Virus record (IMG/VR): IMGVR_UViG_3300032053_005312 | Coordinates: 1-64,000 of that record | Strand: one strand, 5' to 3' | Length of the DNA: 64,000 bases | Origin: a virus | Part shown: piece after piece, positions 1 through 64,000 of the stretch | Layout of the letters: each line of letters begins with the position of its first letter | Position numbering within the stretch: the stretch's first letter is position 1 | Translations under genes and position numbers: made by a program | The notes under the pieces: model-generated | Database searches by the model: none | What the model was told of the DNA's origin: nothing | Seen by the model: the letters and a program-made list of their open reading frames with translations, nothing else

Positions 1-1
1 G

Positions 2-181
2 ATTGTCTATAAGTTGAGGCGAAGGAAAGGGGAAGAAGGGATCGACAACCACGGGATTCGGGTAGTTATGATGTGGCTTATTGCCAATATCGACTATCTG
101 AAAGAAAGATACTTGGAAGAAGGATACGGTAAACGCCATCGGAAAATAACAGCCGGTTGGTATCCAAGTATAGATGATTGA
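2..181 (+). CDS. 3' end of hypothetical protein (runs off window start)
   Basis: Open frame 2 from the window edge to TGA at 179-181. Confidence 0.6.
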   Translation: MVYKLRRRKGEEGIDNHGIRVVMMWLIANIDYLKERYLEEGYGKRHRKITAGWYPSIDD

Positions 182-185
182 ATAT

Positions 186-275
186 TGTGAGATACGCTAG
201 TTGGTAAGCGGCGAAGCTGTTAACTTCGTGCAATCCGTCTTGAACGGTACGCAGGTTCGACCCCTGCTCTCACAG
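186..275 (+). tRNA. tRNA-Asn(GTT) with long variable arm
   Basis: TGTGAGA/TCTCACA-G acceptor; CGAAG-CTGTTAA-CTTCG anticodon arm; GCAGG-TTCGACC-CCTGC T arm; ~22-nt variable region. Confidence 0.85.
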
Positions 276-280
276 CTTTC

Positions 281-368
281 TATTCCCGAACGGGAATAGA
301 ACGATCCCGAACGGGAATAATTTGATGTTTTTGGCAACAGAATAGTCAAATTATTCCCGAACGGGAAT
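281..368. repeat. Three copies of palindrome (TAT)TCCCGAACGGGAAT
   Basis: Copies at ~281-298, ~305-319 and ~352-367. Confidence 0.85.
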
Positions 369-372
369 GAAA

Positions 373-446
373 CGGGGTGTGGGCTAAAGGTGAGCCGCCT
401 GATTTGGGATCAGGACATCGAGTGAGTTCGATTCTCACCGCCCCGA
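373..446 (+). tRNA. tRNA-Pro(TGG)
   Basis: Cloverleaf; CCTGA-TTTGGGA-TCAGG. Confidence 0.9.
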
Positions 447-453
447 CTTGGTT

Positions 454-469
454 TGTTCTTTGACAATTT
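454..469 (+). promoter_or_regulatory. boxA-like antitermination site
   Basis: TGTTCTTTGACAATTT resembles rrn boxA (TGCTCTTTAACAA); recurs at 4477-4491. Confidence 0.55.
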
Positions 470-482
470 GGTGGCAAAAAAT

Positions 483-553
483 GGGGTCGTGGTGAAACGG
501 GATCACGTCTGCTTTGCAAGCAGAAATTAAGGGTTCGATTCCCTTCGGCTCCA
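483..553 (+). tRNA. tRNA-Ala(TGC)
   Basis: G3:U70, A73; TCTGC-TTTGCAA-GCAGA. Confidence 0.92.
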
Positions 554-560
554 CTAATTG

Positions 561-634
561 CGGCATATGTTGTAGTGGTTTCTGCAAGCCGTCCTGATAA
601 GACGGAAGTTCTGGTTCGATTCCAGGTATGCCGA
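561..634 (+). tRNA. tRNA-Ile(GAT)
   Basis: CCGTC-CTGATAA-GACGG; cloverleaf. Confidence 0.88.
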
Positions 635-644
635 CTGAAAGAAT

Positions 645-712
645 GGGGTAGCCTACGGGTAGGCGTTGTCACTTGCAATGACGACTAAGGGGTTCGACTC
701 CCCTCTGCTCCA
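645..712 (+). tRNA. Atypical tRNA-Ala(TGC) (no acceptor-D linker, 6-bp anticodon stem)
   Basis: GGGGTAG/CTGCTCC-A with G3:U70; CCT..AGG D stem; TTGTCA-CTTGCAA-TGACGA. Confidence 0.8.
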
Positions 713-720
713 CTGAATAT

Positions 721-791
721 AGGTGTGTGGTGTAGCGGTAGCACGCTGATCTCCAAAATCATCGGTGAGGGTTCGACTCCTTCCACACCTG
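721..791 (+). tRNA. tRNA-Trp(CCA)
   Basis: Anticodon loop CTCCAAA; G73. Confidence 0.9.
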
Positions 792-798
792 CTTAGAT

Positions 799-871
799 TC
801 CCTTGTAGCTCAATTGGTAGAGCGCCAAGCTGTTAACTTGGATGTTCTAGGTTCGAGTCCTAGCGAGGGAG
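799..871 (+). tRNA. tRNA-Asn(GTT)
   Basis: Canonical cloverleaf. Confidence 0.95.
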
Positions 872-916
872 TAGGTTCGAGTCAAAAAATAAGCTCGAAC
901 CTTACTATTATAAGGC

Positions 917-1291
917 ATGGAGGAATCTATGCCTTATAAAGATAAAGAAACACAGTTGAATTCACAATCGAATCATTATCAAAACAACAAAGATCAGTAT
1001 CGTGAGCGAGATCGAAAAAGAAAAGCCACAATACAACTTTGGTTGTTAGAGTATAAAAATGGTTTGGAGTGCATCAAATGTGGAGAAAGTCATCCGGCTG
1101 CATTGACGTTTCATCATCGTGATCCTTCAATGAAAACATTGAACATTTCCACAATGGTCAGTAACCGGGCGACTAAAGAAAAGATACTAGAGGAAATTGA
1201 GAAATGCGATTTGCTTTGTGCAAGCTGTCACTCAAAAGTGCATTTTGCAGAAAGTTCACCGTGGGCCGATATGTTTCCTGTAGTGTGGTAA
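917..1291 (+). CDS. HNH homing endonuclease
   Basis: CIKCG..LTFHH..CDLLCASCH motif. Confidence 0.85.
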   Translation: MEESMPYKDKETQLNSQSNHYQNNKDQYRERDRKRKATIQLWLLEYKNGLECIKCGESHPAALTFHHRDPSMKTLNISTMVSNRATKEKILEEIEKCDLLCASCHSKVHFAESSPWADMFPVVW

Positions 1292-1295
1292 TTAT

Positions 1296-1371
1296 TGCCG
1301 GGTATTCGGTGTTGGTATCCGTTCTCTGCCTTTGAAGCAGAAGGTCGGTGGTTCGATTCCACCCCCGGCAG
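1296..1371 (+). tRNA. tRNA-Gln(TTG), irregular D arm
   Basis: U1-A72, G73; TCTGC-CTTTGAA-GCAGA. Confidence 0.8.
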
Positions 1372-1374
1372 CTA

Positions 1375-1621
1375 GAGAGTGTAGTGTGAATAGCCGCAGA
1401 GGTAAATTCACAAAAGTTGAAGGAAGTGCAAAGCTAAAACTGCAAGTAACAGTTGCAAAAGCTATAAAAACCGTGAGCGGCTGTAAGGGCCGACAGGCTT
1501 GGAGACAATAACTTTGCATGGAGATCAATGAGTAGTGTTTCGAGATAAGCGGTAGGCAGCACAGAGGCTATAGCATTTGCAACCGGAGCCTCCAGTTTAG
1601 GTTCGAGTCCTAACGCTCTCA
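1375..1621 (+). ncRNA. tRNA-framed ~247-nt RNA with ~180-nt structured insertion in the D loop
   Basis: GAGAGTG/CGCTCTC-A acceptor; TTAGG-TTCGAGT-CCTAA T arm; insert closed by ATAGCC/GGCTAT. Confidence 0.65.
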
Positions 1622-1633
1622 TTTGTTAGTTAC

Positions 1634-1706
1634 GGTTCCGTGGTGTAGTGGTACTGCATACCTCCCTGTCACGGAGAAGGTACGAGTTCGATCCTCGTCG
1701 GAACCG
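1634..1706 (+). tRNA. tRNA-Asp(GTC)
   Basis: Loop CTGTCAC; G73. Confidence 0.9.
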
Positions 1707-1708
1707 CT

Positions 1709-1780
1709 GTGATTGAAGCCAAACGGTGCGGCGTCTCTTTGTGAAAGAGATAATAGTGGGTTCGACTCCCATCAATCACC
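1709..1780 (+). tRNA. tRNA-His(GTG)
   Basis: TCTCT-TTGTGAA-AGAGA; C73. Confidence 0.85.
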
Positions 1781-1793
1781 CTGTTAGTTTTAC

Positions 1794-1866
1794 GGGCGTG
1801 GAGTTCGGTTGGTAGAACATTCCCCTGTCACGGGAAAGGCTGCGGGTTCAACTCCCGTCACGCTCG
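1794..1866 (+). tRNA. tRNA-Asp(GTC)
   Basis: TTCCC-CTGTCAC-GGGAA. Confidence 0.9.
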
Positions 1867-1893
1867 CTTTGAAAATTGAACCCGTGCTAAATT

Positions 1894-1964
1894 GTCCTCA
1901 AGGTGTTACGGAAGCATCCGATCTTGGTAAGATCGTGGCGAAGGTTCAACTCCTTCTGGGGACT
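1894..1964 (+). tRNA. tRNA-Thr(GGT)
   Basis: CGATC-TTGGTAA-GATCG. Confidence 0.88.
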
Positions 1965-1966
1965 TA

Positions 1967-2025
1967 TGTTCATCAGGTCCGCTAACTTGGTGAACAGAAA
2001 GGTTGCGGCGAGTTTAGCGGCTCGT
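1967..2025 (+). ncRNA. Kissing-loop hairpin pair
   Basis: Loop CCGCTAA of hairpin 1 is complementary to loop TTAGCGG of hairpin 2. Confidence 0.6.
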
Positions 2026-2029
2026 TTGA

Positions 2030-2103
2030 GGTTGTGTTCGTCTAGTGGTCTAGGATGCCGTCGTTGAAGACGGAGACATGGGTTCAAATCCCATACACAA
2101 TCT
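2030..2103 (+). tRNA. tRNA-like RNA with 6-nt anticodon loop (undetermined)
   Basis: Intact D and T arms; CCGTC-GTTGAA-GACGG. Confidence 0.7.
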
Positions 2104-2119
2104 CGCAACTGAATTTTAT

Positions 2120-2198
2120 GGCCGTGGAAACGAAAGCTCCGTGGTGGGGCATCAGACTGCAAATCTGACGTTAAGAGGTTCGACTCCTCCTGCGGCCT
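2120..2198 (+). tRNA. Atypical tRNA-Cys(GCA), possible 8/4 fold
   Basis: TCAGA-CTGCAAA-TCTGA; U73; GGCCGTGG/CTGCGGCC; long A-rich linker before D stem. Confidence 0.78.
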
Positions 2199-2206
2199 CT
2201 GAATAT

Positions 2207-2276
2207 GGCCCATCCTGCGGATCAGGTGTTGAGTTTACGAAACTTGATTACGAAGGTTCGACTCCTTCATGGGCTA
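2207..2276 (+). tRNA. Atypical tRNA-Arg(ACG)
   Basis: G1:U72; CCT-GCGGATC-AGG D arm; TTGAGT-TTACGAA-ACTTGA. Confidence 0.8.
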
Positions 2277-2280
2277 CTAT

Positions 2281-2351
2281 GGGCGTTTGGTGAAATGGTA
2301 TCACGCTTGGCTTACATCCAATAGTCAGAAGTTCGATTCTTCTAATGCCTA
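2281..2351 (+). tRNA. tRNA-Val(TAC)
   Basis: Loop CTTACAT; cloverleaf. Confidence 0.88.
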
Positions 2352-2404
2352 CTAAAAAGAATTACATTGTGATGAATTTTCGATGCCAGAGCATATAATA
2401 TGTT

Positions 2405-2968
2405 ATGGAAAAAAAATACATCATAATGTCCGGTCAGAAACGTGCAGCGATTGAGTTAACTTGTGAATTTTGTAAAGAGTTATTTTTGACTCGACAAGGT
2501 GGTAAGTTAAAGCGATTTTGTAGTTCTGATTGTTGGAATAAAGCAAAAGTAAATAATGCCCAAGTTGAAGTGACTTGTGCGTTTTGCAGCAAGACTTTCT
2601 TGAAAAAGAAATCTTTGCTCAAAAATTCCAAAAGTGGATTGAGATTTTGCAATGCGACCTGCAAATGCAATGCTCAGAAATTAGGAGGCATAACTGAAAT
2701 TATGCCTTTTCATTATGGCGCAGGAGACGGGAGGTATTCTTGCAGAAACATAATTCAAGAGGGTTCAGAATGCGTTGATTGCAAAGAGAATAGATTGTAT
2801 TACTTGGTTATTCATCATGTCGATGGCGATAGGAGCAATAATGATGTAATCAATTTAGAAATAGTTTGTGCAAAATGCCATACAAAAAGACATTTGAAAA
2901 ATGTTGATGGCAAATGGATTTTTTGCACAAGTGTTTTAACTCCTCGCAATATGTTGAGTTATTTATAA
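2405..2968 (+). CDS. HNH endonuclease with N-terminal Zn-ribbon repeats
   Basis: CxxC..FCS repeats; IHHVDGDRSNN..CAKCH. Confidence 0.85.
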   Translation: MEKKYIIMSGQKRAAIELTCEFCKELFLTRQGGKLKRFCSSDCWNKAKVNNAQVEVTCAFCSKTFLKKKSLLKNSKSGLRFCNATCKCNAQKLGGITEIMPFHYGAGDGRYSCRNIIQEGSECVDCKENRLYYLVIHHVDGDRSNNDVINLEIVCAKCHTKRHLKNVDGKWIFCTSVLTPRNMLSYL

Positions 2969-2969
2969 T

Positions 2970-3041
2970 GGCCCATTCGTCTACTGGCTAGGACCGCTGT
3001 TTTTCAGGCAGCAGAAGACGGATCGAAACCGTCATGGGTCA
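2970..3041 (+). tRNA. tRNA-Glu(TTC)
   Basis: GCTGT-TTTTCAG-GCAGC. Confidence 0.88.
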
Positions 3042-3051
3042 CTTAGTTGTT

Positions 3052-3120
3052 GGATAAATTAGTGTAACGGTAGCACGCTCCCGTGGAGGGAGAAGATTGG
3101 TTCGATTCCAATACTCATTT
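3052..3120 (+). pseudogene. Degenerate tRNA (5-nt anticodon loop, broken acceptor stem)
   Basis: D arm TAGTGTAACGGTAGCAC; CTCCC-GTGGA-GGGAG; T arm ATTGG-TTCGATT-CCAAT. Confidence 0.6.
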
Positions 3121-3122
3121 AT

Positions 3123-3195
3123 GCCGCTTTGAGCAGAGTGGGATTGCGCCTGTCTTGTAAACAGGAATGAGTGAGTTCGATTCTCACAGGCGGCT
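3123..3195 (+). tRNA. tRNA-Thr(TGT)
   Basis: CCTGT-CTTGTAA-ACAGG. Confidence 0.88.
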
Positions 3196-3225
3196 CTGAA
3201 TACTTTAACCTTTTGGAGAAATACT

Positions 3226-3973
3226 ATGGTGTGTCTTTGGCTCGAAACTGTGCGGATTTAGACCAACAGGTAGGTTACACCTGGGGCATTACTTCTCGGT
3301 GATTCAACCGGGACAATCTGGGTGTACTGTACTGGTGGCAAACTATCATGCACCGGAGGTAAAGAATCTGGAAGTATCCGTGAACGCCTTACGGCAATAC
3401 GGTGTCCAGACCATAGTGATTCAGAAGGACGTGTTCGACGCTGAGTTGTTCTTCCGACTATTGACGCTCGCTAAAATGGGCGACTTGAGCCGGATGACAC
3501 AATTCAAGTCAACAGAAGAGGACGATAGGACTGGTCAATTGCTGACTTACCCTGTTCTCATGGCGCATGATGTTGCGGGTTACTCCGAAGTCATTGTGGG
3601 TCTGGACCAGAAGCAGCATTTGGAATATGCCAGAAAGCTGTTGAGAAAATACAACAGCGTATATGGCACGACACATCCGATCCCGATAGCCAATATCGTG
3701 GTGGGACGTGTCAAAGATTTGCGTGACCCGACGAAGAAGATGTCGAAGTCATCACCGCAAGGATGTTTATTCCTTGATGATACGGTTGATGATATTCAAC
3801 AAAAGATTCGGAAGGCGACCGCAGATGAAGAGGGCCTGAATAACTTGAAGTTTTTGTATGGGGAGTTTGTAAGAGAAACGCCTCCAGCAAGCAATCAAGA
3901 ACTGAAAGAGAAGCTGGCCGATAGTTTGGTGAAATGCTTTGCAAGCTGTAGTGGCACAGCATCCGGCTCTTAA
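3226..3973 (+). CDS. trpS: Tryptophanyl-tRNA synthetase (compact); needs +1 frameshift at CTT-TGG-C (3235-3241)
   Basis: GFRPTGRLHLGHY (HIGH) lies upstream of the ORF-track start; YPVLMAHD, GLDQKQH and KMSKS present; the only SD-ATG (GGAG..ATG 3226) is in another frame. Confidence 0.88.
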
Positions 3974-4008
3974 CTGGAAGGTTCAGGGTTCAAGTCCCTG
4001 GCGAAGCA
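3936..4008 (+). tRNA. tRNA-Lys(CTT), overlaps trpS 3' end
   Basis: TCCGG-CTCTTAA-CTGGA; trpS stop lies in the anticodon loop. Confidence 0.82.
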
Positions 4009-4013
4009 CTCAT

Positions 4014-4096
4014 GCAGGTATGGCAGAACGGTTTATGCTCCTGACTCTTAATCAGGGATCGCAAGATCAACGTAGGTTCGACTCCTACTGCCTGCA
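4014..4096 (+). tRNA. tRNA with Lys(CTT) anticodon and class II long variable arm
   Basis: CCTGA-CTCTTAA-TCAGG; variable hairpin GATC-GCAA-GATC; Leu/Tyr-like D arm. Confidence 0.82.
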
Positions 4097-4104
4097 CTAT
4101 TTAC

Positions 4105-4176
4105 GGCGTGTTCGACTTCTGGTGAGGTCATCTGCCTTTCAAGCAGATTAGATGGGATCGAAACCCATACACGTCA
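4105..4176 (+). tRNA. tRNA-Glu(TTC)
   Basis: TCTGC-CTTTCAA-GCAGA. Confidence 0.88.
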
Positions 4177-4177
4177 C

Positions 4178-4301
4178 TTGTTGGTGGAAGAGTTCATATA
4201 CAGTTGCCCAATACTATTTGCCTTCTACGCAAATATAGGGCTACCAGGGACATATGAAGTTCAACTGAAAAACTGGAATATCGGCCACCCGAAACCAACA
4301 A
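4178..4301 (+). ncRNA. Structured ncRNA candidate
   Basis: Closing stem TTGTTGGT/ACCAACAA; nested TTCATAT/ATATGAA and TATTTGC-CTTCTAC-GCAAATA. Confidence 0.5.
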
Positions 4302-4305
4302 AGCA

Positions 4306-4405
4306 GAAAAGAGATCGACAGCAAGGCTCCGTCAGCCAAAAATGATGGCGGCAGTCATGGTAATATAAACCATGACTCGAAATCGTGTATGTCGGCTACC
4401 TTTTC
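4306..4405 (+). ncRNA. Multi-branch structured ncRNA candidate
   Basis: GAAAAG..TCGACA/TGTCGG..CTTTTC closing stems; hairpins CCGTCA/TGATGG and AGTCATGGT/ACCATGACT. Confidence 0.5.
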
Positions 4406-4514
4406 AAACAACGGTTAGAGGGTTTGTACTCGACGCCGTGGATTGCCAATCTTGGGTGGGCGGCATTCCGAAGGCTGGTCTTTGACAATTTGGTAGTTAA
4501 ATTAAGGCCAAGAA

Positions 4515-4649
4515 GTGCCTGTGGTGTAAGTTGGTCGGCAGCATCGTGGAAACACGAAACACTACATTGCACGTTAATCACATTTTCCGGCAAGACCGGC
4601 TCTGTGATTAGCGTATAATGCCAATAGAGGTCGATTCCTCTCAGGCACA
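4515..4649 (+). ncRNA. tRNA-like RNA with long rod replacing the anticodon arm
   Basis: GTGCCTG/CAGGCAC-A; D arm; extra CGTG-GAAA-CACG hairpin; ~18-bp stem CATTGCACGTTAATCACA/TGTGATTAGCGTATAATG; T-like arm. Confidence 0.65.
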
Positions 4650-4678
4650 CTTCCCGGTCCAGAAATGGATCGGATTTT

Positions 4679-4820
4679 GGACTTGTCGTTCGTCTAAAAT
4701 ACGTTTTGACGTATCTCAGGACGCCTGCACCGCCAATGCCGTTCGGCGGTTGATGATGTGATTGGTTGGGTTGGAACTTCTCAAGCCAGGAAGCGCAAGC
4801 TGAACTTGCACGACAAGTCT
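4679..4820 (+). ncRNA. tRNA-Glu-like scaffold with insertions
   Basis: 11-bp GGACTTGTCGT/ACGACAAGTCT; Glu-type D stem CGTCT/GGACG; CCTG/CAGG arm with insert; GCAAG/CTTGC arm. Confidence 0.55.
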
Positions 4821-4826
4821 CTTTAT

Positions 4827-4899
4827 GGTGGTCGTAGTGTAGTGGTCTGCACGACTGATTGTGGATCAGTAAGTGGGAGTTCGATCCTCCTCGATCACC
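4827..4899 (+). tRNA. tRNA-His(GTG) with encoded G-1
   Basis: ACTGA-TTGTGGA-TCAGT; G-1:C73. Confidence 0.9.
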
Positions 4900-5001
4900 C
4901 CTGATATTTTTCAAATCGGCCACTCTTTTAAGTCGGCATTGATCGACTACGAGATTTGGATATACTCATCTCGTCCCAAACTTCACCAGGAAAGAGAAAT
5001 T

Positions 5002-5808
5002 ATGGACTCAAAATACACTGTTGGCCAAAAGGTGCTTTTCGCCAATCAAGACGCTATCATTCGCAAGCTCGAAGAGAGCGACGGAAAATTCAAGTATTAC
5101 TGCGAAGTGGGCGGCGTCCCACTGACCATGTGGATTCCCGAAGATTCTCTGGATGTTGGAAATCCATCCGGCCCGCCGTCAGTATTCTTCAATCGAAGAA
5201 TGCCACACTTGTTGATTGTGGATAACTTCTACAAAGACCCGGATGATGTGCGAGCCTTTGCCCTGGAGCAAGAGTTCAAGCCGAACTTGCGAAACTACAA
5301 GGGCGAAAGAACCGATGAACGATTCCTGTGGCCGTTCCTCAAAGAAGAATTTGAGCGACTATTGGGCCGTCCGATTGTTGACTGGCTGAACCAGCCTTGC
5401 AACGGTTGTTTCCAGATTACTGGCTTCAATGATCCGTTGGTGTGGCACTCCGACTTGCAGAGTTATGCCGCTGCGGTATATTTGACGCCAGATGCCCCGG
5501 TAAGTGCTGGGACTAGCTTCTGGAAAGATACGAATCATGGAAGCCGTCGTCCACCAAATCACCCGCTTGAGTTCGACCGATTTGCTTCAGATGAAGCACG
5601 AGCTTTGGCGGCGAATGAGATTTACAGCGAATACAATATCCTTCACCCGGATAATTGGGAACTGGTTGATAAAGTTGGAGCCGTATATAACCGGCTTGCA
5701 ATTTGGGATGCTCAAATGATCCATTCGGCAAGTTCCTACGAAGGCATGGTAAGTGGCGATGCTGATAAAGCCCGACTTGTCCAATTGTTCTTCTTTACCG
5801 TAAGGTGA
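5002..5808 (+). CDS. 2OG-Fe(II) oxygenase-like (DUF6445-like) protein
   Basis: IVDNFYKDPD, HSD, YNRLAIW..HSA, RLVQLFFF; start moved to ATG 5002 downstream of the tRNA. Confidence 0.7.
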   Translation: MDSKYTVGQKVLFANQDAIIRKLEESDGKFKYYCEVGGVPLTMWIPEDSLDVGNPSGPPSVFFNRRMPHLLIVDNFYKDPDDVRAFALEQEFKPNLRNYKGERTDERFLWPFLKEEFERLLGRPIVDWLNQPCNGCFQITGFNDPLVWHSDLQSYAAAVYLTPDAPVSAGTSFWKDTNHGSRRPPNHPLEFDRFASDEARALAANEIYSEYNILHPDNWELVDKVGAVYNRLAIWDAQMIHSASSYEGMVSGDADKARLVQLFFFTVR

Positions 5809-5813
5809 ACAAA

Positions 5814-6095
5814 ATGTCTTTCCGGTTGAGCAAAAAAGTCTCTCTCGAAGAGGGCGACAAAATACGAGTTTCAGGTGGTCCATACTTTCTCGCTCAATCT
5901 GGAAAAAAGATCAGCATGGGCGAGCATGGAGTTGGAACATTTGCTGGAGCAGAAGAAAACGGAGAAGCGATATACGTTAAGTTTGATCGCATGTCTGCTC
6001 CAAGATTCGTCTATATTGGGCCGGAGCGTTTGTCAGAATCAACTGGTACAACGCTCCGGCCCCATAAGATTGTCAAGCTGCGAAAGAAGGTGTGA
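5814..6095 (+). CDS. Hypothetical protein
   Basis: ORF in operon-like arrangement. Confidence 0.55.
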   Translation: MSFRLSKKVSLEEGDKIRVSGGPYFLAQSGKKISMGEHGVGTFAGAEENGEAIYVKFDRMSAPRFVYIGPERLSESTGTTLRPHKIVKLRKKV

Positions 6096-6427
6096 CCATG
6101 TGGTATATTCTTGATGACAAAAATGAACCAATTCCAGCCGACACGTTGGTTGCAGCCCGGTTCCTGGAAGATATTAAGCGACGAATTGTCGCTTACAACG
6201 ACATGCCTGACGGCAGCTTGTTGTCTACGGTGTTCTTGTGTTTAGATCACGGCATGGGTCGGTCAGACAGTCCTGTGGTTTTTGAGTCGATGTGGTTTGG
6301 TGGTCCGCATGACGGTCATCAGCGTCGGTACAAAACTTGGGACGAAGCCAAAGAAGGTCATGCCGATATGCTGGAGGCATATATGGAATATCAAAGACAT
6401 AATGCGGAACAATTGGCGAAGATGTAA
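6092..6427 (+). CDS. Conserved phage hypothetical protein
   Basis: STVFLCLDH..FESMWFGG..RYKTWDEAKEGH pattern. Confidence 0.65.
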   Translation: MTMWYILDDKNEPIPADTLVAARFLEDIKRRIVAYNDMPDGSLLSTVFLCLDHGMGRSDSPVVFESMWFGGPHDGHQRRYKTWDEAKEGHADMLEAYMEYQRHNAEQLAKM

Positions 6428-6488
6428 ATTTTTGGAACTCGATCTGTATATAATGGCATAAGCTGTTATACTTTGGGAGCGAGTTCAA

Positions 6489-7049
6489 ATGAATTATAAA
6501 CAAAAATGGCGACAAAAAGCCAGACGCCTTTTGGCAGAAGCATTTGGTGGAAAGTGTGCTGTTTGCGGTTATGACAAAAGCATTGCCGCTTTGGATTATC
6601 ATCATGTGAATCCAGGAGAGAAAGACCACTCCTTATACAAAGCTATGCGAAATGGATATGCTTGGTCTAAGATTGTGGAAGAAGCTAGGAAATGCGCTCT
6701 TGTGTGCTGTAGATGCCACAGAGAAATACATGCAGGCATTACAGAGCTTCCAGAAAACTATACTAGATTCAATGAAGAATATTCTGATCTCATAAAAATT
6801 AAAAAGAAAGAATTTGATAGTTGTCCAGTTTGCAACAAAATGAAAAACTTATTGAATTCTTTTTGCTCGGTTGAATGTTCTCAAAAGAATCAACAGAGGT
6901 TTTCAATAACGAAATCCGAACTTGAAAAGTTGGTAGCTGAATTTTCTTACGAAGAAATTGGTAGAAGGTTTGGCGTTAGTGGTAACGCAATAAAGAAAAG
7001 ATGCAAGTCTTTTGGTATTGTTCTTGCTCCTAGAAAAATGCGGGTGTAA
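6489..7049 (+). CDS. HNH homing endonuclease with C-terminal HTH
   Basis: GGKCAVCGY..LDYHH..CCRCHREIH; YEEIGRRFGVSGNAIKKR. Confidence 0.85.
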   Translation: MNYKQKWRQKARRLLAEAFGGKCAVCGYDKSIAALDYHHVNPGEKDHSLYKAMRNGYAWSKIVEEARKCALVCCRCHREIHAGITELPENYTRFNEEYSDLIKIKKKEFDSCPVCNKMKNLLNSFCSVECSQKNQQRFSITKSELEKLVAEFSYEEIGRRFGVSGNAIKKRCKSFGIVLAPRKMRV

Positions 7050-7090
7050 CTCAGTGGCTAGAGTGCTGGGTTCGAGTCCCATCACCCGCT
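7040..7090 (+). pseudogene. tRNA-Gly derivative lacking the whole anticodon arm
   Basis: GCGGGTG/CACCCGC-T; D and T arms nearly identical to tRNA-Gly 17856-17927. Confidence 0.75.
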
Positions 7091-7095
7091 CTGAT

Positions 7096-7167
7096 GCGAC
7101 TATGGTGTAGAGGTTGTCACGCTTGTTTGCCAAGCAAGAAGACAGGGTTCGAGTCCCTGTAGTCGCT
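7096..7167 (+). tRNA. tRNA-Gly(GCC)
   Basis: CTTGT-TTGCCAA-GCAAG; U73. Confidence 0.88.
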
Positions 7168-7172
7168 CTTTT

Positions 7173-7243
7173 GCAGATATGATGTAGTGGTAGCCTTCGA
7201 CTTTCCCAAAGTCGCTGTGTGAGTTCGATTCTCACTATCTGCT
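7173..7243 (+). tRNA. tRNA-Gly(CCC)
   Basis: CGACT-TTCCCAA-AGTCG; U73. Confidence 0.85.
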
Positions 7244-7254
7244 CTGTTCGATAT

Positions 7255-7393
7255 GCGTCTTTAGTGTAACTGTTAGAGCCGACCGACCTGAAAGGCCACC
7301 GGGCAACCGAGTTCTTCAGGCACGACAAGTGATAGCGGTTGAAGCACGTCGCCTGCGAAGGCGATAGTCTAGGTGCGAATCCTGGAAGACGCT
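7255..7393 (+). ncRNA. tRNA-like RNA with ~70-nt structured D-loop insertion and 6-nt anticodon loop
   Basis: GCGTCTT/AAGACGC-T; GTGT/GCAC D stem; insert closed by AACTGTTA/TAGCGGTT; TCGCC-TGCGAA-GGCGA. Confidence 0.7.
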
Positions 7394-7409
7394 CTTATAA
7401 TGCAAGTAT

Positions 7410-7480
7410 GGCCCATTCGTCTAATGGCAGGACGTAACCCTCTCACGGTTAAAACATGAGTTCGATTCTCATATGGGTCA
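7410..7480 (+). tRNA. tRNA-Glu(CTC)
   Basis: TAACC-CTCTCAC-GGTTA. Confidence 0.9.
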
Positions 7481-7482
7481 CT

Positions 7483-7544
7483 GTTGGTTGGGATTACATT
7501 CCATTATCAGGAGGAGGTCGCTGGTCCGATTCCAGCACCCGGCA
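7483..7544 (+). pseudogene. Fragment of tRNA-like / Y-like RNA
   Basis: GGATTACATT motif followed by a hairpin, T arm GCTGG-TCCGATT-CCAGC and acceptor 3' strand. Confidence 0.5.
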
Positions 7545-7546
7545 CT

Positions 7547-8428
7547 ATGATTTGCGTGTACTTAGTAAATGAAGAACCAGCTTATATTGGGATGTTGTCC
7601 CTCAGCCTTAAAATGCTGCGACAGCACAACCATAATGTGTCAGTTATTGTTTACTATATCCAAGACGGCAAAAGGGATTCACGAAATATCCCACTCACTG
7701 AGATAACGAGAGCCTTGAATAAGTTACCGAACGATTATGCGTCGTTCAGTAAACTCTGCGAAGAACTCAATGTCGAAATTCGAGTTCGCAAGCCAAAACA
7801 AGAAGAAGCATATTACTCACTGCATCGTTTGCTGTTGCAGGAGATCGAAGAAGAGACAGTGCTTCTGTTAGATGGCGACACCTTTATCTTCGGCAATATT
7901 GAGGAATTTCCTACGATATATGCTGGATACGATTTTGTCGCCACACCGAATTCTTGGGGCATGGTCAACCTGGTTCCTGGTTTAGACCCCAGCTTCAAGT
8001 CGTTCAACTCCGGCGTGGTGTTGTGTCAGAACGGCATATTCAAGCGTTGGATGAATACAATCGGCGATTACTGTCAGAGATTATATGACGGTCGCCACCC
8101 ACAGTCTGAATGGTTGTGGAGTGTAAGTTTAGAGTGTGCTGGCCGAGAAGAGTTAGCAGCGAGTTTGTTTGTTTTAGACAACGGTTTGAAGTACAGATAC
8201 TTCGAGGATCAGCATGTGCAAATGGGGAGTTACGATGGTAACGCCCGCATATTGCACACGCTAAGTCCTAGTTGGCATTCGTTGTACAACGAATGCTTCA
8301 AACCACAACGGCGAATGCTTTTTAAGCCACGCTTAAAAAATGATGCAGATGCCAGTCGTGAAGCAGATGATGATCTTGATTATCCACCAAAGGCCGATGG
8401 CAATACCGCCAACGCCCAAGCCGAATAA
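7547..8428 (+). CDS. Glycosyltransferase (GT8-like, GT-A fold)
   Basis: VLLLDGDTFI DxD motif; FNSGVVL. Confidence 0.7.
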   Translation: MICVYLVNEEPAYIGMLSLSLKMLRQHNHNVSVIVYYIQDGKRDSRNIPLTEITRALNKLPNDYASFSKLCEELNVEIRVRKPKQEEAYYSLHRLLLQEIEEETVLLLDGDTFIFGNIEEFPTIYAGYDFVATPNSWGMVNLVPGLDPSFKSFNSGVVLCQNGIFKRWMNTIGDYCQRLYDGRHPQSEWLWSVSLECAGREELAASLFVLDNGLKYRYFEDQHVQMGSYDGNARILHTLSPSWHSLYNECFKPQRRMLFKPRLKNDADASREADDDLDYPPKADGNTANAQAE

Positions 8429-8548
8429 CCAAGTTTTGAATGATTTAAGTTTAGAAATGAACTTGTCCTTGTCCATGTGTACCTCCTTGAATACGATAAG
8501 GTATATATGCAACAATTACGATGATTTTCAGGCTCTACTACAAGGCTA

Positions 8549-9358
8549 TTAAGAAGTGGTGTAGACAAATTCGCCAGTTGTGGGATTGTAGTAGCAAGGA
8601 TGGAACCCAGTCAATGCGGCAAAATTTGCGCCGCCAAGACGTACAGGTTTAACTGTGAATGTGTTGGCGTTGATTTGATTTAACTCAGCACCAGTAGCGT
8701 TTAATATAATTGAGTTGGCGGCTTGATTGGTATAACCAGCGTAAAAGCCAATGGCCACTGCTGAAGCACCTTGTGAGGTTAATCCAGCGTTGTAACCGAG
8801 TGCCACTGCGGTATTGCCTTGACTGGTTCTGCCAGCATTGAGACCAACTGCTACACTAAAAGCACCTTGTGTGGTTTGCCCAGCAGTGTAACCAATGGCC
8901 ACTGATTCGGTGCCTTGCGAGGTTAGACCAGCGTAAAAGCCAATGGCCACTGCGGATTCGCCTTGGTTTGTATTTCCAGCAACGACACCGACAGCCACTG
9001 CATTGGCACCTTGGCTGATATTTCCAGCACCACCACCAACAGCCACTCCATAAGCACCTTGATTTTGATTCCCGGCATTAACGCCAATAGCTACGGCAGC
9101 ACCGGCTTGATTGGTTTCGCCAGCAACGACACCAATTGCCACTGCATTAGTTCCTTGCGTGGTTAGACCAGCATTCGCACCAATGGCCACCGCACCCGAA
9201 CCTTGTGTGGTTTGCCCAGCAGTGTAACCAATGGCCACTGATTCGGTGCCTTGTGTGGTTAGACCAGCATTCGCACCAATTGCTATTTGTGTTGGCCCAC
9301 TGGCTCCATTTGTGTTGGCCACTGGCCAAGTTGATGTCCGACGAATAAGGCTTCCCAT
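8549..9358 (-). CDS. Trimeric-autotransporter-head-like repeat protein (possible fiber/adhesin)
   Basis: ~12 x 16-aa repeats of the type AIGxxAGxTxQGxxAV. Confidence 0.7.
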   Translation of the reverse strand: MGSLIRRTSTWPVANTNGASGPTQIAIGANAGLTTQGTESVAIGYTAGQTTQGSGAVAIGANAGLTTQGTNAVAIGVVAGETNQAGAAVAIGVNAGNQNQGAYGVAVGGGAGNISQGANAVAVGVVAGNTNQGESAVAIGFYAGLTSQGTESVAIGYTAGQTTQGAFSVAVGLNAGRTSQGNTAVALGYNAGLTSQGASAVAIGFYAGYTNQAANSIILNATGAELNQINANTFTVKPVRLGGANFAALTGFHPCYYNPTTGEFVYTTS

Positions 9359-9532
9359 AATACTCCTTTATTATTGTTTCTGATGGTAGAAATAATTACC
9401 ACTTCAGTGCTTTGTCTCATGGTATTTAGTAGAGTTTAATCAAAAAACTTCGAGGCCAATCAAAGTTTGATATTGTTTCTCAATGAAGCAACATGAAGCA
9501 ACATGAACAAATGCTAGTTGGGTTAGTGTTTT

Positions 9533-9603
9533 GCCTCATTGGTCTAATGGTATGACATTTCTTTCGTAAAGAAGTAGCGGGGGTTCAATTCCCTCATGAG
9601 GCT
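9533..9603 (+). tRNA. tRNA-Thr(CGT)
   Basis: TTTCT-TTCGTAA-AGAAG. Confidence 0.88.
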
Positions 9604-9611
9604 TTTTATAT

Positions 9612-9680
9612 TGCTATGGTGCTGGGACACAGTTGCCCCTCATAAGGGCGACATGGTGGGTTCGATTCCCACCTTAGCAA
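9612..9680 (+). tRNA. Atypical tRNA(CAT) (Met or Ile2)
   Basis: GTG-CTGGGA-CAC D arm with no linker; TTGCCC-CTCATAA-GGGCGA. Confidence 0.75.
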
Positions 9681-9683
9681 CTT

Positions 9684-9772
9684 GGTTCAAATGCCGACAG
9701 GATTACATTTATCGGGCGATGAGCCGAAAGGCCATCTTTCACAAAAAGTTTCTTGTCAATATTTGTTGAGCC
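9684..9772 (+). ncRNA. Bulged-helix ncRNA, putative Y RNA (Ro60 ligand)
   Basis: GGTTCAA/TTGAGCC stem, internal loop ATGCC / AATATTTG, GACAGGA/TCTTGTC stem; same module at 30221-30266. Confidence 0.6.
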
Positions 9773-9777
9773 ATTAT

Positions 9778-9849
9778 TGCCGGGTATTCGGTGTTGGTAT
9801 CCGTTCTCTGCCTCTGAAGCAGAAGGTCGTAGGATTCCTCCCCCGGCAG
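9778..9849 (+). pseudogene. tRNA-Gln(CTG) paralogue of 1296-1371 with damaged T arm
   Basis: 5' portion identical to 1296 copy except anticodon TTG->CTG; T arm deleted/degenerate. Confidence 0.75.
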
Positions 9850-9862
9850 CTTAAATAGATTC

Positions 9863-10495
9863 ATGAAATCACAATACAATGAAGAAGAAATCATTCTGAG
9901 ATATGCAGCCCAGCCTGCAAGGTTCCTGGAAATTGGCGCATATGATGGCGTATTTCTCAGCAATACTTATTGCTTATTGGAAAGAGGTTGGAAAGGCGTG
10001 ATGGTTGAGCCATCTCCTGAAGCCTTTTTGAAGTTGAGAGATAATCTCAAACAATTTCAAGACAATATTCAATTGGTGAATTGTGCCATAAGTAACAAAC
10101 ATGGATTAACGAAATTTTTTGAATGTGACGAGTCATCGACAAATTACATAAAGTCGGTTTCAACTGTGATGCCATCGCACGTTCAATGGTGGGGTTCACA
10201 GAACTCATACCCTAAACCACGGTTTAGAGAATTTCATGTAGCAACTGTTCCTTTGATTGATGTTTTGAATCAATTTGGATATGACTTTGGCTTCGTGAAT
10301 ATCGACGTAGAATCGGCCAATCAAATGGTATTGAGTCAATTGCCGATTTCCAAGATGCCAACTTTGCAGTTGGTTTGCGTAGAGAAAGATCACCACAGCG
10401 ACAGATATGATAAGTACCTGCCAGGGTTTGAGTTGGCTGGAGAGACGCCTGCAAACTTGATATATTCCCGCAAAAAACGTAAGCTGTTTCTGTGA
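9863..10495 (+). CDS. FkbM-family methyltransferase
   Basis: FLEIGAYDG..SNT..GWKGVMVEP; NIDVE. Confidence 0.85.
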   Translation: MKSQYNEEEIILRYAAQPARFLEIGAYDGVFLSNTYCLLERGWKGVMVEPSPEAFLKLRDNLKQFQDNIQLVNCAISNKHGLTKFFECDESSTNYIKSVSTVMPSHVQWWGSQNSYPKPRFREFHVATVPLIDVLNQFGYDFGFVNIDVESANQMVLSQLPISKMPTLQLVCVEKDHHSDRYDKYLPGFELAGETPANLIYSRKKRKLFL

Positions 10496-10515
10496 TTTCA
10501 TACTATAAATAGCTT

Positions 10516-11121
10516 ATGTTAAAATACCATTTTTCCATTAACATGGATTTATTCTGGCAAGACTTGGTTAGTCGAATTGTTCAATTGGGACATGATCGAG
10601 ATCAAGTTGTGCATGGCTCAATGCCTGAAAAAACATTAAGTCGTTTGTCTAGCATCTTGTCGGGAAATGGATTGCAAATCGGTGGGTTCGTTGGCGTGAG
10701 TCATTGCTATTTGGCGGCATCACTGCGAGGCAAGGGTTCCATATGTACTATCGACCCTAACTTGACCCATCGGGGGATTCAGAATCCCTTTCTAGTTGCA
10801 TCCAAGATGGCTTCTGAGTTCAAGTTATCGAAAAACTCAATGCTGATATGCGGATACAGTCTCGAACAGATGCGTTTATTTGCGGTTATGGGAGTAAAAT
10901 TTGATTTCATCATTTTAGATGGCAATCATGACTTCCAGACGGTGATTGACGAGATCGAATGTGCCACGCCGATATTGAAATCAGGTGGATATTTGGTCTT
11001 GGATGACATTGACAATTGGGATGGTCCAAAAAAGGTTTACAACAGCGTTCCAGCAGGGTATAATCGGGTCGAACTGGATTCGAGGGCTGGACTTTTGCAG
11101 AAAATGGAGAAAATGGGGTAA
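10516..11121 (+). CDS. Class I SAM methyltransferase (Methyltransf_24-like)
   Basis: FDFIILDGNH; LKSGGYLVLDD. Confidence 0.8.
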   Translation: MLKYHFSINMDLFWQDLVSRIVQLGHDRDQVVHGSMPEKTLSRLSSILSGNGLQIGGFVGVSHCYLAASLRGKGSICTIDPNLTHRGIQNPFLVASKMASEFKLSKNSMLICGYSLEQMRLFAVMGVKFDFIILDGNHDFQTVIDEIECATPILKSGGYLVLDDIDNWDGPKKVYNSVPAGYNRVELDSRAGLLQKMEKMG

Positions 11122-11197
11122 ATGCGTCAGAGCATCCTTTGAGAAGTGAAGAGAGTCTTGCTGTACTTTCGCAGCACTTTTTTCAAAGGAGATTCAG

Positions 11198-11557
11198 ATG
11201 AAGATTTACCAAGTTGGACCAGACGTTCCTTACGATTTGCCTGGGGAGGACGACCAGCAGTTCGAGTGGGTAGTGTTCTGGTATGAGGACGGTGGATACG
11301 ATGGTTCGGGTGAAGCAGTTGGACTGTGCAAGGATGACGGACTGCTTTACATCAAGGACTTGGGACACTGTTCTTGCTATGGGCCAATGGACGGCGGGTT
11401 GGAATCCGGCGACAAGTTAACCGTAGAGAAGTTTTTGGAAGATAAGGACGACATTCATTCCTATGATGCACGGAAGGAAATCAAGGATAAGGTGTCGGAA
11501 TTGCTACCTTCGTGGAAGGCTCCGGTCTTTCTCGAAAAGTTCAACTTCCTTAACTGA
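11198..11557 (+). CDS. Conserved phage hypothetical protein
   Basis: RBS GGAG; YEDGGYDGSG..GHCSCYGP. Confidence 0.65.
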   Translation: MKIYQVGPDVPYDLPGEDDQQFEWVVFWYEDGGYDGSGEAVGLCKDDGLLYIKDLGHCSCYGPMDGGLESGDKLTVEKFLEDKDDIHSYDARKEIKDKVSELLPSWKAPVFLEKFNFLN

Positions 11558-11598
11558 AATTTTGGGACATTTTTTGTAGGTTCAAACTCTATTAGGGA

Positions 11599-11976
11599 AT
11601 GAACCTACAAAAATGCGTCTCGTGCGGACAAGAGTTTCCTCCTGAAAGTTTTCCTGCGGCTGGCACTGTCAACGGTAAATTTTACAGGAGGCGAAAATGT
11701 CAGGCTTGTTATATTGCAGTAAAGCGTAATCGTCGTCATAAATTACAAGAGTGGCTGGAGCTATATAAGTCTAGCTGTTCTTGTGAGCAGTGCGGCGAGT
11801 CCGATTTTCGTGTGTTGGACTTCCATCATCCGAATGGCGACAAAGAATTTGAAGTTGCCAATATGGTTAATGGGTTTTCGACAGAACGAATCTTGAGTGA
11901 AATCAAGAAGTGTAAGTGTTGGTGCGTTAAGTGCCATCGCATCTTCCACTATGAAGAAAGAAACAACAGGGTGTAG
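11599..11976 (+). CDS. HNH homing endonuclease
   Basis: CEQCGE..LDFHH..KCKCWCVKCHRIFH. Confidence 0.85.
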   Translation: MNLQKCVSCGQEFPPESFPAAGTVNGKFYRRRKCQACYIAVKRNRRHKLQEWLELYKSSCSCEQCGESDFRVLDFHHPNGDKEFEVANMVNGFSTERILSEIKKCKCWCVKCHRIFHYEERNNRV

Positions 11977-12040
11977 CTCAGTCTGGTAGAGCGCTTGCTT
12001 TGGGAGCAAGAAGTCGCATGTTCAACTCATGTCACCCTGA
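11967..12040 (+). tRNA. tRNA-Pro(TGG)
   Basis: CTTGC-TTTGGGA-GCAAG. Confidence 0.92.
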
Positions 12041-12043
12041 CTT

Positions 12044-12137
12044 TCGCCTAAGACAACCAGTGCTGGTCTTGGATGACGTAAAATGCTGAAATTCTGCGGG
12101 GACTGATAAGGAAAACTAAAGAAGCTGGTCGAGGCGA
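12044..12137 (+). ncRNA. Structured ncRNA candidate
   Basis: TCGCCT/AGGCGA and CCAGT/GCTGG closing helices in an intergenic gap. Confidence 0.4.
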
Positions 12138-12143
12138 TCTATC

Positions 12144-12413
12144 ATGAAGTTCAAACGTCGTAAAACCGACAAGGGATTCCTGTATATCTTCTGGTGTCCA
12201 GGTTGTCTAACAAACCATACATTTGATGTGCGGGATGGCGAATGGGAATTCGATGGTGATTGGGAAAATCCAACTTTCTCACCATCATTGAATCTCATTC
12301 CTCAAGGCGGTCGATGCCACTTGTTTGTCAAGAAAGGCATCATTGAGTTCTTAGGCGATTGCAAGCATCATTTGTGCAATCAAAATGTACCAATGGTGGA
12401 ATTGCCTGAATAA
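12144..12413 (+). CDS. DUF6527-like metal-binding protein
   Basis: CPGC..H..W.FDGD.ENPTFSPS..CH.FV..G.IEFLGDC.H. Confidence 0.7.
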   Translation: MKFKRRKTDKGFLYIFWCPGCLTNHTFDVRDGEWEFDGDWENPTFSPSLNLIPQGGRCHLFVKKGIIEFLGDCKHHLCNQNVPMVELPE

Positions 12414-12414
12414 T

Positions 12415-12487
12415 GGGGTCGTAGCTCAGTTGGGAGAGCGTTTCGCTGGCAGCGAAGAGGTCAGGGGTTCAACTCCCCTCGGCTCCA
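12415..12487 (+). tRNA. tRNA-Ala(GGC)
   Basis: Canonical; G3:U70. Confidence 0.95.
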
Positions 12488-12490
12488 CTA

Positions 12491-12706
12491 CCTCTGGTTG
12501 TTTTACGACCGGAAGGCTGAATCAACAGTGTATCGGTCGTATTACGACTGATGGGGTTTCGGATCAGACCGGCTTTGGATTAAGCTAACCCGCAGGGCGT
12601 AGCCTCGTGCAACATCTGTCCCGGCAAAACCGTTCTTCGGGTGCCTAGCGAGGGCTGTAGTGAGTGTCAGTCACCCACCCTGGGGAATCAACGAGTTGTT
12701 CCGAAT
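12491..12706 (+). ncRNA. ~215-nt structured ncRNA candidate between tRNAs
   Basis: Two related hairpins (TCTGGTTGT/ACGACCGGA, ATCGGTCGT/ACGACTGAT); domain closed by TTCGGA/TCCGAA. Confidence 0.5.
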
Positions 12707-12712
12707 TTTTAT

Positions 12713-12783
12713 GGTCGATTGGTGAAACGGTATCACGCTACTTTGACGTAGTAGACTCAGAAGTTCGACTCTTCTATCGACCA
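12713..12783 (+). tRNA. tRNA-Val(GAC)
   Basis: CTACT-TTGACGT-AGTAG. Confidence 0.88.
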
Positions 12784-12788
12784 CTATC

Positions 12789-13127
12789 TTGAACACGACA
12801 TGGCTACTCACAATTCCAGCATTCATCGTCTTCTGTGCCGGTGCTTATTGCACATATACTAAAGGCATCCGGGAGTCGTGGGTGTATTTGCCTGCCTATA
12901 TTGGCCTGTCGCTCATTTCTTCGTTTATTTGGGTTGTCGTCGCTCGCCGACTTGACACGACAAATAACCTTCTCTTGTTCTCTTTGGTTTGGGATGTATT
13001 GATGGTCTTGGCGTATTACGCTGGACCTCTCATCTTCAAAGGCGAGAACCTAAGCTGGCAGGCTTATGCCGCCGCCGCCCTAACCGTAACCGGCATATGT
13101 TGGTTCAAAATCGCCACGGGCGATTAG
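12789..13127 (+). CDS. Small 4-TM membrane protein (SMR/EamA-like)
   Basis: Four hydrophobic segments in ~110 aa. Confidence 0.55.
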   Translation: MNTTWLLTIPAFIVFCAGAYCTYTKGIRESWVYLPAYIGLSLISSFIWVVVARRLDTTNNLLLFSLVWDVLMVLAYYAGPLIFKGENLSWQAYAAAALTVTGICWFKIATGD

Positions 13128-13158
13128 TTTGTAATTGTCACCATCAAAGGATTCTGGT

Positions 13159-13431
13159 ATGAATACCGCTGACAAATGCGAAGCCGTCATTCGACGTATC
13201 GTTGAACTGGCGAATGCAGGGAAGCCTGTTACATTTGAAGAAGATTGGGGAGGCAATTCGTTGACCATTAACGTGGGGTCAGGACACACCCATGTCGGTT
13301 ACGACGATGCTCCATTTGATCTTCTTGTCGATAATCTCTACAATACGCTTCACGGCGGTCCAGGTTTGTCTTGGGCCGGTCCTGGCCCTGACGATGAAGC
13401 TAATCCAAATCCCGGCCAAGTAGTTTCTTAG
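13159..13431 (+). CDS. Hypothetical protein
   Basis: RBS AAGGA + ATG. Confidence 0.55.
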   Translation: MNTADKCEAVIRRIVELANAGKPVTFEEDWGGNSLTINVGSGHTHVGYDDAPFDLLVDNLYNTLHGGPGLSWAGPGPDDEANPNPGQVVS

Positions 13432-13439
13432 GTGACAAA

Positions 13440-13772
13440 ATGCTTCCTGGCAATATTGATATTCAAAGAATGATCCGCAGGGAAGCGGCAAAAGGAATGG
13501 CGGTAGCCGAGTTGGAATATCTCGGTCTGTCTATGCGAGTCATCAATACACTCGAAGAGAAGGTCGGCATTGTCTATATCAAACAATTGATCGACAAAAC
13601 CGAACAAGAGCTTCTCGATATTAAGCAACTCGGATCAGGCGCAGTAAAACAAATCATTGCGGCTTTGAAACGATTTCCAGAGCTTGAAAGCGAGCGGAAG
13701 CGTTGGCATACTGGCTCGGAACGAACTGAGTATTACAAGACCCGAATCAATATAAGTGCCATTTTTGCGTGA
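13440..13772 (+). CDS. Standalone RNA polymerase alpha C-terminal domain-like protein
   Basis: LGLSMRVINTLE..GIVYIKQL..TEQELLDIKQLG..AVKQI matches the alpha-CTD pattern. Confidence 0.75.
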   Translation: MLPGNIDIQRMIRREAAKGMAVAELEYLGLSMRVINTLEEKVGIVYIKQLIDKTEQELLDIKQLGSGAVKQIIAALKRFPELESERKRWHTGSERTEYYKTRINISAIFA

Positions 13773-13782
13773 AGGGCAAATC

Positions 13783-14199
13783 ATGAAGTTATACTTGACC
13801 GTTGGTGGCGAAATCTGTGCTGGTCAAGAAAACGATGAGTCACACGAAGACGAACACATTGAGTGGAGACTGCGTGAATGCAGGAACACTCGTGACTTTC
13901 GAGTGGCGGTATGGTATCAAGAACAAATAGAGATTGATTTTTCAGCTAATGTCGGCTCTACTGTGTGGGTCGTTTATGTTCGTTATGGAACCGGAGACAG
14001 CTTCGGCCACACAAACGGTATTCTTGGCGTTTACGAACACCAGGGTCAGGCTGAAAAAGTCAAGCAGTCTGTGTATGACGACACTTACGAAAATTACAAA
14101 TTTTGGCAAGGTTACTTTGAAAACTTTGAATCATGCGAAGTAGAAAGCATGGTTGTTCAAGGCAACCCTTTGTGGGACGTAGTTAAGCTGGATCGCTAA
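13783..14199 (+). CDS. Hypothetical protein
   Basis: ORF in operon; YGTGDSFG motif. Confidence 0.55.
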   Translation: MKLYLTVGGEICAGQENDESHEDEHIEWRLRECRNTRDFRVAVWYQEQIEIDFSANVGSTVWVVYVRYGTGDSFGHTNGILGVYEHQGQAEKVKQSVYDDTYENYKFWQGYFENFESCEVESMVVQGNPLWDVVKLDR

Positions 14200-14200
14200 C

Positions 14201-15046
14201 ATGGCAGTCAATCTTGGTCCCCTTGGTCCCCTTGGTCCCCTCGGTCCCTCTGGCCATCCAGGTTTACTTGGTCCTGTTGGAGTTGATCCAAGTTGGTATC
14301 AACCTTGCGGTGGGGCCGAAGATGGCGGTTTCACAATTCGCATTTGCCCGCCGCTGAAGGGAAAGAAGTTTTGTCTGCGAACTCGCAATCATCGAGTTGG
14401 CAATAAAACATTTCAATGTCACAAAGAAGTCGTTGACAATAAGTGGCAAGGCGAATGTGCCATTTGCGATCAATACAATGCCTTTTGGCTGCTGTTTTAC
14501 GGGGGCTGGTATCAAGAACAAATCTTGTCACTAACTCGCCAGCCTCGTTTTTTTCCAGGCAGCATTGAAGACTTCAGGCGTGAAGTCAATATGATTAAGC
14601 CTAACGAGCGATATTACTTCAACATTATCGTTCGTGACGAAGAAGAACGTGGCGTTGTTAAATGGTCCTGTGGCAAGACCATATATACCAAAATCCTTGA
14701 AGGCATTGTGGGAAACGAAAGTAACCCAAATGTGCCTCGGCTTGGTGATATAACCGATCCTAAAAAGGGATATGATCTGCATATCCGAAAGATTGTAAAG
14801 AATGGCGGTGGCTCTCACGGGTGGCCCGATTATTCTGCTTCTCAGTTCTTGCCATCTACTCCGCTGGGCAAACCTAAACAAATCAAATTGTGGTTATCGC
14901 AATTGCATGATTTGTCTGCTTTGCGTATATTGTCTTCTAAGGAGAGCATGGAATCTGCTCTCGAAGACGTGTTTGGGTATCTCGGTGCTGTGAACCCAAA
15001 ACAAAAATATCGCTCTCTGACTGACCCATTTGAACCAGCGTGGTAA
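14201..15046 (+). CDS. T4 gp32-like ssDNA-binding protein
   Basis: H..C..CAIC Zn site; ERYYFNIIV; DITDPKKGYDL; WPDYS.SQF. Confidence 0.7.
   Translation: MAVNLGPLGPLGPLGPSGHPGLLGPVGVDPSWYQPCGGAEDGGFTIRICPPLKGKKFCLRTRNHRVGNKTFQCHKEVVDNKWQGECAICDQYNAFWLLFYGGWYQEQILSLTRQPRFFPGSIEDFRREVNMIKPNERYYFNIIVRDEEERGVVKWSCGKTIYTKILEGIVGNESNPNVPRLGDITDPKKGYDLHIRKIVKNGGGSHGWPDYSASQFLPSTPLGKPKQIKLWLSQLHDLSALRILSSKESMESALEDVFGYLGAVNPKQKYRSLTDPFEPAW
14213..14248 (+). repeat. 9-bp tandem repeat (CTTGGTCCC)x4, encodes LGP repeats
   Basis: Seen directly. Confidence 0.85.
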
Positions 15047-15056
15047 TAGATAACAT

Positions 15057-15470
15057 ATGCTCCCTAGCAAGCTAAAACTCTTTTTTGATGGGTCATGCGA
15101 GCCAAAGAACCCCGGTGGAATAGCTGGGTATGGATGGCGTCTAGTTGACATGGATGGCAACGAGGTCGGGACAGACCGTGGTGAGGTCTGCCGGGGTCCG
15201 GGAGCAACAAACAATATCGCAGAATGGGCAGGCGTAACGAATGGATTGCGTTACCTAAAAGAAAAAGAATGGCAAGGCACGCTGGAAATATTCGGCGACT
15301 CTCAACTTGTCATTCGACAATTACTTGGTGAATACAAGGTTCGCAAAGATACCTTAATCCCTTATCACCAAGAGTGCATGGGTCTTTTGAAAGACCTTCA
15401 GTGGAAGGCAACCTGGATTCCACGGGAACAAAACGAAGAATGCGACAGACTTTCTAAACATGGAGATTGA
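15057..15470 (+). CDS. rnhA: Ribonuclease HI
   Basis: FFDGSC..NPG; TNNIAEW; GDSQLV; WIPREQN..D.LS. Confidence 0.9.
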   Translation: MLPSKLKLFFDGSCEPKNPGGIAGYGWRLVDMDGNEVGTDRGEVCRGPGATNNIAEWAGVTNGLRYLKEKEWQGTLEIFGDSQLVIRQLLGEYKVRKDTLIPYHQECMGLLKDLQWKATWIPREQNEECDRLSKHGD

Positions 15471-15529
15471 TCGAGCTATATCCTTCCCATATAATTTGAT
15501 ATTCCAGCTTCAAATATGGGGAGATCAAT

Positions 15530-16777
15530 ATGCAGGTCAATTATCGTGTTTCAGCATCGGGCTATCCTGTTTACCATGTTCAAATGAAAGATGCCTCGGT
15601 CTGCGAGGCACATATCGTGTCTAACTGTGGGTCTTCCCACGAAGATGCTGATTCTTGGGGCGTGGCACACTTCCTTGAGCATATGTGCTTCCAAGGAACT
15701 CCCACCAAGAATAAACACCAAGTAAGCCGTGAACAGTCCTTGATTGGTTCGTACAACGCATACACCAATCACTTCAATACTGTTTATCACTTTGATGCAC
15801 TTAACGAAGACTTTGAGAAGGGATTTGGTCTTCTCAAAGAGTCCGTTTTTGATGCTTGTTTTCCTGAAAAGGAATTCGAGAAGGAAAAGAGCGTTATTGT
15901 CGAAGAGTGGAGGATGTATGACAATTATCCATCTGAACACTTTTCTAATTATGTGATTTCAAAATGCTTTGGTGCCGATGAAGGCCACCCAATCATTGGC
16001 ACAGTAGAATCTATTCGGGGAATGAATCCCGAAAAGCTGCATAGATTCAGAAATAAGTGGTACGGCAAAAACAATATCTTTGTTGTTATTGTCGGTAACT
16101 TGGATTTTGAAAAGGTGATGGAAGTCGTTGACAAAACACTCCCGCCAGCACCAGAAGTAGAAACCAGCCCTGTATGTTTGAACGGCTTCTTTGCAGATCA
16201 ACCGAAGTACAACTTTGAAACTGATCGTTTTGAACAAGCTGTGTTTGGCATGGTTCGTAAGTGGTCATCCCCAAAAGAGGTTTACAAGAACCGCTATATT
16301 GCGAGCTTTTTTTCCTCTGCTTTGTCCAATTATATGCACGAGTATATTCGAGACGACCTTGGCTTGTGCTATGGTGTCTGGAGCAGTCGCTTCCGTCACT
16401 TTGACAATTCCAATTTGATGATCTCGATGCTCACCAATAATGGATATTTGGAGAAGGCCGAAACTGAACTTGCGAATTTGTTTGCCAAGATTAAATCAGA
16501 AGGCTTTCCGAATGAAGTCTTTGAGATCGCCAAAAAGAGTTTGACTTATAATCAAGTCAAAACGCTTGATAACGTCGGCGGCATCGCTGGTTCGGTGGTC
16601 AATGGCGTACTCAGTTCAGTTGATAAGGATTGGTTCCTGACCGAAGGACAAAAGGGCATGGACCCTGTTTGGCTCAAGTCTGTGGCCGCACAACTGACCC
16701 AGGAAGACCTGAAGGAATTTGCTAACACTTGGCTCGGCGACTTCACCAAGTTCGCTATGGTTTCGACCAAGAAGTAA
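15530..16777 (+). CDS. M16-family zinc peptidase
   Basis: GVAHFLEHMCFQGT; NAYT; EKSVIVEE. Confidence 0.9.
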   Translation: MQVNYRVSASGYPVYHVQMKDASVCEAHIVSNCGSSHEDADSWGVAHFLEHMCFQGTPTKNKHQVSREQSLIGSYNAYTNHFNTVYHFDALNEDFEKGFGLLKESVFDACFPEKEFEKEKSVIVEEWRMYDNYPSEHFSNYVISKCFGADEGHPIIGTVESIRGMNPEKLHRFRNKWYGKNNIFVVIVGNLDFEKVMEVVDKTLPPAPEVETSPVCLNGFFADQPKYNFETDRFEQAVFGMVRKWSSPKEVYKNRYIASFFSSALSNYMHEYIRDDLGLCYGVWSSRFRHFDNSNLMISMLTNNGYLEKAETELANLFAKIKSEGFPNEVFEIAKKSLTYNQVKTLDNVGGIAGSVVNGVLSSVDKDWFLTEGQKGMDPVWLKSVAAQLTQEDLKEFANTWLGDFTKFAMVSTKK

Positions 16778-16781
16778 ATGC

Positions 16782-16810
16782 TTTACAGGCTAGTTGATTT
16801 GTGGTACTAT
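16782..16810 (+). promoter_or_regulatory. Sigma70-type promoter TTTACA-N17-TACTAT
   Basis: Member of the repeated TTTACA..GTGGTAnAAT family. Confidence 0.6.
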
Positions 16811-16833
16811 CAGATGTAAGGAACGGAGATACC

Positions 16834-17382
16834 ATGAAGTACGTCGAAGCATTCTCACTGGAACACCCGGCTCAATATCGAGGCGGGCCTCTAGGCAATA
16901 TTGTCCCAGGAGAAAACAGTTTGTTCCTGGGCGGTGGCATCACGGGCTGCTTTGATTGGCAGGCCGAAATGTGTCGCCTATTGAAAGATGTGGACGACCT
17001 CGTGGTACTCAATCCTCGGCGTAAGAACTGGCCGATGAATGATCCTAATGATCCTAACGACCCTAACGACCCTAACGACCCTAACGACCCTAACGCCACT
17101 GACAAGCAGATCAGGTGGGAATACGAACATCTTCAGACGGCGAACATGATTATGTTCTGGTTCGCCCCTGAGACGCTGTGTCCCATCACTCTGTTTGAAT
17201 ATGGCAAGTGGTTGGTTCGCAACAAGCCACTGTTCGTCGGTTGTGATCCGCAATACAAGCGGCTTCTCGACGTGCAGGTTCAGACTGCTCTGGAGCGACC
17301 TTTCCAGAAAGTCTATACGAGTCTTGAAGAAGTGGCAGATAGCATTCTGCTGCATCTCGACAGATACACGGAGACTGAGTGA
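16834..17382 (+). CDS. Nucleoside 2-deoxyribosyltransferase-like protein
   Basis: LFLGGGI..WQ..LNPRR..QIRWE..FWF..PITLFEYG. Confidence 0.8.
   Translation: MKYVEAFSLEHPAQYRGGPLGNIVPGENSLFLGGGITGCFDWQAEMCRLLKDVDDLVVLNPRRKNWPMNDPNDPNDPNDPNDPNDPNATDKQIRWEYEHLQTANMIMFWFAPETLCPITLFEYGKWLVRNKPLFVGCDPQYKRLLDVQVQTALERPFQKVYTSLEEVADSILLHLDRYTETE
17038..17094 (+). repeat. 9-bp tandem repeat encoding (NDP)6
   Basis: AAYGAYCCT x6. Confidence 0.9.
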
Positions 17383-17603
17383 CCATGCTAGTTACGACTA
17401 TTGAAGCGGTCTTCAATCCACAACTATGGCAAGAGTTGTGGCGTGAAGTCATGAAGGACGAAGTGCCGGGTTCAAAAGCCTACCTCAAGGCTGAATACTA
17501 TATGGGGCAAGCAATTGCTTTATATGGAGCCGAAACGCTCATTAAGGAACACAATGAGCGAGAAAAGATTTTCGATAAGCCTTTTGAACTTCTTGGTAAA
17601 TAG
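17379..17603 (+). CDS. Hypothetical protein
   Basis: GTGA overlap with the upstream gene. Confidence 0.5.
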   Translation: MTMLVTTIEAVFNPQLWQELWREVMKDEVPGSKAYLKAEYYMGQAIALYGAETLIKEHNEREKIFDKPFELLGK

Positions 17604-17612
17604 ATAAGATAT

Positions 17613-17683
17613 GTCTCGGCCTGCGGATCAGGCGTTGGGCCTCCGAAGCCCGAATGAAAAAGGTTCAACTCCTTTCCGGGATA
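17613..17683 (+). tRNA. Atypical tRNA-Arg(CCG)
   Basis: G1:U72; CCT-GCGGATC-AGG; TTGGGC-CTCCGAA-GCCCGA. Confidence 0.8.
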
Positions 17684-17688
17684 CTTTT

Positions 17689-17756
17689 GCCCCAGCCGTC
17701 GAACGGTGCCAGCACTTCTAAGGCAGGCTTAGTAGGTTTAACTCCTACCTGGGGTA
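17689..17756 (+). tRNA. Atypical tRNA-Arg(TCT), weak anticodon stem
   Basis: G1:U72; CCG-TCGAA-CGG; loop CTTCTAA. Confidence 0.65.
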
Positions 17757-17778
17757 CTTGGTTGACCCATTTTAAGAA

Positions 17779-17851
17779 GCGGAATGCGCATAATGGCTGT
17801 TGCCCCTGATTTCCAATCAGGTCTGAATGGGTTCGATTCCCATATTCCGCA
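17779..17851 (+). tRNA. tRNA-Gly(TCC)
   Basis: CCTGA-TTTCCAA-TCAGG; A73. Confidence 0.8.
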
Positions 17852-17855
17852 CTAT

Positions 17856-17927
17856 GCGGGTGTAACTCAATGGTAGAGTACCTGCCTTCCAAGCAGGTTG
17901 TTGTGGGTTCGAGTCCCATCGCCCGCT
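17856..17927 (+). tRNA. tRNA-Gly(TCC)
   Basis: Canonical. Confidence 0.93.
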
Positions 17928-17932
17928 CTTAG

Positions 17933-18616
17933 CTAGTTGTCCAAAAACTCCGGCACGTCAACCGTGTGCGGCACCGGACTGAAAGAATCTCTCCAATGGA
18001 CAGAATCTTCTAGTCCTTTGTCACGCAAAGCGTTAGCCAATTCAATTTCTGTTTTGGTTCTGGATGTTTCTGTTCTCCAAATAACTGCTGAGTAGTCGCC
18101 ACTCCCATTGGAATTACGAAGGATCATGTCTGGAATTTGGCTTGGGCTGACTTTAATCTCGCCAAATTTTGTTTTCACAAAACAATCATGATCTCTTATG
18201 ATGATTTTGGTTGGAGTTCCGAGTTCCGATGTCATATTGTTCTGGTTGGTGCCTATAATGGAATTCGCTCCACCAAGAACTGCGTTGACACCAAGTCCTG
18301 TTCCAATTGTTCTTGCCATATATGGGAACAAACTTCCCCAAGGGATTCCAGACCCTAACAATAAACCAATGGCCGCAGCACCGAGAGCGCCATACTTCAA
18401 CATTGTTTTGTTTTTGTCCCACCATTTTCTGGCCCAAGATTTTTCTTTTGGAGGAACTGTTGGGACTTGGATGCTTTTAGGCATTGGAGGGACTTGTGTG
18501 GCGACTTGGCGATTCACAACTTTGTCATCTAAAGCGTTTTGCTCTGCTTCCACCAAGCATCTGATTCCAATTTCTATATTGCGTCTATTTGTAAACTCTT
18601 TGAATGATGTGTTCAT
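17933..18616 (-). CDS. Hypothetical membrane protein
   Basis: 227-aa ORF with Gly-rich TM segment. Confidence 0.55.
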   Translation of the reverse strand: MNTSFKEFTNRRNIEIGIRCLVEAEQNALDDKVVNRQVATQVPPMPKSIQVPTVPPKEKSWARKWWDKNKTMLKYGALGAAAIGLLLGSGIPWGSLFPYMARTIGTGLGVNAVLGGANSIIGTNQNNMTSELGTPTKIIIRDHDCFVKTKFGEIKVSPSQIPDMILRNSNGSGDYSAVIWRTETSRTKTEIELANALRDKGLEDSVHWRDSFSPVPHTVDVPEFLDN

Positions 18617-18702
18617 TTACGCCTAATCTTTTATCCATTGGTGGAAATCTAACATTTTGTGCTGCTATTATATAGAATTAAAAAGAAATATTTGGGTGTT
18701 TC

Positions 18703-19086
18703 ATGAAACAAGAAACTGAAGACAAGATAGTTGCAGAGTTCCCGGAATACTTTCCTGATTTCCGTGGCGATCCAACTAAGACCTGTCTTGCGTGGGGACT
18801 TGCTGTCGGCGAAGGATGGAGTAACTTGTTCCATCAGTTGTGTCGTGATATAAAAGCGACCAACCCGCCTGAAGGCTTCAAGTTCGAGCAGGTCAAGGAA
18901 AAATTCGGTGGCTTGCGAGTGTATGCTTCTGGCGGCACGAGCGAGATCGGCAAATTGATTGATGCCGCCGAAAATGATTCCTATACGATCTGCGAAAATT
19001 GTGGAACTAAGGAAGGCGTGAAGTCCGAGGGCGCTTGGATTACTACCTTGTGTGGCAATTGTCGTGGGACGATCAAAGCCGTATGA
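18703..19086 (+). CDS. Conserved phage protein
   Basis: GEGW..QVKEKFGGLRVY..CENCG..WITTLC. Confidence 0.75.
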   Translation: MKQETEDKIVAEFPEYFPDFRGDPTKTCLAWGLAVGEGWSNLFHQLCRDIKATNPPEGFKFEQVKEKFGGLRVYASGGTSEIGKLIDAAENDSYTICENCGTKEGVKSEGAWITTLCGNCRGTIKAV

Positions 19087-19092
19087 GTAAAT

Positions 19093-19164
19093 GCCGGTGT
19101 AACTCAGTGGTAGAGTAGTTGTTTTGTAAACAACCTGTCGGGGGTTCGATTCCCTTCACCGGCT
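19093..19164 (+). tRNA. tRNA-Thr(TGT)
   Basis: Canonical. Confidence 0.93.
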
Positions 19165-19215
19165 CTTTTTGACAAGCCTGAATTTGTGACCTATGCTTCA
19201 AGCAGGAGGCCACAA

Positions 19216-19416
19216 ATGCAAGTGATCTGTGCTTGGTGTAAAAAAGACATGGGGCAAAAGGAACCGTTGGAAGAGAATTTGATCTCTCACGGTATTTGCC
19301 CCATCTGTGTTGCTGCTATTGAGGCAGAAATACATACTCTTCAGGATACTTGCCCTGTGGGTTATTGCGATCCACAATCGGCAGAAATGGTACACCCGAC
19401 TTTCCAAATATCGTGA
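19216..19416 (+). CDS. Small Zn-binding hypothetical protein
   Basis: RBS GGAGG; CAWC..SHGICPIC. Confidence 0.6.
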   Translation: MQVICAWCKKDMGQKEPLEENLISHGICPICVAAIEAEIHTLQDTCPVGYCDPQSAEMVHPTFQIS

Positions 19417-20242
19417 AGTCGCCGCTCTTAGCGTGTACTCGACTGCCATAGGAACCGTTAATGGTATTCATGAACGCCCTCAGTTCCGTGGCAGCGATCT
19501 TTCCATCTCCGTTCGGGTCGATGGCACTACTTTTCTCCGCCATAGCATTGAATATCTTTGCCATGATGTTTCCTTGAACATATGCAGCGCTTGTCTCATT
19601 GGCCGATGAACTGGCAAACATGGTTATGAGTTCTTGTTGACGAGGCGACAAACTTCCAATATCAGGAAGCCCAGCACTCGCATAACAACTCAGTTGCCAC
19701 CAGAATATTTTCTGATTGTTCTTTTCGGCAATATCAGCGATGACCTTGAGGACTTCTGATCTGCGTCCCAAGTTGTCTACACTCCCACCAGGGAAGCCGT
19801 GGCCAATAGTGAACAATATCAATGTGTCGCCCGGCGTAGCATCAGTCTTGATATACTGGTTCAAATATTGCGACAATGTTTCAATGGAGTACATTCTTTC
19901 AACGGTTTCTGGATCGGCCATTTGGAAGCCCATATACCGACCGTCTACGAAGTGGTTGCCGACAACCTTGATGTTTAGACCCTTCTCAGAAGCCTTCTGA
20001 GCAGCTTTAATGGCTAGATCGGCATCACCGTCAGCCATGTGTTCTCTGGAGTGCTTGATGCACAGCAGGCGAATCTTGGGGGTTGGTGTTTCGGCACCGT
20101 AGTACCGAGTTGGCACCGTGGTCTGTTGAGTTGAAGAATTGACATTGCCACAGCCGACAATGCCGACAATGCCGAATATAAATACAAGCGGAAGTATCCA
20201 CCCGAATAGGCGTCGATCCATCGTATACCTCATTTTGAACAA
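19316..20242 (-). CDS. Lipoprotein with caspase/C13-like His-Cys dyad
   Basis: Signal peptide with IVGC lipobox; LFTIGHG and QLSCYAS; EF-hand-like DPNGDGKI. Confidence 0.6.
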   Translation of the reverse strand: MFKMRYTMDRRLFGWILPLVFIFGIVGIVGCGNVNSSTQQTTVPTRYYGAETPTPKIRLLCIKHSREHMADGDADLAIKAAQKASEKGLNIKVVGNHFVDGRYMGFQMADPETVERMYSIETLSQYLNQYIKTDATPGDTLILFTIGHGFPGGSVDNLGRRSEVLKVIADIAEKNNQKIFWWQLSCYASAGLPDIGSLSPRQQELITMFASSSANETSAAYVQGNIMAKIFNAMAEKSSAIDPNGDGKIAATELRAFMNTINGSYGSRVHAKSGDFTIFGKSGVPFLPIVDRNNPQGKYPEEYVFLPQ

Positions 20243-20282
20243 TCCTTGTTGCTATATCTAGTTATGAAAGTGGGGACGATAA

Positions 20283-20675
20283 ATGGTAATCGTTGGAAGA
20301 ATATCCTTGGTCGATCACCCTACGGCTGTTCACCTACAAGTTGGCACGATTCAGGGCAAAACCGTTGTCGTGGGTCGCCACTATGACGAAGGCACCTTTG
20401 GATTTTTCATTCCAAATGGGGCGATTGTGCCGGACAAGCTGGCTGACGAGATGTGGGTGAAGGGCAAATTGTCCGGCAAAAACAAGGATCGAGTCAAAGC
20501 CAGGGAGATGCACGGCGTTTTTTCCGAAGGACTGTTTTACGGCAGTCGGTACTTTGTGGTAGAATTTGGTGAAAAGGTCTACATCGACAGCCCACGCTGG
20601 AACCCTGCCTGGGTTGAGGGTCAAGATGTGGCGAACGAAGTGGGGGTTCTTGAAAGTGGCCCGCCATCAACTTAA
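20283..20675 (+). CDS. tRNA-binding OB-fold protein (like RNA-ligase N-domain)
   Basis: HPTAVHL..VVVG..RVKAREMHGVFSEGL..EGQDV. Confidence 0.65.
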   Translation: MVIVGRISLVDHPTAVHLQVGTIQGKTVVVGRHYDEGTFGFFIPNGAIVPDKLADEMWVKGKLSGKNKDRVKAREMHGVFSEGLFYGSRYFVVEFGEKVYIDSPRWNPAWVEGQDVANEVGVLESGPPST

Positions 20676-20718
20676 AATACTGAGTCAGTAGTTCATACAT
20701 AAGGAGTATCGCTTCAAT

Positions 20719-21057
20719 ATGAGTGAAACAATAACGCTCCCGGAGCCAAAAGAGAAAGTCGATAACAAGACTGATAACAAGACTAAGCGTCAACCACCAT
20801 ATAACGTCATTCTGATGAATGACGACGATCACACGGTCGAATATGTTGTGACGTTGTGCCAAAAAATCTTTGGCTTCCCAATAGAAAAGGGTCTGTTGAA
20901 AGCTAAAGAGGTCCACGAAAAGGGTCGGTCTATTTTGTGGACTGGCGCTCTCGAATTGGCCGAGTTGAAGCAAGAACAAATTCACGCTGTTGGTAAAGAC
21001 CCGCAGATTAACCGCTGCAAGGGTAGTATGACTGCGGTATTGGAACCGGCAGCGTAA
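20719..21057 (+). CDS. clpS: ATP-dependent Clp protease adaptor ClpS
   Basis: PPYNVILMNDDDHTVEYVV..EVHEKGRS. Confidence 0.92.
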   Translation: MSETITLPEPKEKVDNKTDNKTKRQPPYNVILMNDDDHTVEYVVTLCQKIFGFPIEKGLLKAKEVHEKGRSILWTGALELAELKQEQIHAVGKDPQINRCKGSMTAVLEPAA

Positions 21058-21067
21058 CAGGAGAACA

Positions 21068-21532
21068 ATGAGAGGAATATTGGTTTCGCTGGCCGTCGTA
21101 TTCGGTTTTATAATCGTGGTCGCCCTCGTGCATCAAAAGCCAAGCGAGCCACAGCAGATTGCTGTTATATCAACAGAATCACCCCTTCCCGCTCCCACCC
21201 AGGTTGAGCCTCAAGCAAAAATAGATAATCCTCCGGCAAGCATGAAGATGCCGGAACCAATGGTAATCACGTCATATAAAGATGTGAATCGCATTCCAGA
21301 TGCAGGTCTTCGCACCTTCGTTCGCCGCAAGGCAGATTTTCGTCACGATAATGTTCTCTTCTTTGAGTGGAAGGGTATTTCTGGCGACAAGATGATTGGT
21401 GAGGTTAAAGACAAAAAATACACGATCACTTTACATCCTGCATATACTGTCATGTTTGGACAAGAAGTTGTGCATCGGCAGATATTTGTGATTCCAGCTT
21501 CGTATCCTTACGTTTGCGAAGTCGCCAAGTGA
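21068..21532 (+). CDS. Hypothetical membrane-anchored protein
   Basis: RBS GGAG; N-terminal TM segment. Confidence 0.55.
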   Translation: MRGILVSLAVVFGFIIVVALVHQKPSEPQQIAVISTESPLPAPTQVEPQAKIDNPPASMKMPEPMVITSYKDVNRIPDAGLRTFVRRKADFRHDNVLFFEWKGISGDKMIGEVKDKKYTITLHPAYTVMFGQEVVHRQIFVIPASYPYVCEVAK

Positions 21533-21554
21533 GTGCATGTCTATACTGTAGATC

Positions 21555-21788
21555 ATGAACCTTTGGCTTAAACTCGCCGTCGCAAGAAGGATTGCAGCGG
21601 AACTACAAATCAAGTATTGTGGCGTTCCTTACGGCGATGACTCCGAGCCTATCGAAGACGAGATGATTGAACATCTCTGGAGTCATCCAGAATTCGATGA
21701 AGATATGTGGCTCAACGTCCATTGGGACGATTTTGAGTGCGTCTGCTGGGTCCAGGTTGGAGTCGGCCTTGAACTCGTTCCGAGATAA
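21555..21788 (+). CDS. Hypothetical protein
   Basis: ORF in gene array. Confidence 0.5.
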   Translation: MNLWLKLAVARRIAAELQIKYCGVPYGDDSEPIEDEMIEHLWSHPEFDEDMWLNVHWDDFECVCWVQVGVGLELVPR

Positions 21789-21790
21789 AC

Positions 21791-22051
21791 ATGGCAAGAA
21801 TCAGTAAAATCATTTGGATTAAAGATGATGACGGGACGATTTCTTTGGACACAATTCCTGGCATGACTCGCCAGGATATATTCCAAGCATCCCTTATCAT
21901 AACTGACAAAGGCCGCATTCTGAAAAATCGTCTCGGCCCGGACAATCAGATAATTCCATCGTTCGATCTCGTGAAGCAAGCTGTCAAGCCGCCCAAGAAA
22001 TCCAAATATCGTTCGATATACGATTCAATGGATATGAATGCCGATCTATGA
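21791..22051 (+). CDS. Hypothetical protein with KYRSIYD C-terminal motif
   Basis: ORF in gene array. Confidence 0.55.
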   Translation: MARISKIIWIKDDDGTISLDTIPGMTRQDIFQASLIITDKGRILKNRLGPDNQIIPSFDLVKQAVKPPKKSKYRSIYDSMDMNADL

Positions 22052-22299
22052 GCGATTCAATTTGGCTGGAAGCATCAGTTAAATTCCTCAAGACTTCATG
22101 GGAAGAAGTCCAAGACGGCGATGTGGTATATTACCAAATCATTCGGCGTCATCACGACAACAATGCCCACGGGCCATTTATCGTTGTCGATAAAACCCGT
22201 GGCAGATTGCGGAATGGAAATGGGGTTGAACTGAATTTCAATTCTGATAATCTGCAACTGTTGAAGTTCGACCTTGTGTCCATATTGATGGGCGATTAG
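22048..22299 (+). CDS. Hypothetical protein
   Basis: ATGA overlap. Confidence 0.5.
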   Translation: MSDSIWLEASVKFLKTSWEEVQDGDVVYYQIIRRHHDNNAHGPFIVVDKTRGRLRNGNGVELNFNSDNLQLLKFDLVSILMGD

Positions 22300-22362
22300 C
22301 TCAGTTGGTTAGATCGCCTGCTTTACACGCAGGAAGTCGGGGTTCGAGTCCCTCATCGCCTA
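22290..22362 (+). tRNA. tRNA-Val(TAC)
   Basis: CCTGC-TTTACAC-GCAGG. Confidence 0.92.
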
Positions 22363-22368
22363 CTCGAA

Positions 22369-22397
22369 TTTACAAGTCATCAATTTCGTGGTATAGT
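22369..22397 (+). promoter_or_regulatory. Promoter TTTACA-N17-TATAGT
   Basis: Repeated promoter family. Confidence 0.6.
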
Positions 22398-22406
22398 TCC
22401 ATCACT

Positions 22407-22868
22407 ATGGCACAGAAACTTTTTATTCCGAATCTCGGAACGCTGATGATTTTGGCTGAAGATTGGACTTTCAAGCTCTATTTTGAGCGAAGAAATGACA
22501 CCATGATTCAGGCGTTCGGCGGCAAGAAAAGTCGTTGGTGGTGGGGCGATAAGCTCAGTGCCGATGATTTCGAGGATGGAAAAATTCCTCCTATTGAATA
22601 CGAGAAGGCCATGTCCGAAAAAGAGTTAGGCGAAGCCTACCAATCCTTCCGGGCCACCAATGCTGAAGACAAGCCGTTTATTCGAGTCACCCTGCTGAAA
22701 GGCACTCAACTCAAGGTTGACCGAATCTATATTCGCCGAGGCAGGGAATCATTCAGTTCTGTGACATTTCGTACAACCAAAATTTGTCCTGAAAAGCGCT
22801 TTGCAAGCAAGCGATTTTGGGCTAAACTTCGTGAGGCAAATGAGATCGTTGCCGATGTTATTGGGTAG
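22407..22868 (+). CDS. Conserved jumbo-phage hypothetical protein
   Basis: LAEDWTFKLYFERRN..LKVDRIYIR..RFWAKL. Confidence 0.7.
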   Translation: MAQKLFIPNLGTLMILAEDWTFKLYFERRNDTMIQAFGGKKSRWWWGDKLSADDFEDGKIPPIEYEKAMSEKELGEAYQSFRATNAEDKPFIRVTLLKGTQLKVDRIYIRRGRESFSSVTFRTTKICPEKRFASKRFWAKLREANEIVADVIG

Positions 22869-22869
22869 T

Positions 22870-23040
22870 TCGCCCAAGCTATAAGCAACATTCCAAATTG
22901 GAGACGGGAGATTTGGTTATGCGACTAAAATCTCCAGAACGTGTCGATGAAATGGTGCGATTGCTCCTACAATATAAGCAGGAGGTTTGGCCGAAACCGA
23001 CAACGGATGGTCAACATAGGCACTCAAGCCTCAACTGATA
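22870..23040 (+). ncRNA. Structured intergenic RNA candidate
   Basis: Hairpins GGAGATTT/AAATCTCC, CTCCT/AGGAG, TGTCG/CGACA. Confidence 0.4.
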
Positions 23041-23041
23041 T

Positions 23042-23112
23042 TGCCCGATGGTGTAATGGTAGCACAATTGACTTTGACTCAATTAGACCAAGTTCGAGTC
23101 TTGGTTGGGCAA
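23042..23112 (+). tRNA. tRNA-Gln(TTG)
   Basis: ATTGA-CTTTGAC-TCAAT. Confidence 0.92.
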
Positions 23113-23114
23113 CT

Positions 23115-23279
23115 ATGGCAAGATCACTACAAAAAGATCAAAGCATCACTCAAAAAAATGATGCCAGCAGCATTGGGAACAAGCGTCGGAAGGCTCGGAA
23201 GGCCAAGACGAATTCCAATAAACGTGACCGTCAATTTCTAAACAAAGACCTAAAGGAACAGATCATGAGCTTGTGCTAA
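23115..23279 (+). CDS. Small basic protein upstream of frr
   Basis: MARSLQK..KRRKARKAK; stop 22 nt before the frr ATG. Confidence 0.5.
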   Translation: MARSLQKDQSITQKNDASSIGNKRRKARKAKTNSNKRDRQFLNKDLKEQIMSLC

Positions 23280-23301
23280 CTTAAACGAAGCCCGGTCCTC
23301 G

Positions 23302-23772
23302 ATGGACAAGGCATTTGAATTTTTCCGTGACCAAATGCGAGGCATCAGGCATGGAGAAATCTCCACTGGCCTCATCGACACAATCCGGGTGGAAGCATAC
23401 GAGCAGCGATTGCCGCTCAAGCAACTGGCCTGGACAGCACCAGATAAAAATAACCGAATCCTAGTGTCACCGTATGACACAGCTTTATTGGGAGCGATTG
23501 ATCGTGCCATTAGAGCAGAAGGGTTCAACTCCTATGTTTTCTCCAAAACCCAGGTGGTAGTCAATTGTCCGGTTCGTAGTGGCGAAGATACAGAACGGGT
23601 GATCCAACAGATCAATAAGCTGGCCGAAGAAGCCAGAGTTGTGATTAGGAATATCCGAAAGAAGATTCGCCAAAAAGCCGAAGAGGATATAGACAAGCCG
23701 CTTCAAAAGTTGACGGATGAAAAGATCAAAGAAATCAATGATCTCGTTGACTATAAGGTGAAGTGCTTATGA
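23302..23772 (+). CDS. frr: Ribosome recycling factor (compact)
   Basis: IRHG..LIDTIRVEAY..PLKQLA..PYD..EEARVVIRNIRK..LQKLTD. Confidence 0.88.
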   Translation: MDKAFEFFRDQMRGIRHGEISTGLIDTIRVEAYEQRLPLKQLAWTAPDKNNRILVSPYDTALLGAIDRAIRAEGFNSYVFSKTQVVVNCPVRSGEDTERVIQQINKLAEEARVVIRNIRKKIRQKAEEDIDKPLQKLTDEKIKEINDLVDYKVKCL

Positions 23773-24200
23773 CGCATCCGAATATGATCCCGGTCAGTTG
23801 TTCCAACATAGATGAGATGCGTCTGCTGGCACAACAGATGCGTGCTTTGTGTCTCGTGGACCCCGATAAAGTCGAAGGATATACGGCCTCGACTACTAAG
23901 GAAGAATGCGACAAGCGTTCTTTGGATGTTCAGGCAGACATAATCGCAAGTGGTCATTTGCGATTCATTCACTATCCACCAGATGGTCGTATTGTGAATG
24001 TTGTTTACACGCTATTGGAACCTGAGAGTGGCGAAAAGGAATGGAACCTTTCCATGAGCCATGCCACTCTTGCTGGGCCGAGGCGAGTTGAAGACGATCT
24101 TGCCAAGATGATTTGCGAAGCGTTCTTGGATGACTTCTACCAAGAAGTTGATCCCAAGGCGTATTGGAAAAACGTGAGGCATTTCGTCAAGGCTGCATGA
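23769..24200 (+). CDS. Hypothetical protein
   Basis: ATGA overlap. Confidence 0.55.
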   Translation: MTHPNMIPVSCSNIDEMRLLAQQMRALCLVDPDKVEGYTASTTKEECDKRSLDVQADIIASGHLRFIHYPPDGRIVNVVYTLLEPESGEKEWNLSMSHATLAGPRRVEDDLAKMICEAFLDDFYQEVDPKAYWKNVRHFVKAA

Positions 24201-24203
24201 AAA

Positions 24204-24518
24204 CATGATGGTTGGTTTTGGTTTGCGTCAATATTATTTATGTTGACTGCTAAACCAGGGATAGGAACCGATGATAAACTCTGTAGTGTAAGCAACACGC
24301 CATTCAATGGTCCTCGTGCCGTAATTGGATGGAAATGCTTGGTAAATCCAATAGGCCACCAGTTTGCTGGGTTCTATGGGCTAGTCCGAGAGAGAGCGAG
24401 TCAAAGGGTGGTATTCCCTGTACGCAAATTGACAACGCCTACGGGATTAACGACCGGGGCCGATAGTCTAGCAGTCCTTCGGCAGTGGGTTTGACCCCCA
24501 CAGGGACCAACCATCATG
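24204..24518 (+). ncRNA. ~315-nt large structured ncRNA with T-arm-like 3' hairpin
   Basis: 13-bp terminal helix CATGATGGTTGGT/ACCAACCATCATG; GTGGG-TTTGACC-CCCAC. Confidence 0.6.
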
Positions 24519-24536
24519 CCTTTTAGAAAGCAGAAC

Positions 24537-24644
24537 ATGAAGTTCGCCATACTGATCCTTGTGGTGTCGATTTCAGGATGTGTCACACTCGATCCACACA
24601 AGATGCCTCCGCTGCATCTTGTGGCAAAACAGAAGGCTAAATGA
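24537..24644 (+). CDS. 35-aa putative lipoprotein
   Basis: MKFAILILVVSISGC lipobox; below ORF-track cutoff. Confidence 0.5.
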   Translation: MKFAILILVVSISGCVTLDPHKMPPLHLVAKQKAK

Positions 24645-24666
24645 ACATTTATAAACCTATTCGTGA

Positions 24667-24908
24667 TGGTCCAGACAGAAAGAAATTTCTCGTTTGGAAC
24701 TACTTGGAGAATCTAATGCCAACAATCTCATTGAGATTAGCTTGGATGCCCCCTGGCCACCGGAAAACCGAGATCAGGGTCAATGATTTGAGTGGTTCTT
24801 GGCACTGGCAGGCTGTCAGGAGTGGGGATTCTGTCATAGAATAGCCGAACTAAGGTTCGCTCAAAGGGAGCGGACACGAATAAGGCGAATAAAGGCAGAG
24901 CGGGACCA
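24667..24908 (+). ncRNA. ~240-nt structured ncRNA candidate
   Basis: TGGTCC/GGACCA closing stem; several internal hairpins. Confidence 0.4.
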
Positions 24909-24927
24909 CAGATTATCTGCTAACTTT

Positions 24928-24997
24928 GTTCCGTCCGTTGGATTGCGGCGTCGAGTTTCCTAAACTTGATAAATTGGTTCGATTCCAATACGGAATA
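24928..24997 (+). tRNA. Atypical tRNA-Arg(CCT)
   Basis: G1:U72; CCG-TTGGATTG-CGG; TCGAGT-TTCCTAA-ACTTGA. Confidence 0.8.
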
Positions 24998-25027
24998 CTT
25001 TGGTGTTTGTTGTCAGAAAGGATTGCC

Positions 25028-25267
25028 ATGAAATATTGCACTTACGTTAGATCCCAAGGCATCCTTGGTTGGTTGCATGGCTGGTTCTTAGTCGGTATTT
25101 CCGACGAACAACGAACATCTGGATATGTGACCGAGTTCGCTTATTTTGGCATCAAGGTGCTGTTGCTTGAAATGGAACCACCACTAACACCTAAATTTCA
25201 CTTCGTTCCCAAGGGAGCGAAGATCATGGGATCAGGAACCGTATCGGTATACAGGATTTGGAAATGA
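25028..25267 (+). CDS. Hypothetical protein
   Basis: RBS AAGGA. Confidence 0.5.
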   Translation: MKYCTYVRSQGILGWLHGWFLVGISDEQRTSGYVTEFAYFGIKVLLLEMEPPLTPKFHFVPKGAKIMGSGTVSVYRIWK

Positions 25268-25467
25268 ATAAGTGGCTTATATTTGCTCTATTTTGTTTGT
25301 TGTTATTGGGATGCAGACACAAGCCGACCAAGGTGACGAATCCGACTCCGGGCGGCATTATTGTCGTAGACCAAGAAGGCAACGAATCAGAGTTCCTTCC
25401 TTTGACTGAAGATGAGTTTAAGAAACTCCAAGTCCGGGCGAAGGATTCAAAGCAAAACAGTAGATAA
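25264..25467 (+). CDS. Small lipoprotein
   Basis: LLLGC lipobox. Confidence 0.55.
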   Translation: MNKWLIFALFCLLLLGCRHKPTKVTNPTPGGIIVVDQEGNESEFLPLTEDEFKKLQVRAKDSKQNSR

Positions 25468-25508
25468 TTACCTGCGGCTCTTTTTCGCAAGAGAAATAGC
25501 CTTTGCAC

Positions 25509-25611
25509 GGTCGGGTAACTCAGCGGCAGAGTCATCAGTGAATCCGGGTGGTTTTATAGTTGCCATTGCGGAAAGTTGATGAGGTCGCAGGTTCGAGTCC
25601 TGCCCCGGCCA
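25509..25611 (+). ncRNA. tRNA-like RNA with extended stem replacing the anticodon loop
   Basis: GGTCGGG/CCCGGCC-A; canonical D and T arms; CATCA/TGATG enclosing a ~38-nt insert. Confidence 0.75.
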
Positions 25612-25613
25612 CT

Positions 25614-26240
25614 ATGAATGAGTTCGAGGGTTTAGTTTCAGTCAAAGATGAAGTAGTCGATGGGGTGGGAGATTGGCTTTGGCCACAGTCCGATCTACAC
25701 GGCTTCAAAGCATTGACTGCTAACTGGCGGGAAGAACACAGATGGACCTACTTAGAACACATCAAGAAATTCGACGTTGTGGTTCAAGCAGGCGGGCATT
25801 GCGGATTATGGCCCCGATTATTGGCTGGACTTTTCAACAGAGTATACACCTTCGAGCCAGACGCAATGAATTTTCATTGTCTTGTGCATAATTGCCAGCG
25901 AGACAATATATTCAAGATAAATGCGGCACTTGGCGCAGAGTGTAAATTCGTCGCTCTTTCAAAGTTCAAAGAGCCAGACAATACTGGAACCCATTTCATT
26001 GAAGGCGTTGGCAGCATTCCAATGCTGACAGTGGATTCCTTCAACTTTGATGCTTGCGATTTCTTGCAGATTGACGTTGAGCGATACGAATTAAACGTCT
26101 TGAAGGGAGCCAAGAAGACCTTGGCGAAATTCAAGCCTGTGTTGTCGATAGAAAGAACCAACGAAGAAATAGAGGCGTTCCTGAATCAGTTTGCCTACAC
26201 CAGAGGTAGAACTGCTGAGATGGACACGATATACTACTAA
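25614..26240 (+). CDS. FkbM-family methyltransferase
   Basis: VVQAGGHCG..YTFEP..LQIDVERYE..VLKGA. Confidence 0.85.
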   Translation: MNEFEGLVSVKDEVVDGVGDWLWPQSDLHGFKALTANWREEHRWTYLEHIKKFDVVVQAGGHCGLWPRLLAGLFNRVYTFEPDAMNFHCLVHNCQRDNIFKINAALGAECKFVALSKFKEPDNTGTHFIEGVGSIPMLTVDSFNFDACDFLQIDVERYELNVLKGAKKTLAKFKPVLSIERTNEEIEAFLNQFAYTRGRTAEMDTIYY

Positions 26241-26241
26241 C

Positions 26242-26526
26242 ATGGAAATTGGCGGCTACGATCTGATATTCAAAACAGAAGACCCGAAGGGTTTGGTTCA
26301 ACGAATAATGGAATTCGTGAACTGGCCGGAAGGTATAATTGAACAAGATGAAGGCGATGACTTCTTCTGGTACAAGGATTCTGATTCAAAACGTGGTTGG
26401 GACATGGAAGGAGCCGTGCCATCACTTGAAAATACGATGGTTTATTTTCTGCCACGAAAAGAAGAATTGACAGTAGTTGTTGATAAAGAAATGGCATTGG
26501 CCATTCGAGAAAATTTCGGATTATAA
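26242..26526 (+). CDS. Hypothetical protein
   Basis: ORF in gene array. Confidence 0.5.
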   Translation: MEIGGYDLIFKTEDPKGLVQRIMEFVNWPEGIIEQDEGDDFFWYKDSDSKRGWDMEGAVPSLENTMVYFLPRKEELTVVVDKEMALAIRENFGL

Positions 26527-26559
26527 CAACAAATTGTTGTTATAAGGCATACATACCTT

Positions 26560-26949
26560 ATGCGAACGAGAAACAACGAGTTGAATCGCACTCATCAACA
26601 GCGATGGTATGCTCAAAATAAAGAGCTTCAAATACAAAGAAACAATGCCAATCGAGAAAAAAAGCTGACGTGGTTCATTGAATATAAAAGGAATTTGAAG
26701 TGCGAGTTGTGTCCTGAATCCCATATAGCGGCTTTGGATTTTCATCATTGTGATCCAAAGAAGAAAAGAGCGGGCATTAACAGACTGATAAATAACAACA
26801 ATAGTTTAGAGGTCATACAAGAAGAAATACAAAAGTGCAGGGTGTTATGCAGTAATTGTCATCGCAAACTACACTACGAAGAAAAGACGGGAGCATGGTG
26901 TAACGGTAGCACACGGGATTTATACCCCCGGCCTAAAGGTGAAGCCTGA
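26560..26949 (+). CDS. HNH homing endonuclease
   Basis: CELCPE..LDFHH..KCRVLCSNCHRKLH. Confidence 0.85.
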   Translation: MRTRNNELNRTHQQRWYAQNKELQIQRNNANREKKLTWFIEYKRNLKCELCPESHIAALDFHHCDPKKKRAGINRLINNNNSLEVIQEEIQKCRVLCSNCHRKLHYEEKTGAWCNGSTRDLYPRPKGEA

Positions 26950-26986
26950 TTAGCTTCAAGAGAAGGTTCGATTCCTTCTGCTCCTA
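26889..26986 (+). tRNA. tRNA-Ile(TAT) with oversized variable region
   Basis: GGGAGCA/TGCTCCT-A; loop TTTATAC; extra hairpin TGAAGC-CTGATTA-GCTTCA. Confidence 0.7.
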
Positions 26987-26999
26987 CTATGTGATTGCA

Positions 27000-27287
27000 A
27001 TGGGCAAGAACAACAAATACCACAAATTCCCTCCCCGCAAGCAGGTTCCTGTCGGCGGGGTTTGTCTTTTGTGTGAATGCAACAGACAAGTGCGAATGGC
27101 AGCACGACCCTTTGTTAAGGGCAAGGCAATTTCTAATGCCCTGGGCTTTCCTGCACCGATGCCATTGATTTGTCCAGGGATGATATTCAAAGGCGTCAAT
27201 AACTTGACAGGCGAAGAGGAATCGTTCAAAGTACATTGTGTATTGATTCTGAATCCAGAACGTAGTTCAGTAGAAAGAATAAAATGA
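27000..27287 (+). CDS. Hypothetical protein
   Basis: ATGA overlap with gltX. Confidence 0.5.
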   Translation: MGKNNKYHKFPPRKQVPVGGVCLLCECNRQVRMAARPFVKGKAISNALGFPAPMPLICPGMIFKGVNNLTGEEESFKVHCVLILNPERSSVERIK

Positions 27288-28192
27288 ACATCACACGCAT
27301 TGCTCCGTCGCCGACCGGCGATATGCACATTGGCACTGCCAGAACTGCATATTTCAACTGGCTCGCAGCACGGGCCAGCGGTGGCAAGTTCATTCTTCGG
27401 GTGGACGACACCGATCAGAAGCGAAACGATCCAGCCTATACAGAAGTCATTCTGTCCACTATGAAGTGGCTGGGTCTGGACTACGATGAGATCGTATTCC
27501 AGAGTTCCAGATTCGACACATACAAGGCCGCAGCGGGCTTGTTGATCCATGAAGGCTGGGCTGTTCCGAAAGATGGGGCCACGGTCTTCAATTTGAAGAA
27601 GGACCATGTGTTCCCTTCTCATTGGAAGGACGAAATCAAGGGCGACATCAAGATTAGTGCCGACGACATATCTCATATGGATGGGATGGTTCTCATTAAG
27701 TCTGATGGAAGTCCATCTTATAATTTTTGTTCAATTGTTGATGATTTGCATATGGGGGTTAACCTAATCATCCGTGGAGTAGATCACATAACAAACACAG
27801 CAAAGCAGGTGATGCTTTGGGATGTTCTCAACAGCGGACAGACGCTACCAAGATTTGCCCACCTTGGTCTTATTTGCATTGATGGAAAGCCTATGTCCAA
27901 AAGAGACGGGGCATCGAGCATGTTGAATTACATGAACGCCGGATATGATGCCGACGCCATGTTGAATTTTCTTGCACGGCTTGGCTGGGGACCAACAAAG
28001 GATGATAAGTCCACAACCCTCTTACCGAGAGATAAGATGCTTGAAATGTTTCTAACTTCGGGTAAGATGAGAAGCCAGCCAGCTAGTTTTGATTCTGGCA
28101 AATTAGAGTCGTTTGACCGCAAATACAAGGCCCGTAAGGGTACTTGGCGAACGGGCGACAAGTTGATTCCTGACACCAACAAAGAGGAATAG
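27284..28192 (+). CDS. gltX: Glutamyl-tRNA synthetase-like, catalytic domain only (GluRS/GluQ-like)
   Basis: RIAPSPTGDMHIG; RVDDTD; IIRGVDHITNT; MSKRDG; 302 aa. Confidence 0.85.
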   Translation: MNITRIAPSPTGDMHIGTARTAYFNWLAARASGGKFILRVDDTDQKRNDPAYTEVILSTMKWLGLDYDEIVFQSSRFDTYKAAAGLLIHEGWAVPKDGATVFNLKKDHVFPSHWKDEIKGDIKISADDISHMDGMVLIKSDGSPSYNFCSIVDDLHMGVNLIIRGVDHITNTAKQVMLWDVLNSGQTLPRFAHLGLICIDGKPMSKRDGASSMLNYMNAGYDADAMLNFLARLGWGPTKDDKSTTLLPRDKMLEMFLTSGKMRSQPASFDSGKLESFDRKYKARKGTWRTGDKLIPDTNKEE

Positions 28193-28194
28193 GC

Positions 28195-28479
28195 ATGAAC
28201 GAGGGAACTAAACTTGACATTGAACTGGCAAAAGACAAGGCGTGCGAGCAATTCGTGCGTCGTTGTCGATATGCCATTTGCATTGAGAAGATCGACAACG
28301 GTGGTCTACATGCTGGTGCGCCGATGTACTTCTACTGCAAGGACTGTGGCATTCCTACGGAAGTCTTGCCCGAAGACTATCTGTTCCCGCCACTGCGTCA
28401 GTGCAGCCAATGCCAAGGTCTTCATCAACAAGGCTGGATGGAACATGCCAAGTCTATGGCGAAGGACGATGATCTATAG
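28195..28479 (+). CDS. Zn-ribbon hypothetical protein
   Basis: AGAPMYFYCKDC..CSQC. Confidence 0.6.
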   Translation: MNEGTKLDIELAKDKACEQFVRRCRYAICIEKIDNGGLHAGAPMYFYCKDCGIPTEVLPEDYLFPPLRQCSQCQGLHQQGWMEHAKSMAKDDDL

Positions 28480-28567
28480 GATCGAATGAATATCCCAGGG
28501 ATACGTTATACCCCGGACATACTTTCGGTGCTTGACCGATAGTAAGTTCGGGGTATAATTATTTACT

Positions 28568-28801
28568 ATGGATAATGAACAAGTTGCAGAGACAGAAAAG
28601 AAACCTCTGACACTCAAAGATATATGCCTTGGAGTGTTTGGCGTATTCATCATTCTGGCAATATTTGCCTTGCCTATTATGTTCCTGATGAATTTCCTTT
28701 TACCAGTTTTCGGTGTAGATCGGCAGATTGACTACCAGCATTCGTTGGCGTTTGCGGTTCTTCTGTTTTGCATGGGGCGATGCTTCAGCCCAGCCAAGTG
28801 A
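28568..28801 (+). CDS. Small membrane protein
   Basis: Two TM segments; promoter-like TTGACC..TATAAT upstream. Confidence 0.55.
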   Translation: MDNEQVAETEKKPLTLKDICLGVFGVFIILAIFALPIMFLMNFLLPVFGVDRQIDYQHSLAFAVLLFCMGRCFSPAK

Positions 28802-28840
28802 TTTTACAACTGAAGCAAATCAGGGTATAATCCGGCTGTC

Positions 28841-29210
28841 ATGAAAAAAAACCGATGCCTACAAATTCTTGCATTTGTTGGTTGAAAAGTATCCGAGCGA
28901 TGCGGCTCCGATGCTGATTGACATCATTGTGGACTATTTGCTGTTTCCGAAGGGCGACGGCACCAGCCCTCAACTTGTTGGCATTGACCAAAAAGTTGCC
29001 GAAATGATGGCCGATCCGGGTCGCAAGATTGAAGCCGTCAAATACGTTCGAGATGAACTTAAATGTGGTCTTAAAGAAGCCAAGGACTACGTTGAGCAAC
29101 GAGTGTGGCCCGCTGGCGTCGGTCCTCAAAGTGAAAAGGCTTTAGAACTACAATCCCGATATGTGCAATCGGTTTTGGACAAAATTCGTGTTGATTATAA
29201 TGTAGGGTGA
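28841..29210 (+). CDS. Ribosomal L7/L12 C-terminal-domain-like protein (A8 frameshift near start)
   Basis: KIEAVKYVRD..CGLKEAKDYVE; ATG 28841 followed by A8 is out of frame with the body. Confidence 0.65.
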
Positions 29211-29216
29211 TATTGC

Positions 29217-29780
29217 ATGGCTGGATCGTTAGAAAGATTCGACTTCCAAGGTCGAAGTCTTGTGCGTGATGTATTCATTGAAACTGGCACCTACCTGGGC
29301 CAGTCTTCGGAGAATGCGTCTCGTGCGGGGTTCAAACACGTCCATACCATCGAAGTCTCCGACAGGATATTTGCACTGGCTCAAGAGCGATTTGCAGGCC
29401 GGTCAGACGTGACGGCACATCATGGCTCCAGTCCTAGTGTGCTGCCAAGCCTGTGTGATCCTAAGTTGTCAACTGTGTTTTATCTGGACGGCCATTACCA
29501 AGGTGGGCCGCTTGATGAAAATGATCCGTTGGTGGGTGAATGTCCTCTGATATTGGAGTTGGATATTATTCGAGCGGTGGCCTGGGAAACTCCACCAATC
29601 ATCATTATTGATGACTCGAAGATATTCACTATTGCGGCTGAAAGTCGTGATGACTATTTGAAAAACTGTCACCTTGATCCGGTCTTTTGGCCAAGTTATC
29701 AACAGGTGATTGATGCGTTGGGACCGGCCTATACGGTCTACGAAGAAGATGATAGGCTGTACTGCATACCTGGGGAGTGA
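29217..29780 (+). CDS. SAM-dependent methyltransferase-like protein
   Basis: FIETGTYLG..TIE..FYLDGH..IIIDD. Confidence 0.75.
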   Translation: MAGSLERFDFQGRSLVRDVFIETGTYLGQSSENASRAGFKHVHTIEVSDRIFALAQERFAGRSDVTAHHGSSPSVLPSLCDPKLSTVFYLDGHYQGGPLDENDPLVGECPLILELDIIRAVAWETPPIIIIDDSKIFTIAAESRDDYLKNCHLDPVFWPSYQQVIDALGPAYTVYEEDDRLYCIPGE

Positions 29781-30127
29781 CATGGACCAGAACTGGAAGA
29801 AGTTTCTCAAGTGGCAATGGTCGGAAATCAAGAAGTATTTCGGACTACGAGTCCTGGGTGGATAGTCTCGGCTACCATGCTGGCAATGGCAACGGTACAG
29901 CACTGCTCCAAGAGTGGGTGAAGTACAAGAGCCATAACAAGAATGCCAAGCTGATTTGCATCGACCTGACCCCTCGTGCAAACCATCAGGTCAAGGAACG
30001 TGAAGATATTCTCCAGGTCGGTGGATTCTCGGACAACGTATTCAACGTGATCGCAAGGTTCGTTGAAGGTGGCTGGTCGAAGGATTTTTGGGTCAAGGAG
30101 ATTGAAAGCGTTCAACTGGATACTTAA
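29777..30127 (+). pseudogene. C-terminal (vWA) remnant of TROVE/Ro60 (Rsr) protein
   Basis: ISDYESWVD..EW..YK..N..AKLICIDL.P...Q...EDILQVGGFSD.VF. Confidence 0.75.
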
Positions 30128-30183
30128 AATATATCCAGCTAGGTTTGGCTGGGGACCGGGTTGCTGGTCCTCGGCCTGCTTTT

Positions 30184-30306
30184 TGGCGGGTAGCTCAATG
30201 GTAGAGCAAAAGTAAAAACAAATCTAAGCGATATTTGGGCTTCGGCCATGCAGTTTGGATTACATTATCCAACTTTAGGTTGTGTGTTCGATTCACACCC
30301 CGCCAG
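30184..30306 (+). ncRNA. tRNA with permuted Y-RNA-like module in place of the anticodon loop
   Basis: TGGCGGG/CCCGCCA-G, canonical D and T arms; insert AATCTAAGC-GATATTTG-GGC-TTCG-GCC-ATGCA-GTTTGGATT-ACATT. Confidence 0.75.
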
Positions 30307-30338
30307 CTTTTCCAGCAAACTTTATTTTCAGGTGATAT

Positions 30339-30461
30339 ATGGCTAAAGGTAATAACGCACAGAAGAACGACAAGAAAGACAAAAAGCAATCCAAGAATGC
30401 CAAGAAGACAACAGCTACGGCAAGTCAGCCCGCTGTTATTGGCAAGTCCAAGGGTAAGTAA
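30339..30461 (+). CDS. 40-aa Lys-rich protein
   Basis: RBS AGGTGA; MAKGNNAQKNDKKDKK.. Confidence 0.55.
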   Translation: MAKGNNAQKNDKKDKKQSKNAKKTTATASQPAVIGKSKGK

Positions 30462-30766
30462 TGCCGAAAAGGACAAAACATCCTGACGGCTCTGTGTGTC
30501 TTGACGGAATTCGTAGCACTCGTCGCAACAAGCAAGTTTGTTGCGACGATTTTTACTTCCGCACTGCAACTTGTGTTTACGACATAAGGTATCAGTGGTA
30601 TAATCGCCAGAAGACTTGGGGCATTCCTGTTTGTGATGGCGGGAGCAGCTTCATTGCCATAACCTTCTGTCCACACTGCGGAGTCAAATGTGATCCACGT
30701 CAAAGAAGACAAACTCCGTTCAGTCCTGGCAACAATGACAGGGACCAGAGCCGAAGGCTTGCTTAG
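30461..30766 (+). CDS. Zn-binding hypothetical protein (DUF6980-like)
   Basis: CCDDF..WGIPVCDGGSS.I.ITFCPHCG. Confidence 0.6.
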   Translation: MPKRTKHPDGSVCLDGIRSTRRNKQVCCDDFYFRTATCVYDIRYQWYNRQKTWGIPVCDGGSSFIAITFCPHCGVKCDPRQRRQTPFSPGNNDRDQSRRLA

Positions 30767-31541
30767 GTTCCACGACGATCACATCAGCGAAATTCTTTCA
30801 GCCAAAGGCTCATCAGGCGGCAATCATCAAGCCTGGAGCGGCGGTCTTCACGACCATCTTGTGCATTGCTTTGTGTTAGCACAAGACCTCTATAAGCTCT
30901 TTCACGAGCGTATCGGCCCTGGTCCTCATGCCGGGCAAGACATCTATGGCGTACACGATTCACGCCCAATCCCGTTTTCTCTCGAAAGCGCCCTCGTGGT
31001 GCTTTATTTTCATGATATAGAGAAAATATTCAAATACGGAAACAAACCACATCGGTATCCTGAGCGTCTCATCGAAGCGAAGGACGCATGGTATCTTGGT
31101 ATTTTGCCAACCAAATACGGCATCGTATTTGACGATCAAGAATACAACGCATTGAAGTACGCCCACGGCGAAGGCGACGACCATCGTAAAGATCAAAGAG
31201 TCGCCAGCCCCTTGGCGGGTTTCATTCATGCCATAGATTATCTATCGGCACGAGTCCTGTGGCAGATCAAAGACTTCGATTACGGTCTGGTCCCCAGGGA
31301 GCCAGTATTGCCATCAGCCATTCAGAGTCTCCATTCCACTTGCTGCAAGGCAGTGGGCAAGCGTGTTAAGTACACCGGCACCAATGGCGATGAATACGAC
31401 AAAATCAATCACGGCCTGTATGTCGAGGGCGAAGGAATCTTCGTCATCTTCTCCGTCAGCCTGAATCGAGCGATGGTTCAGCACGATGATCGCACCACTA
31501 TTTGCGTTGATCCCATTACCGTTGAAATTCTCGGTGACTAA
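30690..31541 (+). CDS. HD-domain phosphohydrolase
   Basis: HQAWSGGLHDH..FHDIEK..HG..HAID. Confidence 0.75.
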   Translation: MIHVKEDKLRSVLATMTGTRAEGLLRFHDDHISEILSAKGSSGGNHQAWSGGLHDHLVHCFVLAQDLYKLFHERIGPGPHAGQDIYGVHDSRPIPFSLESALVVLYFHDIEKIFKYGNKPHRYPERLIEAKDAWYLGILPTKYGIVFDDQEYNALKYAHGEGDDHRKDQRVASPLAGFIHAIDYLSARVLWQIKDFDYGLVPREPVLPSAIQSLHSTCCKAVGKRVKYTGTNGDEYDKINHGLYVEGEGIFVIFSVSLNRAMVQHDDRTTICVDPITVEILGD

Positions 31542-31876
31542 TGTTTAAGATCAAGCATGATTCCTTCGTGTACATTGATGACGCAAAACGTATTGGCGAA
31601 TGTCGCTATGACGTTATTGCAACTATTGATTCACGATGGATTGTGGTGTTCACGGAATTGTTGAAGAATCCAGGGCCGAGTGTCACAAATGCCATCGAGT
31701 CTATTGTTCCACAATTTTGCCGATGCACTAGCCTCAAGCCAGAGGAAGTGATGTTTATTGAGCGATACCAAACGCATCCAGATGATCTTGATGTGATAAA
31801 CTATCAGCCCGATGGCACAACGAGTTGGAGTAGGCTTCCAGAGGATCAAGCTCGTCCAATCTTGGAGTTACTATGA
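31541..31876 (+). CDS. Hypothetical protein
   Basis: TE..NPGPSVTNAIE motif. Confidence 0.6.
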   Translation: MFKIKHDSFVYIDDAKRIGECRYDVIATIDSRWIVVFTELLKNPGPSVTNAIESIVPQFCRCTSLKPEEVMFIERYQTHPDDLDVINYQPDGTTSWSRLPEDQARPILELL

Positions 31877-31942
31877 TACCGCTGCCGGTAATAAAAGTGG
31901 ACTATCCTTTGTCTGTGGTCCCGGCGTGGTGCCGGATGCCTA

Positions 31943-32785
31943 TTGAATGCCACCAGGATGGCATTGGTGGTTGTTGGGGAATCTATCATGGGGAAGTGGC
32001 AAAATATGGCGAATCGCATTGCCAAACTTGCGAGTATAAAGCCGCAACTACAAATGGTCGAAAGTAATTTTTCCCCCATGTACAACGAAGGGGTGACGGT
32101 TATTGCACAGCCGCCCACTCGCCGTATTGTTCAAATCAATATGGAGTATCGTGGTGAAGAAGGCGAAGAACCGGGATACAACGGAAACTTCTTCCTGAGT
32201 TTTCCCTTGATGTATTTTCGTATTCAATACAAAAGATACTTTGAGAAAAATAAAGAGCAATTTTCTGCATCATCGCTGCACGTCATTTTTGCTGTTGCCG
32301 ACAACAAAAGCAAAGCATTCATTCCACCACTGCCAAATGTTGATGACTTGATGCGAGTTTGTATCGAGTTGCCAAAGAAGCGATTTTCAAATGTCGATGA
32401 TCTCTACAAGGCAGCAATTGATTGCTTCTGGTCAACAGACTTCAATGACGGAATGACCATCGCTTTATATCAATATGATTGCGACTCCTTGTTGGGCAAC
32501 CATCGTAAATGGCAAAATAAAACAAAGAAACAGCCCATCTGGATTCCAAACGGTCGTAGCTTGAAGCCGATTGAAAATTTCGACAAAAAGTTCTTCTATG
32601 GATCGTCCTTCAAAAAGGACATTCAACCAGAAGACGAATACGATTCTGTTCAAGAACGATGGCAGCGAGCTGGAGCAGATGAAAGCCATCACCGCACGAA
32701 GGTTACTGCTGATTTACAACCAAGAGTTGTGCCATCTGTCCTCAGCGTGGTGAATCTGGTTTACAACCAGCAAAAATCGTGGTAG
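31943..32785 (+). CDS. Hypothetical protein, possibly prokaryotic E2 family D-like (start uncertain)
   Basis: SFPLMYF..PPLPNV..VC..FWSTDFN. Confidence 0.45.
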   Translation: MNATRMALVVVGESIMGKWQNMANRIAKLASIKPQLQMVESNFSPMYNEGVTVIAQPPTRRIVQINMEYRGEEGEEPGYNGNFFLSFPLMYFRIQYKRYFEKNKEQFSASSLHVIFAVADNKSKAFIPPLPNVDDLMRVCIELPKKRFSNVDDLYKAAIDCFWSTDFNDGMTIALYQYDCDSLLGNHRKWQNKTKKQPIWIPNGRSLKPIENFDKKFFYGSSFKKDIQPEDEYDSVQERWQRAGADESHHRTKVTADLQPRVVPSVLSVVNLVYNQQKSW

Positions 32786-32788
32786 AAT
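32760..32788 (+). promoter_or_regulatory. Promoter TTTACA-N17-TAGAAT
   Basis: Repeated promoter family. Confidence 0.65.
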
Positions 32789-32817
32789 CCCTGTAAGAAG
32801 GGAACAGAAAATGCAAA

Positions 32818-33345
32818 ATGCAAAAGCACAATGATCCAGAAGGTTGTAAGTGCGCCCGGTGTGCGGCTATTGCCAGAGGCATGACGCCGGATGAAGCTAC
32901 CGTCGCTCAAACTGAGTGGGAAAACAAGGCATTGGTTGAACGTGGATTTTATGTTCACTATGTCAGTGCTGATTCCTCTTCTCCGACAAACTTCAATGCC
33001 CATACACATGGTATGCAGGCATTTGACAATCATCTGGATTTTCAGCTTATTGTCCCTCTACCGCCAGAATCCGCTCACAATATAATTTGCACACTCGCCG
33101 AACGAGTGAAAGCTGGTGAGCGGTTTGTGTCAGGACAGAAGTTGGACAAGATCATTCGAGGGTTTGAAGTCAAGCTGGTCGAGGCTCCCGAAGACGACCG
33201 CAAGGTTCTTCGGATTGTATTGCCAGACCCGGATGGCAAATTGGAACCTGACGAAATCAACGAACAATACGCTGTCCAATACAAGGACGTTGAAGGGGTG
33301 AAGCTCCCGAAGCGTTCGTGGGTGGCTTACAAGCCAAAGCGATAA
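32818..33345 (+). CDS. DUF4262-like protein
   Basis: GFYVHYV..HTHGM..H.DFQ..LPDPDG. Confidence 0.55.
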   Translation: MQKHNDPEGCKCARCAAIARGMTPDEATVAQTEWENKALVERGFYVHYVSADSSSPTNFNAHTHGMQAFDNHLDFQLIVPLPPESAHNIICTLAERVKAGERFVSGQKLDKIIRGFEVKLVEAPEDDRKVLRIVLPDPDGKLEPDEINEQYAVQYKDVEGVKLPKRSWVAYKPKR

Positions 33346-33349
33346 AGCC

Positions 33350-33640
33350 ATGACAGAAGACCCTCGCAATGTTGGATGGGTGTGTCCCGACCATACGCCT
33401 AAGCCTGACCCGCAGTATTTCAACAATCCCTTTGAATGGTTTGTCGGAAAACATTGTAAATTGGGTTTTCCAACGGGTCGCACCGAGGCTCCATTCACTG
33501 AGTTCATGTGGGTTTATGTCACTGGTCAAGAGGAAGACTTCCTGGTTGGCAGGCTAAACAACGATCCTTTATTTGTCGAAGAATACACGGATGGTGATGG
33601 CGTTGCTTTTGAGCGTCATGAAATCTGTGCTGTTGAATAG
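33350..33640 (+). CDS. DUF2314-like protein
   Basis: EFMWVYV..GRLNNDP. Confidence 0.6.
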   Translation: MTEDPRNVGWVCPDHTPKPDPQYFNNPFEWFVGKHCKLGFPTGRTEAPFTEFMWVYVTGQEEDFLVGRLNNDPLFVEEYTDGDGVAFERHEICAVE

Positions 33641-33648
33641 GACTGTTT

Positions 33649-34239
33649 ATGACTGCAATACTTGACTTTTACCGTGATGAGGCCGCTTGGGATAAAACCA
33701 AGGTGCCTAACCCTAGCGGCTACACACATTTTGACATTGTGCGGAATTGGTCGGACGCACAATGGGAAGTCGCACACGATTTCATTCAGTGGGTCTTTCC
33801 ACTCAAGGAAGAATCAGTATTTAATCCAGATGCTCCATTGTTGATTGACGAAGACATAGCGATCTTTCGGGCCGATGACGAATTGAAGCAAGCCTTGTTT
33901 CTTTCGTTTCATCGGTTCCTTCGTTTTTTGGGCCTTCGTTGTCGATACGATCAACCAACTAACAAATGGATCATAACTCCTGTAGCAGCCAATGAAAGTG
34001 GCATCGGTGACGAGTTCTTGACCAAAGCGGAAATTGAAAAGAAACAACAGGTATGGTCATATCCGAACCATAATTGGTTGAGGGTCACACGTTGCCTGCA
34101 CAGCTTGCGTCTCCTGGGCCTGGAGTATGCTGCTGATTCCTTTTTTGATTCACTGTGTAAGTTGTATGACGAGAACCGAGGCATCACGCCAGATACATTC
34201 AGGTATTGGCAAGATGCCGCACAAGGAGGATTAGAATGA
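33649..34239 (+). CDS. OGFr N-terminal-domain protein
   Basis: HDFIQWVFP..FNPDAP..HNWLRVTRCL.SL. Confidence 0.8.
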   Translation: MTAILDFYRDEAAWDKTKVPNPSGYTHFDIVRNWSDAQWEVAHDFIQWVFPLKEESVFNPDAPLLIDEDIAIFRADDELKQALFLSFHRFLRFLGLRCRYDQPTNKWIITPVAANESGIGDEFLTKAEIEKKQQVWSYPNHNWLRVTRCLHSLRLLGLEYAADSFFDSLCKLYDENRGITPDTFRYWQDAAQGGLE

Positions 34240-34266
34240 CCTGCCAGAGCCACCGAGGTACTAAAC

Positions 34267-34812
34267 GTGCGAAGGTTAAATGACAGTCTGAAGTTCAATG
34301 AGGGTGAAGAACCTGAAAACGACATGCCGCACATTCACTACGCCACTGACGGCAAGGGCCGTTGGTGGAAGACTGAATACAAGCGGCAATGCCCTGAAGG
34401 CGTCTTCATGCGTGGTCGTTGTCAAGGCGTCGAAGGTCATTTGGGAGTTCACTGGAGCTTTAACGCTCAAGGTGGCTTCTGTTATGACGACAATGATAAT
34501 GACCCCAGCGAAGGTGGATGTTCTGGCAGTATCCCGCCAGACCACAAGAGCTATCGAACGCCATTGGAAATGTCGAGCCATTATCACATGAGTCACAGCA
34601 CTCATGCTGAAGTGGTTGATCCCGCTGAGATTGCTCGGTTGGAGGCCGACGACGTTGACGAAGGCGAATCAGTAAGTCGTCCGCTCGATATGTCAAAACT
34701 TTCTCCTGAATATGCTGCCGAGTTGCGGCGACGTTCAGAAGAATACAAAGAAAACAAACCCAAGAAGCCTTGGTGGGCATTCTGGCGTTCTGAAAAAACA
34801 AAGATCGACTAA
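34267..34812 (+). CDS. Hypothetical protein
   Basis: ORF ending KKPWWAFW. Confidence 0.5.
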   Translation: MRRLNDSLKFNEGEEPENDMPHIHYATDGKGRWWKTEYKRQCPEGVFMRGRCQGVEGHLGVHWSFNAQGGFCYDDNDNDPSEGGCSGSIPPDHKSYRTPLEMSSHYHMSHSTHAEVVDPAEIARLEADDVDEGESVSRPLDMSKLSPEYAAELRRRSEEYKENKPKKPWWAFWRSEKTKID

Positions 34813-34835
34813 CCGCCCTCAGAGAAAAGAACACA

Positions 34836-35288
34836 ATGTTTGACTTCTTCAAGAATACGTTCTTGAACCGTGGCCGATACAAGACGCACTCCGAGGCAGT
34901 CGTTGTGTCGTGCTTTTACAATCCTCAGAACAGCCCATACCGACTTCTGGCTTTCCAGAAGTGGTATCACAGCATCAAGCACTTGAACTATCGCATTATT
35001 GAGTGTTTGATGGGGCCTGATGCTAAGTCTCAACTCCCGGATGATCCCAATATCATCCAGGTGCAAACTGACTCTGTTCTATGGCACAAAGAGTCGCTAT
35101 TGAACAAGGTTATTGCAGAGCTTCCCGAAAAGTTCAAGTATGTCTTTTGGGTGGACGCCGACGTGTTGTTCACCAACGACAACTGGCTGGTCGATTCGGT
35201 GAAGGAACTCGAACGTGGTGCCAACATCTGGCTTCTACGAAGACATGGGTTCCGACATCATTTATATGTTCGGTCAGCCTCAATATGA
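34836..35288 (+). pseudogene. Truncated glycosyltransferase-like protein
   Basis: LWHKESLLN..FWVDADVLF.N..W, then the sequence degenerates. Confidence 0.5.
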
Positions 35289-35415
35289 ATTCCAAGTCGA
35301 TATTGAGGGCCATGAAGAACTTGATTGTGAATCGTGTTAGTCGAACAATGTCACTACGAACAACGACATTGAATGGTGTCGATCCATTCTTTCACCGTGG
35401 TTATGGAACCGAAAA

Positions 35416-35832
35416 ATGAAGACGGTAATTGAACAACTGGCCGATTTCATTAAGAACTCCGAGGACAGCCACACGAACAACTTGTGGTTGCAGGACGATA
35501 TAATGAAGGTATACGTCCGCAAAGGGCGGCACATGGTATATCCAGGTAAGCTCTCTACGACTCTGGATATTGCCGCCGTCGAAGTGGATGAAGACAAGCA
35601 AAGTCAGGGACATTGGACGGCTTTTCTCGATAAGGCCCACGAGATGAATCCGTGGGAGGCAACATATGTCGAGAATACGTTGAATCCTATTCTTGCTACA
35701 TCCCTCATTCGACATGGGTGGATGCCGGTTCCGGGTGCGTATCCAGAATCCTTCTTCATGCCGAAAGATTCGGCAAAGTATTTCGAGCAGCAGTTTTTAC
35801 AACAAAAGTTTTCCAGAAGAAATGCCTACTGA
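35416..35832 (+). CDS. Hypothetical protein (GNAT-like)
   Basis: VYVRK..LDIAAVEV..QSQG..YVENTLNP.L. Confidence 0.55.
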   Translation: MKTVIEQLADFIKNSEDSHTNNLWLQDDIMKVYVRKGRHMVYPGKLSTTLDIAAVEVDEDKQSQGHWTAFLDKAHEMNPWEATYVENTLNPILATSLIRHGWMPVPGAYPESFFMPKDSAKYFEQQFLQQKFSRRNAY

Positions 35833-36121
35833 AACAGCAACGTGCATGGGTTGTTTTGTGAATAACCCAAGAATATGGGATAATCAACATTTGGAGTCCT
35901 TGCGGACCAATCCGACAACCTTCAGTGCGATTGGCTTGACCGCCGATGAGAAATTGTGTCTCAAGCATTTGGCCGATGCGTGGAATTTGTTCGTCAATAT
36001 GGCCGCAAAGCATCCAGACGACGACAGTGAATTCCATACGGCAATACATGACGCACAAAAAATGATCGCTCTGCGGGTTGCTCGTCGAGTGGACACAGAC
36101 GTATGGAAGCAGCCAGAATGA
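35822..36121 (+). CDS. Hypothetical protein
   Basis: ORF in gene array. Confidence 0.5.
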   Translation: MPTETATCMGCFVNNPRIWDNQHLESLRTNPTTFSAIGLTADEKLCLKHLADAWNLFVNMAAKHPDDDSEFHTAIHDAQKMIALRVARRVDTDVWKQPE

Positions 36122-36609
36122 AAGTAATATCCGGTGGGCAAACTGGAAGTGATGAAGCTGGTCTTCGAGCGGCGAAAGCGTGCGGTTTTGAAACTGGAGG
36201 ATGGTTGCCCCAAGGCTGTAAAACTCTTGATGGGACACGACCAGACCTATTGACAGAATACGGCATGAAAGAGCATAGTAGTTCTCTCTACCCGCCCAGG
36301 ACTGAGGCAAATGTCAAGGACAGTTGTGGCACCATAAGATTTGCTAGGACATTCTCTTCAGCCGGGGAAAAGTGTACTCTCCGTGCGATCAAGTGGTTTA
36401 ATCGTCCGTATTTGAACGTGGATATAAATAAGCCGATAGATAAACAGGAAGTATTGTCTTGGCTTAAAGAGCATGATATAAAGATTCTCAACATTGCTGG
36501 GAATTCTGAGGAAACCGCTCCCGGCATTGGCGATTTCGTCTTTAAGTATCTCATGGGTGTCTTTTCCGACGTAAAAAACGGGCTTGACAACATGACCCAT
36601 GCGGAGTAA
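36118..36609 (+). CDS. SLOG-family (circularly permuted YpsA / MoCo-carrier-like) protein
   Basis: ISGGQTGSD..GGWLPQG..RTEANV.DS.GT..LNIAG. Confidence 0.85.
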   Translation: MKVISGGQTGSDEAGLRAAKACGFETGGWLPQGCKTLDGTRPDLLTEYGMKEHSSSLYPPRTEANVKDSCGTIRFARTFSSAGEKCTLRAIKWFNRPYLNVDINKPIDKQEVLSWLKEHDIKILNIAGNSEETAPGIGDFVFKYLMGVFSDVKNGLDNMTHAE

Positions 36610-36657
36610 AAACTGATGTTGGACAAATTTACGACCCCTATCCAAAAGGAAGACCCG

Positions 36658-36918
36658 ATGGCTGCAACTGCAACGACCCAGACCCAAATCCAAACTCAGT
36701 CTCAAAATGCTTGTCCCGTTCAGGGTGCAGTTGAGCAACTGAGCGCCACATCCGAAACTTGTGAAGGCACGGGATGCTGCGAGAACACTCTTTGCCAGGA
36801 GTCCCTCCGAGAGCGGGCTTATTTGCTGTGGGAGAAGGCTGGTTCCCCAATCGGCGATGGCGTGGATTTCTGGATCACCGCCGAGCAAGAACTGTTGGCC
36901 GATGCCACCGCTGAATAA
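36658..36918 (+). CDS. DUF2934-domain protein
   Basis: RERAYLLWEKAG.P.GDG..FW..AEQEL. Confidence 0.75.
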   Translation: MAATATTQTQIQTQSQNACPVQGAVEQLSATSETCEGTGCCENTLCQESLRERAYLLWEKAGSPIGDGVDFWITAEQELLADATAE

Positions 36919-36947
36919 ACCGGCCTGCCTTGATGGTTTGCTTCATA

Positions 36948-36987
36948 AACGCCACAACCACTGACAAAAATCAGTGGTTGTGGCGTT
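36948..36987. terminator. Perfect 17-bp hairpin
   Basis: AACGCCACAACCACTGA-CAAAAA-TCAGTGGTTGTGGCGTT. Confidence 0.6.
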
Positions 36988-37109
36988 AGTACGGTTGTGT
37001 CAGGTCACGATCCAGAACTGCTGGCTTATGTCCTCAGTGTCACAGCAAAAGGCGTGCTGGTTTTTCACGATCACGATGAGGAATTTTTTCCGTGGTCGCT
37101 ACATAGGGC

Positions 37110-37457
37110 ATGGGCAAGAATGATACTTTGGTTGAAGGACTTCACTATTACATTGACGGAAAAGGCAAGTGGGTATTTACCTCTTACTTTTTGCTCAATC
37201 GTGGGTATTGTTGTCACAACGGTTGTCTTAACTGTCCATATGGTGCTAACATGAAAATCGAACCGGGCCAATATATCTGGAGATCGAAAGACACAGACTT
37301 TCCAGTAACGGTTATTGAGTCCATTGGCAAAGGCCCGGACGGGCGATTCTATGTAAAGATCGCTGATAGCAACACATCCGTTCCAGCCGATGAACTCATA
37401 AAGGTTCCGAATGTGGCGCAAGCATCACGACGACCCCAATCGAAAAGACTATTTTGA
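37110..37457 (+). CDS. DUF5522-like Cys-rich protein with C-terminal extension
   Basis: YY..G.WVFT..FLLNRGYCCHNGCLNCPY. Confidence 0.65.
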   Translation: MGKNDTLVEGLHYYIDGKGKWVFTSYFLLNRGYCCHNGCLNCPYGANMKIEPGQYIWRSKDTDFPVTVIESIGKGPDGRFYVKIADSNTSVPADELIKVPNVAQASRRPQSKRLF

Positions 37458-37522
37458 TGATTTGGTGATTGGTGGTTTACTTATTGTTGTCCTTATTCTG
37501 CTGGGGTTTATGTCCTTTCATG

Positions 37523-37574
<52 letters not shown>

Positions 37575-37611
37575 AATCCATCACATTCATCCGATGTAGG
37601 ATATATAAAGC

Positions 37612-38028
37612 ATGAAAAGGATATGCACATTTAATGAATTCATGGTCTTGAAGGAAGATGATCGGCGAACTGGTAGCAAAACAGGGCTATATCCTCTAGG
37701 ATATGGTGGAATTGGGTTATACCCCGATGCAGACATGATGACTCATTCTGCTGATGCGATCCTTTATGTCACAATAGACAACCGATTGTTCAAGAACGGA
37801 GATTCAGCCCCATTCAGCATTGCTCACTTGCCCGGCCACAAGCAATATGGCGACATGGCGAATTCAGGCGAGAATGAACCATATGACATTCGCCATCTTC
37901 CTGGCGATGTTGTTCCCCACAAGGACAGCCCATTGGGTGGCAAGTCCATACCGTTCAAGAGTTTTGTAAAGTTGGTAGAAAAGCCAAAAGAAATTTCCCC
38001 GCCCGATTCCCCGAACCTTCCCAGGTAG
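37612..38028 (+). CDS. Hypothetical protein
   Basis: ORF. Confidence 0.55.
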   Translation: MKRICTFNEFMVLKEDDRRTGSKTGLYPLGYGGIGLYPDADMMTHSADAILYVTIDNRLFKNGDSAPFSIAHLPGHKQYGDMANSGENEPYDIRHLPGDVVPHKDSPLGGKSIPFKSFVKLVEKPKEISPPDSPNLPR

Positions 38029-38041
38029 TTAGGGTCTTGTC

Positions 38042-38413
38042 ATGAAGCGTAATCCGATTGCCAACTATTGTAAACAACAAGTAGAGGGCTGGGACAAGCT
38101 GCCTGAGTTCATGAACTTCGCCCCTCTTGGGGAAGAGGACTTTTGTTGCAGTTTTCTTCGTCGTGCTGACGGGATTCAAATGTTGGCGTCAGTGAAAGAC
38201 CTAAACTCCCTCAATACCATCCACATCTCTTTGGCTCCGATTCGAGATTGCCGCAAAGACTGGACTGATGAAGAACATAGTGGACACATATTCGATGTGG
38301 CGTTTGAAGTAGTCGAGTCGTTTTTCCCCGGTCGAAGGTTTGCACGACAGCCCGATGATCTCCGCAGACCCCAAGTGAAGCATTACTTCGCCATTCTGGA
38401 GGCCAATGAATGA
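38042..38413 (+). CDS. Hypothetical protein
   Basis: ATGA overlap with metG. Confidence 0.55.
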   Translation: MKRNPIANYCKQQVEGWDKLPEFMNFAPLGEEDFCCSFLRRADGIQMLASVKDLNSLNTIHISLAPIRDCRKDWTDEEHSGHIFDVAFEVVESFFPGRRFARQPDDLRRPQVKHYFAILEANE

Positions 38414-40056
38414 ACGAGTTCCACATTTCAGAAAAAGACAACAACACCACGTTCGTCACCACGGCGATTGATTATCCGAATGCTATGCCGCATATTGGTA
38501 CAGCTTTCGAGAAGATCGGTGCAGACGTGTACGCCCGGTTCCGTCGATTCCAGGGTCGTGATGTATATTTCACGATGGGCAATGACGAGAACACGGTGAA
38601 AGTGCTTAAAGCGGCGAAGGCTGTGGACAAGCATCCTCAGCCATATGTCGATGAAATGGCCGAAGCGTTTAAGGCTGTGTGGAAAGAACTCAATATTTCC
38701 TTTGACGATTTCATTCAGACCAGCGAAGATCGGCATCTGTTGGGCGTTCAGAGATTTCTGCGTGCTGTTAATGCTGCTGGATATATCGAGAAGCGACCAT
38801 ACAAGGCTCTCTATTGTGAGGGCTGTGAAGAGTTCAAGAGTCCAAATAGCTTGGACCATGCAAAGCGATGCCCGAACCATACTGGCACACCGTTGGTGGA
38901 GCGGGAGGAAGAGAATTACTTCTTTCTTCTATCTGCATTCAAGCAGCGTGTGGCTGATTTGATTTATCCTACTCCATTCCTCACTGCTTTCCTGAGTATC
39001 GAGCCAGAGTCTCGTTACAACGAAGTCACCAAGTTCATCAACACGGAACTGACGGATATTTCCATCAGTCGCCGCAATGAAGGCTGGGGCATTCCAATTC
39101 CTTGGGATGATACACAGGCCACCTATGTCTGGTTCGACGCTTTGTTGAACTATTTGACCGTGATTGGTTTCGGGAACGATTGGGAGAAATTCCAAAAGTA
39201 TTGGCCTGCTGAAGTTCACTTCATCGGCAAGGACATTACTCGGTTCCACTGTGCATTGTTCCCGGCAATGTGCATGGCATACAACGAAGGCTGTGATAAG
39301 TTGGGTGAACCTCAATACAAGTTGAAGGCTTTCCCTCAGCGTGTATTCGCCCACGGATTCGTGAATCAAAAGAAGGGAAGTCAGGTTGTCAAGATTTCCA
39401 AGAGCGGAGATTCAATCCAACCTGGAGAACTGATTGAGCAGTTCGGGTCGGATGCGTATAGATATTACTTCTTGTCGAAGTTCAACTACGATACGGACGG
39501 CGAATATAGCCTGGACCACTTCAGAGAAGTGTATAACGCTGACCTCGCCAACTCTTTGGGCAACCTCGTGAGTCGTACTGTAGGAATGTCGATGCAGTAT
39601 TTCGACGGGAAGATTCCACCGATGGCCGCAGAAGGCCAGACTTGGCTTGATGAGAAGACGGCGTTGGAATACGAGCAATTTATTGTGGATTGTTGTTCGT
39701 ATCGGCACGCTCTTGAATTGACGTGGAAGATCATCTTCAACGCCAACAAGCTGATCGAGGATTCCAAGCCGTGGGAGTTGGTTAAGTTGCCCGGCAACAC
39801 CTGCGGTCAGGTGTTGGGCCAACTTGTGGGCAGTCTGAGAATCATCAGTCTGTTGATCCGACCGTTCACTCCAGCGGTGGCCGAGAAGATTTACACGACG
39901 TTCCAGTGGGCTGAAGGTTGGAATGAACTCGATTGGGAGTTCGTCAAGAAGTTGTCTGAAAACAACTTCCTGGGACTCGAAAACGGTATTGCCATCAATA
40001 GGAATGTTTTAGATAATGCCGGAAAGTTTCCAGTGTTGTTTCCGAGGGCCAAATGA
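38410..40056 (+). CDS. metG: Methionyl-tRNA synthetase
   Basis: TTAIDYPN..HIGT; YVWFDALLNY; IGKDITRFH; KISKS; LANSLGNLVSR. Confidence 0.93.
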   Translation: MNEFHISEKDNNTTFVTTAIDYPNAMPHIGTAFEKIGADVYARFRRFQGRDVYFTMGNDENTVKVLKAAKAVDKHPQPYVDEMAEAFKAVWKELNISFDDFIQTSEDRHLLGVQRFLRAVNAAGYIEKRPYKALYCEGCEEFKSPNSLDHAKRCPNHTGTPLVEREEENYFFLLSAFKQRVADLIYPTPFLTAFLSIEPESRYNEVTKFINTELTDISISRRNEGWGIPIPWDDTQATYVWFDALLNYLTVIGFGNDWEKFQKYWPAEVHFIGKDITRFHCALFPAMCMAYNEGCDKLGEPQYKLKAFPQRVFAHGFVNQKKGSQVVKISKSGDSIQPGELIEQFGSDAYRYYFLSKFNYDTDGEYSLDHFREVYNADLANSLGNLVSRTVGMSMQYFDGKIPPMAAEGQTWLDEKTALEYEQFIVDCCSYRHALELTWKIIFNANKLIEDSKPWELVKLPGNTCGQVLGQLVGSLRIISLLIRPFTPAVAEKIYTTFQWAEGWNELDWEFVKKLSENNFLGLENGIAINRNVLDNAGKFPVLFPRAK

Positions 40057-40241
40057 GCAGATTGATGTTGGTTCTAGGATTAGTCATTGGGTTTTGGGCG
40101 GGCCATTGGTTCGCCCGAACTTCATGGCATCAACGATGGTATGCTCAGTGGTATGAGGGGTTTCTCAACGGCGCTGTTGTTGCAGCAATACTGGTGGGCA
40201 TCTACTTCATTGTCATAAGAAATTGGAAACAATCTTCTTAG
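40053..40241 (+). CDS. Small membrane protein
   Basis: Two TM segments. Confidence 0.5.
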   Translation: MSRLMLVLGLVIGFWAGHWFARTSWHQRWYAQWYEGFLNGAVVAAILVGIYFIVIRNWKQSS

Positions 40242-40316
40242 GGGTTGCACGGTGAGTCCAATCGGTAAGGCGCAAGTCGCTCCGATTAACTGAGGGTTCG
40301 ATTCCCTCCAACTCCA
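40241..40316 (+). ncRNA. Ala-acceptor mini RNA resembling the tmRNA tRNA-like domain
   Basis: GGGGTTG/CAACTCC-A with G3:U70; no D stem; AATCGG/CCGATT helix; GAGGG-TTCGATT-CCCTC. Confidence 0.7.
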
Positions 40317-40318
40317 CT

Positions 40319-40603
40319 ATGAATGAAAAACCAGCCGATGGCGTCCGAGGCTTCTTTCTCTACAGTCCGTTTTCGCATCGACACTTCTTCCGTGTTTACG
40401 GAGAAGTCGATCCGACGACGGGCCATAAGACGTTCACCGATTACAAGGTGTGCGCCGAAGATATAGAAGTCACGATTGAAGCGAATGGGTTGTCCCTGTA
40501 TGAAGGGGACGAAGATAAAAACCGCCTTGATTGGTCCAGCCGTGTCTTAGGAAGAGATGGCAAAGACCACTTGGATGTGCGAACACCAAAAAAGGAACAG
40601 TAA
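40319..40603 (+). CDS. Hypothetical protein
   Basis: ORF. Confidence 0.55.
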   Translation: MNEKPADGVRGFFLYSPFSHRHFFRVYGEVDPTTGHKTFTDYKVCAEDIEVTIEANGLSLYEGDEDKNRLDWSSRVLGRDGKDHLDVRTPKKEQ

Positions 40604-40683
40604 TGGGACGGCCCGTAGAATTTTCTTGATACGATCACTCCTTTATTGTGTCTGAAAAGATATAATGAACCAAGGAGTAAATC

Positions 40684-40896
40684 ATGGATAAAGAATACGC
40701 AAAAGCTATTTCCAACTTCGAGCAAGCGGGAGCGCACCTGGGAAACTTCGCCAACCTATTGTTCACATATCACAAATCGCTATGTGAATCCGGCTTCCAG
40801 AGAGACGAAGCATTGGAATTGGTGAGGGAACTCCAAACGACCTTATTTGCACAGGCTTTCAACTTCGGACCACAGAAGCAAGATGATGACGACTAA
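40684..40896 (+). CDS. Hypothetical protein
   Basis: RBS AAGGAG; SGFQRDEALELV. Confidence 0.6.
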   Translation: MDKEYAKAISNFEQAGAHLGNFANLLFTYHKSLCESGFQRDEALELVRELQTTLFAQAFNFGPQKQDDDD

Positions 40897-41002
40897 AGTA
40901 ATCATTGTTAAGCCAGAAAGACTTGCAGGATCGGTCGCAGAGAAATCTGGCGACCGATTTCGTTATCCATGCAGATGACTTCCTTGCGGAACTGGAGCGA
41001 AC

Positions 41003-41260
41003 ATGAGTGATTGCGAAGTGGCCCAATTCAGCAGAATGGCCATCCCTTTGATGAGGAGGATATATCCTCAGCTTATTGCCAACCAGATATACAGTGTTCA
41101 GCCATTGGCTTGCCCAACTGGTTTAGTGCATTATTTGCGATATAAATATTCTGAGAACAAAGGCAGCACCATCAATACCGATGGTTGGATCATCAAGTCC
41201 AAGAAGAAAAAGATTTGGCGTGACATCAACGATCCGTGGGAGCCTTCTAGCAATGGCTGA
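41003..41260 (+). CDS. Mini-protein matching the T4-type major capsid (gp23) Gol segment
   Basis: PLMRRIYPQLIANQIYSVQPLACPTGLVHYLRY. Confidence 0.7.
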   Translation: MSDCEVAQFSRMAIPLMRRIYPQLIANQIYSVQPLACPTGLVHYLRYKYSENKGSTINTDGWIIKSKKKKIWRDINDPWEPSSNG

Positions 41261-41483
41261 GAATATATGGTATCGTATTCGCAAGCATCTTGGGATGTTG
41301 TCCTATGAGGAAAGTCGCATTGAATCGAGTGAGCAGGTAAAGAACTCGATCAGGGCGCAAATGATACATCCCGATGACGTTAATTGGTCTGATGGAATCA
41401 AGACCGAGAATATTCCCAAAAAAGATAAACTGCGGCCCAGGTCGATTCTCGAAGATTGGGGAGTAACCCAAGATTCGGGCTGA
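41253..41483 (+). CDS. Hypothetical protein
   Basis: ORF; RSILEDW tail. Confidence 0.5.
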   Translation: MAENIWYRIRKHLGMLSYEESRIESSEQVKNSIRAQMIHPDDVNWSDGIKTENIPKKDKLRPRSILEDWGVTQDSG

Positions 41484-41527
41484 ACCTTTTGGCAGCGGCG
41501 ATCTCTAGTAGTGTAAGGAGAAACATC

Positions 41528-41932
41528 ATGGCAGTAAAGCAAGTTATCGTTTGGCGACACGATTTAGGTTGTCGAGTTGGCAAGAAGATGTCGCAAGCGG
41601 GTCATGCTGCTTTGGCCGACTTGTCGAACACGATTCGTGACAATGTTGATGCCGAAGGTAATGTATCGTTCAAGCTGTCGCCTGCACAGTTTGAGTGGTA
41701 TTTGACGAACTTCCGTAAGATCGTTCTCCGTGTTGACAGTGAGGCCGACCTGTTGCTTCTGTACCATCTGGCGCAGGAAGTGGGGTTGCCGACTGAACTC
41801 ATCATCGACAGTGGTTTGACGGAATGGGATCAGCCCACAAAGACTTGCATCGCTATCGGGCCAGCAGAAGATGCCGAGATTGACGAGATCACTGGTGAGC
41901 GTGGCCCTTTGGGAAGATTGAAGTTGATGTGA
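41528..41932 (+). CDS. pth2: Peptidyl-tRNA hydrolase Pth2
   Basis: KQVIV.R.DL..GK..SQAGHA; KIVL; IDSGLTE..T.TCIAIGP. Confidence 0.9.
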   Translation: MAVKQVIVWRHDLGCRVGKKMSQAGHAALADLSNTIRDNVDAEGNVSFKLSPAQFEWYLTNFRKIVLRVDSEADLLLLYHLAQEVGLPTELIIDSGLTEWDQPTKTCIAIGPAEDAEIDEITGERGPLGRLKLM

Positions 41933-41974
41933 CCTTTACTGATTGGTGGTTTTTGTGGTGTATAATACAATACC

Positions 41975-42484
41975 ATGATTGCAACCATCATAATTGCCGC
42001 AGCAACTTTTTTCACCCTGATGGCCTTGACGTATTGCTGTCTACGTTTATGGTCGGCACGGAATGCTTTACAACATAAACTTTCCGTGGTAGAATCAACC
42101 GTAGCAGAGCAGCATCTTGCCCTTAGTGCATACGAGGATCGGCTGAGTAAAGTCGAGGCTGTTCAAGAAGAAGAATTGACGCAAGATCAGGCTGAATACA
42201 GAGATCAGCTACAGGCACAATACGCTGCCCTGTTCAAGCAGATCGAAGACAAAATGAAAAACGATCTGAAGACGGCGAGAACCGAAACTTCAGATTTGGT
42301 GAAGAAGAGTCGTGCGGAATTCGACAAAAAGTTGAAGGACGAGTTCAAGAAAGCCTGTGAACAGATCAAGTTTAGCGAAATCGAATACAAACGAACCATC
42401 ACCAAAAAGCGGAAAGAATTCAGTCGCAAAAATGCAAAGAACGCCAAACCTCAGAGGATATGGCGATACATAGATGAAGAGTAG
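41975..42484 (+). CDS. Membrane-anchored coiled-coil protein
   Basis: N-terminal TM segment followed by heptads. Confidence 0.55.
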   Translation: MIATIIIAAATFFTLMALTYCCLRLWSARNALQHKLSVVESTVAEQHLALSAYEDRLSKVEAVQEEELTQDQAEYRDQLQAQYAALFKQIEDKMKNDLKTARTETSDLVKKSRAEFDKKLKDEFKKACEQIKFSEIEYKRTITKKRKEFSRKNAKNAKPQRIWRYIDEE

Positions 42485-42551
42485 CCCTTTGAACGCAGAG
42501 GAAAAAATGGGTCCGTAGATACACGAAAGGAACCATCAACCGGAGGTCAGT

Positions 42552-43160
42552 ATGTCATTAGCACAGAGAAAAGTCTTAGTTTTGAACAAGTCGTGGACTG
42601 CCATTGGCGTCGTCACGTTGGAAAAGGCACTAAAGAAAGTCGCCGGAACCTACAAAGACGGTACGCCGAAGGCACGCATCATCGACGCACTTCATGACTT
42701 TGCTATGCTGACCTGGGATGATTGGGCAAAACTCCGTCCAGGGGAAGACGAGCCAGCAATGCGTTCTGTGAACGCAGTGTTTCGTATTCCTGAAGTTATC
42801 CAGTACACTCGATACGACAAGCTGCCTACACAGAAGGTCCACTACAACCGTAGGACCATCTACCGGCGTGACGGTAACGTCTGCCAGTATTGTGGAAAGC
42901 AGAAGCCGGGTAGCGAGTTGTCATTGGACCACGTTATCCCACGTTGCCAGGGTGGTTTGACCACCTGGGAAAACATTGTCGTGGCTTGTACCGACTGCAA
43001 CGCAAAGAAGGCTGGCCGGACTCCGAAAGAAGCCAATATGAGGTTGCTCTCTGTGCCTAAGAAGCCGAAGCACAACTTCTTCCCTGGTGATGTTCGGGTG
43101 AAGTCTTGGGAGCAATTCCTTGGCGAAGCGTACTGGCTCACAGAGCTAGAACATGACTAG
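42552..43160 (+). CDS. HNH endonuclease (McrA/HNH_5-like)
   Basis: VLVLN..RRD..CQYCG..LDHVIP..GG..WENIVVAC..CN.KK. Confidence 0.88.
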   Translation: MSLAQRKVLVLNKSWTAIGVVTLEKALKKVAGTYKDGTPKARIIDALHDFAMLTWDDWAKLRPGEDEPAMRSVNAVFRIPEVIQYTRYDKLPTQKVHYNRRTIYRRDGNVCQYCGKQKPGSELSLDHVIPRCQGGLTTWENIVVACTDCNAKKAGRTPKEANMRLLSVPKKPKHNFFPGDVRVKSWEQFLGEAYWLTELEHD

Positions 43161-43182
43161 CTGTCTACGGATTGCTAAACGA

Positions 43183-43222
43183 TAGCCTCTGGCGTGTGGC
43201 GACATGCGCCAGAGGCTTTTTT
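43183..43222 (+). terminator. Rho-independent terminator
   Basis: AGCCTCTGGCG../..CGCCAGAGGCT + T run. Confidence 0.7.
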
Positions 43223-43239
43223 ATTCTTCATGGTGCGAC

Positions 43240-43641
43240 ATGGAATTATCACCCTCTGTTCAAAAACTTATAGCTATCCGCACCAAGCTGGAAGAGGAAC
43301 GGCATCAATTTGCCATCAAGCACGGCTTCGCCTTCAAGCGGGCGCAAAACTTCAAAGATTGCGTCGTGATCCGTTGGAAAACATCAACTAAGAAGCACAA
43401 GATCAACCATCCTCGCATTGAGGAATATGTCAAAATAAGTCATGAACTTTCCGACAAGCACAATTTGTGGGTTGAAGATTACCCATTCCTCGAAACCGGA
43501 CTCCTATTGTTGAAGATTGGCATTTACGTCTTCTATTCATGGGACTACCAATCTTGGGCCATCCCAAATGAAAACAAGGAAATTCAGGACTACGTTCTGA
43601 GCAATTTACCCAAATGGGCCAAAGTGAGTGTGAAGAAATGA
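43240..43641 (+). CDS. Hypothetical protein
   Basis: ORF overlapping the argS start. Confidence 0.5.
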   Translation: MELSPSVQKLIAIRTKLEEERHQFAIKHGFAFKRAQNFKDCVVIRWKTSTKKHKINHPRIEEYVKISHELSDKHNLWVEDYPFLETGLLLLKIGIYVFYSWDYQSWAIPNENKEIQDYVLSNLPKWAKVSVKK

Positions 43642-44930
43642 TTCGCCCTATCCCGCTATCTCATGGCGTTGGGTTTTTCTCAATGCAGCAATTGCCTCAA
43701 TTTGCAGGCAAGTACCGTGAGGAAAATGTCGGTCGCTACTGGAACTACTACGTCACTCCAGAGTGCCAGGAATGGCCCGAAGCTGTGACGTATAAGGGTC
43801 CGTATGTAATCGACGGGTTCTCCCCAAACCTCAACAAGAGTCTGCACGTCGGGCATCTACGTCAATTGGCTTTGGCCAAGTCTTTGGAGAGCATTATGAA
43901 CTATGCTCAACAAAAGCCTAATGCCAAGTTCGTGTCCCTATTGGGAGCGTCACAAGGCGTCTTTCAATACGCCACCGAGCAACTGAATGGATGGTTCGAT
44001 TTTCTGAACTTCCATCCAGAGTTGCACTACGACGTATTGATGCCACGAGATCAGGAGATCGTTCCTCGTTACAAAACCAAGGTGCCGGTCAAAGACTCTA
44101 TTTCGACCGACATTAACGGCAACCCTTTCGAGCATGAGGAAGAATGTGAAGTATGGGATGGCCCCAATGGGCCTGTAATCGTCGTTCGTTGGGATGGGCG
44201 TCCTTTGTATGCCTTCCAAGACATTGCCTTCTCGAAGGTTGTGGGGCCGACGCATTACATCACTGGCACTGAGCAACAGGAGCATTTCGCAAACCTGGGG
44301 CTGGGCGACAAGCACTTGCCTATGGGCCTTGTATTGGGCGCTGACGGCAAGAAGATGAAGTCTCGTACTGGCGATAGTGTCACGGCGAAAGAAGTGCTGG
44401 ATCAGATTGTGTCACAGCTTGATCCGACACCTGAACCGAACAAGCTGGCGTGGAATGTATTGGCATGGAACTTCCTTCATGTCGCTCGTTCCAAGAGTGT
44501 GAAATATACACCGCAAGAATGGACGAAGCCGGATGCTCCGGGCATGTATATTTCCTACACTTATGCTCGTTTGCAATCGGCCATGAGTCAGGTGCCATAT
44601 CGTGATCGCACGGCTCGGCATGTTGTTCGCATTACCGCAGCGGGTGTCAACGCAGTGTTTGATCCAGAGTACGATTTGACGCAAGGTGATGCCGAACTCA
44701 TTGGCTTTGCAAATCAACATGCTTATTTTTTGGCACGAAGCATTGAGTCGTTTGACCCAGCGATTTTGGCAAACTTCACTTACGATCTTGCAGCGAAATT
44801 AGGACAAGCGTATCATCTGGACAAAATCGTTGATGGTCGTTGGGGATTCAAGTATTCTGTATCGCAGGCGTTGACACACCTTCGTTTGTGCATGTGTCAA
44901 CTTGGCATGTTTCCTTTGGAGAAGATTTGA
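43638..44930 (+). CDS. argS: Arginyl-tRNA synthetase (lacking most of the N-terminal domain)
   Basis: SPNLNKSLHVGHLR; EQQEHF; KMKSRTG; YISYTYARL. Confidence 0.88.
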   Translation: MIRPIPLSHGVGFFSMQQLPQFAGKYREENVGRYWNYYVTPECQEWPEAVTYKGPYVIDGFSPNLNKSLHVGHLRQLALAKSLESIMNYAQQKPNAKFVSLLGASQGVFQYATEQLNGWFDFLNFHPELHYDVLMPRDQEIVPRYKTKVPVKDSISTDINGNPFEHEEECEVWDGPNGPVIVVRWDGRPLYAFQDIAFSKVVGPTHYITGTEQQEHFANLGLGDKHLPMGLVLGADGKKMKSRTGDSVTAKEVLDQIVSQLDPTPEPNKLAWNVLAWNFLHVARSKSVKYTPQEWTKPDAPGMYISYTYARLQSAMSQVPYRDRTARHVVRITAAGVNAVFDPEYDLTQGDAELIGFANQHAYFLARSIESFDPAILANFTYDLAAKLGQAYHLDKIVDGRWGFKYSVSQALTHLRLCMCQLGMFPLEKI

Positions 44931-45262
44931 TGGATGCTCAACAACGAGAGGCCGATCAGCGAGTCATCGCTTCTGAAAGGAAGATGACGGATGCCGAGTT
45001 TCTTGAAACCATGTCAAGAACGGACTCGTTGATTGACCATGAGCCTGATACCACCTGTGGCATGTGCCATCACCAATTCGTGATGGCACAGGTCGCTCGT
45101 GATATGATCGTTGCAGGCGAGACGGAAGACGTAATCAAGAAGTGGTCTGAGGAAGCCGAACGTCGTTGGCGTTCATCGAAATTTGTCCAGCTTTGGGACG
45201 AAGCTGTTGCTGCCGATAAAGACCCTAATGCGGTCTTCGAGGAACGTGGTTGGGAGCCTTAA
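44930..45262 (+). CDS. Hypothetical protein
   Basis: TGATG overlap. Confidence 0.55.
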   Translation: MDAQQREADQRVIASERKMTDAEFLETMSRTDSLIDHEPDTTCGMCHHQFVMAQVARDMIVAGETEDVIKKWSEEAERRWRSSKFVQLWDEAVAADKDPNAVFEERGWEP

Positions 45263-45263
45263 A

Positions 45264-45815
45264 ATGTCAGAACATGGAATCGTCAAAGATGGTTGTTGGG
45301 TGCCTTTGCCCCCAATCATGACTGTTGAATCCTTGTTGGCTTATGGATTTAGAGAATGGCCTGTCGGCCAACATGACAAGCATGATCGGCATTGGCAATT
45401 TTGCAAGCGTGATGAAAAGGGCAAGAAGCTCTATGTGCAGGTGCGACTGTGGGCGTTCAGTAAATACAGCAATACTGAACGAACAGTTGAAGACTCATTC
45501 GATGCCGATGTTCAGTTTGACATGAATGGTCCCAAGACATTCAACGTCAATATGAGCGTCAATAATATGACGCCAGCACAGGTCGTTGAATGGTTCGAGA
45601 AAATGCACGACACAATGGGATGTACTCATTACGAGTTGTATTCCGACGACCGATACAACGAAGAAGGCGAACAGACTTCTTTCGACTGTGATAAATGTGG
45701 AAGATATTTGCCACCAGAAGAAGCTGTCGCACCGTTTCTTTGTCCTGGGTGCAAGTACGAAACAGAGAGTGGTTTTAAGCAAGTTGCCAGAAAGGTCAAA
45801 GTAAAGCGTAGATAG
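45264..45815 (+). CDS. Hypothetical protein with Zn ribbon
   Basis: CDKC..CPGC. Confidence 0.55.
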   Translation: MSEHGIVKDGCWVPLPPIMTVESLLAYGFREWPVGQHDKHDRHWQFCKRDEKGKKLYVQVRLWAFSKYSNTERTVEDSFDADVQFDMNGPKTFNVNMSVNNMTPAQVVEWFEKMHDTMGCTHYELYSDDRYNEEGEQTSFDCDKCGRYLPPEEAVAPFLCPGCKYETESGFKQVARKVKVKRR

Positions 45816-45816
45816 C

Positions 45817-45845
45817 TTTACAATTTGGGCCTCTCGTGGTAGAAT
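45817..45845 (+). promoter_or_regulatory. Promoter TTTACA-N17-TAGAAT upstream of the release factor gene
   Basis: Repeated promoter family. Confidence 0.65.
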
Positions 45846-45881
45846 GTAGAGGTCCAGCAAAATTTTTTGGAGTAGAGAGAG

Positions 45882-46686
45882 ATGAGAAATGTCAAAATCA
45901 TGAATCAAGGACACGGCGGCAAATCTTCGGCAACATCCTGTCTTTAGCGACTCTAAAGTTCTAATCTTAGAACTGCATGGCGGGGAAGGTGGCGAAGACT
46001 CGAAGTTGTTCGTCGCCGATTTACTTGAAACCTATCTCAAATACGCTTCCAACTGTGGATTAGGCTATGAAGTCCTGACAAAAGAACACGGTCACGCAAT
46101 TGCCAAGATCACAGGCAAAGGCGTCTGGAAAGCGTTTCAAAACGAACCCGGCAAACACGTTGTACAGCGTGTCCCACCCACAGAGCGTGGTGGGCGACGG
46201 CAAACCTCTATTGTGACGGTTTCTGTCATGCCGCTGCCTCCTGAGAACACTCAGGAGCCGCTTCGTGAAAAAGACCTGGACATTATCTTTCAGACGGGCA
46301 AGCAGAAGGCAGGCGGTCAAAACGTCAATAAGGTGGCGTCAGCCGTCCGCATGAAGCATAAGCCGACTGGAATGATGGTGTTCATCAACGGTAGAGATCA
46401 GAAGCAAAATCTCGATGAGGCGTTGCGCATTTTGACCTTCAAGGTCAATGAGCAAAAGCGGCTCAAGATCGAGGGCGAATACGATCAATCCCGTAAGACG
46501 CAGATGATGAGCGGCGGTGATCGAATTGGTGGTAGAGGCGATAAAATTCGCACCTACAACTTCATTCAGTCTCGTGTCGTGGATCACAGGCTTGGTCGCA
46601 AAACGGCAAACATCAAAGAGGTCATGAAGGGTAATTTCTCCATCCTGTTCAATGATGGAGAAATGTCTGGCAGTGACGACGAATAA
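45882..46686 (+). CDS. prfA: Peptide chain release factor 1-like (lacks domain 1); needs +1 frameshift at CTT-TAG-C (45942-45948)
   Basis: ILELHGGEGGEDSKLF lies upstream of the ORF-track TTG start; E.GKH.VQRVPPT (PxT); AGGQNVNK; IRTYNF..RV.DHR. Confidence 0.88.
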
Positions 46687-46705
46687 CTCGATTTTGCTTA
46701 ATCGA

Positions 46706-46743
46706 GGGCCAGCATCTTCTTTTGGGGGTGCTGGCCTTTTTTG
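46706..46743 (+). terminator. Rho-independent terminator
   Basis: AGGGCCAGCATC../..GGTGCTGGCCTTTTTT. Confidence 0.7.
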
Positions 46744-46788
46744 TTCGCCCGTACTCCTTTGTTATATCCAGCTTCAAAGGAGCATATT

Positions 46789-47076
46789 ATGTGGCTTGAA
46801 TTAGGCAAAGAACGACCGGGTGGTGTCCCACAGAACAATCCACGAATTTGGGTCAATACAGACCATATCGTGCGTGTAGAATTCATTCAGGAAGGTGCGG
46901 TATTGACCGCTACAGTCATCTCTACGAAGCCGGGCGGTTCAGATCGCACGATATTCAAAGGTGATGACGCAGAACGATTAAGACTGGCTTTGAATATGGA
47001 GCGTTCGTGGCAACCACTGCTCGACTATGAAAAGCCAGCAGAGCCAGAAAAGGCTGTCAAAAAACCAAAGAAATAA
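46789..47076 (+). CDS. Hypothetical protein
   Basis: RBS AAGGAG. Confidence 0.6.
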   Translation: MWLELGKERPGGVPQNNPRIWVNTDHIVRVEFIQEGAVLTATVISTKPGGSDRTIFKGDDAERLRLALNMERSWQPLLDYEKPAEPEKAVKKPKK

Positions 47077-47121
47077 GCGAACCCGGTTTGCTTATTTCCT
47101 GTCAAGTAAACGGAGGGAAAA

Positions 47122-48048
47122 ATGGCAAACGTAATTAAAGAACTGTACGACAAGAGATTGACAAATCTCGGCGGTCATCGCTGGATTCCAGACAACATGC
47201 ACTACATCACAATGATGGGTAGTGTGGCCTATGGTGTTTCAAACGATACGTCCGACACGGACATTTATTCCTTTTGCATTCCACCAAAGGAAGAATTGTT
47301 TCCGCATCTTCGTGGCGAAATCGTAGGCTTTGGCGATGCCGTACACGCCAATAATAGATTCACCAATTACCAAGAACACCACATCAAAGATGTCGGTGCC
47401 GAGAAAGAATATGACCTCAACATTTACAATATTGTTGACTTCTTTCAGTTGGTGATGGAAAACAACCCTAACATGATTGACTCTTTGTTTACGCCTCAAT
47501 GGTGCGTATTGCATAGCACCAGAGTCGGCCAGATGGTGCGAGAGCAGAGGAAGATATTCCTTCATTTAGGAAGCTGGAATACTTTCAAAGGCTACGCCTA
47601 TTCACAGCTAAAGAAGTGTGGGTCAAAGAAGCGAACCGGGAAGCGAAAGCAAGTGGTAGACGAAATGGGCTTCGACCCTAAATTCGCTTACCATATTGTG
47701 AGAAATCTGAATGAAATCGAACAGATTCTCACAGAGGGCGATCTGGACCTACAGCGAAATAGAGAACAATTGAAGGCTATTCGCCGTGGGGAATGGTCGC
47801 TCGAACAGATAGAAGAATATTTCGAGCGGAAAGAACTTGAGCTAGAAACTCTGTATAATGAGAATAAAGCCGGTTTACCTTGGGGGCCTAAACACGATGG
47901 TTTGCAAGAGAAAGTTAAACAACTTCTCTTTCAGTGCCTCGAAGAACACTATGGATCGCTTGACAAATGTATTGTCAATCCAGATGCCGCAGTGATGGCT
48001 CTCCGGGAGGTTGGCGACGTTCTCGCAAAATACAGAAACCTTCTATGA
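47122..48048 (+). CDS. Pol-beta-superfamily nucleotidyltransferase (YcgL/RlaP-like)
   Basis: GSVAYG..SDTD; NNPNMIDSLF; FKGYAYSQ; K.AYH..R; L.AIRRG. Confidence 0.82.
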   Translation: MANVIKELYDKRLTNLGGHRWIPDNMHYITMMGSVAYGVSNDTSDTDIYSFCIPPKEELFPHLRGEIVGFGDAVHANNRFTNYQEHHIKDVGAEKEYDLNIYNIVDFFQLVMENNPNMIDSLFTPQWCVLHSTRVGQMVREQRKIFLHLGSWNTFKGYAYSQLKKCGSKKRTGKRKQVVDEMGFDPKFAYHIVRNLNEIEQILTEGDLDLQRNREQLKAIRRGEWSLEQIEEYFERKELELETLYNENKAGLPWGPKHDGLQEKVKQLLFQCLEEHYGSLDKCIVNPDAAVMALREVGDVLAKYRNLL

Positions 48049-48683
48049 AATTCATTCCGACAGATGTTGAAAACTGCACGGTCGTCATGATGGATCGCTA
48101 TCATGACGACCGTGGTTTTTTTCAGGAACTCTACGAACAAGACAAATATACGCATGGCATTGAGTTATTGAATTGGCAACAAACCAATTGGTCCGTAAGC
48201 AACAAGAACGCATTGCGAGGAATCCATGTTGCTAATTATGCCAAGCTAGTCACATGCGTCTCAGGAAAAATATGGGACTTGGTAGTTGATCTTAGGACAA
48301 ACTCGCCAACTTTCTTAAAGTACGTCGGAGTCGAACTGACTCCTGATGAACCCAAACAAGTCTATGTGCCGCCAGGATGCGGACATGGGTTTGTATCTCT
48401 TGAAGACAACTCTTCTGTTGTCTATATGCAGACTGGTCGATATGCCCAAGATGGCGAATTGACGGTTATGTATAACGAACCCAATCTTGCCATTCAATGG
48501 CCCGGCGAAAACCACACTATATCAGAACGTGACAAAGGTGGTCAGCCGCTCTGGTCTTTTCAGATGTGTTTATCTGAAAAAATAGACTATAAAATGAATG
48601 ATGAGCTTCAATCTGTATGGGTCGCCTCTCTCCCTCCAGAAAACCAGGAAGAGTGGAACAAAAAATATCCTAAGTTAGAATAA
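48045..48683 (+). CDS. rmlC: dTDP-4-dehydrorhamnose 3,5-epimerase
   Basis: DDRGFFQE; LRGIH; KLVTC.SG.I.D..VDLR..SPTF; PPGCGHGF. Confidence 0.9.
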   Translation: MKFIPTDVENCTVVMMDRYHDDRGFFQELYEQDKYTHGIELLNWQQTNWSVSNKNALRGIHVANYAKLVTCVSGKIWDLVVDLRTNSPTFLKYVGVELTPDEPKQVYVPPGCGHGFVSLEDNSSVVYMQTGRYAQDGELTVMYNEPNLAIQWPGENHTISERDKGGQPLWSFQMCLSEKIDYKMNDELQSVWVASLPPENQEEWNKKYPKLE

Positions 48684-49590
48684 AGTCAACAAATTGAATT
48701 TCCAATACATCTCTTGGAAACTGTGTTCCTGCCGCTAGAGCTTTATTTTCACTTACTTTCCATTGTTCTTTGATTCGTCTTAGGACGGCAGGCTCGTGAG
48801 TGAAAAATAGCTCTACAGGATGTGTGACTAATTCTTCTTCAGATATGGTTAGTCCTGCCTCTTCGATTATCTTTCTATATTCCGTCATAGGATCGAGGAA
48901 GTTTCTAGTGCGGGTTTCTTTTAGTCCCATACTAAACAATTCATCTGTGTCGAACACAAGATGCAGATAAGCTCTATTTAGTTGCTTATAAAGGTGCGTG
49001 CCGTGGCGACTGGTCCAGGGATGGCATCGTAAATAAATGCGACCATTTGGAGCTTTGACCTCGTTTGCTTTGATGAGTATATTTTCATCTGCGTGGTCAA
49101 TGACATCATTGACCAGTATGACATCGTATGGGCCATTCTTTTTGATTTCGTCAAAATCAGTGCTGAATTGCAGGTTGACGGTATCTTCAAAGTGGCTCCA
49201 GTTTTGCTCGCTGGGATCATAGCCCATAGCCAATTTGACGCCGACGAGATTGGCAGCAACATAGGGAACATGCCCTTCACCGCAGCCGAAGTCTAGTAGC
49301 TTTTTATCGCTTAGATCGGTGCGAATAAAGTCATGTACGATTCCTGCTGCACGAGACAGCTTGTGATCCTCGTCTTCGCCGCAAATTAGGTCTTCAGGCA
49401 CCGCCAGAGGCCATTTCTCGGATTTAGCGAGCAATCGGAGGGTTGTGATCTCCGATAGCCTCTCACGCTCACCAACGGGCATTGGGGGCGATTTGAGTTC
49501 TTCTTCGAGTAACGAACGCATGAAGCCTGTCATGTGTTCAAGCGCCCGGAGGTATTCTTTGATTGTTTTTTGGTCCATGTTTCTTTCCAC
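48670..49590 (-). CDS. Class I SAM methyltransferase
   Basis: LLDFGCGEG; YDVILVNDVIDH. Confidence 0.75.
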   Translation of the reverse strand: MERNMDQKTIKEYLRALEHMTGFMRSLLEEELKSPPMPVGERERLSEITTLRLLAKSEKWPLAVPEDLICGEDEDHKLSRAAGIVHDFIRTDLSDKKLLDFGCGEGHVPYVAANLVGVKLAMGYDPSEQNWSHFEDTVNLQFSTDFDEIKKNGPYDVILVNDVIDHADENILIKANEVKAPNGRIYLRCHPWTSRHGTHLYKQLNRAYLHLVFDTDELFSMGLKETRTRNFLDPMTEYRKIIEEAGLTISEEELVTHPVELFFTHEPAVLRRIKEQWKVSENKALAAGTQFPRDVLEIQFVDFILT

Positions 49591-49636
49591 CTAAGACTCT
49601 ATTAGATGAGTGAACTTTGCGAAAATTGGAGCGTGC

Positions 49637-50170
49637 ATGAAAGATTTTGAACGGACATTGTTAATTGGGGTCGTATTTGATCTATCGACGTTGCACACCA
49701 ACGGTACTCGGAACTTGGATATTGTAAAGGATGTTCTTCTGAAGAATGTCTTGGATGTGAAGCCGTCATCGAAAATATATGTTTCTCATCCAAATTGGCA
49801 TACAATCCCACGGGATCAGGGGGAAAGCACATATTATGTGATCTCCTATCAAGAGCCGCCAAATTTCTATGTTGATTCTACTTTGAAAAACGCCGTCACA
49901 GTTGTTGGCGAGTATGTCGAAGATTGTGATAAGTATATGTTTTTGATTACAGATCGTTTTCAAGCACCACGCAACTATCAATATCGCAAGGGATTTTTGG
50001 CAAATAATATCAGAGGCTATAGTACGAAGATGTGTGTCTTTGGCATAGGAGATGGTTATGACAACATGAATCTCAAATCATTGGCCGAAGAATACGAGGC
50101 ACATTTTTCACACTTGTCAGACGCCGCCTCGCTGTCTGATGAACTTACCAAATTGTTGACGGGATACTAA
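49637..50170 (+). CDS. vWA-like hypothetical protein
   Basis: VFDLS; LITD; VFGIG.GYD. Confidence 0.45.
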   Translation: MKDFERTLLIGVVFDLSTLHTNGTRNLDIVKDVLLKNVLDVKPSSKIYVSHPNWHTIPRDQGESTYYVISYQEPPNFYVDSTLKNAVTVVGEYVEDCDKYMFLITDRFQAPRNYQYRKGFLANNIRGYSTKMCVFGIGDGYDNMNLKSLAEEYEAHFSHLSDAASLSDELTKLLTGY

Positions 50171-50955
50171 TGGAAAATCCAAAGATATTCGTAAAGCGAA
50201 CTGTAGAAAATAATCCTTTTTACATGGCCCCGGTGGAAATCATCATTCCATTTCATGGCGAACAGGCTCGTGTTGCCAAGTTGATGGAGAGTATATTTAC
50301 CACAGTGCATACCAACAGGTATTTGATTTCTCTAGTTGACGATGGTTCTCCGAACCAGACATTCATCAAAGATATAGACAAGAAGAAAATGCCTGGTGTG
50401 CGATGTTTTCGTACCGATGAAAACAAGGGATTCGGAGCAGCGGTAAATTTGGCACTCAAAACTCCGTGGAGCCAAAATATCACCTGGATCGCCATTATGC
50501 AGTCTGATGTTTTTGCAGAAGAAAACAATTGGCTCTCCAATATGGGAGAGACGATGAATCTACTCAAGAATAAAGGCGTAAAAATGGTGTCTCCAATGAC
50601 CAACAATCCAATGGTCGAGTCAAATATTTTGACTGGACGAAAAAGTGATCGTCGGCCTGATGCGATTTTGACAGAAGGCTATTTGCCGATGTATTGCGTA
50701 TTGGCTCATAGAGAATTGTTCAATAAAGTTGGGTCATTGAAAGAATGCCCGTATGCCGGAACCGAAGCTGAAGAATTCGCCGTGCGTATGCGATTGATGG
50801 GTTACAAACAGGCTGTGTGTGGCACCAGTTGGGTGAATCACTCTGGCGGCGCTACCCTTGCCAATTTCACTGAAAACATAAAGGTTCAGGAAATGTTGCG
50901 AAAGGTAAAAGAAGAGTTCGATCCAGGCCCTAAGAAAGAGGCCCAGGTTGGATAG
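50170..50955 (+). CDS. Glycosyltransferase family 2
   Basis: IIIP; LVDDGS; N.GFGAAVN. Confidence 0.8.
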   Translation: MENPKIFVKRTVENNPFYMAPVEIIIPFHGEQARVAKLMESIFTTVHTNRYLISLVDDGSPNQTFIKDIDKKKMPGVRCFRTDENKGFGAAVNLALKTPWSQNITWIAIMQSDVFAEENNWLSNMGETMNLLKNKGVKMVSPMTNNPMVESNILTGRKSDRRPDAILTEGYLPMYCVLAHRELFNKVGSLKECPYAGTEAEEFAVRMRLMGYKQAVCGTSWVNHSGGATLANFTENIKVQEMLRKVKEEFDPGPKKEAQVG

Positions 50956-51003
50956 ATAATGGTGAAGTGATTAACTCTTCAACCTATTATGGAGGATATT
51001 CTC

Positions 51004-51159
51004 ATGAGATGCAAAAAGCCAGACGGCACATACACGACAACCAGTTGGTTGTACTTCTACCCTCAGTGCGGTAGAATTCTGCAAGCCCTTGGCATCTGCT
51101 CTGCTAAGGCAGGCGCATATGTTCCAGCTATTACGGTATGCACTCAGCGTTTGTACTAA
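51004..51159 (+). CDS. 51-aa Cys-containing small protein
   Basis: Strong RBS GGAGG; followed by a terminator. Confidence 0.5.
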   Translation: MRCKKPDGTYTTTSWLYFYPQCGRILQALGICSAKAGAYVPAITVCTQRLY

Positions 51160-51184
51160 CGCTTGATTGTTGACCATATTTAGA

Positions 51185-51220
51185 GAGGTTGCCCGATTGA
51201 AAAGTCGGGCAACCTTTTTT
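51185..51220. terminator. Terminator between convergent genes
   Basis: AGGTTGCCCGA../TCGGGCAACCT + T run. Confidence 0.75.
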
Positions 51221-51656
51221 ATTTGCCTTGCCAATTTTCACTGTGGTCGATCAGTTCTTTTGCGATTGCTTCATAGCAAGGACGATCAATGGTTCCTGCT
51301 GAGGGGCTATCGAATTCCATCACAAAGATTTGATGGACGACTTCGGTGATTTCCTTCAATCCTGGCGTGCCACGGATAGCCAGTTCACGCAAGATCATTC
51401 TGGCTTCAATATCATATTCGTCTTTTGGCACTACGCAGGGAACCAGATCAATCGGGTCATGTTCATACAGAATCCGTGTGAGCCAATCCAATGCGTTACC
51501 GAAGCGACACAGATCGTCTCTGTGTTCGAGATCATGGAGATGAAGCATCTCCATCCGTTGGTCTTGTGTGACTCCATTGCCTTTGCTGGTCTGAAAGATC
51601 AATCGCAGTCCCGCCATACGTTCTTTGGCAGCATTGTTCCATTCGGTGTATTTCAT
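51219..51656 (-). CDS. Hypothetical protein (DUF1871-like)
   Basis: DPI..P.DEYD.EA..I. Confidence 0.55.
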   Translation of the reverse strand: MKYTEWNNAAKERMAGLRLIFQTSKGNGVTQDQRMEMLHLHDLEHRDDLCRFGNALDWLTRILYEHDPIDLVPCVVPKDEYDIEARMILRELAIRGTPGLKEITEVVHQIFVMEFDSPSAGTIDRPCYEAIAKELIDHSENWQGK

Positions 51657-52294
51657 ATTGCTCTGGTTATATGGGTGGCATAGCCAAAAATGTTGCTGAT
51701 GTAAGAGTGATGCCCAGGAGGGGATAAGTATACCATCTTGCCGCCGTGCTTTTCAACCAACTGAAGCAGTCTTCCTGGTGAGCGAAACACAGCGCCCCAC
51801 GTTTGGGCTTTGAGGTCATCTTGTTCGTATAGGGCTATTGCCCACTTGCCGTCCTGATGAGTAGGAATAAGCCTATCATCTAAATGGGAAAATTGGAGTG
51901 CATAAATGCCACCAACTTTTAGACTCTTGATGATCTTCTGAAGTTGAATCTCAAAGGCTTCATGACTCATGTGTATGCACACATTGTTTGAGAATACATA
52001 GTCGAACTTATTCTCAGGCAAGTCATCTTCAGGCAGAAATTGGCCGAGCGTATATGGCTTGACATTTTCAAGAGCGATTGGCGAAATATCAAGGGCATAT
52101 ACATTGCCGCCTTTTTGTTGGTAAAACTTGCTTGGGTTGCAAACGCCAACGCCGATAGCAAGAATAGTTTTACCAGCCAGAGAATCCGGGTCGATTCTCA
52201 AAACGCCTAGTTCAGTAGGCCCGTCACTACCCGTCAGACTGATGCAGTCTTGACGGGTGTGAACGTCGTTCCAAAAGTCTTGTATTTCGCTCAT
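51653..52294 (-). CDS. Class I SAM methyltransferase
   Basis: ILAIGVG; ALDIS; FDYVFS; LKVGG. Confidence 0.75.
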   Translation of the reverse strand: MSEIQDFWNDVHTRQDCISLTGSDGPTELGVLRIDPDSLAGKTILAIGVGVCNPSKFYQQKGGNVYALDISPIALENVKPYTLGQFLPEDDLPENKFDYVFSNNVCIHMSHEAFEIQLQKIIKSLKVGGIYALQFSHLDDRLIPTHQDGKWAIALYEQDDLKAQTWGAVFRSPGRLLQLVEKHGGKMVYLSPPGHHSYISNIFGYATHITRAI

Positions 52295-52300
52295 GCTTTA

Positions 52301-53449
52301 TTAAGTCCGACTGAGACGAATTTTACTGCTCGACATATCAACCGGAGGCAAAATATCCGGTGGAATGATTTGGCCCATCTTCAAGAAGCGAGGGTCGATG
52401 CCGTCGAGTCCTTCTTCATGCGAAGCCCTTCCATCCATTATACGGTGGAAGACGATAAATTTGGCATCCTGGCGAATCAGGGTTGCCACTACTTCGTCAA
52501 TCTTGCCGTATTTCGGGTCGCTGATCCGCTTAAATGTATCCCAGCCTACCACGAAGGTTGCGCCGTAGAAATATTCGGCCTTCTGCATGAAGGTCGCCAG
52601 CGACGTAAAGTGAATGTCTCCACACCACGGATTGACTTTTTGCGATTCCAGATGAGCGATCCGCTCTCTGAGATTGGTGTAATTGAAGGCAGGCTTATCG
52701 ACATTGTGGACACACACTTCGAGATCGACTGGTTTTCCAGTAATCTCGAACACCTTGGCTGCAATGCCAGCATGTCCGGGGTGAAGTGGATGGAATGATC
52801 CAGCGAAAATAACTCGGTTCTCTGGACGGTCCATTCCAGCGGCGATACCAAGCGTGAGGGACTTCAACTGTCCGGTCAACAGCTTGAACATTTCCGGCGT
52901 GCCGGGGGTCATGACTTCTGTGACGTAATTATTCTCAAAAATGTCGATGGCTTCATCACGAAAGCCAGATGCAAACGCCAGCACACCGATTATAACACGG
53001 GCAACCAGAGTTTCTTCTTCGACTCGGTTGTGTCCACGACCAGTCAGGTCGATTTCGTAGGTTCGTGTGAATTCGCTGGTTTGAACAGCGATATAGGCGT
53101 GGTGTTCTCGTCCTTCACGCTCATGATCTTTGGCAAGCGAACAGGATGCGCCGATTCCGACAAGACTTTCGGCATTGTCCAGTCCAGAGTATTTGATGGC
53201 TTTCTGATATGCTGCCATTGCCAGATCACGAGCAGCGCCAGTGGAACAATATTTGTCGGGAGTTCCCTTCACAAAGTTGTCGAACGACTTCTGATCGTAT
53301 GGTACAATGGCTTCCAACACGGTGTTGGAACCTTGGCCATATCGGAGAAGTTCTCCGATGACTTCGGCCCCGCCCCCGGTGAGAGCAAGCACTGCTTTTT
53401 GCGGAGTTTGATGGATTCTCAAGACCAGATCACGTTCTGACAGCGACAT
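52301..53449 (-). CDS. CinA-like/NMN adenylyltransferase-like (cytidylyltransferase) fusion
   Basis: TGGG..GSNTVLEA.VPY; FAGSFHPLHPGH; F..KA..F.GATFVVG.DT; SSSKIR. Confidence 0.75.
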   Translation of the reverse strand: MSLSERDLVLRIHQTPQKAVLALTGGGAEVIGELLRYGQGSNTVLEAIVPYDQKSFDNFVKGTPDKYCSTGAARDLAMAAYQKAIKYSGLDNAESLVGIGASCSLAKDHEREGREHHAYIAVQTSEFTRTYEIDLTGRGHNRVEEETLVARVIIGVLAFASGFRDEAIDIFENNYVTEVMTPGTPEMFKLLTGQLKSLTLGIAAGMDRPENRVIFAGSFHPLHPGHAGIAAKVFEITGKPVDLEVCVHNVDKPAFNYTNLRERIAHLESQKVNPWCGDIHFTSLATFMQKAEYFYGATFVVGWDTFKRISDPKYGKIDEVVATLIRQDAKFIVFHRIMDGRASHEEGLDGIDPRFLKMGQIIPPDILPPVDMSSSKIRLSRT

Positions 53450-53614
53450 TTTATGCTCCCGTAAAAAATTGGTTCATCAGATTGTACCACGGCATTTGTG
53501 GGGTGTAAAATGTGTGGTGTAAAACTTCAAACTGGTCTTGTGGCCTTTCGCAGCTTTCGGTAGAATCGGGCGAGTTTCATCCATCACGGCATCGTGACCA
53601 AAAGGAGTTAGCCG

Positions 53615-53815
53615 ATGTTAGTTCTGAGCAGAAAAAAAGACGAGTCGATTGTTATCGGGGAAAACATCCGAATCGTCGTCGTTGAAGTTCGTGGCGACAA
53701 AGTACGTTTGGGGATTGAAGCCCCAAGCGATATTCCTGTTCACCGACAGGAAGTCTATGACGCCATCCAAAACGAAAAGGGAAAAGGGGATATTGAGCTA
53801 GATGGCAAATCCTAG
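53615..53815 (+). CDS. csrA: Carbon storage regulator CsrA
   Basis: MLVLSRKKDESIVIG..VRLGIEAP....VHRQEVY. Confidence 0.95.
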   Translation: MLVLSRKKDESIVIGENIRIVVVEVRGDKVRLGIEAPSDIPVHRQEVYDAIQNEKGKGDIELDGKS

Positions 53816-54047
53816 AATATGCCCTCATTGCCATGAAAATATTCCCACAGATCGAGATTTTACCTTTGATGAAAAGTTAAATCTCATCTGTGGGAAGTGT
53901 TGCAAAGTAGCCTTTCCGACAACTTCGGAAGCGGAACTTGCGTTTTCCCAGCCCGGCCTGAAACAGCCGTTAGCGTCTCAACCACACCAGACTTATATGC
54001 CGAGGCATAGGACTGGACCTCATCACGACGATATTCCAGAAGGATAA
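53802..54047 (+). CDS. Zn-ribbon protein
   Basis: CPHC..CGKC. Confidence 0.5.
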   Translation: MANPRICPHCHENIPTDRDFTFDEKLNLICGKCCKVAFPTTSEAELAFSQPGLKQPLASQPHQTYMPRHRTGPHHDDIPEG

Positions 54048-54049
54048 TC

Positions 54050-54718
54050 ATGGAGAAGACCTCGCTTATTGCCGAATTGGAGCGTATTTTCGGCGTTCTA
54101 AACCAAGCCTTATTTGGTGGTGAACTGGAGTCGGTAAGTTTCACTCTTCAACCCAAGAAGAAGGTTTCGTTGCGATGGATGCCTGATGTTGAGGGCATGA
54201 TTATCGGAGTGGATTTTTCCAAACTGGAATATGGAGAAATCCCTGGTGCCATGCTGCACGAGATGATTCACGTCTCAAATCAACAGAAGGGTTTGCCAGA
54301 CGTTACAACGAATCAATATCACAATAAGAACTTCCTTGAAGCTGCTCTGGAAGTTGGACTTGTGGTAATCAAGCACAAGACCCAAGGTTGGGCGATCACT
54401 TCGACCGTATATCCGAGAAACGTAGTTGAGCGAGTATACATCAAGCGGCCCAATAAAGATGCCATTCGGCGGCGAGACGATGCCTTTGATTCCGTTGATA
54501 TGGACAAGGCTATATTCAAAGCCGGACGTGCCGATATGCGGGATCGAGTCAGAAGTGAGAAGCCGACCAAGACGTATTTCCTCAAATATCAATGCAACTG
54601 CCTGCCACCGCACAACAGCATTCGATCAGGAAGAAGGCCAGATGGACCCAATGCTTTGAATATCCAGTGTCTAAACTGTCGCTCTCTGTTTGAGTGCGTC
54701 ACTGAACTAGACGAATAA
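54050..54718 (+). CDS. SprT-like metalloprotease
   Basis: LHEMIH; YHNKNF; C-terminal Zn ribbon. Confidence 0.75.
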   Translation: MEKTSLIAELERIFGVLNQALFGGELESVSFTLQPKKKVSLRWMPDVEGMIIGVDFSKLEYGEIPGAMLHEMIHVSNQQKGLPDVTTNQYHNKNFLEAALEVGLVVIKHKTQGWAITSTVYPRNVVERVYIKRPNKDAIRRRDDAFDSVDMDKAIFKAGRADMRDRVRSEKPTKTYFLKYQCNCLPPHNSIRSGRRPDGPNALNIQCLNCRSLFECVTELDE

Positions 54719-54727
54719 AGGATTTGT

Positions 54728-54985
54728 ATGGACAAAGAGACGCTGGCTGACCAGATTCAGAGCGTATTGAAGGAATGTCCGCATGTTCGGGGATATAAAC
54801 TTTCCGTGATGGAGCTTTCTAACTCGGTCGTAATCGGAGGAGCCGTCAGTTGTTTCTACCACAAGCAGATGGCACAAGAAGCCATTCGTATATTTCTCAA
54901 ACCTCTTGTGGAGAAAGGACTTATGTTGACGCTGATAAACGAGATCACCGTGAATTTGCCTCGTCCACGGGTCAACGACGAATAA
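54728..54985 (+). CDS. Single BON-domain-like protein
   Basis: G.VSCFYHKQMAQEA..NEITV. Confidence 0.65.
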   Translation: MDKETLADQIQSVLKECPHVRGYKLSVMELSNSVVIGGAVSCFYHKQMAQEAIRIFLKPLVEKGLMLTLINEITVNLPRPRVNDE

Positions 54986-55000
54986 TCTTTTGCCTCCGAT

Positions 55001-55052
55001 TTTACAACAATCGGATTGCGTGGTAGAATCTTCCACGCAATCCGATTGTTGT
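55001..55052 (+). promoter_or_regulatory. Promoter TTTACA-N17-TAGAAT embedded in a 20-bp inverted repeat
   Basis: Arms 55004-55023 and 55033-55052; the -10 hexamer is in the loop. Confidence 0.7.
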
Positions 55053-55073
55053 TTCGAGAAGGGGAAGAAGCTC

Positions 55074-55736
55074 ATGGCCGTCAAGATCATATATCCTCCC
55101 CGGCCAAAGAGCAAGATGCTTCCCAAGGACTTGGGATACTACGAAAGCACTGGAAAATGGCTCGCTCAACGAAAGTTTCGTGGAAGTCGGGCCGTCATCA
55201 ATATCTCACCGGCATGTGAGATCACACTCGGCAATCGCCACGGCACTTCTTTTGCCCGTTTTTCTCTTGACCGCAAACACAAGGAAGAAATTCTGTCCGG
55301 CCTTCACCTTCAGAAAGGTGTCGAATATTGGCTGGATGGCGAACTGATGAATAAGGACGAAAATGCTACGAACGAGATCATCTTGTTCGATGTTCTTCAG
55401 GTCGGCAAATATTTATTCGGTTCCCCCAATCAAGTTGAGCGGCTGAAAATGCTCGACGATATTTGTGGGAGTCCGAAGGAATATTGTCCGAGTGGCATTG
55501 CTCTAAAGGTCACGCCTCGCATTTGGATGGCCGAGACGTTCGCTTCGGATTTCACAAAACGCTTTGAAGAGGCGTTGCCCATTGTTCAACTTGAAGGTTT
55601 GGTTCTTCGCAAGAAGACTTCAGCTTTGGATCATTTCGGTCATGCCGAATATGAAACAAACAATATCATCCGGTGTCGGAAGCCATTTGCATCTGAGACG
55701 CCGAAGTCGCAGCGTTCGGGTGGATATGAATTCTAG
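55074..55736 (+). CDS. ATP-dependent ligase-like nucleotidyltransferase domain
   Basis: QRKFRGSR (motif I variant); LDGEL; LFDVL; EGLVLR. Confidence 0.7.
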   Translation: MAVKIIYPPRPKSKMLPKDLGYYESTGKWLAQRKFRGSRAVINISPACEITLGNRHGTSFARFSLDRKHKEEILSGLHLQKGVEYWLDGELMNKDENATNEIILFDVLQVGKYLFGSPNQVERLKMLDDICGSPKEYCPSGIALKVTPRIWMAETFASDFTKRFEEALPIVQLEGLVLRKKTSALDHFGHAEYETNNIIRCRKPFASETPKSQRSGGYEF

Positions 55737-55875
55737 TCTTGACACCCATGCCGATAAATCATACTCTGCCTCTGCCATTTTAAGGAGCGACGATTAAAGA
55801 AACATTGGCACGCACTAGAACCTACGATGGATCGTTTTTTTGACAGACCGACCGAACCCGAAGCAGGAGTGACTG

Positions 55876-57210
55876 ATGAATAAAAGTGAATCTTTCCCGA
55901 TGGATCGCATCCCGGAAGGCAGCAAGCATCTTTATGGTGCGTTGTTCGCCGTTCCGTTCGCTGCGGTGCGTACCCCGGACATTGACGAAGAAGAAACGTC
56001 AAAGTCGGAATACAAGTTCAGGAACCCCAGGCTCTTGACTGAGAAAGGGCAGAGTGAGTTGCTGGACAAGCGACTCTCGGCTGAACTTCGTGAGAGCATT
56101 AAGAACCGCACGTTGCTCAACCCGCTAGTGTGCAGATGGGTTCAAGAAGGGGATAACTACTATCCCCAACTGGTTGGTGGTGATCGCCGATACCGTGCAT
56201 TGGACTTCCTCATTCGCAAGAAAGAGATCGTCACCGATCCCAGCAGTCTGCAACTGAACGACAAGGGCGAATGGGTTTATACCCAATGCTCGGCTGACAA
56301 AGCCTATGCAATGATTCCTTGTCAAGTCTTCGCCGTCAACGACGACTTGCAAGCCTTGGCGCTGGCCTGGGCTGAGAACAAGGGCCGCATCAACCTGACT
56401 GAAGGCCACGAGATTGCCGAAGTCATGAAGTTGCGTAAGGTCGGGGCTTCAGACGAGAAGATTCTTGAAATCTTGCAGCAAGACGAGAAGTGGTTGGCCG
56501 AGTCCGATTCGTTGATCGCCAATCTCGATACTGATACACTCGCAGACTTGCTGGAAAACCGGATCGACCGGGAATCGGCTTGTGAGCTTTCCAGCATCGA
56601 AGACGAGCATGTTCGCACCAAGGTTCGTCTTGCGGCGAACGAAGCGTCCAAGGAAGCCTGTAATCGCAAGATTAAGCGCATCCAGAAGCAGATCGAGTCG
56701 GCGCTTGAACGCAAGGAAATCGCCGAAGGCTCTGTCGCCGATGCTGAATTCCAGCACGATGACGAAGCGGCAGAAGAAGCCAAGGGCGAATTGGTTAACG
56801 CCGAGAAGAAGGTCACTCGTTCTGTGAAGGAACGGGATGAAACCACTCCGGTCACGTCCTTGAGGGACGTGAAGAAGGCCGAAACCGATGCCGGGGCCAA
56901 GCCGCCAAAGGAACATCGAAACGACGAGGATCGACCTCTCCGCATTCTGTCCTCGAAGAAGATTCAGGATGCAGTCGATTATCTTGATGCTGTTATTGCC
57001 AATGGCGGAAAGTGTCTCGAAGGCACGTTCATCGGTGGGCCGGGTCTGGTGACGGCGTTGGGATTGGCGAGGAAATTCCTCAATAATAACGTCTTGGCGA
57101 ATGAGCCGGACTTCGGTTCGACCATCAAGCGGTACTTGGATGCTGCTCGTAAGATGAAGGCCGACCAGTCCCAGCCTGTCGAACGGGTTGAGACTGAAGA
57201 AGGCCAATAA
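55876..57210 (+). CDS. ParB/Srx N-terminal-domain protein with coiled coil
   Basis: ELRESI..LLNPL..LVGGDRRYRA; AEN..R.NL. Confidence 0.75.
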   Translation: MNKSESFPMDRIPEGSKHLYGALFAVPFAAVRTPDIDEEETSKSEYKFRNPRLLTEKGQSELLDKRLSAELRESIKNRTLLNPLVCRWVQEGDNYYPQLVGGDRRYRALDFLIRKKEIVTDPSSLQLNDKGEWVYTQCSADKAYAMIPCQVFAVNDDLQALALAWAENKGRINLTEGHEIAEVMKLRKVGASDEKILEILQQDEKWLAESDSLIANLDTDTLADLLENRIDRESACELSSIEDEHVRTKVRLAANEASKEACNRKIKRIQKQIESALERKEIAEGSVADAEFQHDDEAAEEAKGELVNAEKKVTRSVKERDETTPVTSLRDVKKAETDAGAKPPKEHRNDEDRPLRILSSKKIQDAVDYLDAVIANGGKCLEGTFIGGPGLVTALGLARKFLNNNVLANEPDFGSTIKRYLDAARKMKADQSQPVERVETEEGQ

Positions 57211-57258
57211 TCTTCCCTGGCAACGGGGAAGTGGTGGAGGGCGGCATCAGTCGCTCCT

Positions 57259-57297
57259 AAGCCCCGCCAAGAGAAATCTTGGCGGGGTTTTTTATTT
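57259..57297 (+). terminator. Rho-independent terminator
   Basis: GCCCCGCCAAGA-GAAA-TCTTGGCGGGGT + T run. Confidence 0.85.
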
Positions 57298-57310
57298 GGC
57301 GGGCATAAAT

Positions 57311-57625
57311 ATGATAATGATACAAGCCTGCCCAAACTGCGGTCATGCCCTTCAGCGTGAATTGAAGGATGGCCTTACACATTGTTCCCATTGCAATCAA
57401 GTTTTTGATTCAAGCGATTTTAATCGTCTTTTATCAGCCGCTTGGCAAATACGCAGGGAGCATTTGTCGTTGGAACAACTTAAATGGCAATGTAAATTGG
57501 GAGACGATTATTCCATATTGATATACACATTTGTCAGTGACTATGGCTATGCCCACGATGAGTTAATCAAATTATTGCGAAAACTCGGCGTGGCAAATAA
57601 AGCGTATATCGACTTTTCGGCCTAG
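57311..57625 (+). CDS. Zn-ribbon hypothetical protein
   Basis: CPNCG..CSHC. Confidence 0.55.
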   Translation: MIMIQACPNCGHALQRELKDGLTHCSHCNQVFDSSDFNRLLSAAWQIRREHLSLEQLKWQCKLGDDYSILIYTFVSDYGYAHDELIKLLRKLGVANKAYIDFSA

Positions 57626-57671
57626 ATCGAGCATTGCGGCTTTGGTATCCTCTTATTTATGGAGGATAAAT

Positions 57672-58763
57672 ATGAAGCCTTTTTCAGATTTGCGCAAACA
57701 ACAATTTGGTTTGCATGTCGTTCTTGAATATGTTGATCGAACACCTAGCGGACATGCTCGTTGGTTGACTGAATGTTTGAATTGCAAGTGTCGTTCTATT
57801 CGTCACGGAGTAAATATCAAAAGATGCTCTAAAGTTTCAGGAGGTTGTCGCAATTGTTCTGGTAAGCCAAAGGGGTACATGGGTCTACATCAATTATTTA
57901 CTCAATATAAATTACGTGCAAATAAAATAGGTCGTATTTTTAATTTGTCTATTGAACAATTTCAAACAGTTACATCAAGCAATTGTCATTATTGTGGTCG
58001 TGAGCCATATCAAATTAAAAACAGTGGTAACAAGAATCAAATTTCAACGTGGGGCATTTATCAATATAATGGAATTGATCGCAAGGACAATTCTAAGGGT
58101 TACATTATAGAAAACTGTCTTCCTTGTTGTGGAATTTGCAATCAGATGAAAGGCAGTATGTTGTATAAAGATTTTGTTGATTGGCTCGATGTTGCGTCCA
58201 CTTTTCGCAAAAATAGAAATGGTGATAAGGTGATGGCGGACATCGGCGTCGGATACAGGGTCAAAATTCAAATTTTATGCGGAATGATCGCAGCAGGAAA
58301 GTCATCTTATTGTAAATTAGCCGCCAAAAAAGGAATGTTGATTTTGAACGATGACGCAATCGTCAATATGCTCCATGCTGATGACTATACGCTTTATAGT
58401 ACCGATCTCAAGGTGTTGTATAAGTCTGTTGAAAATCACGTTATTGGAACCAGCCTTGCTATGGGCCGTTCAGTAATTGTTGATCGTGGACTCAATATGA
58501 GTCTTGCCGGTCGGCGTCGTTGGTTGGCCTTGGCTCAAAGTTTTGATGTGCCATGTGAAGCCATTCATTTCAAAAACGACGGACCAGAAGAACACGCTCG
58601 TCGTCGTACTCAATCTGATGGTCGAGGCCACACCTGGGAATATTGGCTTAGGGTTGCAGAGCTTCATAATTCCTTGTATATTCCACCTACTAAAGAAGAG
58701 GGCTTTGATGCCATCTACGATATTGGGTTTGATGAAATACAGCAAGGTAAAGTCATTCTTTAA
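57672..58763 (+). CDS. HNH endonuclease fused in frame to an AAA_33/PNK-like P-loop kinase
   Basis: CHYCG..GIDRKDNSKGY..NC.PCC..CN.MK; GMIAAGKSS; VIVDR.N. Confidence 0.8.
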   Translation: MKPFSDLRKQQFGLHVVLEYVDRTPSGHARWLTECLNCKCRSIRHGVNIKRCSKVSGGCRNCSGKPKGYMGLHQLFTQYKLRANKIGRIFNLSIEQFQTVTSSNCHYCGREPYQIKNSGNKNQISTWGIYQYNGIDRKDNSKGYIIENCLPCCGICNQMKGSMLYKDFVDWLDVASTFRKNRNGDKVMADIGVGYRVKIQILCGMIAAGKSSYCKLAAKKGMLILNDDAIVNMLHADDYTLYSTDLKVLYKSVENHVIGTSLAMGRSVIVDRGLNMSLAGRRRWLALAQSFDVPCEAIHFKNDGPEEHARRRTQSDGRGHTWEYWLRVAELHNSLYIPPTKEEGFDAIYDIGFDEIQQGKVIL

Positions 58764-58775
58764 GGGGACTTGTAA

Positions 58776-59648
58776 ATGGAGTGTAGGCTCATTGATGGCA
58801 ATGCCATTGCCGCCGATATTCGTAAAGAATTACGACAACGTGTGGCAGAATATAAAGCAACTACAGGTATCACCCCGACTTTAGTTGCTTTGATGGTGGG
58901 CAACAATCCAGCCAGTCAAATTTATGTCCAAAAGAAAATTGCTGCCTGTGATGAAGTTGGCATATTGGCATATCGAGTTGAATCAAATGAAGATGAGGAC
59001 GATCTCCGAACTCATATTCGGAGATTGAACAATGATGATTCGGTGCATGGATACATTCTTCAACTGCCATTGCCTCCAGGATGGAAACCCGATAGATATT
59101 TTTCTGACTTCAATCCGTATAAAGATGTGGATGTATTCCACCCGGAGAATGTAGGCTTGCTGGTTCAAGGGCGACCCAGGTTTAGACCTTGTACGCCACA
59201 CGGTATTCAGGTGATGCTCCATAGGAGCGGCATTAAAGTTGCGGGAAAGAAAGTGGTTGTCATCAATCGCAGCAATGTGGTTGGCAAACCTCTATCCTCA
59301 ATGCTTATTCAAGAGTGCGATGATTACGCCAATGCCACGGTCACAGTATGCCACGACCGCACGCCTCCTGATCTTCTCAAAAGCGTTACTCAAACAGCCG
59401 ATATTGTAATTGTCGCCGTGGGCAAACCGGGATTCCTGACTCCAGATATGATTCGACCGGGAGCGGTAGTGATTGATGTGGGCATTACACGAATTGGAAA
59501 CAAGGTAGTTGGAGATGTTGATTTTGAAAATGTCAGTAAAGTTGCTGGTGCTATATCTCCGGTCCCAGGTGGTTGTGGACCAATGACAGTTGCTATGTTA
59601 TTGGAAAATACTTTACAAGCTGCTAAATATCAAACAAAAAGCCATTGA
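58776..59648 (+). CDS. folD: Bifunctional methylenetetrahydrofolate dehydrogenase/cyclohydrolase
   Basis: LQLPLP; KDVD.FHP.N; PCTPHG; RSNVVGKP; PVPGGCGPMT. Confidence 0.95.
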   Translation: MECRLIDGNAIAADIRKELRQRVAEYKATTGITPTLVALMVGNNPASQIYVQKKIAACDEVGILAYRVESNEDEDDLRTHIRRLNNDDSVHGYILQLPLPPGWKPDRYFSDFNPYKDVDVFHPENVGLLVQGRPRFRPCTPHGIQVMLHRSGIKVAGKKVVVINRSNVVGKPLSSMLIQECDDYANATVTVCHDRTPPDLLKSVTQTADIVIVAVGKPGFLTPDMIRPGAVVIDVGITRIGNKVVGDVDFENVSKVAGAISPVPGGCGPMTVAMLLENTLQAAKYQTKSH

Positions 59649-59664
59649 TCCGAATAGATACTGT

Positions 59665-60297
59665 ATGGGAACATACAAAAAAGATATTCGTCAAGAACGT
59701 AGAGATTTAGGTCTGTGCATTTACTGTGGAAATGATGCAAAAGGATTTCGTCGTTGTGAGTCTTGCAGAGAAAAATCAAACAAGGCAACCGCTCGTTGGC
59801 GAGATAAAAACAAAGAAGCTGGTTTGTGTATAAAGTGCGGCAAACCTACCTCAGAAGGTCATACTCGTTGTGAAGATTGCCTAGTTTCGCACAATGCTGT
59901 TTATTCACAGAGGAAACAGCGTGGAGTTTGTCTTTATTGTGGAAAGTCGTCTGATTATGGACATTGTGAAATTTGCTATCTGAAAAAACGAGCGACAAGA
60001 CATTTAGGAGATGCTTCTATGTGGATTTTGCTAAAAAAGATATTTGACGATCAACAAGGGATTTGTCCATATACGGGAATCGAATTACAGATTCGAGCGA
60101 ACACCGAATTAGATCATCGCATCCCCAGAAGCAAAGGTGGCACGGACGAGTTGTCGAATCTACAGTGGGTTTACGCTCCGGTGAACACAATGAAGTGGAA
60201 TATGACTGAAGGCGAATTTTTGGCGACTGTTGGAAAGGTTGCCGCCCACATGCTTTTGGAAAATACTTTGGCCGCAGCCCAGCTTCAAGGGCAGTAG
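59665..60297 (+). CDS. HNH endonuclease inserted at the folD 3' end
   Basis: Repeated CxxCG Zn fingers; CPYTG..LDH.IP.SKGG..NLQWV..N.MK; ends in a FolD-like tail. Confidence 0.85.
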   Translation: MGTYKKDIRQERRDLGLCIYCGNDAKGFRRCESCREKSNKATARWRDKNKEAGLCIKCGKPTSEGHTRCEDCLVSHNAVYSQRKQRGVCLYCGKSSDYGHCEICYLKKRATRHLGDASMWILLKKIFDDQQGICPYTGIELQIRANTELDHRIPRSKGGTDELSNLQWVYAPVNTMKWNMTEGEFLATVGKVAAHMLLENTLAAAQLQGQ

Positions 60298-60356
60298 GCT
60301 TTACAACCACAACTATTCGGTGGTATAATTCTCTCACAGAAAAGGAGACTTTAACC

Positions 60357-61364
60357 GTGAACGATTTGCGTATTTTTGGCCTGGGATCGAGCGTTGAATA
60401 CACAGATCAAGTATGCAAGGCGTTATCGCTCAAGCGATCTGACCACAAAGAGACGTGGCAAGACGATGACGAGCCTTACGTCCTTTCCCAAGAGAATGTT
60501 CGGGGCTGTGACGTATTCATCGTGCAGAGTTTGTACTCCTGTCACAAAGAGCGGCTGGCAGATAAGTTCCTGAAGCTCCTGTTGTTCGCTCGTTCTCTTC
60601 GTGACGCATCGGCCCGGCGTATTACGCTTGTGTTGCCGTATTTCGCATTTCAACGTCAGGATCGAAAAACCGAGTCCAGAGCGCCGGTATACACCAAATA
60701 CATCCCTGAAATTGTCGAGGGCTTGCTTCGTCCCGACGACCGCATTTTGACTATTGATGCTCACAACCTGAGCGCATATCAGTCGGGCTTCCGGTTGATG
60801 CTCGATCACCTTGAGGCGAAACCAGTTGTCTGTGACTGGTTCAGCAATGCCGCTGCCCGACTTTGGCCCGAAGTCGATTTCGACAATCTCTGTTTTGCAT
60901 CACCCGATGAAGGTGGCGTCAAGCGTGTTGGTTTCTATCGAAAACGTGTTCAGTCTCAGATGAAAATCGAGATCAGCACGGCGTCAGTCTACAAAACCCA
61001 CGAGGGTAAGCAGATTGAGGCACATGGCGTGATGGGTAACGTCCAAGGCAAAGACGTGTTCCTGATTGACGACATGATCTCGTCTGGAACCACGTTGGTA
61101 AAAGCAACCGATGCCATTGAGAAGGAAGGCGGCAAAGTTCGGGGTGCTATCGCAACGCACGGTTTATTCGTCGGTAACGCCAATGAGCGTATAGGGTTAC
61201 TGCAAGAGCGTGGCATCAGGGTTATCGTCACCGATACTGTCCACACCAATAAGTTGGACCCAAAGTTGCAGAAGTCGTTGGTGGTTATTCCGACCGCTCC
61301 GCTAATCGGTGAAGCGATTCGGTGTATTCACAACGAAGAGTCTGTCAGCAAATTACTTTCCTAA
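60357..61364 (+). CDS. prs: Ribose-phosphate pyrophosphokinase
   Basis: ENVRG.DVFIVQS; PYFAFQRQDRK; SPDEGG; LIDDMISSGTT; ATHGLF. Confidence 0.92.
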   Translation: MNDLRIFGLGSSVEYTDQVCKALSLKRSDHKETWQDDDEPYVLSQENVRGCDVFIVQSLYSCHKERLADKFLKLLLFARSLRDASARRITLVLPYFAFQRQDRKTESRAPVYTKYIPEIVEGLLRPDDRILTIDAHNLSAYQSGFRLMLDHLEAKPVVCDWFSNAAARLWPEVDFDNLCFASPDEGGVKRVGFYRKRVQSQMKIEISTASVYKTHEGKQIEAHGVMGNVQGKDVFLIDDMISSGTTLVKATDAIEKEGGKVRGAIATHGLFVGNANERIGLLQERGIRVIVTDTVHTNKLDPKLQKSLVVIPTAPLIGEAIRCIHNEESVSKLLS

Positions 61365-61413
61365 AAATCTGGTTGTCAAGACCAATACCCCCAAGTATAA
61401 TCGGAGGCGCACA

Positions 61414-62007
61414 GTGGCTCTCAAGATTTGTCCTGCCTGTCAGAAGCAGGTTGGACCCAGGACAAAAAAATGTGATTGTGGACACCAGTTCGCAACAACC
61501 ACGGCGGCGGTTCCAGCTAGTGGACAGTCTATGTCACTTGACCCTTTGGACAAGCGCATCGCTGAGTCTGTTGGCAATGTCCGTGACATTATTTCCAGAG
61601 TCGAAAATCGCCCTGCCTCAGCAGTTCCAACCACAGTTCTCAACAATGAGGATGTAGATCAATCGCCTCGGCGCACAACGGTAGTACAGCAGCCAGTTCG
61701 ACCACAACGATTTTATGGTGGTGGCGGCGGCAAGATTGTTGCACCAGCGGGTGAGTGTCCATTTAAGCCCCAAGGATATAAAGACAAATGGCCTGATGGC
61801 CCAGCCTCAGATGAGGTTGTCCAGAATTGGGCTATAGACGTGTACAACTACGGCGAGGGTAGATACGCAATTGATGCGGTCATCTACTTCGCTCGTCACT
61901 TTTGGGACATTAACGGGCAAGAATATCGCAGGATTCGTGAACTGATTGTGAAGACGTTACAACCTTCACGTCCATCCGATCACGAATCCGGTGATGAAGT
62001 TGCTTAG
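61414..62007 (+). CDS. Hypothetical protein with N-terminal Zn ribbon
   Basis: RBS GGAGG; KICPAC..GPRT..C.CGHQF. Confidence 0.6.
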   Translation: MALKICPACQKQVGPRTKKCDCGHQFATTTAAVPASGQSMSLDPLDKRIAESVGNVRDIISRVENRPASAVPTTVLNNEDVDQSPRRTTVVQQPVRPQRFYGGGGGKIVAPAGECPFKPQGYKDKWPDGPASDEVVQNWAIDVYNYGEGRYAIDAVIYFARHFWDINGQEYRRIRELIVKTLQPSRPSDHESGDEVA

Positions 62008-62228
62008 GCACTCTCAGCGGACAACTGTTCAACCGGAGAGCGAAGTGTTTCTACTTCAATGCCTTCGGTTGTCAGTTCAGACCGCAATACAGTGATTTCC
62101 TTGTCGGCTTCGATGCCAATGCGGACCTTATTGCGGTTATCAATACGGACGACAGTAATCCTAATGTCTTCCATATTTGGACCCTTGAGAATGATAGTTT
62201 CGTCTTTCTTACGACTTAGTACGAGCAT
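62004..62228 (-). CDS. csrA: Second CsrA paralogue
   Basis: MLVLSRKKDETIIL..VRIGIEA....VLRSEL. Confidence 0.85.
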   Translation of the reverse strand: MLVLSRKKDETIILKGPNMEDIRITVVRIDNRNKVRIGIEADKEITVLRSELTTEGIEVETLRSPVEQLSAESA

Positions 62229-62468
62229 GGTTATTCCTTTCTTAGCTTGTTTGCTTGCGTGCTGTACGCTGTATCCGTTATTAAGTGAGTGCGGATACAG
62301 ATTTTCTGTGAAAGGGTGAGAAATTTTGTCTGCGGCATCTTTACACTCAGGATATTTGACGTAATATCTGTGTAGAGGGACGAGTTTTCGGTATACGATA
62401 GTCAGCGTGATGCACAGTCCCAGCACACGCCACCGACAAGAACCTGGGACTGTTTTGGGAGAAATCCG

Positions 62469-62966
62469 ATGGCGCAAGTTACGAAGTACGACGATCAACT
62501 GGAAAGCAAGCTGAAAGAAGCCGAATTGCTCCAAGAGCAAATTGGCCTGTTGCAGCGTGTTCGAGAAATCGAACTGGAAATCACTGGTGGTGTGGTCGCA
62601 GTTGCCGCAGTTCCCACTGTGAGGACCACCGCTCCGGTGCAGGCTGCTGTTGCCGCTCCTACGGGCGAAGTCAAGCGTCGTGGTCGCCCGAAGGGAACGA
62701 CTAACGCAGCCAAGGCCGCAGGCGTTGCAACCGATGACGGCAAGTCGGTCGATCTTCCGACACTGTTGGAAACGATTGCCCAACAGGTCAATCGTCCTTT
62801 GCTGCTGGCAGATTTCGTCACGCTGGCTCGTGAAGCTGGCTACACGACCAAGGCCAAGGACTTCAGCAACATGGTCTATCAGTCCGTGCTGAAGCTGGTC
62901 AAGAAGGGGCTGTTCAAGAAGAACGAAGAGACTCGTGCATACGAGTACGTCGGCAAAGCAGCCTAA
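62469..62966 (+). CDS. Putative nucleoid/DNA-binding protein (coiled coil, AT-hook, wHTH)
   Basis: KRRGRPKG; C-terminal winged-helix-like region. Confidence 0.6.
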   Translation: MAQVTKYDDQLESKLKEAELLQEQIGLLQRVREIELEITGGVVAVAAVPTVRTTAPVQAAVAAPTGEVKRRGRPKGTTNAAKAAGVATDDGKSVDLPTLLETIAQQVNRPLLLADFVTLAREAGYTTKAKDFSNMVYQSVLKLVKKGLFKKNEETRAYEYVGKAA

Positions 62967-62977
62967 CCGACAACGAT

Positions 62978-63007
62978 GAAGGTCCGTGTGTGCGGACCTT
63001 TGATTTT
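62978..63007 (+). terminator. Terminator
   Basis: AAGGTCCGT/GCGGACCTT + T-rich tail. Confidence 0.6.
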
Positions 63008-63063
63008 GGAGTTTTACTTTACAACCCTACTGAAACAGGGTAACATCCTCAAGGAGAAGTTTG

Positions 63064-63528
63064 ATGGCTACGACTGAACAACCGAAGGTCAACAAGACCG
63101 CTTTCGTTCGCAACGTCCTGAAGGAGATTGGCGCAATCACTGCCACTCCACCTGAAGGCTGGCGGCAGAAGGTCGAGGAGGCGCTGGCAAAGCAAAATTT
63201 GAACATGCACCAAGTCACCATCTACCAGATTCGTCAGAAGGCAATCAAGGAAGCGGCTGGCGCTCCTGCCGCCATAGACGATAAGAAAAAACAATTACTT
63301 GAAATGGCTCGTCGAGGCGATCCTAAACCTAGTCACATAAAGGGAAAGTCCAAGGGTCGCCCAAAGGCCCAGGCTACCGCCCCGATTGCTCCGGCTCCGG
63401 CTCCTGTCAATGGCAATGCCAATCTGACTGTCGCCGATCTGCAAGCGGTGCTGGAATTCGCCAAGAAGTTCGGTGGACTGGACGGGCTTACCGAAGCCGT
63501 CAGCACCATCAAGTCCTTCAAGAGCTAA
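63064..63528 (+). CDS. Hypothetical DNA-binding-like protein
   Basis: VNKTAFVR..; LQAVLEFAKKFGGLD. Confidence 0.6.
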   Translation: MATTEQPKVNKTAFVRNVLKEIGAITATPPEGWRQKVEEALAKQNLNMHQVTIYQIRQKAIKEAAGAPAAIDDKKKQLLEMARRGDPKPSHIKGKSKGRPKAQATAPIAPAPAPVNGNANLTVADLQAVLEFAKKFGGLDGLTEAVSTIKSFKS

Positions 63529-63556
63529 TTGCAAGCTGGCATGGCATGGGAAAACA

Positions 63557-63603
63557 CTAAGCGGGTATCCGAGATTCTTTATCGGATGCCCGTTTAGCTT
63601 TTA
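63557..63603 (+). terminator. Terminator
   Basis: CTAAGCGGGTATCCGA/TCGGATGCCCGTTTAG + T run. Confidence 0.65.
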
Positions 63604-63615
63604 TGGAGAAACAAT

Positions 63616-64000
63616 ATGGAAAGTCCATTTTTGTTGCGTATTGTGGGCAACAAGATTGCTCCGGTCGCCATGAACCCTAATGTTCCCACACTTAGTTTTT
63701 GGTGTGAGCTTCATCGTTCGGCAGGTCAAGATCGCAGCCTTGCCGTAATCATGATTCCAGATAACTGGCATGATATGCTGGTTCAAGATGCCCATATGCA
63801 AATGGGAGCAATGGTCTTTGCTGCCTCTCAAGCCAAAGACTATTGGAACCACAAGTTTGGGCCATTATCCAAAAAAGAAATACATGATCGGGCGTGGTCG
63901 TCTGAGGCAGAATTACTTCATTATTTTGCTCGCACCGCTCCTGACTTCAAAGCCAACGACTACCAGAAGAAGATCATGGAAAAATACCAAAAGGGTATTG
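63616..64000 (+). CDS. Hypothetical protein (partial, runs off window)
   Basis: RBS GGAG; open frame MESPFLLRIV.. Confidence 0.55.
   Translation, partial: MESPFLLRIVGNKIAPVAMNPNVPTLSFWCELHRSAGQDRSLAVIMIPDNWHDMLVQDAHMQMGAMVFAASQAKDYWNHKFGPLSKKEIHDRAWSSEAELLHYFARTAPDFKANDYQKKIMEKYQKGI

What the first reader, a model, noticed from the sequence alone, without database searches (positions are those of the whole stretch)
645..24997. Family of six non-canonical tRNAs (all four Arg, one Ala, one CAT) sharing one alternative fold
Seen at 645, 2207, 9612, 17613, 17689 and 24928: the D stem (3 bp) starts immediately after the acceptor strand with no U8/R9, and a short linker precedes a 6-bp anticodon stem (poorly paired in the 17689 copy). 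The four Arg isoacceptors (ACG, CCG, TCT, CCT) all have G1:U72 and A73, and two share the identical D arm CCTGCGGATCAGG. No canonical tRNA-Arg is present in the window. Established: tRNA-Pyl and mitochondrial tRNA-Ser(UCN) use short-linker/6-bp folds. Inference: these may be a nuclease-resistant or semi-orthogonal tRNA set, possibly paired with the phage's N-terminally truncated ArgRS (43638-44930). Similar tRNAs may already exist, unannotated, in tRNA arrays.
Basis: partly seen in the sequence, partly recalled or inferred. Interest (0 to 1): 0.75.

Follow-up and report, generated by a model that had tools for sequence, protein, structure and literature searches.

The report
Compact-core phage tRNAs (Arg, Ala, Met)
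Six tRNA genes of this huge phage share a shrunken, rewired tRNA core that standard tRNA finders miss; the design recurs, mainly in arginine tRNAs, in many phages that have no arginyl-tRNA synthetase of their own, and I found no paper describing it.

Summary
At 645, 2207, 9612, 17613, 17689 and 24928 lie 68-71 nt tRNA genes with one layout. A 7-bp acceptor stem runs straight into a 3-4 bp D stem, with no nucleotides 8/9. Then come a 2-nt linker, a 6-bp anticodon stem, a 3-5 nt variable loop and a normal T arm. Rfam's tRNA model reports none of them; ARAGORN calls four, with strained folds.

Orthologues in a 340-kb relative keep the fold through compensatory changes. Across 91 members from about 50 records, 98% of cells pair and 21 of 22 pairs covary.

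Each copy carries the bacterial identity set of its amino acid. The Arg copies have GGA in the D loop, C35, G/U36 and A73. The Ala copy has G3:U70. The CAT copy has the methionine acceptor set.

They are most likely working tRNAs of a widespread phage class. The class also occurs in cultured roseophages (with encoded CCA), a Ralstonia jumbo phage and cyanobacterial tRNA arrays.

The proposed pairing with the short ArgRS is not supported for the fold. None of 38 records that carry the fold has that enzyme, and one complete phage with the enzyme has only canonical tRNA-Arg. G1:U72/A73 does track the enzyme.

The 17689 copy may be degenerate. This scan noted the same class earlier on other DNA (e1-5377857).

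The parts
645..712 (+). Compact-core tRNA-Ala(UGC): GGGGTAG|CCTA CGGG TAGG|CG|TTGTCA CTTGCAA TGACGA|CTA|AGGGG TTCGACT CCCCT|CTGCTCC|A
   Evidence: Parse. Model R1 gives 72.1 bits. It carries G2-C71, G3.U70, G4-C69 and A73, and a G after the D-loop GG. The G001 orthologue has compensatory changes in the anticodon stem, including the sixth pair. A canonical tRNA-Ala(UGC) lies 90 nt upstream at 483-553.
2207..2276 (+). Compact-core tRNA-Arg(ACG): GGCCCAT|CCTG CGGAT CAGG|TG|TTGAGT TTACGAA ACTTGA|TTAC|GAAGG TTCGACT CCTTC|ATGGGCT|A
   Evidence: 84.6 bits. No Rfam tRNA match. G1:U72 and A73; D loop with GGA.
9612..9680 (+). Compact-core tRNA with anticodon CAU, most likely elongator Met: TGCTATG|GTG CTGGGA CAC|AG|TTGCCC CTCATAA GGGCGA|CATG|GTGGG TTCGATT CCCAC|CTTAGCA|A
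   Evidence: 41.5 bits with a model that was not trained on it. Its acceptor stem has G2-C71, C3-G70, U4-A69, A5-U68 and A73, which is the bacterial Met identity set in Table 1 of PMC9976931. There is a U.U mismatch at 6:67. No orthologue was found.
17613..17683 (+). Compact-core tRNA-Arg(CCG): GTCTCGG|CCTG CGGAT CAGG|CG|TTGGGC CTCCGAA GCCCGA|ATGAA|AAAGG TTCAACT CCTTT|CCGGGAT|A
   Evidence: Missed by both ARAGORN and Rfam. R1 gives 85.2 bits. The G001 orthologue is near-identical, with a 2-nt shorter variable loop.
17689..17756 (+). Compact-layout tRNA-Arg(UCU), degenerate: GCCCCAG|CCGT CGA ACGG|TG|CCAGCA CTTCTAA GGCAGG|CTTA|GTAGG TTTAACT CCTAC|CTGGGGT|A
   Evidence: Missed by both finders. 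There are two mismatches in the anticodon stem. The D loop has no GG and the T loop has no C56, so both partners of the G19-C56 elbow pair are lost together. The gene at the same position in G001 is a well-formed compact tRNA-Arg(UCU) with a different D arm. This copy may be decaying.
24928..24997 (+). Compact-core tRNA-Arg(CCU): GTTCCGT|CCGT TGGATT GCGG|CG|TCGAGT TTCCTAA ACTTGA|TAA|ATTGG TTCGATT CCAAT|ACGGAAT|A
   Evidence: 73.7 bits. The G001 orthologue changes acceptor pairs 2:71 and 3:70 on both sides and keeps G1:U72.
43614..44930 (+). Short arginyl-tRNA synthetase, 438 aa (the profile match starts at 43638)
   Evidence: Pfam tRNA-synt_1d at 2e-9 and a weak DALR match. It has an HVGH motif and a KMKSR motif. 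The AlphaFold model (pLDDT 87.7) aligns to E. coli ArgRS 5b63_A with Z 27.6 over 390 residues. At least 295 homologues of 385-475 aa lie on contigs of up to 693 kb. It is context for the finding, not a demonstrated partner of the fold.
38410..40056 (+). Methionyl-tRNA synthetase, 548 aa; possible charger of the 9612 tRNA
   Evidence: Pfam tRNA-synt_1g at 3.5e-84. The link to the 9612 tRNA is inference only.

Best explanation
The six genes are real tRNA genes of a 'compact-core' class.

Compared with the cloverleaf:
- Nucleotides 8 and 9 are missing, so the D hairpin starts at position 8.
- Position 26 pairs with 44 as a sixth Watson-Crick anticodon-stem pair.
- Two unpaired nucleotides sit between the D stem and that pair. 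In effect the two-nucleotide connector has moved from the 5' side to the 3' side of a shortened D hairpin.
- The T arm, the D-loop GG that docks on the T loop, the 7-nt anticodon loop and a 3-5 nt variable loop are kept. The molecule should therefore still form an L shape (inferred, not shown).

How they most likely work:
- They are transcribed with the rest of the + strand tRNA array and processed.
- CCA is added afterwards, because it is not encoded in this window.
- They are charged through the ordinary identity elements that each copy retains.
- They then read CGN/AGR (the four Arg anticodons cover all six codons), GCN and AUG.

The fold does not depend on the phage's short ArgRS, because most phages with the fold must use the host enzyme.

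Why the core is compact is not shown. My best guess is a rigid core, rich in base pairs, that folds without host modifications such as s4U8. Such a core may also escape factors that read the canonical core.

The class probably spread among arginine isoacceptors by duplication and anticodon change. In this huge-phage lineage it was also taken up for Ala, Met and Gln.
For: Structure:
- Hand parse and ARAGORN drawings.
- The minimum-free-energy fold recovers the compact cloverleaf in 5 of 6.
- Ten-sequence alignment: 98.6% of cells paired, 16 of 22 pairs changed on both sides.
- Ninety-one-sequence alignment: 98% paired, 21 of 22 pairs covary. The sixth anticodon-stem pair is CG35 / GC24 / UA21 / AU5, and all four D-stem pairs covary.
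- 89 of 91 have zero nucleotides between acceptor and D stem, and the linker is 2 nt in all 91.

Function:
- Identity sets are retained: GGA in the D loop of 79 of 91, C35, G/U36 and A73 for Arg; G3.U70 with neighbours and a G after GG for Ala; G2-C71, C3-G70, U4-A69, A5-U68 and A73 for the CAT copy (identity rules from PMC9976931).
- The compact Arg genes of cultured roseophages have an encoded CCA.
- G19 and C56 are lost together in the 17689 copy.

Independence from ArgRS.

Breadth:
- 52 IMG/VR stretches match the pattern.
- Seven cultured phages carry it.
- It also lies in cyanobacterial tRNA arrays.

Standard tools miss them.
Against: - There are no expression, charging or structural data. 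The RNA runs cover only a neighbouring canonical tRNA-Gly that comes from other organisms.
- The 91-sequence alignment was fitted to the model, and its loci were found with an arginine-specific pattern. The Arg predominance and part of the pairing percentage are therefore inflated.
- The 9612 copy has no orthologue, and its D region allows a second register (3-nt connector, CTG/CAG stem).
- The 17689 copy looks degenerate.
- Equating the A after GG with A20 is an inference in a 4-6 nt loop.
- The reason for the compact core is a guess.
Confidence: 0.8

Rival explanations
1. One reading: the compact fold makes a private, semi-orthogonal tRNA-Arg set that is charged preferentially by the phage's short ArgRS, much as the 0-nt connector of M. 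alvus tRNAPyl is an identity element for its N-domain-less PylRS.
For: - The ArgRS is short, with a reduced N-terminal domain.
- Precedent: the absence of base 8 is an identity element for the M. alvus PylRS, which lacks its N-terminal domain (PMC10810272).
- G1:U72 occurs in 8 of 11 compact tRNA-Arg of phages that encode this ArgRS, against 6 of 77 elsewhere.
- Four of the six members in this window are Arg, and no canonical Arg lies in the window.
Against: - None of 38 records that carry the fold has the enzyme, 12 of them at least 90% complete (with the control).
- G002 has the enzyme but only canonical-layout tRNA-Arg. G010 and G013, which encode only distant ArgRS relatives (about 30% identity over part of the protein), also have only canonical-layout tRNA-Arg. 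G001 and G003 mix both layouts.
- The A after G18G19 is kept.
- The fold is also used for Ala, Met and Gln.
- The G1:U72 signal is on the acceptor end, is shared by canonical-fold Arg tRNAs of the same phages, and is not corrected for relatedness.
Confidence: 0.12
2. Shape-based escape: the compact core lets phage tRNAs survive a host defence, a competitor's toxin or a phage-made nuclease that destroys or inactivates canonical tRNA-Arg (and Ala or Met) by reading the core or elbow. The phage thereby keeps a complete replacement set.
For: - The four Arg anticodons cover all six codons, which looks like replacement rather than supplementation.
- The same anticodon is kept in both folds side by side: Ala-UGC at 483 and 645 here, and Arg-ACG at 1670 and 1753 of L088 in DSS3_MAL1.
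- RNA-repair and translation genes lie nearby: RlaP, PTH2 and several aaRS-like genes.
- Phage tRNAs are known to counter tRNA-targeting defences (PMC11555353, listed; abstract only).
- Cyanobacterial long tRNA arrays, which also carry a compact Arg gene, are reported to respond to translational stress (PMC8421152).
Against: - The anticodon stem-loop, which is the usual target of anticodon nucleases, is ordinary.
- No nuclease was found in the window.
- No experiment bears on it.
- This reading adds to the best explanation and does not exclude it.
Confidence: 0.2
3. They are tRNA-derived relics or non-translational tRNA-like RNAs (decoys, processing signals), not adaptors.
For: - The 17689 copy is degenerate.
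- The 9612 copy is a singleton.
- The window holds several other odd tRNA-like elements.
- Rfam does not recognise them.
Against: - Covariation in every helix across about 50 records.
- Intact 7-nt anticodon loops with U33 and a purine at 37.
- Complete identity sets.
- Encoded CCA in roseophages.
- Near-complete Arg isoacceptor sets recur in tandem.
Confidence: 0.06

Closest known systems
tRNAPyl of Candidatus Methanomethylophilus alvus (the class whose PylRS lacks the N-terminal domain)
   Same: No nucleotide between acceptor and D stem, a 6-bp anticodon stem, a very small D loop and a short variable loop. It still works on the ribosome as an L-shaped tRNA (PMC7609411; PMC10810272).
   Different: - The phage tRNAs keep G18G19 and a T(Psi)C-type T loop.
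- They have no bulged base in the anticodon stem.
- Their variable loops are 3-5 nt, not strictly 3.
- They have sense anticodons (Arg, Ala, Met, Gln) with the identity sets of those amino acids.
- They occur in phages and mobile tRNA arrays, not in archaea.
- I could not check whether the connector between D stem and anticodon stem in M. alvus tRNAPyl is also 2 nt.
Mammalian mitochondrial tRNASer(UCN) (type I mt-tRNA)
   Same: A 6-bp anticodon stem, a shortened connector, a small D loop and a short variable loop, with the G18G19 / T(Psi)C elbow kept (PMC7609411).
   Different: It has one nucleotide, not zero, between acceptor and D stem. It is a single mitochondrial isoacceptor for serine, charged by a dedicated mitochondrial SerRS.
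Canonical bacterial and phage tRNA-Arg (Rfam RF00005 cloverleaf)
   Same: Acceptor stem, T arm, anticodon loop, C35, G/U36, an A after G18G19 and the discriminator. Canonical versions with the same anticodons exist in relatives (G001, G002, DSS3_MAL1).
   Different: The compact genes have no nucleotides 8/9, a Watson-Crick 26:44 pair, a 2-nt linker after the D stem and a D loop of 4-7 nt. They score below every threshold of the Rfam tRNA model.
Allo-tRNAs and selC-like tRNAs (8/4 and 9/3 acceptor/T layouts; Mukai et al., PMC5389517)
   Same: Natural non-canonical tRNAs found in metagenomes, some of them in phages.
   Different: Those change the split between acceptor and T stem and have long variable arms. 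Here the 7/5 split is canonical and the change lies in the D/anticodon core.

Membership tests
Canonical class I tRNA cloverleaf (Rfam RF00005) | Reaches the Rfam gathering score (29 bits) | tested here: not met
   None of the six is reported as tRNA, even at E<=10 with permissive filters.
Canonical class I tRNA cloverleaf (Rfam RF00005) | Two unpaired nucleotides (8, 9) between acceptor and D stem, and a 5-bp anticodon stem with unpaired position 26 | tested here: not met
   All six have a 0-nt connector, a 2-nt linker after the D stem and a 6-bp anticodon stem. The same holds for 89 of 91 and 91 of 91 family members. The sixth pair covaries.
Canonical class I tRNA cloverleaf (Rfam RF00005) | 7-bp acceptor stem, 5-bp T stem with a T(Psi)C-type 7-nt loop, a 7-nt anticodon loop with U33, and GG in the D loop | tested here: met
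   Met in five of six. The 17689 copy lacks GG and C56.
tRNAPyl | 6-bp anticodon stem, 0-1 nt between acceptor and D stem, small D loop | tested here: met
   compared with the descriptions in PMC7609411.
tRNAPyl | CUA anticodon, G73 with G1:C72, 3-nt variable loop, no G18G19 or T(Psi)C | tested here: not met
   The anticodons are sense anticodons. All six have A73, and four have G1:U72. Variable loops are 3-5 nt. GG and TTCRA are present. These are therefore not tRNAPyl; the resemblance is architectural only.
Bacterial tRNA-Arg identity set (A20, C35, G/U36, A/G73; PMC9976931) | All four determinants present | tested here: met
   C35, G36 or U36, and A73 are present in all four Arg copies. GGA is in the D loop of 2207, 17613 and 24928; the 17689 copy has CGA. 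Equating this A with A20 is inferred. Charging was not tested.
Bacterial tRNA-Ala identity set (G3.U70, G2-C71, G4-C69, A73, G20) | All determinants present in the 645 copy | tested here: met
   The acceptor strands GGGGTAG / CTGCTCC give G2-C71, G3.U70 and G4-C69. The discriminator is A73, and the D loop CGGG has a G after GG. The compact Ala genes of G001 and G003 show the same.
Bacterial elongator tRNA-Met identity set (CAU, A73, G2-C71, C3-G70, U4-A69, A5-U68) | All determinants present in the 9612 copy; C4-G69, the Ile-type determinant, is absent | tested here: met
   The acceptor strands TGCTATG / CTTAGCA give exactly these pairs. Lysidine modification, which would give Ile identity, cannot be excluded from sequence alone.
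Arginyl-tRNA synthetase (class Ia) | Rossmann catalytic domain with HIGH and KMSK-type motifs, plus a DALR anticodon-binding domain | tested here: met
   Pfam tRNA-synt_1d at 2e-9 and DALR at 0.0019. HVGH and KMKSR motifs align to solved ArgRS structures. Z 27.6 to 5b63_A.
Arginyl-tRNA synthetase (class Ia) | Full N-terminal domain (Pfam Arg_tRNA_synt_N) that binds the D loop and A20 | tested here: inconclusive
   There is no Pfam match at E<=0.01. About 50 fewer residues precede the HIGH motif than in solved ArgRS. A small beta domain (residues about 10-46) remains and falls within the span aligned to E. coli ArgRS from residue 21 on. Whether an A20 pocket is kept is unknown.

The most novel reading that the evidence does not exclude
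Phages keep a second, structurally distinct tRNA architecture, the compact core: 0-nt connector, 2-nt linker, 6-bp anticodon stem. It would serve as a shape-based way to keep arginine decoding (and here alanine and methionine decoding) running when canonical tRNAs are destroyed, inactivated or left unmodified during infection. In the huge phages that encode a short ArgRS, a G1:U72/A73 acceptor signature would add a private charging channel. This would be a natural non-standard tRNA scaffold for canonical amino acids, in use in bacterial cells.
Probability: 0.2. Interest if true: 0.85.

Novelty: new variant of a known kind. Interest (0 to 1): 0.7.

Why it matters
[quoted passage not shown] These genes suggest that phages which infect bacteria, and mobile tRNA arrays in cyanobacteria, routinely use a different core for ordinary amino acids.

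Practical consequences:
- Rfam-type models miss them and ARAGORN misses some. In GenBank they are often unannotated or overlapped by 'hypothetical protein' calls. Phage tRNA repertoires are therefore under-counted, for arginine above all.
- Cultured roseophage-host pairs make the class testable at once for expression, charging, modification and structure.
- A natural tRNAPyl-like scaffold that carries Arg, Ala and Met identity bears on tRNA engineering, and on how far aaRS, EF-Tu, RNase P and the ribosome tolerate changes in the core.
- The G1:U72/A73 signature that goes with phage ArgRS gives a concrete, testable hypothesis for why huge phages carry their own synthetases.

Tried and rejected
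- The exact D-arm pattern CCTGCGGATCAGGNGTTG in IMG/VR gave 20 hits. Nineteen lie in unrelated DNA that does not parse as a tRNA, and only the 340-kb relative was a true match.
- The wider pattern in prokaryote genomes was dominated by canonical haloarchaeal tRNA-Arg(CCU) that happen to fit it. My descriptor separates them: 45 canonical, 15 compact, 22 neither.
- No orthologue of the compact CAT tRNA was found by pattern in IMG/VR or by BLAST in four relatives.
- Expression: the only RNA runs that share words with 17400-18000 cover just the canonical tRNA-Gly at 17856-17927, from other organisms. This is no evidence either way.
- The ORF upstream of the ArgRS (43204-43641) as a split-off N-terminal domain: it has no Pfam match. 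It is conserved only in the closest relative and does not sit next to the ArgRS in G002, G003 or G005. Rejected.
- A seventh anticodon-stem pair between the linker and the variable loop: inspected by eye across members, with no consistent pairing.
- Literature searches for this layout in phages returned nothing relevant. The library lacks many subscription journals, so 'undescribed' is provisional.
- The genome search scored only 150 of 254 (G002) and 150 of 198 (G005) first-look candidates. I therefore rechecked all tRNA-Arg of those records with a pattern search.

Full report
WHAT IS THERE

The window is the first 64 kb of a 78.6-kb virus record. CheckV estimates the record at about 16% of a genome. 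The only GenBank phage matches are weak: about 370 bases at 66% identity to a 595-kb uncultured phage, and 142 bases to a Rhizobium phage.

The first 27 kb hold a + strand tRNA array. ARAGORN tRNAs and Rfam.

They share one layout:
- a 7-bp acceptor stem;
- a D stem that begins at position 8, 4 bp in five copies and 3 bp at 9612;
- a D loop of 3-6 nt;
- a 2-nt linker;
- a 6-bp anticodon stem with a 7-nt loop;
- a variable loop of 3-5 nt;
- a normal 5-7-5 T arm;
- A73.

The anticodons are UGC (Ala), ACG, CCG, UCU and CCU (Arg), and CAU.

ARAGORN calls four of them with strained drawings and misses 17613 and 17689. With permissive filters and E<=10, Rfam's tRNA model reports none.

IS THE FOLD REAL

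- A covariance model built without the 9612 copy ranks all six above every canonical tRNA of the window.
- Unconstrained minimum-free-energy folding gives the compact cloverleaf for five of six.
- A 340-kb IMG/VR contig (G001) encodes an ArgRS that is 86% identical. It has orthologues of five of the six.
- Those orthologues carry compensatory changes. In the Ala copy the anticodon stem TTGTCA/TGACGA becomes CTGTGC/GCACGG, which includes the sixth, outermost pair. In the CCU copy two acceptor pairs change on both sides.
- On these ten sequences 98.6% of cells pair and 16 of 22 pairs change on both sides. Controls with the 3' partner slid sideways pair at most 53%.
- The 17689 copy has lost both the D-loop GG and C56 of the T loop. 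That is what one expects if the two pair in the elbow.

HOW WIDE IS THE CLASS

- More distant huge phages that encode the same ArgRS family carry compact Arg(CCU), Arg(UCU), Arg(GCG), Ala(UGC) and Gln(CUG) genes.
- A spacing-specific pattern found 52 stretches on about 48 IMG/VR contigs of 7-524 kb.
- My descriptor found 87 distinct compact genes in the loci fetched, often as tandem sets of three or four Arg isoacceptors.
- Cultured phages carry them too: the roseophages DSS3_MAL1, MD18, DSS3P8, vB_RpoS-V10, RcXuper and RpAliso, and the Ralstonia jumbo phage RsoM2USA.
- The roseophage genes I parsed (in DSS3_MAL1, MD18 and DSS3P8) are followed by an encoded CCA. In five of the seven cultured records the gene is unannotated or overlapped by a hypothetical-protein call; only DSS3_MAL1 annotates it as tRNA-Arg.
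- In prokaryote genomes the same pattern mostly hits canonical haloarchaeal tRNA-Arg, which serves as a control for the descriptor. It also hits 15 compact genes. Among them is a tRNA-Arg(ACG) inside the long tRNA arrays of filamentous cyanobacteria, and tandem sets on Myxococcota MAG contigs.
- A model-based alignment of 91 members gives 98% pairing, and 21 of 22 pairs covary. The sixth anticodon-stem pair is CG35 / GC24 / UA21 / AU5. The acceptor/D connector is 0 nt in 89 of 91 and the linker is 2 nt in all 91.
- Two caveats apply. The alignment was fitted to the model, and the loci were seeded with an arginine-specific pattern.

ARE THEY ADAPTORS

Each copy keeps the bacterial identity set of its amino acid, as tabulated in PMC9976931:
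- The Arg copies have C35, G/U36 and A73, and an A directly after G18G19.
- The Ala copy has G2-C71, G3.U70, G4-C69 and A73, and a G at that same D-loop position. The A-to-G switch matches the A20 (Arg) versus G20 (Ala) rule.
- The CAU copy has G2-C71, C3-G70, U4-A69, A5-U68 and A73, which is the methionine set. It does not have the isoleucine-type C4-G69.

Together with the covariation and the encoded CCA in roseophages, this makes working tRNAs the best reading. The four Arg anticodons would cover all six Arg codons.

THE ArgRS LINK

The ORF at 43614-44930 is a genuine ArgRS, but a short one.
- It has HVGH and KMKSR motifs, and its model aligns to E. coli ArgRS with Z 27.6.
- It has about 50 fewer residues before the HIGH motif and about 80 fewer within the catalytic domain.
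- A small N-terminal beta domain remains, so the N-terminal domain is reduced rather than absent.
- The family has at least 295 members, mostly on very large contigs.

The compact fold does not track this enzyme.
- None of 38 fold-carrying records has it, 12 of them at least 90% complete. The positive control scored 5 of 5.
- G002 is complete and has the enzyme, but it has five canonical-layout tRNA-Arg.
- G010 and G013, which encode only distant ArgRS relatives, also have only canonical tRNA-Arg. G001 and G003 mix both layouts.

What does track the enzyme is G1:U72 with A73.
- It occurs in 8 of 11 compact Arg tRNAs of ArgRS-encoding phages, against 6 of 77 (G:U at 1:72) elsewhere. Fisher's test gives 6e-6, not corrected for relatedness.
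- Most canonical-fold Arg tRNAs of G002 and G010 have it too.

This is a lead, not a result.

COMPARISON WITH WHAT IS KNOWN

- The nearest described architecture is tRNAPyl of Ca. M. alvus: no base between acceptor and D stem, a 6-bp anticodon stem and a tiny D loop. Next nearest is mitochondrial tRNASer(UCN) (PMC7609411, PMC10810272).
- The phage class differs from both. It keeps the G18G19 / T(Psi)C elbow, uses sense anticodons with standard identity sets, and occurs in phages and mobile tRNA arrays.
- I found no paper that describes it.
I confirmed independently that the class recurs in uncultured phages. I did not check its Mx1 example.

New in this window are the Ala and Met members, the setting with a short ArgRS, and the evidence against a fold-ArgRS pairing.

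VERDICT

The fold family and the comparison are right, the ArgRS pairing of the fold is not, and nuclease resistance is untested.
- The class is a new variant of a known kind, the non-canonical tRNAs. It is widespread, and it can be tested in cultured systems.

Noticed in passing
window 25509-25611: A 103-nt tRNA (Rfam 41.1 bits) with a normal acceptor stem, D arm and T arm, but about 32 extra nucleotides in the anticodon region. ARAGORN in intron mode calls it tRNA-Phe(AAA) with a 32-nt intron. Such a short insert is odd for a bacterial virus.
   Followed up: partly
window 26889-26986: A 98-nt tRNA (Rfam 50.4 bits) with G1:U72 and A73. ARAGORN in intron mode reads anticodon TAT with a 5-nt insert and an extra arm. 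Its identity is unclear: it could read AUA, or it could be something else.
   Followed up: partly
window 2120-2197: A tRNA-Cys(GCA)-like gene with good acceptor, anticodon and T arms but a 24-nt region where the D arm should be. ARAGORN misses it, and Rfam gives a partial 26-bit match.
   Followed up: partly
window 40241-40316: A tRNA-like element with an alanine-type acceptor stem (G3.U70, A73) and a normal T arm, but a body that does not parse as a cloverleaf. Further T-arm-bearing oddities lie at 1520-1620, 3057-3120, 24473-24509 and 30237-30300.
   Followed up: no
window 3299-3973, 27284-28192, 41456-41932, 46006-46686, 47122-48048: A cluster of cut-down translation genes: a 224-aa Trp/TyrRS-like fragment, a 302-aa GluRS/GlnRS catalytic domain with no anticodon-binding domain, a PTH2 peptidyl-tRNA hydrolase, a 226-aa release-factor fragment (PCRF + RF-1), and an RlaP-type RNA-repair nucleotidyltransferase.
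   Followed up: partly
window, the two bases after the discriminator of the 34 tRNA genes listed: In 31 of these 34 tRNA genes, canonical and compact alike, the discriminator is followed by CT and not by CCA. This may be a shared 3'-processing signal.
   Followed up: no
L181 7184-7253, L197 3550-3621, L216 and L237 (filamentous cyanobacteria): The long tRNA arrays of Laspinema, Oscillatoria and relatives contain a compact-core tRNA-Arg(ACG) between tRNA-Ser(CGA) and tRNA-Asn. ARAGORN misses it in three of the four loci. The paper on these arrays (PMC8421152) does not mention unusual folds.
   Followed up: partly
tRNA-Arg genes of G000, G001, G002, G003, G005 and G010: G1:U72 with A73 marks most arginine tRNAs, compact or canonical, of huge phages that encode the short ArgRS, and it is rare elsewhere. 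It could be an acceptor-end recognition signature for that enzyme.
   Followed up: partly
window 917-1291, 2405-2968, 42552-43160, 59590-60297: HNH endonuclease ORFs are scattered through the tRNA array and the aaRS region. They are probably homing endonucleases.
   Followed up: no
L088 1670-1746 and 1753-1822 (Bacteriophage DSS3_MAL1): A canonical and a compact tRNA-Arg with the same ACG anticodon sit 6 nt apart, both with encoded CCA. This mirrors the canonical and compact tRNA-Ala(UGC) pair at 483 and 645 of the window.
   Followed up: partly

Follow-up and report, generated by a model that had tools for sequence, protein, structure and literature searches.

A putative programmed +1 frameshift at a Trp codon gating a compact TrpRS in a huge phage

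The sequence comparisons described here lead us to conclude, at a probability of roughly 0.9, that a programmed +1 ribosomal frameshift gates the compact TrpRS of this phage. We also lean, with less assurance, towards a full model that includes feedback by Trp-tRNA, in which TrpRS would be made when charged tRNA-Trp is scarce. The virus record is a 78.6-kb fragment from sediment metagenomes with a CheckV completeness of 16%, and the window analysed covers its first 64 kb.

According to the proposed mechanism, translation would start at the ATG at 3226, which is preceded by a Shine-Dalgarno (SD) sequence, and three codons would be translated before peptidyl-tRNA-Leu comes to sit on CUU in the ribosomal P site, with UGG next to it in the A site. 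With a prompt supply of Trp-tRNA(Trp), UGG would be decoded and a stop would soon follow, leaving a useless 11-aa peptide. If the A site stays empty, tRNA-Leu would re-pair from CUU to UUU, probably aided by the GGUG that lies 3 nt upstream; GGC (Gly) would be read next and the 248-aa TrpRS would be produced in the +1 frame. The enzyme would then charge the tRNA that reads the 0-frame UGG, closing a negative feedback loop that follows the logic of prfB, except that a cognate sense codon replaces the stop. The sequences themselves show the frame layout, its conservation down to the nucleotide across 28 loci, selection on the protein in the HIGH segment and a product free of Trp. We infer the manner of the slip, its stimulation through pairing of the SD-like element with the anti-SD, and its dependence on Trp-tRNA.

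Frame layout and conservation of the trpS site

The features at trpS, together with those elsewhere in the window that bear on the argument, are collected in Table 1. An earlier, sequence-only reading of this DNA had claimed that an SD-led ATG at 3226 opens an 11-codon 0 frame that runs to a TAG, and in this it was exact to the nucleotide. The frame that encodes TrpRS, which is +1 relative to the 0 frame, is open from the TAA at 3206-3208 and reads ..WCVFGSKLCGFRPTGRLHLGHY; it encodes ..GSKLCGFRPTGRLHLGHY.., with HLGH included, and GFRPTGRLHLGHY corresponds to positions 3254-3292. From that TAA onward this frame contains no ATG, GTG or TTG before the GTG at 3299, which lies beyond the HIGH motif. 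The sequence thus bears out the claim that the HIGH-bearing frame has no such start codon back to an upstream TAA. An ORF called from GTG 3299 comprises 224 aa and is without the catalytic signature.

The CTT of the shift site occupies 3235-3237 and the skipped T is position 3238. When CTTT (3235-3238) is taken as one step, a 248-aa product results whose start is MVCL-GSKLCGFRPTG, in agreement with the earlier proposal that a slip from CUU to UUU joins MVCL to GSKLCGFRPTG. A 14-nt pattern of the site has a single occurrence in the 78.6-kb record.

Table 1. Positions of the trpS shift site and of related features in the window
Feature	Position	Strand	Details
Shine-Dalgarno GGAG	3215..3218	+	Sequence; 7 nt before ATG 3226-3228
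0-frame short ORF, MVCLWLETVRI* (11 codons)	3226..3261	+	ATG GTG TGT CTT TGG CTC GAA ACT GTG CGG ATT TAG; stop 3259-3261
G-rich SD-like element GGTG	3228..3231	+	Ends 3 nt before CTT; spacer TGT 3232-3234 = E-site codon
Shift heptamer CTT TGG C (putative)	3235..3241	+	CUU P-site Leu; UGG 0-frame A-site Trp; GGC +1-frame Gly
+1-frame ORF, compact TrpRS (GSKLCGF.. to TAA 3971-3973)	3239..3973	+	HLGH 3278-3289; KMSKS 3737-3751; PF00579
RF1-like shift site TGT CTT TAG C (putative)	45939-45948		RF domain continues in +1 frame
tRNA-Thr(TGT)	3123..3196	+	ARAGORN; Rfam RF00005, 55.3 bits
tRNA-Lys(CTT)	3936..4009	+	ARAGORN and Rfam; overlaps last 38 nt of TrpRS ORF, stop codon included
tRNA-Trp(CCA), phage-encoded, reader of 0-frame UGG	721..792	+	ARAGORN

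The frame break is not an assembly error. Contigs of independent runs, X8 (covering 2992-4300) and X12 (covering 2900-3419), have 0 differences and 0 gaps across the site, and the indel that the sequence-only reading had considered as an artefact is not there. This is a comparison with assembled contigs of other runs, and X12 comes from a different study, of a hydrothermal vent.

A protein search returned hundreds of homologues of 200-270 aa, some of them on contigs up to 670 kb, and 78 loci were gathered from viral, metagenome and genome collections. A common layout was found in 28 distinct loci that share 55-98% protein identity and fall into about 20 separate lineages. In these loci the 0-frame ATG lies 3-11 codons before CTT, and an SD core is located 4-11 nt before that ATG in 27/28 loci, the 28th being cut by the contig end. 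CTTTGG is invariant (28/28 loci), with C as the next base in 27/28 and T in L005. The A-site codon is TGG in 28/28 loci and never a stop or other codon, and the +1-frame codon is likewise GGC or GGT in 28/28. The 0-frame stop follows 2-13 codons after CTT, the commonest form being CTT TGG CTC TAA.

The SD-like element reads GGTG in 26/28 loci and GGAGG in 2/28, and it always ends at -4, 3 nt before CTT. GTG is preceded by G also in loci whose codon there is not ATG (CAG, CTG, AAG, ACG and CGG occur). Since this G is kept whatever the codon, the constraint acts on the nucleotides and not on the peptide. The earlier reading had described an SD-like element 3 nt before CTT; its position stands, but GGUG or GGAGG is not the prfB consensus AGGGGG.

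Additional features of these loci indicate that the region beyond the break is read in the TrpRS frame. An ATG in that frame is absent from the 28 loci save L005, whose ATG is without an SD. Between CTT and the His codon of HIGH the loci measure 40, 43 or 46 nt, so that indels come in threes, as befits a translated sequence beyond the break. Furthermore, the 15 codons CGFRPTGRLHLGHYF specify nearly invariant amino acids but vary at all 15 third positions, and translation of this segment in the +1 frame follows despite its having no start of its own. With every third position of these adjacent codons free to vary, the invariance of CTTTGG in 28 loci goes well beyond chance. When the stops of all loci are overlaid, the frame change is confined to about 4 codons ending at CTT TGG, an interval in which CUU_U is the sole slippery element. 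The idea of a prfB-type +1 shift at CUU-UGG-C is strongly supported by the 28 distinct loci and the identical independent assemblies, with the correction that the heptamer is equally close to the CUU-AGG-C of Ty1.

We also searched related phage genomes of 134-511 kb, including the 430-kb and 511-kb ones, for the 13-nt pattern GGTGNNNCTTTGG. In 3/4 of these genomes the pattern is confined to trpS. The fourth, G001, contains it at two more places, and controls with the patterns reversed matched 0-2 times per genome. Judged from these searches, the CTTTGG motif does not act as a recoding signal in general.

The frameshift loci group together in a single clade of a maximum-likelihood tree (support 91/94), and the clade contains nothing else but a 5'-truncated copy. 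In about 48 loci at greater distance there is an ordinary ATG in frame, 36-75 nt before HIGH, and no motif element. The conservation of CTT-TGG and of the frame break in homologues, which the sequence-only reading had proposed to check, holds in the 28 loci and not in these distant relatives. When database proteins with plausible in-frame N-termini were added to the tree, several of them nested inside the frameshift clade. The apparently in-frame relatives inside the clade are P0022, P0033, P0039, P0058 and P0099, and a scan of viral contigs with P0022 gave no match. Because in-frame proteins nest in the clade, the device is dispensable, and the tree suggests that it was probably lost several times.

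Most gene calls among the top 120 homologues are either N-terminally truncated or read through a 'W-C-V-F-G' stretch. This stretch is the motif's footprint in the wrong frame. For annotation, this means that current gene callers truncate or mis-extend more than 100 of these phage trpS genes.

The predicted protein and its genomic setting

The TrpRS product matches Pfam PF00579 (9.9e-30), and the best NCBIfam model is TIGR00233 (trpS), with 106.7 bits and thus under the cutoff of 176.75. Its closest solved relative is the G. stearothermophilus TrpRS: in the alignment with 5dk4, LLTYPVLMAHDV is matched to LLTYPPLMAADI and VGLDQKQHLE to VGEDQKQHIE. The Trp-pocket segments LLTYPVLMAHD and VGLDQKQH align, KMSKS is present, and HLGH serves as the HIGH signature, as in the Rossmann-fold catalytic core of a class I synthetase; the segments ..TYPxLMAxD.. 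and GxDQxxH we take to be the Trp pocket, as in G. stearothermophilus TrpRS. An AlphaFold (AF2) model built on 48 homologues has a pLDDT of 92.6, and its top PDB fold matches are all bacterial TrpRS, with TM values of 0.80-0.85 on the query and about 0.6 when target-normalised. At 248 aa, compared with about 328 aa for the usual TrpRS, the phage product is about 80 residues shorter; its equivalog score is below that of a full-length enzyme and the C-terminal anticodon-binding domain is not complete. We conclude that the phage protein is, as predicted from its alignment and structural model, a compacted TrpRS-like enzyme.

The composition of this protein is unusual with respect to Trp. The 23 locus products of the frameshift clade contain 0 W in 5,295 residues, and 107 homologue clusters from the database contain 0 W in 23,932 residues; W makes up 1.6% of the window's ORFs, and the in-frame outgroup loci have 22 W in 8,555 residues. 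Since the product is Trp-free, the UGG of the shift site is the sole Trp codon that a ribosome meets on the trpS message. It also follows that, after the shift, TrpRS can be completed without any Trp-tRNA.

The window carries 34 tRNAs (ARAGORN), and trpS is embedded in a large tRNA array. The 3' end of tRNA-Thr is only 29 nt from ATG 3226, which places trpS inside the array. The phage set of tRNAs is unusually large and odd, with one 6-nt anticodon loop and class-II bodies that have Asn and Lys anticodons. In a blastn comparison with deposited phages, tRNAs were the sole matches, and RNA runs contain 0.05-0.07 of the stretch's sampled words, which are probably tRNA parts. The tRNA-Trp(CCA) of the phage is a possible substrate of the phage TrpRS. 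Other translation genes in the window encode MetRS, an ArgRS-like protein, RRF and an RF1-like factor, and such a translation-gene repertoire has been described for huge phages (PMC7162821).

The RF1-like gene is itself relevant to the argument. It is shortened and without an in-frame start, and its SD-led ATG at 45882 opens a frame that reads ..TCC TGT CTT TAG C. The product scores 208.8 bits with the prfA model versus 130.2 with the prfB model, and in the close relative G001 the corresponding site is TGT CTT TAA C. These sequences suggest that the RF1-like gene of the same phage is also gated, by a +1 shift at CUU-UAG-C. The window's RF1-like site has no SD-like element, so the role of such an element as stimulator is uncertain. 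A stop read by RF1 stands where trpS has UGG, and the A-site codon therefore matches the product in both genes. We advance, as a proposition that we hold to be evenly balanced, that huge phages carry 'product-matched' +1 switches on one cassette (G-rich element, N3, CUU_U), in which the A-site codon is one that the product helps to decode (UGG for TrpRS, UAG or UAA for the RF1-like factor). TrpRS would then be the first natural synthetase regulated by frameshifting at its own cognate sense codon.

Trp sensing and its alternatives

The Trp-sensing reading is strengthened by the invariance of UGG, by the Trp-free products and by the RF1-like gene with its CUU-UAG-C. Several considerations weigh against the full model. 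The GG of UGG also opens the +1 Gly codon GGC, as in Ty1, and the invariance of UGG could reflect a need for the +1 GGC and not Trp sensing. GGUG would pair with another part of the anti-SD than the AGGGGG of prfB does, and the shift site, at codons 4-5, is unusually near initiation. Sense codons are normally decoded fast, so that basal shifting may be very low. As for what is known of related events, two reports describe frameshifting at UGG caused by Trp shortage in human cells (PMC8942854; PMC13751296), and the prfB motif gives little shifting in some bacteria (PMC12421855).

The alternative that survives best, which we consider unlikely but worth serious attention, is a +1 shift at CUU-UGG-C that occurs at a fixed ratio without Trp sensing. 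Its low and constant efficiency would serve as a throttle, or the site would be a tolerated, 'corrected' indel, and UGG would be present for no other reason than that the slip and rapid decoding in the +1 frame require U plus GGC. The GGC or GGT found as the +1 codon throughout the 28 loci fits this explanation, GGC being the +1 codon of the Ty1 CUU_AGG_C, and the Trp poverty that extends to in-frame relatives may be a family trait. However, it is a priori unlikely that the one Trp codon should match the one Trp-charging enzyme by chance, and no member of the 28 has a stop or another codon in place of UGG. The RF1-like gene of the same phage, moreover, has UAG or UAA at that place, and a weak SD or start codon would suffice as a simple throttle.

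Very improbable, in our view, is an explanation without any frameshift, in which the 0-frame ORF would be a separate, Trp-containing leader peptide and TrpRS would begin in its own frame, at CTG 3248 or ATA 3221 for instance, through non-canonical initiation or termination-reinitiation. Regulation by leader peptides with many cognate codons has precedents in trpL and pheM; in addition, the Leu codon before CGF is TTG in about one third of the loci. Across the loci, however, the Leu codon at 3248 is CTG, TTG, CTT, CTC, TTA, CTA or ATT, with no SD at working distance, and initiation there as a general solution is excluded by this variation. ATA 3221, which like CTG 3248 had been left as an escape route by the sequence-only reading, is not conserved, and many loci have a stop in the TrpRS frame 8-14 nt before CTT. 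As to reinitiation, the window's 0-frame stop (3259-3261) is located beyond the CGF codons, so that no HIGH-bearing enzyme would result from it in the window; the in-frame start that comes next, GTG 3299, is beyond HIGH.

Attenuation, for its part, is opposed by the lack of a conserved RNA structure and by the presence of one Trp codon only. A search for conserved stimulatory RNA structure or alternative hairpins found none (alifold -2.65 kcal/mol; single-sequence z-score -0.43), and no Rfam cis-regulator or T-box was found in 2900-4300, where the leader measures 29 nt. A T-box or leader-peptide attenuation was accordingly rejected, given that there is no structured leader and there are no tandem Trp codons.

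Still less credible is quadruplet decoding, by which a phage tRNA with an enlarged anticodon loop would read CUUU as one Leu and give constitutive read-through. The large and odd tRNA set, with its 6-nt anticodon loop and its class-II bodies bearing Asn or Lys anticodons, lends this idea some color, and only 16% of the genome is in hand. The 78.6 kb of this 16%-complete record, however, contain neither a tRNA-Leu nor a tRNA whose loop is 8 nt long, and the conserved UGG, the C that follows it and the G-rich element 3 nt upstream would have no role.

A decaying pseudogene or sequencing error is the least believable explanation of all: truncated ORFs from gene callers (224 aa from GTG 3299), the TIGR00233 score under its cutoff, and two related contigs, one with an 8-nt deletion across the site (L064) and the other 5'-truncated (L029), speak for it, but independent assemblies are identical at the site, 28 distinct loci share the same frame break and the protein beyond it is under purifying selection, and the AF2 model is confident and TrpRS-like. 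The site was also considered as the scar of a selfish nuclease cassette, and this was rejected because neither the 96-98% identical relatives nor the other loci have the neighbouring HNH-like ORF (2405-2968). Transcriptional slippage was set aside as well, a run of three T being too short.

Significance and relation to known systems

We found no description of a frameshift-gated synthetase in the published literature. The accessible part of a 2016 recoding review (PMC5009743) does not mention tRNA synthetases, and the huge-phage paper (PMC7162821) does not mention frameshifting. If the full model is true, the prfB principle, by which a gene product governs how its own shift site is occupied in the A site, would reach beyond termination factors to tRNA charging. 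T-boxes, leader-peptide attenuation and the stringent response would be joined by a fourth mode of charged-tRNA sensing, namely a direct ribosomal read-out of tRNA charging without RNA structure or protein repressor, and the model would mean that huge phages tune their own translation genes by recoding signals. The element is about 16 nt long and needs no RNA structure, which makes it easy to test and a potential portable sensor of Trp-tRNA.

T-box riboswitches and trpL/pheM attenuation sense charged tRNA upstream of synthetase or biosynthesis genes. The purpose of the proposed trpS switch would be the same, that is, more enzyme at low levels of the cognate charged tRNA, and as in attenuation the sensor would be a ribosome that waits at cognate codons. 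In contrast to both, the output at trpS would be a choice of reading frame within the coding sequence and not transcription termination.

A shortage of charged tRNA also promotes shifting in the 'hungry-codon' frameshifting of starved E. coli and in human cells depleted of Trp, there at UGG (PMC5009743; PMC8942854; PMC13751296). Unlike those events, which are errors or by-products of stress, the trpS site is conserved and would be required for the product. The +1 frameshift of antizyme (PMC5009743) resembles the proposed trpS switch in that the shift is both sensor and effector of a homeostatic loop. Antizyme differs in sensing polyamine, in using UCC_UGA_U at a stop codon, and in being eukaryotic.

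Closer in sequence is the heptamer CUU_AGG_C of yeast Ty1 and ABP140, of which 6/7 bases are identical to the trpS heptamer and which has the same +1 codon, GGC. In that system, too, the A site holds a sense codon limited by the supply of aminoacyl-tRNA, and peptidyl-tRNA-Leu slips from CUU to the overlapping codon; the Ty1 heptamer alone gives about 40% shifting (PMC5009743). Ty1 differs in being a eukaryotic system without an SD stimulator. Its codon is slow on account of a rare tRNA and not of feedback, and the products, Gag-Pol for Ty1 and a methyltransferase fusion for ABP140, are unrelated to the codon.

The likeness is broadest to the cassette of prfB, which encodes RF2 and which is described as an autoregulatory +1 site of the form AGGGGG-N3-CUU_UGA_C (PMC12421855; PMC5009743). 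Both have CUU in the P site followed by U (slippery CUUU), C after the A-site codon, and a G-rich element, presumably complementary to the anti-SD, that ends exactly 3 nt upstream. Both sites lie early in the gene, where a failed shift means abortive termination, and in both the decoding of the A-site codon would depend on the gene's own product. The E-site codon is UAU in five trpS loci, as it is in prfB, and all elements are gone together in in-frame relatives, which is likewise reported for prfB (PMC12421855). The two differ in that the A-site codon of trpS is the sense codon UGG and not the RF2-specific UGA, and in that the synthetase would act one step removed, by charging a tRNA, whereas RF2 itself enters the A site. 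Furthermore, the SD-like element is GGUG or GGAGG in trpS and AGGGGG in prfB, the trpS site is at codons 4-12 and that of prfB at about codon 25, and the trpS device occurs in huge phages. Taken together, we conclude that the trpS site would work like prfB yet is not a member, since its product is TrpRS-like and not RF2.

Sequence surrounding trpS and copies in related contigs

The TrpRS ORF overlaps a tRNA-Lys(CTT) gene at its 3' end, and the final 38 nt of the ORF, stop codon included, lie within this tRNA. The C-terminal tail of the protein (..CSGTASGS) is translated tRNA sequence. Related proteins have either this same tail or a conserved C-terminus that extends further (..RRYAALDEL..QEMGLYD). 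If the tRNA were processed at its 5' end, the remaining message would lack a stop codon. The tRNA array around trpS also includes a gene missed by ARAGORN, a tRNA with a 6-nt anticodon loop and a second tRNA-Lys(CTT) with a long variable arm. Between tRNA genes just upstream of trpS lies a 187-aa HNH-like ORF that is absent from two relatives with 96-98% identity (L001 and L023) and is therefore probably a mobile insertion.

In the frameshift clade, where TrpRS loci typically share the CTT TGG site and have no usable in-frame start, two loci deviate from the other members. L064 (about 1480-1560) is identical to L017 apart from a deletion of 8 nt. This deletion takes out the ATG and GGTG together with the first base of CTT, so that no start codon remains. 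L029 has none of the sequence that precedes the histidine of HIGH. The two copies appear to be defective or mis-assembled.

Features of the fragment discussed in this part
Feature	Position in window	Basis
tRNA with 6-nt anticodon loop	2030-2104	
187-aa ORF	2405-2968	weak HNH and zinc-finger matches
tRNA missed by ARAGORN	3053-3120	Rfam, 31.6 bits
tRNA-Lys(CTT) overlapping TrpRS ORF end	3936-4009	
tRNA-Lys(CTT) with long variable arm	4014-4097	
RRF gene with upstream SD-ATG	23265-23772	PF01765, 2.6e-26, from ATG 23302
MetRS	38410-40056	PF09334, 3.5e-84
ArgRS-like ORF	43614-44930	
RF1-like release-factor gene, shortened	45869-46686	prfA model match
RF1-like gene, SD GGAG	45869-45872	sequence
RF1-like gene, 0-frame start ATG	45882	sequence
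RF1-like site, CTT	45942-45944	
RF1-like site, TAG	45945-45947	

Reading frames of other translation genes

Among the synthetase genes of the fragment only trpS is frame-gated; the MetRS and ArgRS-like ORFs are uninterrupted and each begins with ATG. In the RRF gene, RRF-like sequence extends in frame upstream of the matched ATG without a start codon, and an SD-ATG at 23265 gives M-S-L-C-TAA in the -1 frame. A +1 shift here is much less clear because the site, TGC TAA C, is not a CUU_U site.

The RF1-like product scores 208.8 bits with the prfA model vs 130.2 with prfB, and contains a PxT-type motif and GGQ while missing domain 1. The gene has no in-frame start. The frame from its upstream ATG reads MRNVKIMNQGHGGKSSATSCL to a stop, ending in TCC TGT CTT TAG C, and the +1 frame from 45946 carries on the RF domain. 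A close relative, phage genome G001 (L084), has ATG GTC TGT CTT TAA C at the equivalent position. Judged from sequence, the RF1-like site is a predicted switch similar to that of prfB, but with a stop codon readable by RF1, TAG in the window and TAA in G001.

What the first reader, a model, noticed from the sequence alone, without database searches (positions are those of the whole stretch)
30184..30306. tRNA carrying a circularly permuted Y-RNA-like module, next to a TROVE/Ro60 remnant
Seen: canonical acceptor, D and T arms, but the anticodon loop is replaced by AATCTAAGC-GATATTTG-GGC[TTCG]GCC-ATGCA-GTTTGGATT-ACATT. The free RNA at 9684-9772 has the same module in the opposite strand order: GGTTCAA-ATGCC-GACAGGATT-ACATT ... 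TCTTGTC-AATATTTG-TTGAGCC. The loop sequences (ATGCM, RATATTTG, GGATTACATT) are conserved while the helix sequences differ but still pair. The element starts ~57 nt after a TROVE C-terminal fragment. Established: bacterial Ro60 binds bulged helices of Y RNAs, and YrlA-type Y RNAs contain a permuted tRNA-like domain. Inference: this is a Y RNA with true tRNA ends that could be processed or charged, possibly a Ro60 adaptor or anticodon-nuclease decoy.
Basis: partly seen in the sequence, partly recalled or inferred. Interest (0 to 1): 0.85.

Follow-up and report, generated by a model that had tools for sequence, protein, structure and literature searches.

The report
tRNA-shaped Y RNA of huge phages
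This 123-base gene is a Y RNA (the partner RNA of the Ro60 protein) built in the normal tRNA order rather than the scrambled order of all described bacterial Y RNAs, and it belongs to a small conserved family in very large phages that bears on how Y RNAs arose from tRNAs.

Summary
Window 30184-30306 scores 51.5 bits on Rfam's tRNA model, with 58 nt in place of the 7-nt anticodon loop. The insert carries the loop signature of bacterial Y RNAs (..UAUUUG / AUGC..GGAUUACAU) seen in the Rfam YrlA and YrlB consensus.

The whole element is collinear with a circular permutation of YrlA. Its ends lie at a 7-bp acceptor stem, and the Ro60-binding stem is capped by a UUCG tetraloop.

The upstream ORF is the last 98 residues of a 569-aa Ro60. 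A 92%-identical phage keeps the full gene, followed by the same RNA.

I found at least 17 stand-alone copies in seven large phage contigs, all with Ro60 or a remnant of it. All six helices covary: 96.9% of cells pair and 29 of 33 pairs show double changes. One copy aligns half by half, in swapped order, to a canonical YrlA of another phage.

No such form turned up in about 100 bacterial Ro60 or YrlA loci, nor in a pattern scan of 185,579 genomes.

Ro60 binding, tRNA-type end maturation and charging are inferred, not shown. I did not find this topology described in the papers I could search.

Verdict: a real new topological variant of a known RNA class.

The parts
29777..30127 (+). Remnant of the Ro60 (TROVE/vWA) gene. 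The homology covers 29837-30124, equal to residues 472-569 of a 569-aa Ro60.
   Evidence: no TROVE match elsewhere in the 78.6-kb record
29783..29835 (.). Junction of a 1.76-kb deletion relative to the 92%-identical phage contig (L001 5657-7415 is absent here). The deletion removed Ro60 codons 1-471.
   Evidence: blastn, window against L001; Logan contigs from several sediment and vent metagenomes bridge the junction
30102..30130 (+). Sigma-70-like promoter match (TTGAAA-17-TAAAAT, 10 of 12) at the end of the remnant.
   Evidence: a consensus match only
30147..30184 (+). 13-bp GC-rich hairpin followed by a T run (terminator-like). It ends exactly at the first base of the element.
30184..30306 (+). 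The element: a tRNA-topology YrlA-like Y RNA ('A-type').
30184..30190 (+). Acceptor stem 5' strand (UGGCGGG). It pairs with 30299-30305.
   Evidence: 7 of 7 pairs covary
30193..30207 (+). D arm GCUC-AAUGGUA-GAGC, identical to the YrlA consensus D arm.
30209..30213 (+). Anticodon-stem 5' strand (AAAGU). It pairs with 30272-30276.
30221..30229 (+). Helix 2 strand AAUCUAAGC. It pairs with 30253-30261 and includes a U-G wobble that is invariant across copies.
30230..30237 (+). Internal-loop strand GAUAUUUG. It corresponds to aAaAcUuG in YrlA and UuuAUUUG in YrlB.
30238..30247 (+). Helix 1 closed as GGC-UUCG-GCC. In ordinary Y RNAs this is the open terminal stem.
30248..30266 (+). AUGCA, then helix 2 strand GUUUGGAUU, then ACAUU: the Y-RNA signature.
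30272..30276 (+). Anticodon-stem 3' strand (ACUUU).
30282..30298 (+). T arm GUGUG-UUCGAUU-CACAC.
30299..30308 (+). Acceptor 3' strand CCCGCCA, discriminator G (30306), then a CU trailer as after 32 of the 34 tRNAs in this window. No CCA is encoded.
9679..9775 (+). Free YrlB-like Y RNA in the ordinary topology (open helix 1 GGUUCAA/UUGAGCC), lying between two tRNAs.
   Evidence: full-length but weak YrlB alignment, 14.6 bits
7487..7546 (+). 3' half of a second A-type copy (GUUGGGAUUACAUU..T arm..acceptor 3' strand..CU). The related phage has the whole copy at L186 8006-8130; about 75 nt are deleted here.
30339..30461 (+). 40-aa lysine-rich ORF with an AGGTGA ribosome-binding site directly downstream, conserved in L001. 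Its role is unknown.

Best explanation
Window 30184-30306 encodes a member of a small conserved family of YrlA-type Y RNAs that keep the ordinary tRNA chain order.

Shown: it has a 7-bp acceptor stem with free ends, a D arm, a T arm and a 5-nt variable loop. The anticodon stem continues into a rod in place of an anticodon loop. The rod consists of a 9-bp helix, the asymmetric internal loop (GAUAUUUG opposite AUGCA) that marks the Ro60-binding site of bacterial Y RNAs, and a 3-bp stem capped by UUCG. Described YrlA RNAs have the same parts but are opened at the Ro60-binding stem and closed at the acceptor stem.

Inferred: the RNA folds into a tRNA-like L. It is cut out of its transcript by the tRNA end-processing enzymes (RNase P at the 5' end; a 3' endonuclease at the discriminator-CU site that it shares with the phage's tRNAs; then CCA addition). 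Its rod binds a Ro60 ring, and its tRNA-like body recruits or mimics a substrate for a tRNA-binding factor, as proposed for YrlA.

In this particular phage a recent 1.76-kb deletion removed most of the adjacent Ro60 gene. Here the RNA would therefore have to work with a Ro60 encoded elsewhere (phage or host), or it is newly orphaned.
For: The tRNA frame scores 51.5 bits with a 58-nt insert.

The Rfam YrlB and YrlA consensus alignments show the same motifs in the same structural places, and the element is collinear with a permuted YrlA.

A full-length Ro60 is followed by the same RNA 57 nt downstream in L001. Between the two phages the element differs only by a one-base G deletion in L001, with no substitutions, while the flanks are about 92% identical.

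Stand-alone copies occur in seven large phage contigs, up to four per genome. All of these contigs carry Ro60 or a remnant.

On 13 copies aligned with two ordinary tRNAs, 96.9% of cells pair and 29 of 33 pairs have double changes. No shuffle out of 500 reaches this, and slid controls give 38-45%.

Helix 1 is usually 3 bp plus a stable tetraloop (UUCG, UACG, GCAA).

The L153 copy aligns to the canonical YrlA of L150 in swapped halves at roughly 85-88% identity.

The discriminator-CU trailer is shared with 32 of 34 tRNAs of the window.

Precedent: M. smegmatis YrlA is cleaved by RNase P and receives CCA in vivo (PMC4201824).
Against: There are no RNA data: no RNA run is on record for this DNA. 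Expression, ends and CCA addition are therefore unshown.

The conserved GNCGAA/CGAA motif of the Ro60-binding stem is only partly kept. This copy reads GCC-AUGC where the consensus reads CGA-AUGC, and helix 1 is only 3 bp, so Ro60 binding is not assured.

The Rfam YrlA model does not match the element, as expected for a permuted order (18.4 bits, partial, over the upstream hairpin and 5' end only).

The L001 copy lacks one G of the acceptor stem.

A terminator-like hairpin sits directly upstream, so how the RNA is transcribed is unclear.

The covariation alignments were fitted to the model's structure, which favours that structure.
Confidence: 0.7

Rival explanations
1. It is an intron-containing tRNA gene. 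The roughly 51-nt insert is spliced out and an ordinary decoding tRNA remains.
For: The insert sits exactly in the anticodon-loop position of an otherwise high-scoring tRNA. One copy (L005) has an extra hairpin with an anticodon-like CUGAAAA loop next to the module.
Against: No removal of the insert leaves a 7-nt loop with U33 and a purine at 37 (sequence).

The insert is far too short for a group I intron. No bulge-helix-bulge motif is evident by eye, and no bacterial enzyme for such small introns is known (established knowledge; also stated in 10.1101/312249).

The insert itself is the most conserved part, carries the Y-RNA motifs, and its helices covary.
Confidence: 0.04
2. It is a functionless relic: a decaying by-product of recombination among tRNA and Y RNA genes in a phage that has already lost Ro60.
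For: In this phage Ro60 is truncated and a second copy (7487-7546) is half deleted. In the sister phage the free Y RNA is broken instead. The L001 copy has a 1-nt acceptor deletion.
Against: The element has no substitutions against L001 over 122 nt, with about 92% identical flanks. The same architecture recurs in divergent phages with compensatory changes in every helix, including the acceptor stem. There are multiple paralogues per genome.

The Ro60 remnant itself differs little from L001: about 11 differences in roughly 290 nt. The loss therefore looks recent and says little about the family.
Confidence: 0.1
3. It is a Ro60-independent tRNA mimic. The tRNA body serves as a scaffold or decoy (for example for anticodon nucleases, tRNA-modifying enzymes or tRNA-sensing defence systems), and the rod merely replaces the vulnerable anticodon loop.
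For: This phage keeps the element although its neighbouring Ro60 is gone, and the deleted genotype is found in several metagenomes. The canonical CGAA motif is degraded in this copy.
Against: The rod keeps the specific Y-RNA loop sequences and an invariant U-G pair across all copies, which a mere cap would not need. All carrier contigs encode Ro60 or a remnant. Close homology to canonical YrlA is shown directly.
Confidence: 0.13
4. It is an artefact of reading across two neighbouring ordinary YrlA genes (D arm of one, T arm of the next), not a unit of its own.
For: Such cross-junction reads do occur and score 30-64 bits with my model in tandem YrlA arrays of bacteria and some phages, for example L180, L093 and L196.
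Against: Here the flanks are a protein-gene remnant plus a hairpin upstream and an ORF downstream. There is no T arm upstream and no D arm downstream. Helix 1 is a tight 10-nt hairpin. The two acceptor strands pair with each other 7 of 7 and not with their flanks.
Confidence: 0.01

Closest known systems
YrlA (Rfam RF02553), the tRNA-like Y RNA of bacteria and phages
   Same: It has the same parts with the same conserved sequences: the D arm GUAGCUCA..GGUAGAGC, a T arm, a short 'anticodon' stem, a bulged helix with ..GGAYUACAU, and the internal loop AUGC / ..UUG. It is also linked to Ro60.
   Different: The chain is opened at the acceptor stem and closed at the Ro60-binding stem, which is the reverse of YrlA. 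Helix 1 is reduced to 3 bp plus a tetraloop in most copies. The GNCGAA motif is only partly kept. The Rfam model does not detect it.
[quoted passage not shown] 2014, PMC4201824)
   Same: It is a YrlA with a 7-bp acceptor stem that acquires tRNA-like free acceptor ends, bound by Ro60 (Rsr).
   Different: There the free ends arise by cutting a closed loop, giving a two-piece RNA that is also open at the Ro60 stem. Here the gene itself encodes a one-piece RNA with tRNA order.
YrlB (Rfam RF02565)
   Same: It shares the Ro60-module motifs AUGCU..GGAUUA / UAUuuAUUUG. Window element 9679-9775 aligns to it end to end.
   Different: YrlB has no full tRNA body and has open terminal ends. The match is weak (14.6 bits against a gathering score of 97).
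One-piece versus circularly permuted two-piece tmRNA, and permuted tRNA genes of algae and archaea
   Same: The same RNA fold is encoded in two circularly permuted gene orders in different lineages.
   Different: These are different RNA families with different functions. This is an analogy for the evolutionary process only.
b7a-tRNA (Band-7-associated tRNA-like RNA; Burroughs and Aravind 2016, as cited in 10.1101/312249)
   Same: It is a predicted RNA that looks like an authentic tRNA and is sometimes encoded next to Ro60 or RtcB.
   Different: I could not obtain its sequence or description (the paper is not held). Whether it carries a Y-RNA module in the anticodon arm is unknown to me, so this was not tested.

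Membership tests
YrlA (RF02553) | tRNA-like domain with conserved D and T arms able to form the elbow | tested here: met
   The D arm is identical to the consensus. The T loop is UUCGAUU with the G53-C61 pair, and G18 G19 are present.
YrlA (RF02553) | Ro60-binding stem with internal loop AUGC / ..UUG and the GNCGAA(N)G motif | tested here: inconclusive
   The loop motifs and GGAUUACAU are present. This copy has GCC-AUGC in place of CGA-AUGC. Other copies keep GGA-AUGC or UCGA-AUGC.
YrlA (RF02553) | 5' and 3' ends pair to form the Ro60-binding stem, and the acceptor stem is a closed hairpin (permuted tRNA order) | tested here: not met
   The ends lie at the acceptor stem and helix 1 is closed by UUCG.
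YrlA (RF02553) | Reaches the Rfam gathering score (69 bits) | tested here: not met
   There is only an 18.4-bit partial match, over the upstream hairpin and the acceptor and D arm.
YrlA (RF02553) | Encoded near a Ro60 gene | tested here: met
   It lies 56 nt after the Ro60 remnant here, 57 nt after full Ro60 in L001, and within 0.2-1 kb in L005, L006 and L024. Ro60 is in the same contig for L153 and L179.
YrlA (RF02553) | Bound by Ro60 in vivo or in vitro | not testable with these tools
   This needs a gel-shift assay or immunoprecipitation.
tRNA (RF00005) | Cloverleaf with acceptor, D and T arms above the gathering score | tested here: met
   51.5 bits against 29.
tRNA (RF00005) | 7-nt anticodon loop presenting an anticodon | tested here: not met
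   58 nt of structured RNA stand in its place, and no U33/R37 loop can be restored.
tRNA (RF00005) | CCA end and aminoacylation | not testable with these tools
   CCA is not encoded, as for the phage's true tRNAs. The acceptor stems vary freely and none has G3:U70.
Intron-bearing bacterial or phage tRNA | Group I intron fold, or another recognised splice signal in the anticodon loop | tested here: not met
   No intron family was found by cmscan at E up to 10. The insert is about 51 nt.

The most novel reading that the evidence does not exclude
These RNAs are living representatives of the ancestral form of YrlA: a tRNA whose anticodon arm became a Ro60-binding site. On this reading canonical YrlA arose, repeatedly, by re-cutting tandem copies, as the dimeric-tRNA model proposes.

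Because they keep a free acceptor end, they would be matured, CCA-tailed and perhaps even aminoacylated or bound by EF-Tu. That would physically couple Ro60 RNA surveillance to the tRNA and translation machinery during infection by huge phages.
Probability: 0.2. Interest if true: 0.85.

Novelty: new variant of a known kind. Interest (0 to 1): 0.66.

Why it matters
Y RNAs of the YrlA class are described as circularly permuted tRNA mimics without a free CCA end. Their proposed origin from dimeric tRNA transcripts has had no intermediate to point to (10.1101/312249).

A naturally occurring, conserved, unpermuted form changes this in three ways:
- It gives that model a concrete test object.
- It shows that the two gene orders interconvert between closely related phages.
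- It raises a testable question: can a Ro60-binding RNA enter the tRNA maturation pathway through RNase P, 3' trimming and CCA addition?

It also adds to the picture of huge phages carrying elaborate tRNA-based RNA toolkits. In practice, standard tRNA finders and the Rfam YrlA model both miss these genes.

Tried and rejected
The closest Ro60 relatives (P0002-P0030, from Logan and ENA contigs) could therefore not be inspected for the RNA.
- Pfam, PDB and six-frame PF05731 searches on the 116-aa ORF or the record were blank. Only the 'longer' homologue search identified the ORF.
- No RNA holder was listed for the stretch. The laid DNA contigs were identical to the window and added no variants.
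- A strict A-type DNA pattern in IMG/VR gave mostly chance hits in coding DNA. L120 shares 19 nt with the element but has no tRNA frame, so I left it as probable chance.
- A MAFFT alignment of four copies was unusable at the ends. I replaced it with model-guided alignments.
- Long model hits in bacterial and metagenome Ro60 loci, and in L155, L178, L180 and L183, are reads across tandem canonical Y RNAs and not stand-alone units.
- blastn-short of the two halves against all loci found no canonical partner for the window copy itself.
- No CCA-adding enzyme (PF01743) or RtcB (PF01139) is present in the 78.6-kb record, which is only about 16% of the genome.
- The reviews by Sim and Wolin 2018 and Sim et al. 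2020 are not held. The Burroughs and Aravind 2016 paper was not found by term search. I could not check whether an unpermuted YrlA or the b7a-tRNA description anticipates this finding.

Full report
**The window.** It is the first 64 kb of a 78.6-kb IMG/VR virus record that CheckV rates 16% complete, so it is a fragment of a very large phage. It carries 34 ARAGORN tRNAs and several odd tRNA-like genes.

**The observation.** Rfam's tRNA model matches 30184-30306 at 51.5 bits (gathering score 29). The acceptor, D and T arms are perfect, and 58 nt stand where the 7-nt anticodon loop belongs. ARAGORN and the default-filter Rfam scan miss it.

The insert reads AAUCUAAGC-GAUAUUUG-GGC[UUCG]GCC-AUGCA-GUUUGGAUU-ACAUU. 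The free element at 9679-9775 has the same loops with the strands in the other order. ATGCNNNNNGGATTACATT occurs only at these two places, with 0.00 expected by chance. GGATTACATT occurs a third time at 7491. The proposed fold costs -35.3 kcal/mol against an MFE of -37.1.

**What the motifs are.** The Rfam alignments show that they are the signature of bacterial Y RNAs.
- The YrlB consensus reads ..GGcgcGa-AUGCU-gGcCgGGAUUA ... AUCCcGgCuA-UuuAUUUG-uCgcgC. Element 9679-9775 aligns to it from end to end, though weakly at 14.6 bits.
- The YrlA consensus, seen on a phage example in L003, runs in this order: helix 1, AUGCu, helix 2 with ..gaaCUAc, a 3-bp stem, a variable loop, the T arm, a closed acceptor hairpin, UA, the D arm GCUCA..GGUAGAGC, the other strand of helix 2, aAaAcUuG, and helix 1.

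Read from its acceptor stem, 30184-30306 has exactly these parts in the cyclically shifted order. Its ends lie at the acceptor, and helix 1 is closed by UUCG. Published work describes YrlA as resembling a circularly permuted tRNA with a closed acceptor stem and no free CCA end (10.1101/312249). This element is the unpermuted counterpart.

**The neighbour.** ORF 29777-30127 gave nothing in Pfam or the PDB. It does have 198 longer homologues of about 520-620 aa that carry PF25045 and mostly PF05731, many of them named 60 kDa SS-A/Ro. tblastn places window 29837-30124 on residues 472-569 of the 569-aa protein P0001 at 87% identity. The remaining 471 residues are not found in the window, and the TROVE profile PF05731 has no six-frame match anywhere in the 78.6-kb record.

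A 340-kb IMG/VR contig (L001) is 92-93% identical to the window. It has the full Ro60 gene and, 57 nt after it, the same RNA. The window lacks L001 5657-7415, a 1.76-kb deletion. Contigs from several sediment and hydrothermal-vent metagenomes bridge this junction, so the deleted genotype circulates in nature.

The RNA has no substitutions against L001, which only lacks one G of the acceptor stem. The flanks show 4-13 differences per 50 nt in several bins, and the Ro60 remnant has about 11 differences in 290 nt.

**A family.**
- A motif-plus-T-loop pattern found 52 Y-RNA-like sites in 42 IMG/VR loci, against about 2-3 expected by my own estimate. Most are canonical YrlA genes in the tRNA arrays of large phages.
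- Covariance models built from the element (R1), then from six copies (R2), found stand-alone copies with the tRNA order at these places: L186 8006-8130 (a second copy in the L001 phage); L005; L153; L179 (two in tandem); L006/L007 (two, one with a long helix 1 that keeps UCGA-AUGC); and L024 (long helix 1).
- Whole-record searches add three more copies in the 533-kb record and three more in the 188-kb record.
- The window's 7487-7546 is the 3' half of the L186 copy, left by a deletion of about 75 nt.
- All carrier contigs encode Ro60. It lies 0.06-1 kb upstream in four of them, 11 kb away in one, and about 6 kb away across the contig ends in another.

**Structure support.** The alignment holds 13 copies and two true tRNAs.
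- 96.9% of cells form standard pairs, and 29 of 33 pairs show changes on both sides.
- None of 500 shuffles reaches these values, and sliding the partner by 1-3 columns drops pairing to 38-45%.
- Every one of the seven acceptor pairs covaries, so the open acceptor stem is itself under selection.
- One U-G wobble in helix 2 is invariant.
- Helix 1 is usually 3 bp capped by UUCG, UACG, GCAA, UAAC or UCAC.

The caveat is that these alignments were fitted to the model's structure.

**Direct evidence for permutation.** The 3' part of the L153 copy (AUGC through the acceptor 3' strand) aligns to nt 7-73 of the canonical YrlA in L150. Its 5' part (acceptor 5' strand through helix 1) aligns to nt 87-139. 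The local alignments are about 85-88% identical by my count of the printed alignments. Close homologues in two phages therefore differ by where the chain is open.

In tandem arrays of canonical YrlA genes, the stretch from one D arm to the next T arm already reads like the unpermuted form (L180, L093, L196). This shows how duplication followed by re-cutting could convert one form into the other. The same arrays are why lower-scoring long hits had to be rejected as artefacts.

**Distribution.** I found no stand-alone copy among 80 bacterial-type Ro60 loci from metagenomes. A pattern scan of one genome for each of 185,579 species returned only 18 loci with 19 sites, all canonical YrlA. That pattern demanded specific motifs, so absence from cells is not proven.

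**Processing clue.** In 32 of 34 tRNAs of the window the discriminator is followed by C-U, and CCA is not encoded. The element (G30306 | CU), the half copy at 7544 | CU, and most copies in the other phages share this trailer. The precedent is M. smegmatis YrlA. It has a 7-bp acceptor stem, is cleaved by RNase P in vivo and in vitro, and receives CCA (PMC4201824).

A terminator-like hairpin ends exactly at the element's first base, and a promoter-like site lies 50 nt further upstream. How the RNA is transcribed remains open.

**Mechanism, with its status.**
- Shown: the architecture, its homology to YrlA, its conservation and its linkage to Ro60.
- Inferred: the RNA folds into an L-shaped tRNA body. 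Its extended anticodon arm presents the Ro60-binding loop. It is released by tRNA-processing enzymes. It tethers Ro60 to, or competes for, a tRNA-binding factor.
- Not supported by anything here: aminoacylation. The acceptor stems differ freely and none has G3:U70.
- Weak point: the CGAA motif is degraded in this copy and helix 1 is very short.
- In this phage the adjacent Ro60 gene was lost recently. The RNA is either served by another Ro60 or newly orphaned.

**Novelty.** The papers I could search describe only permuted YrlA, its RNase P-cleaved two-piece form in M. smegmatis, and a dimeric-tRNA origin model. I found no description of a genomically unpermuted YrlA. Two reviews and the Burroughs and Aravind paper on the b7a-tRNA were not available, so prior description cannot be excluded. 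I class the element as a new variant of a known kind.

Noticed in passing
window, all tRNA genes (e.g. 17856-17928, 4105-4177): 32 of 34 tRNA genes are followed by C-U straight after the discriminator. Only C74 of CCA is encoded, which suggests a phage-wide 3'-processing signal.
   Followed up: partly
window 26889-26986: tRNA-Ile(UAU)-like gene with a variable arm of about 31 nt. Rfam tRNA gives 50.4 bits and ARAGORN misses it. Its counterpart L001 2771-2863 is called tRNA-Ile(tat).
   Followed up: no
window 25509-25611: tRNA body (acceptor, D and T arms) whose anticodon loop is replaced by a long irregular stem with no Y-RNA motif. L001 2649-2751 is its counterpart.
   Followed up: partly
window 27284-28192: 302-aa ORF with only the catalytic domain of class I Glu/Gln tRNA synthetases (PF00749, E 1e-61). 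By size it resembles a GluQ-RS.
   Followed up: no
window 30339-30461: 40-aa lysine-rich ORF with a strong ribosome-binding site directly after the RNA, conserved in L001. It may be a small RNA-binding protein.
   Followed up: no
L186 10331-10390 (contig of L001): The counterpart of window Y RNA 9679-9775 has lost its 3' half and runs into a T arm plus an acceptor 3' strand. The two sister phages have each broken different members of their Y-RNA set.
   Followed up: partly
L055 4600-5000 and many metagenome Ro60 loci: Three or four Y RNAs in tandem follow Ro60, each starting ..GA-AUGCY. Neighbouring copies have similar helix 1 and acceptor hairpins.
   Followed up: partly
L005 5709-5727: This A-type copy has an extra small hairpin, GUCCU-CUGAAAA-GGGAU, with an anticodon-loop-like sequence (GAA) beside the Ro60 module.
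   Followed up: no
L003 1436-1847: A Ro60-bearing phage contig also encodes a full tmRNA (132.7 bits) inside its tRNA array.
   Followed up: no
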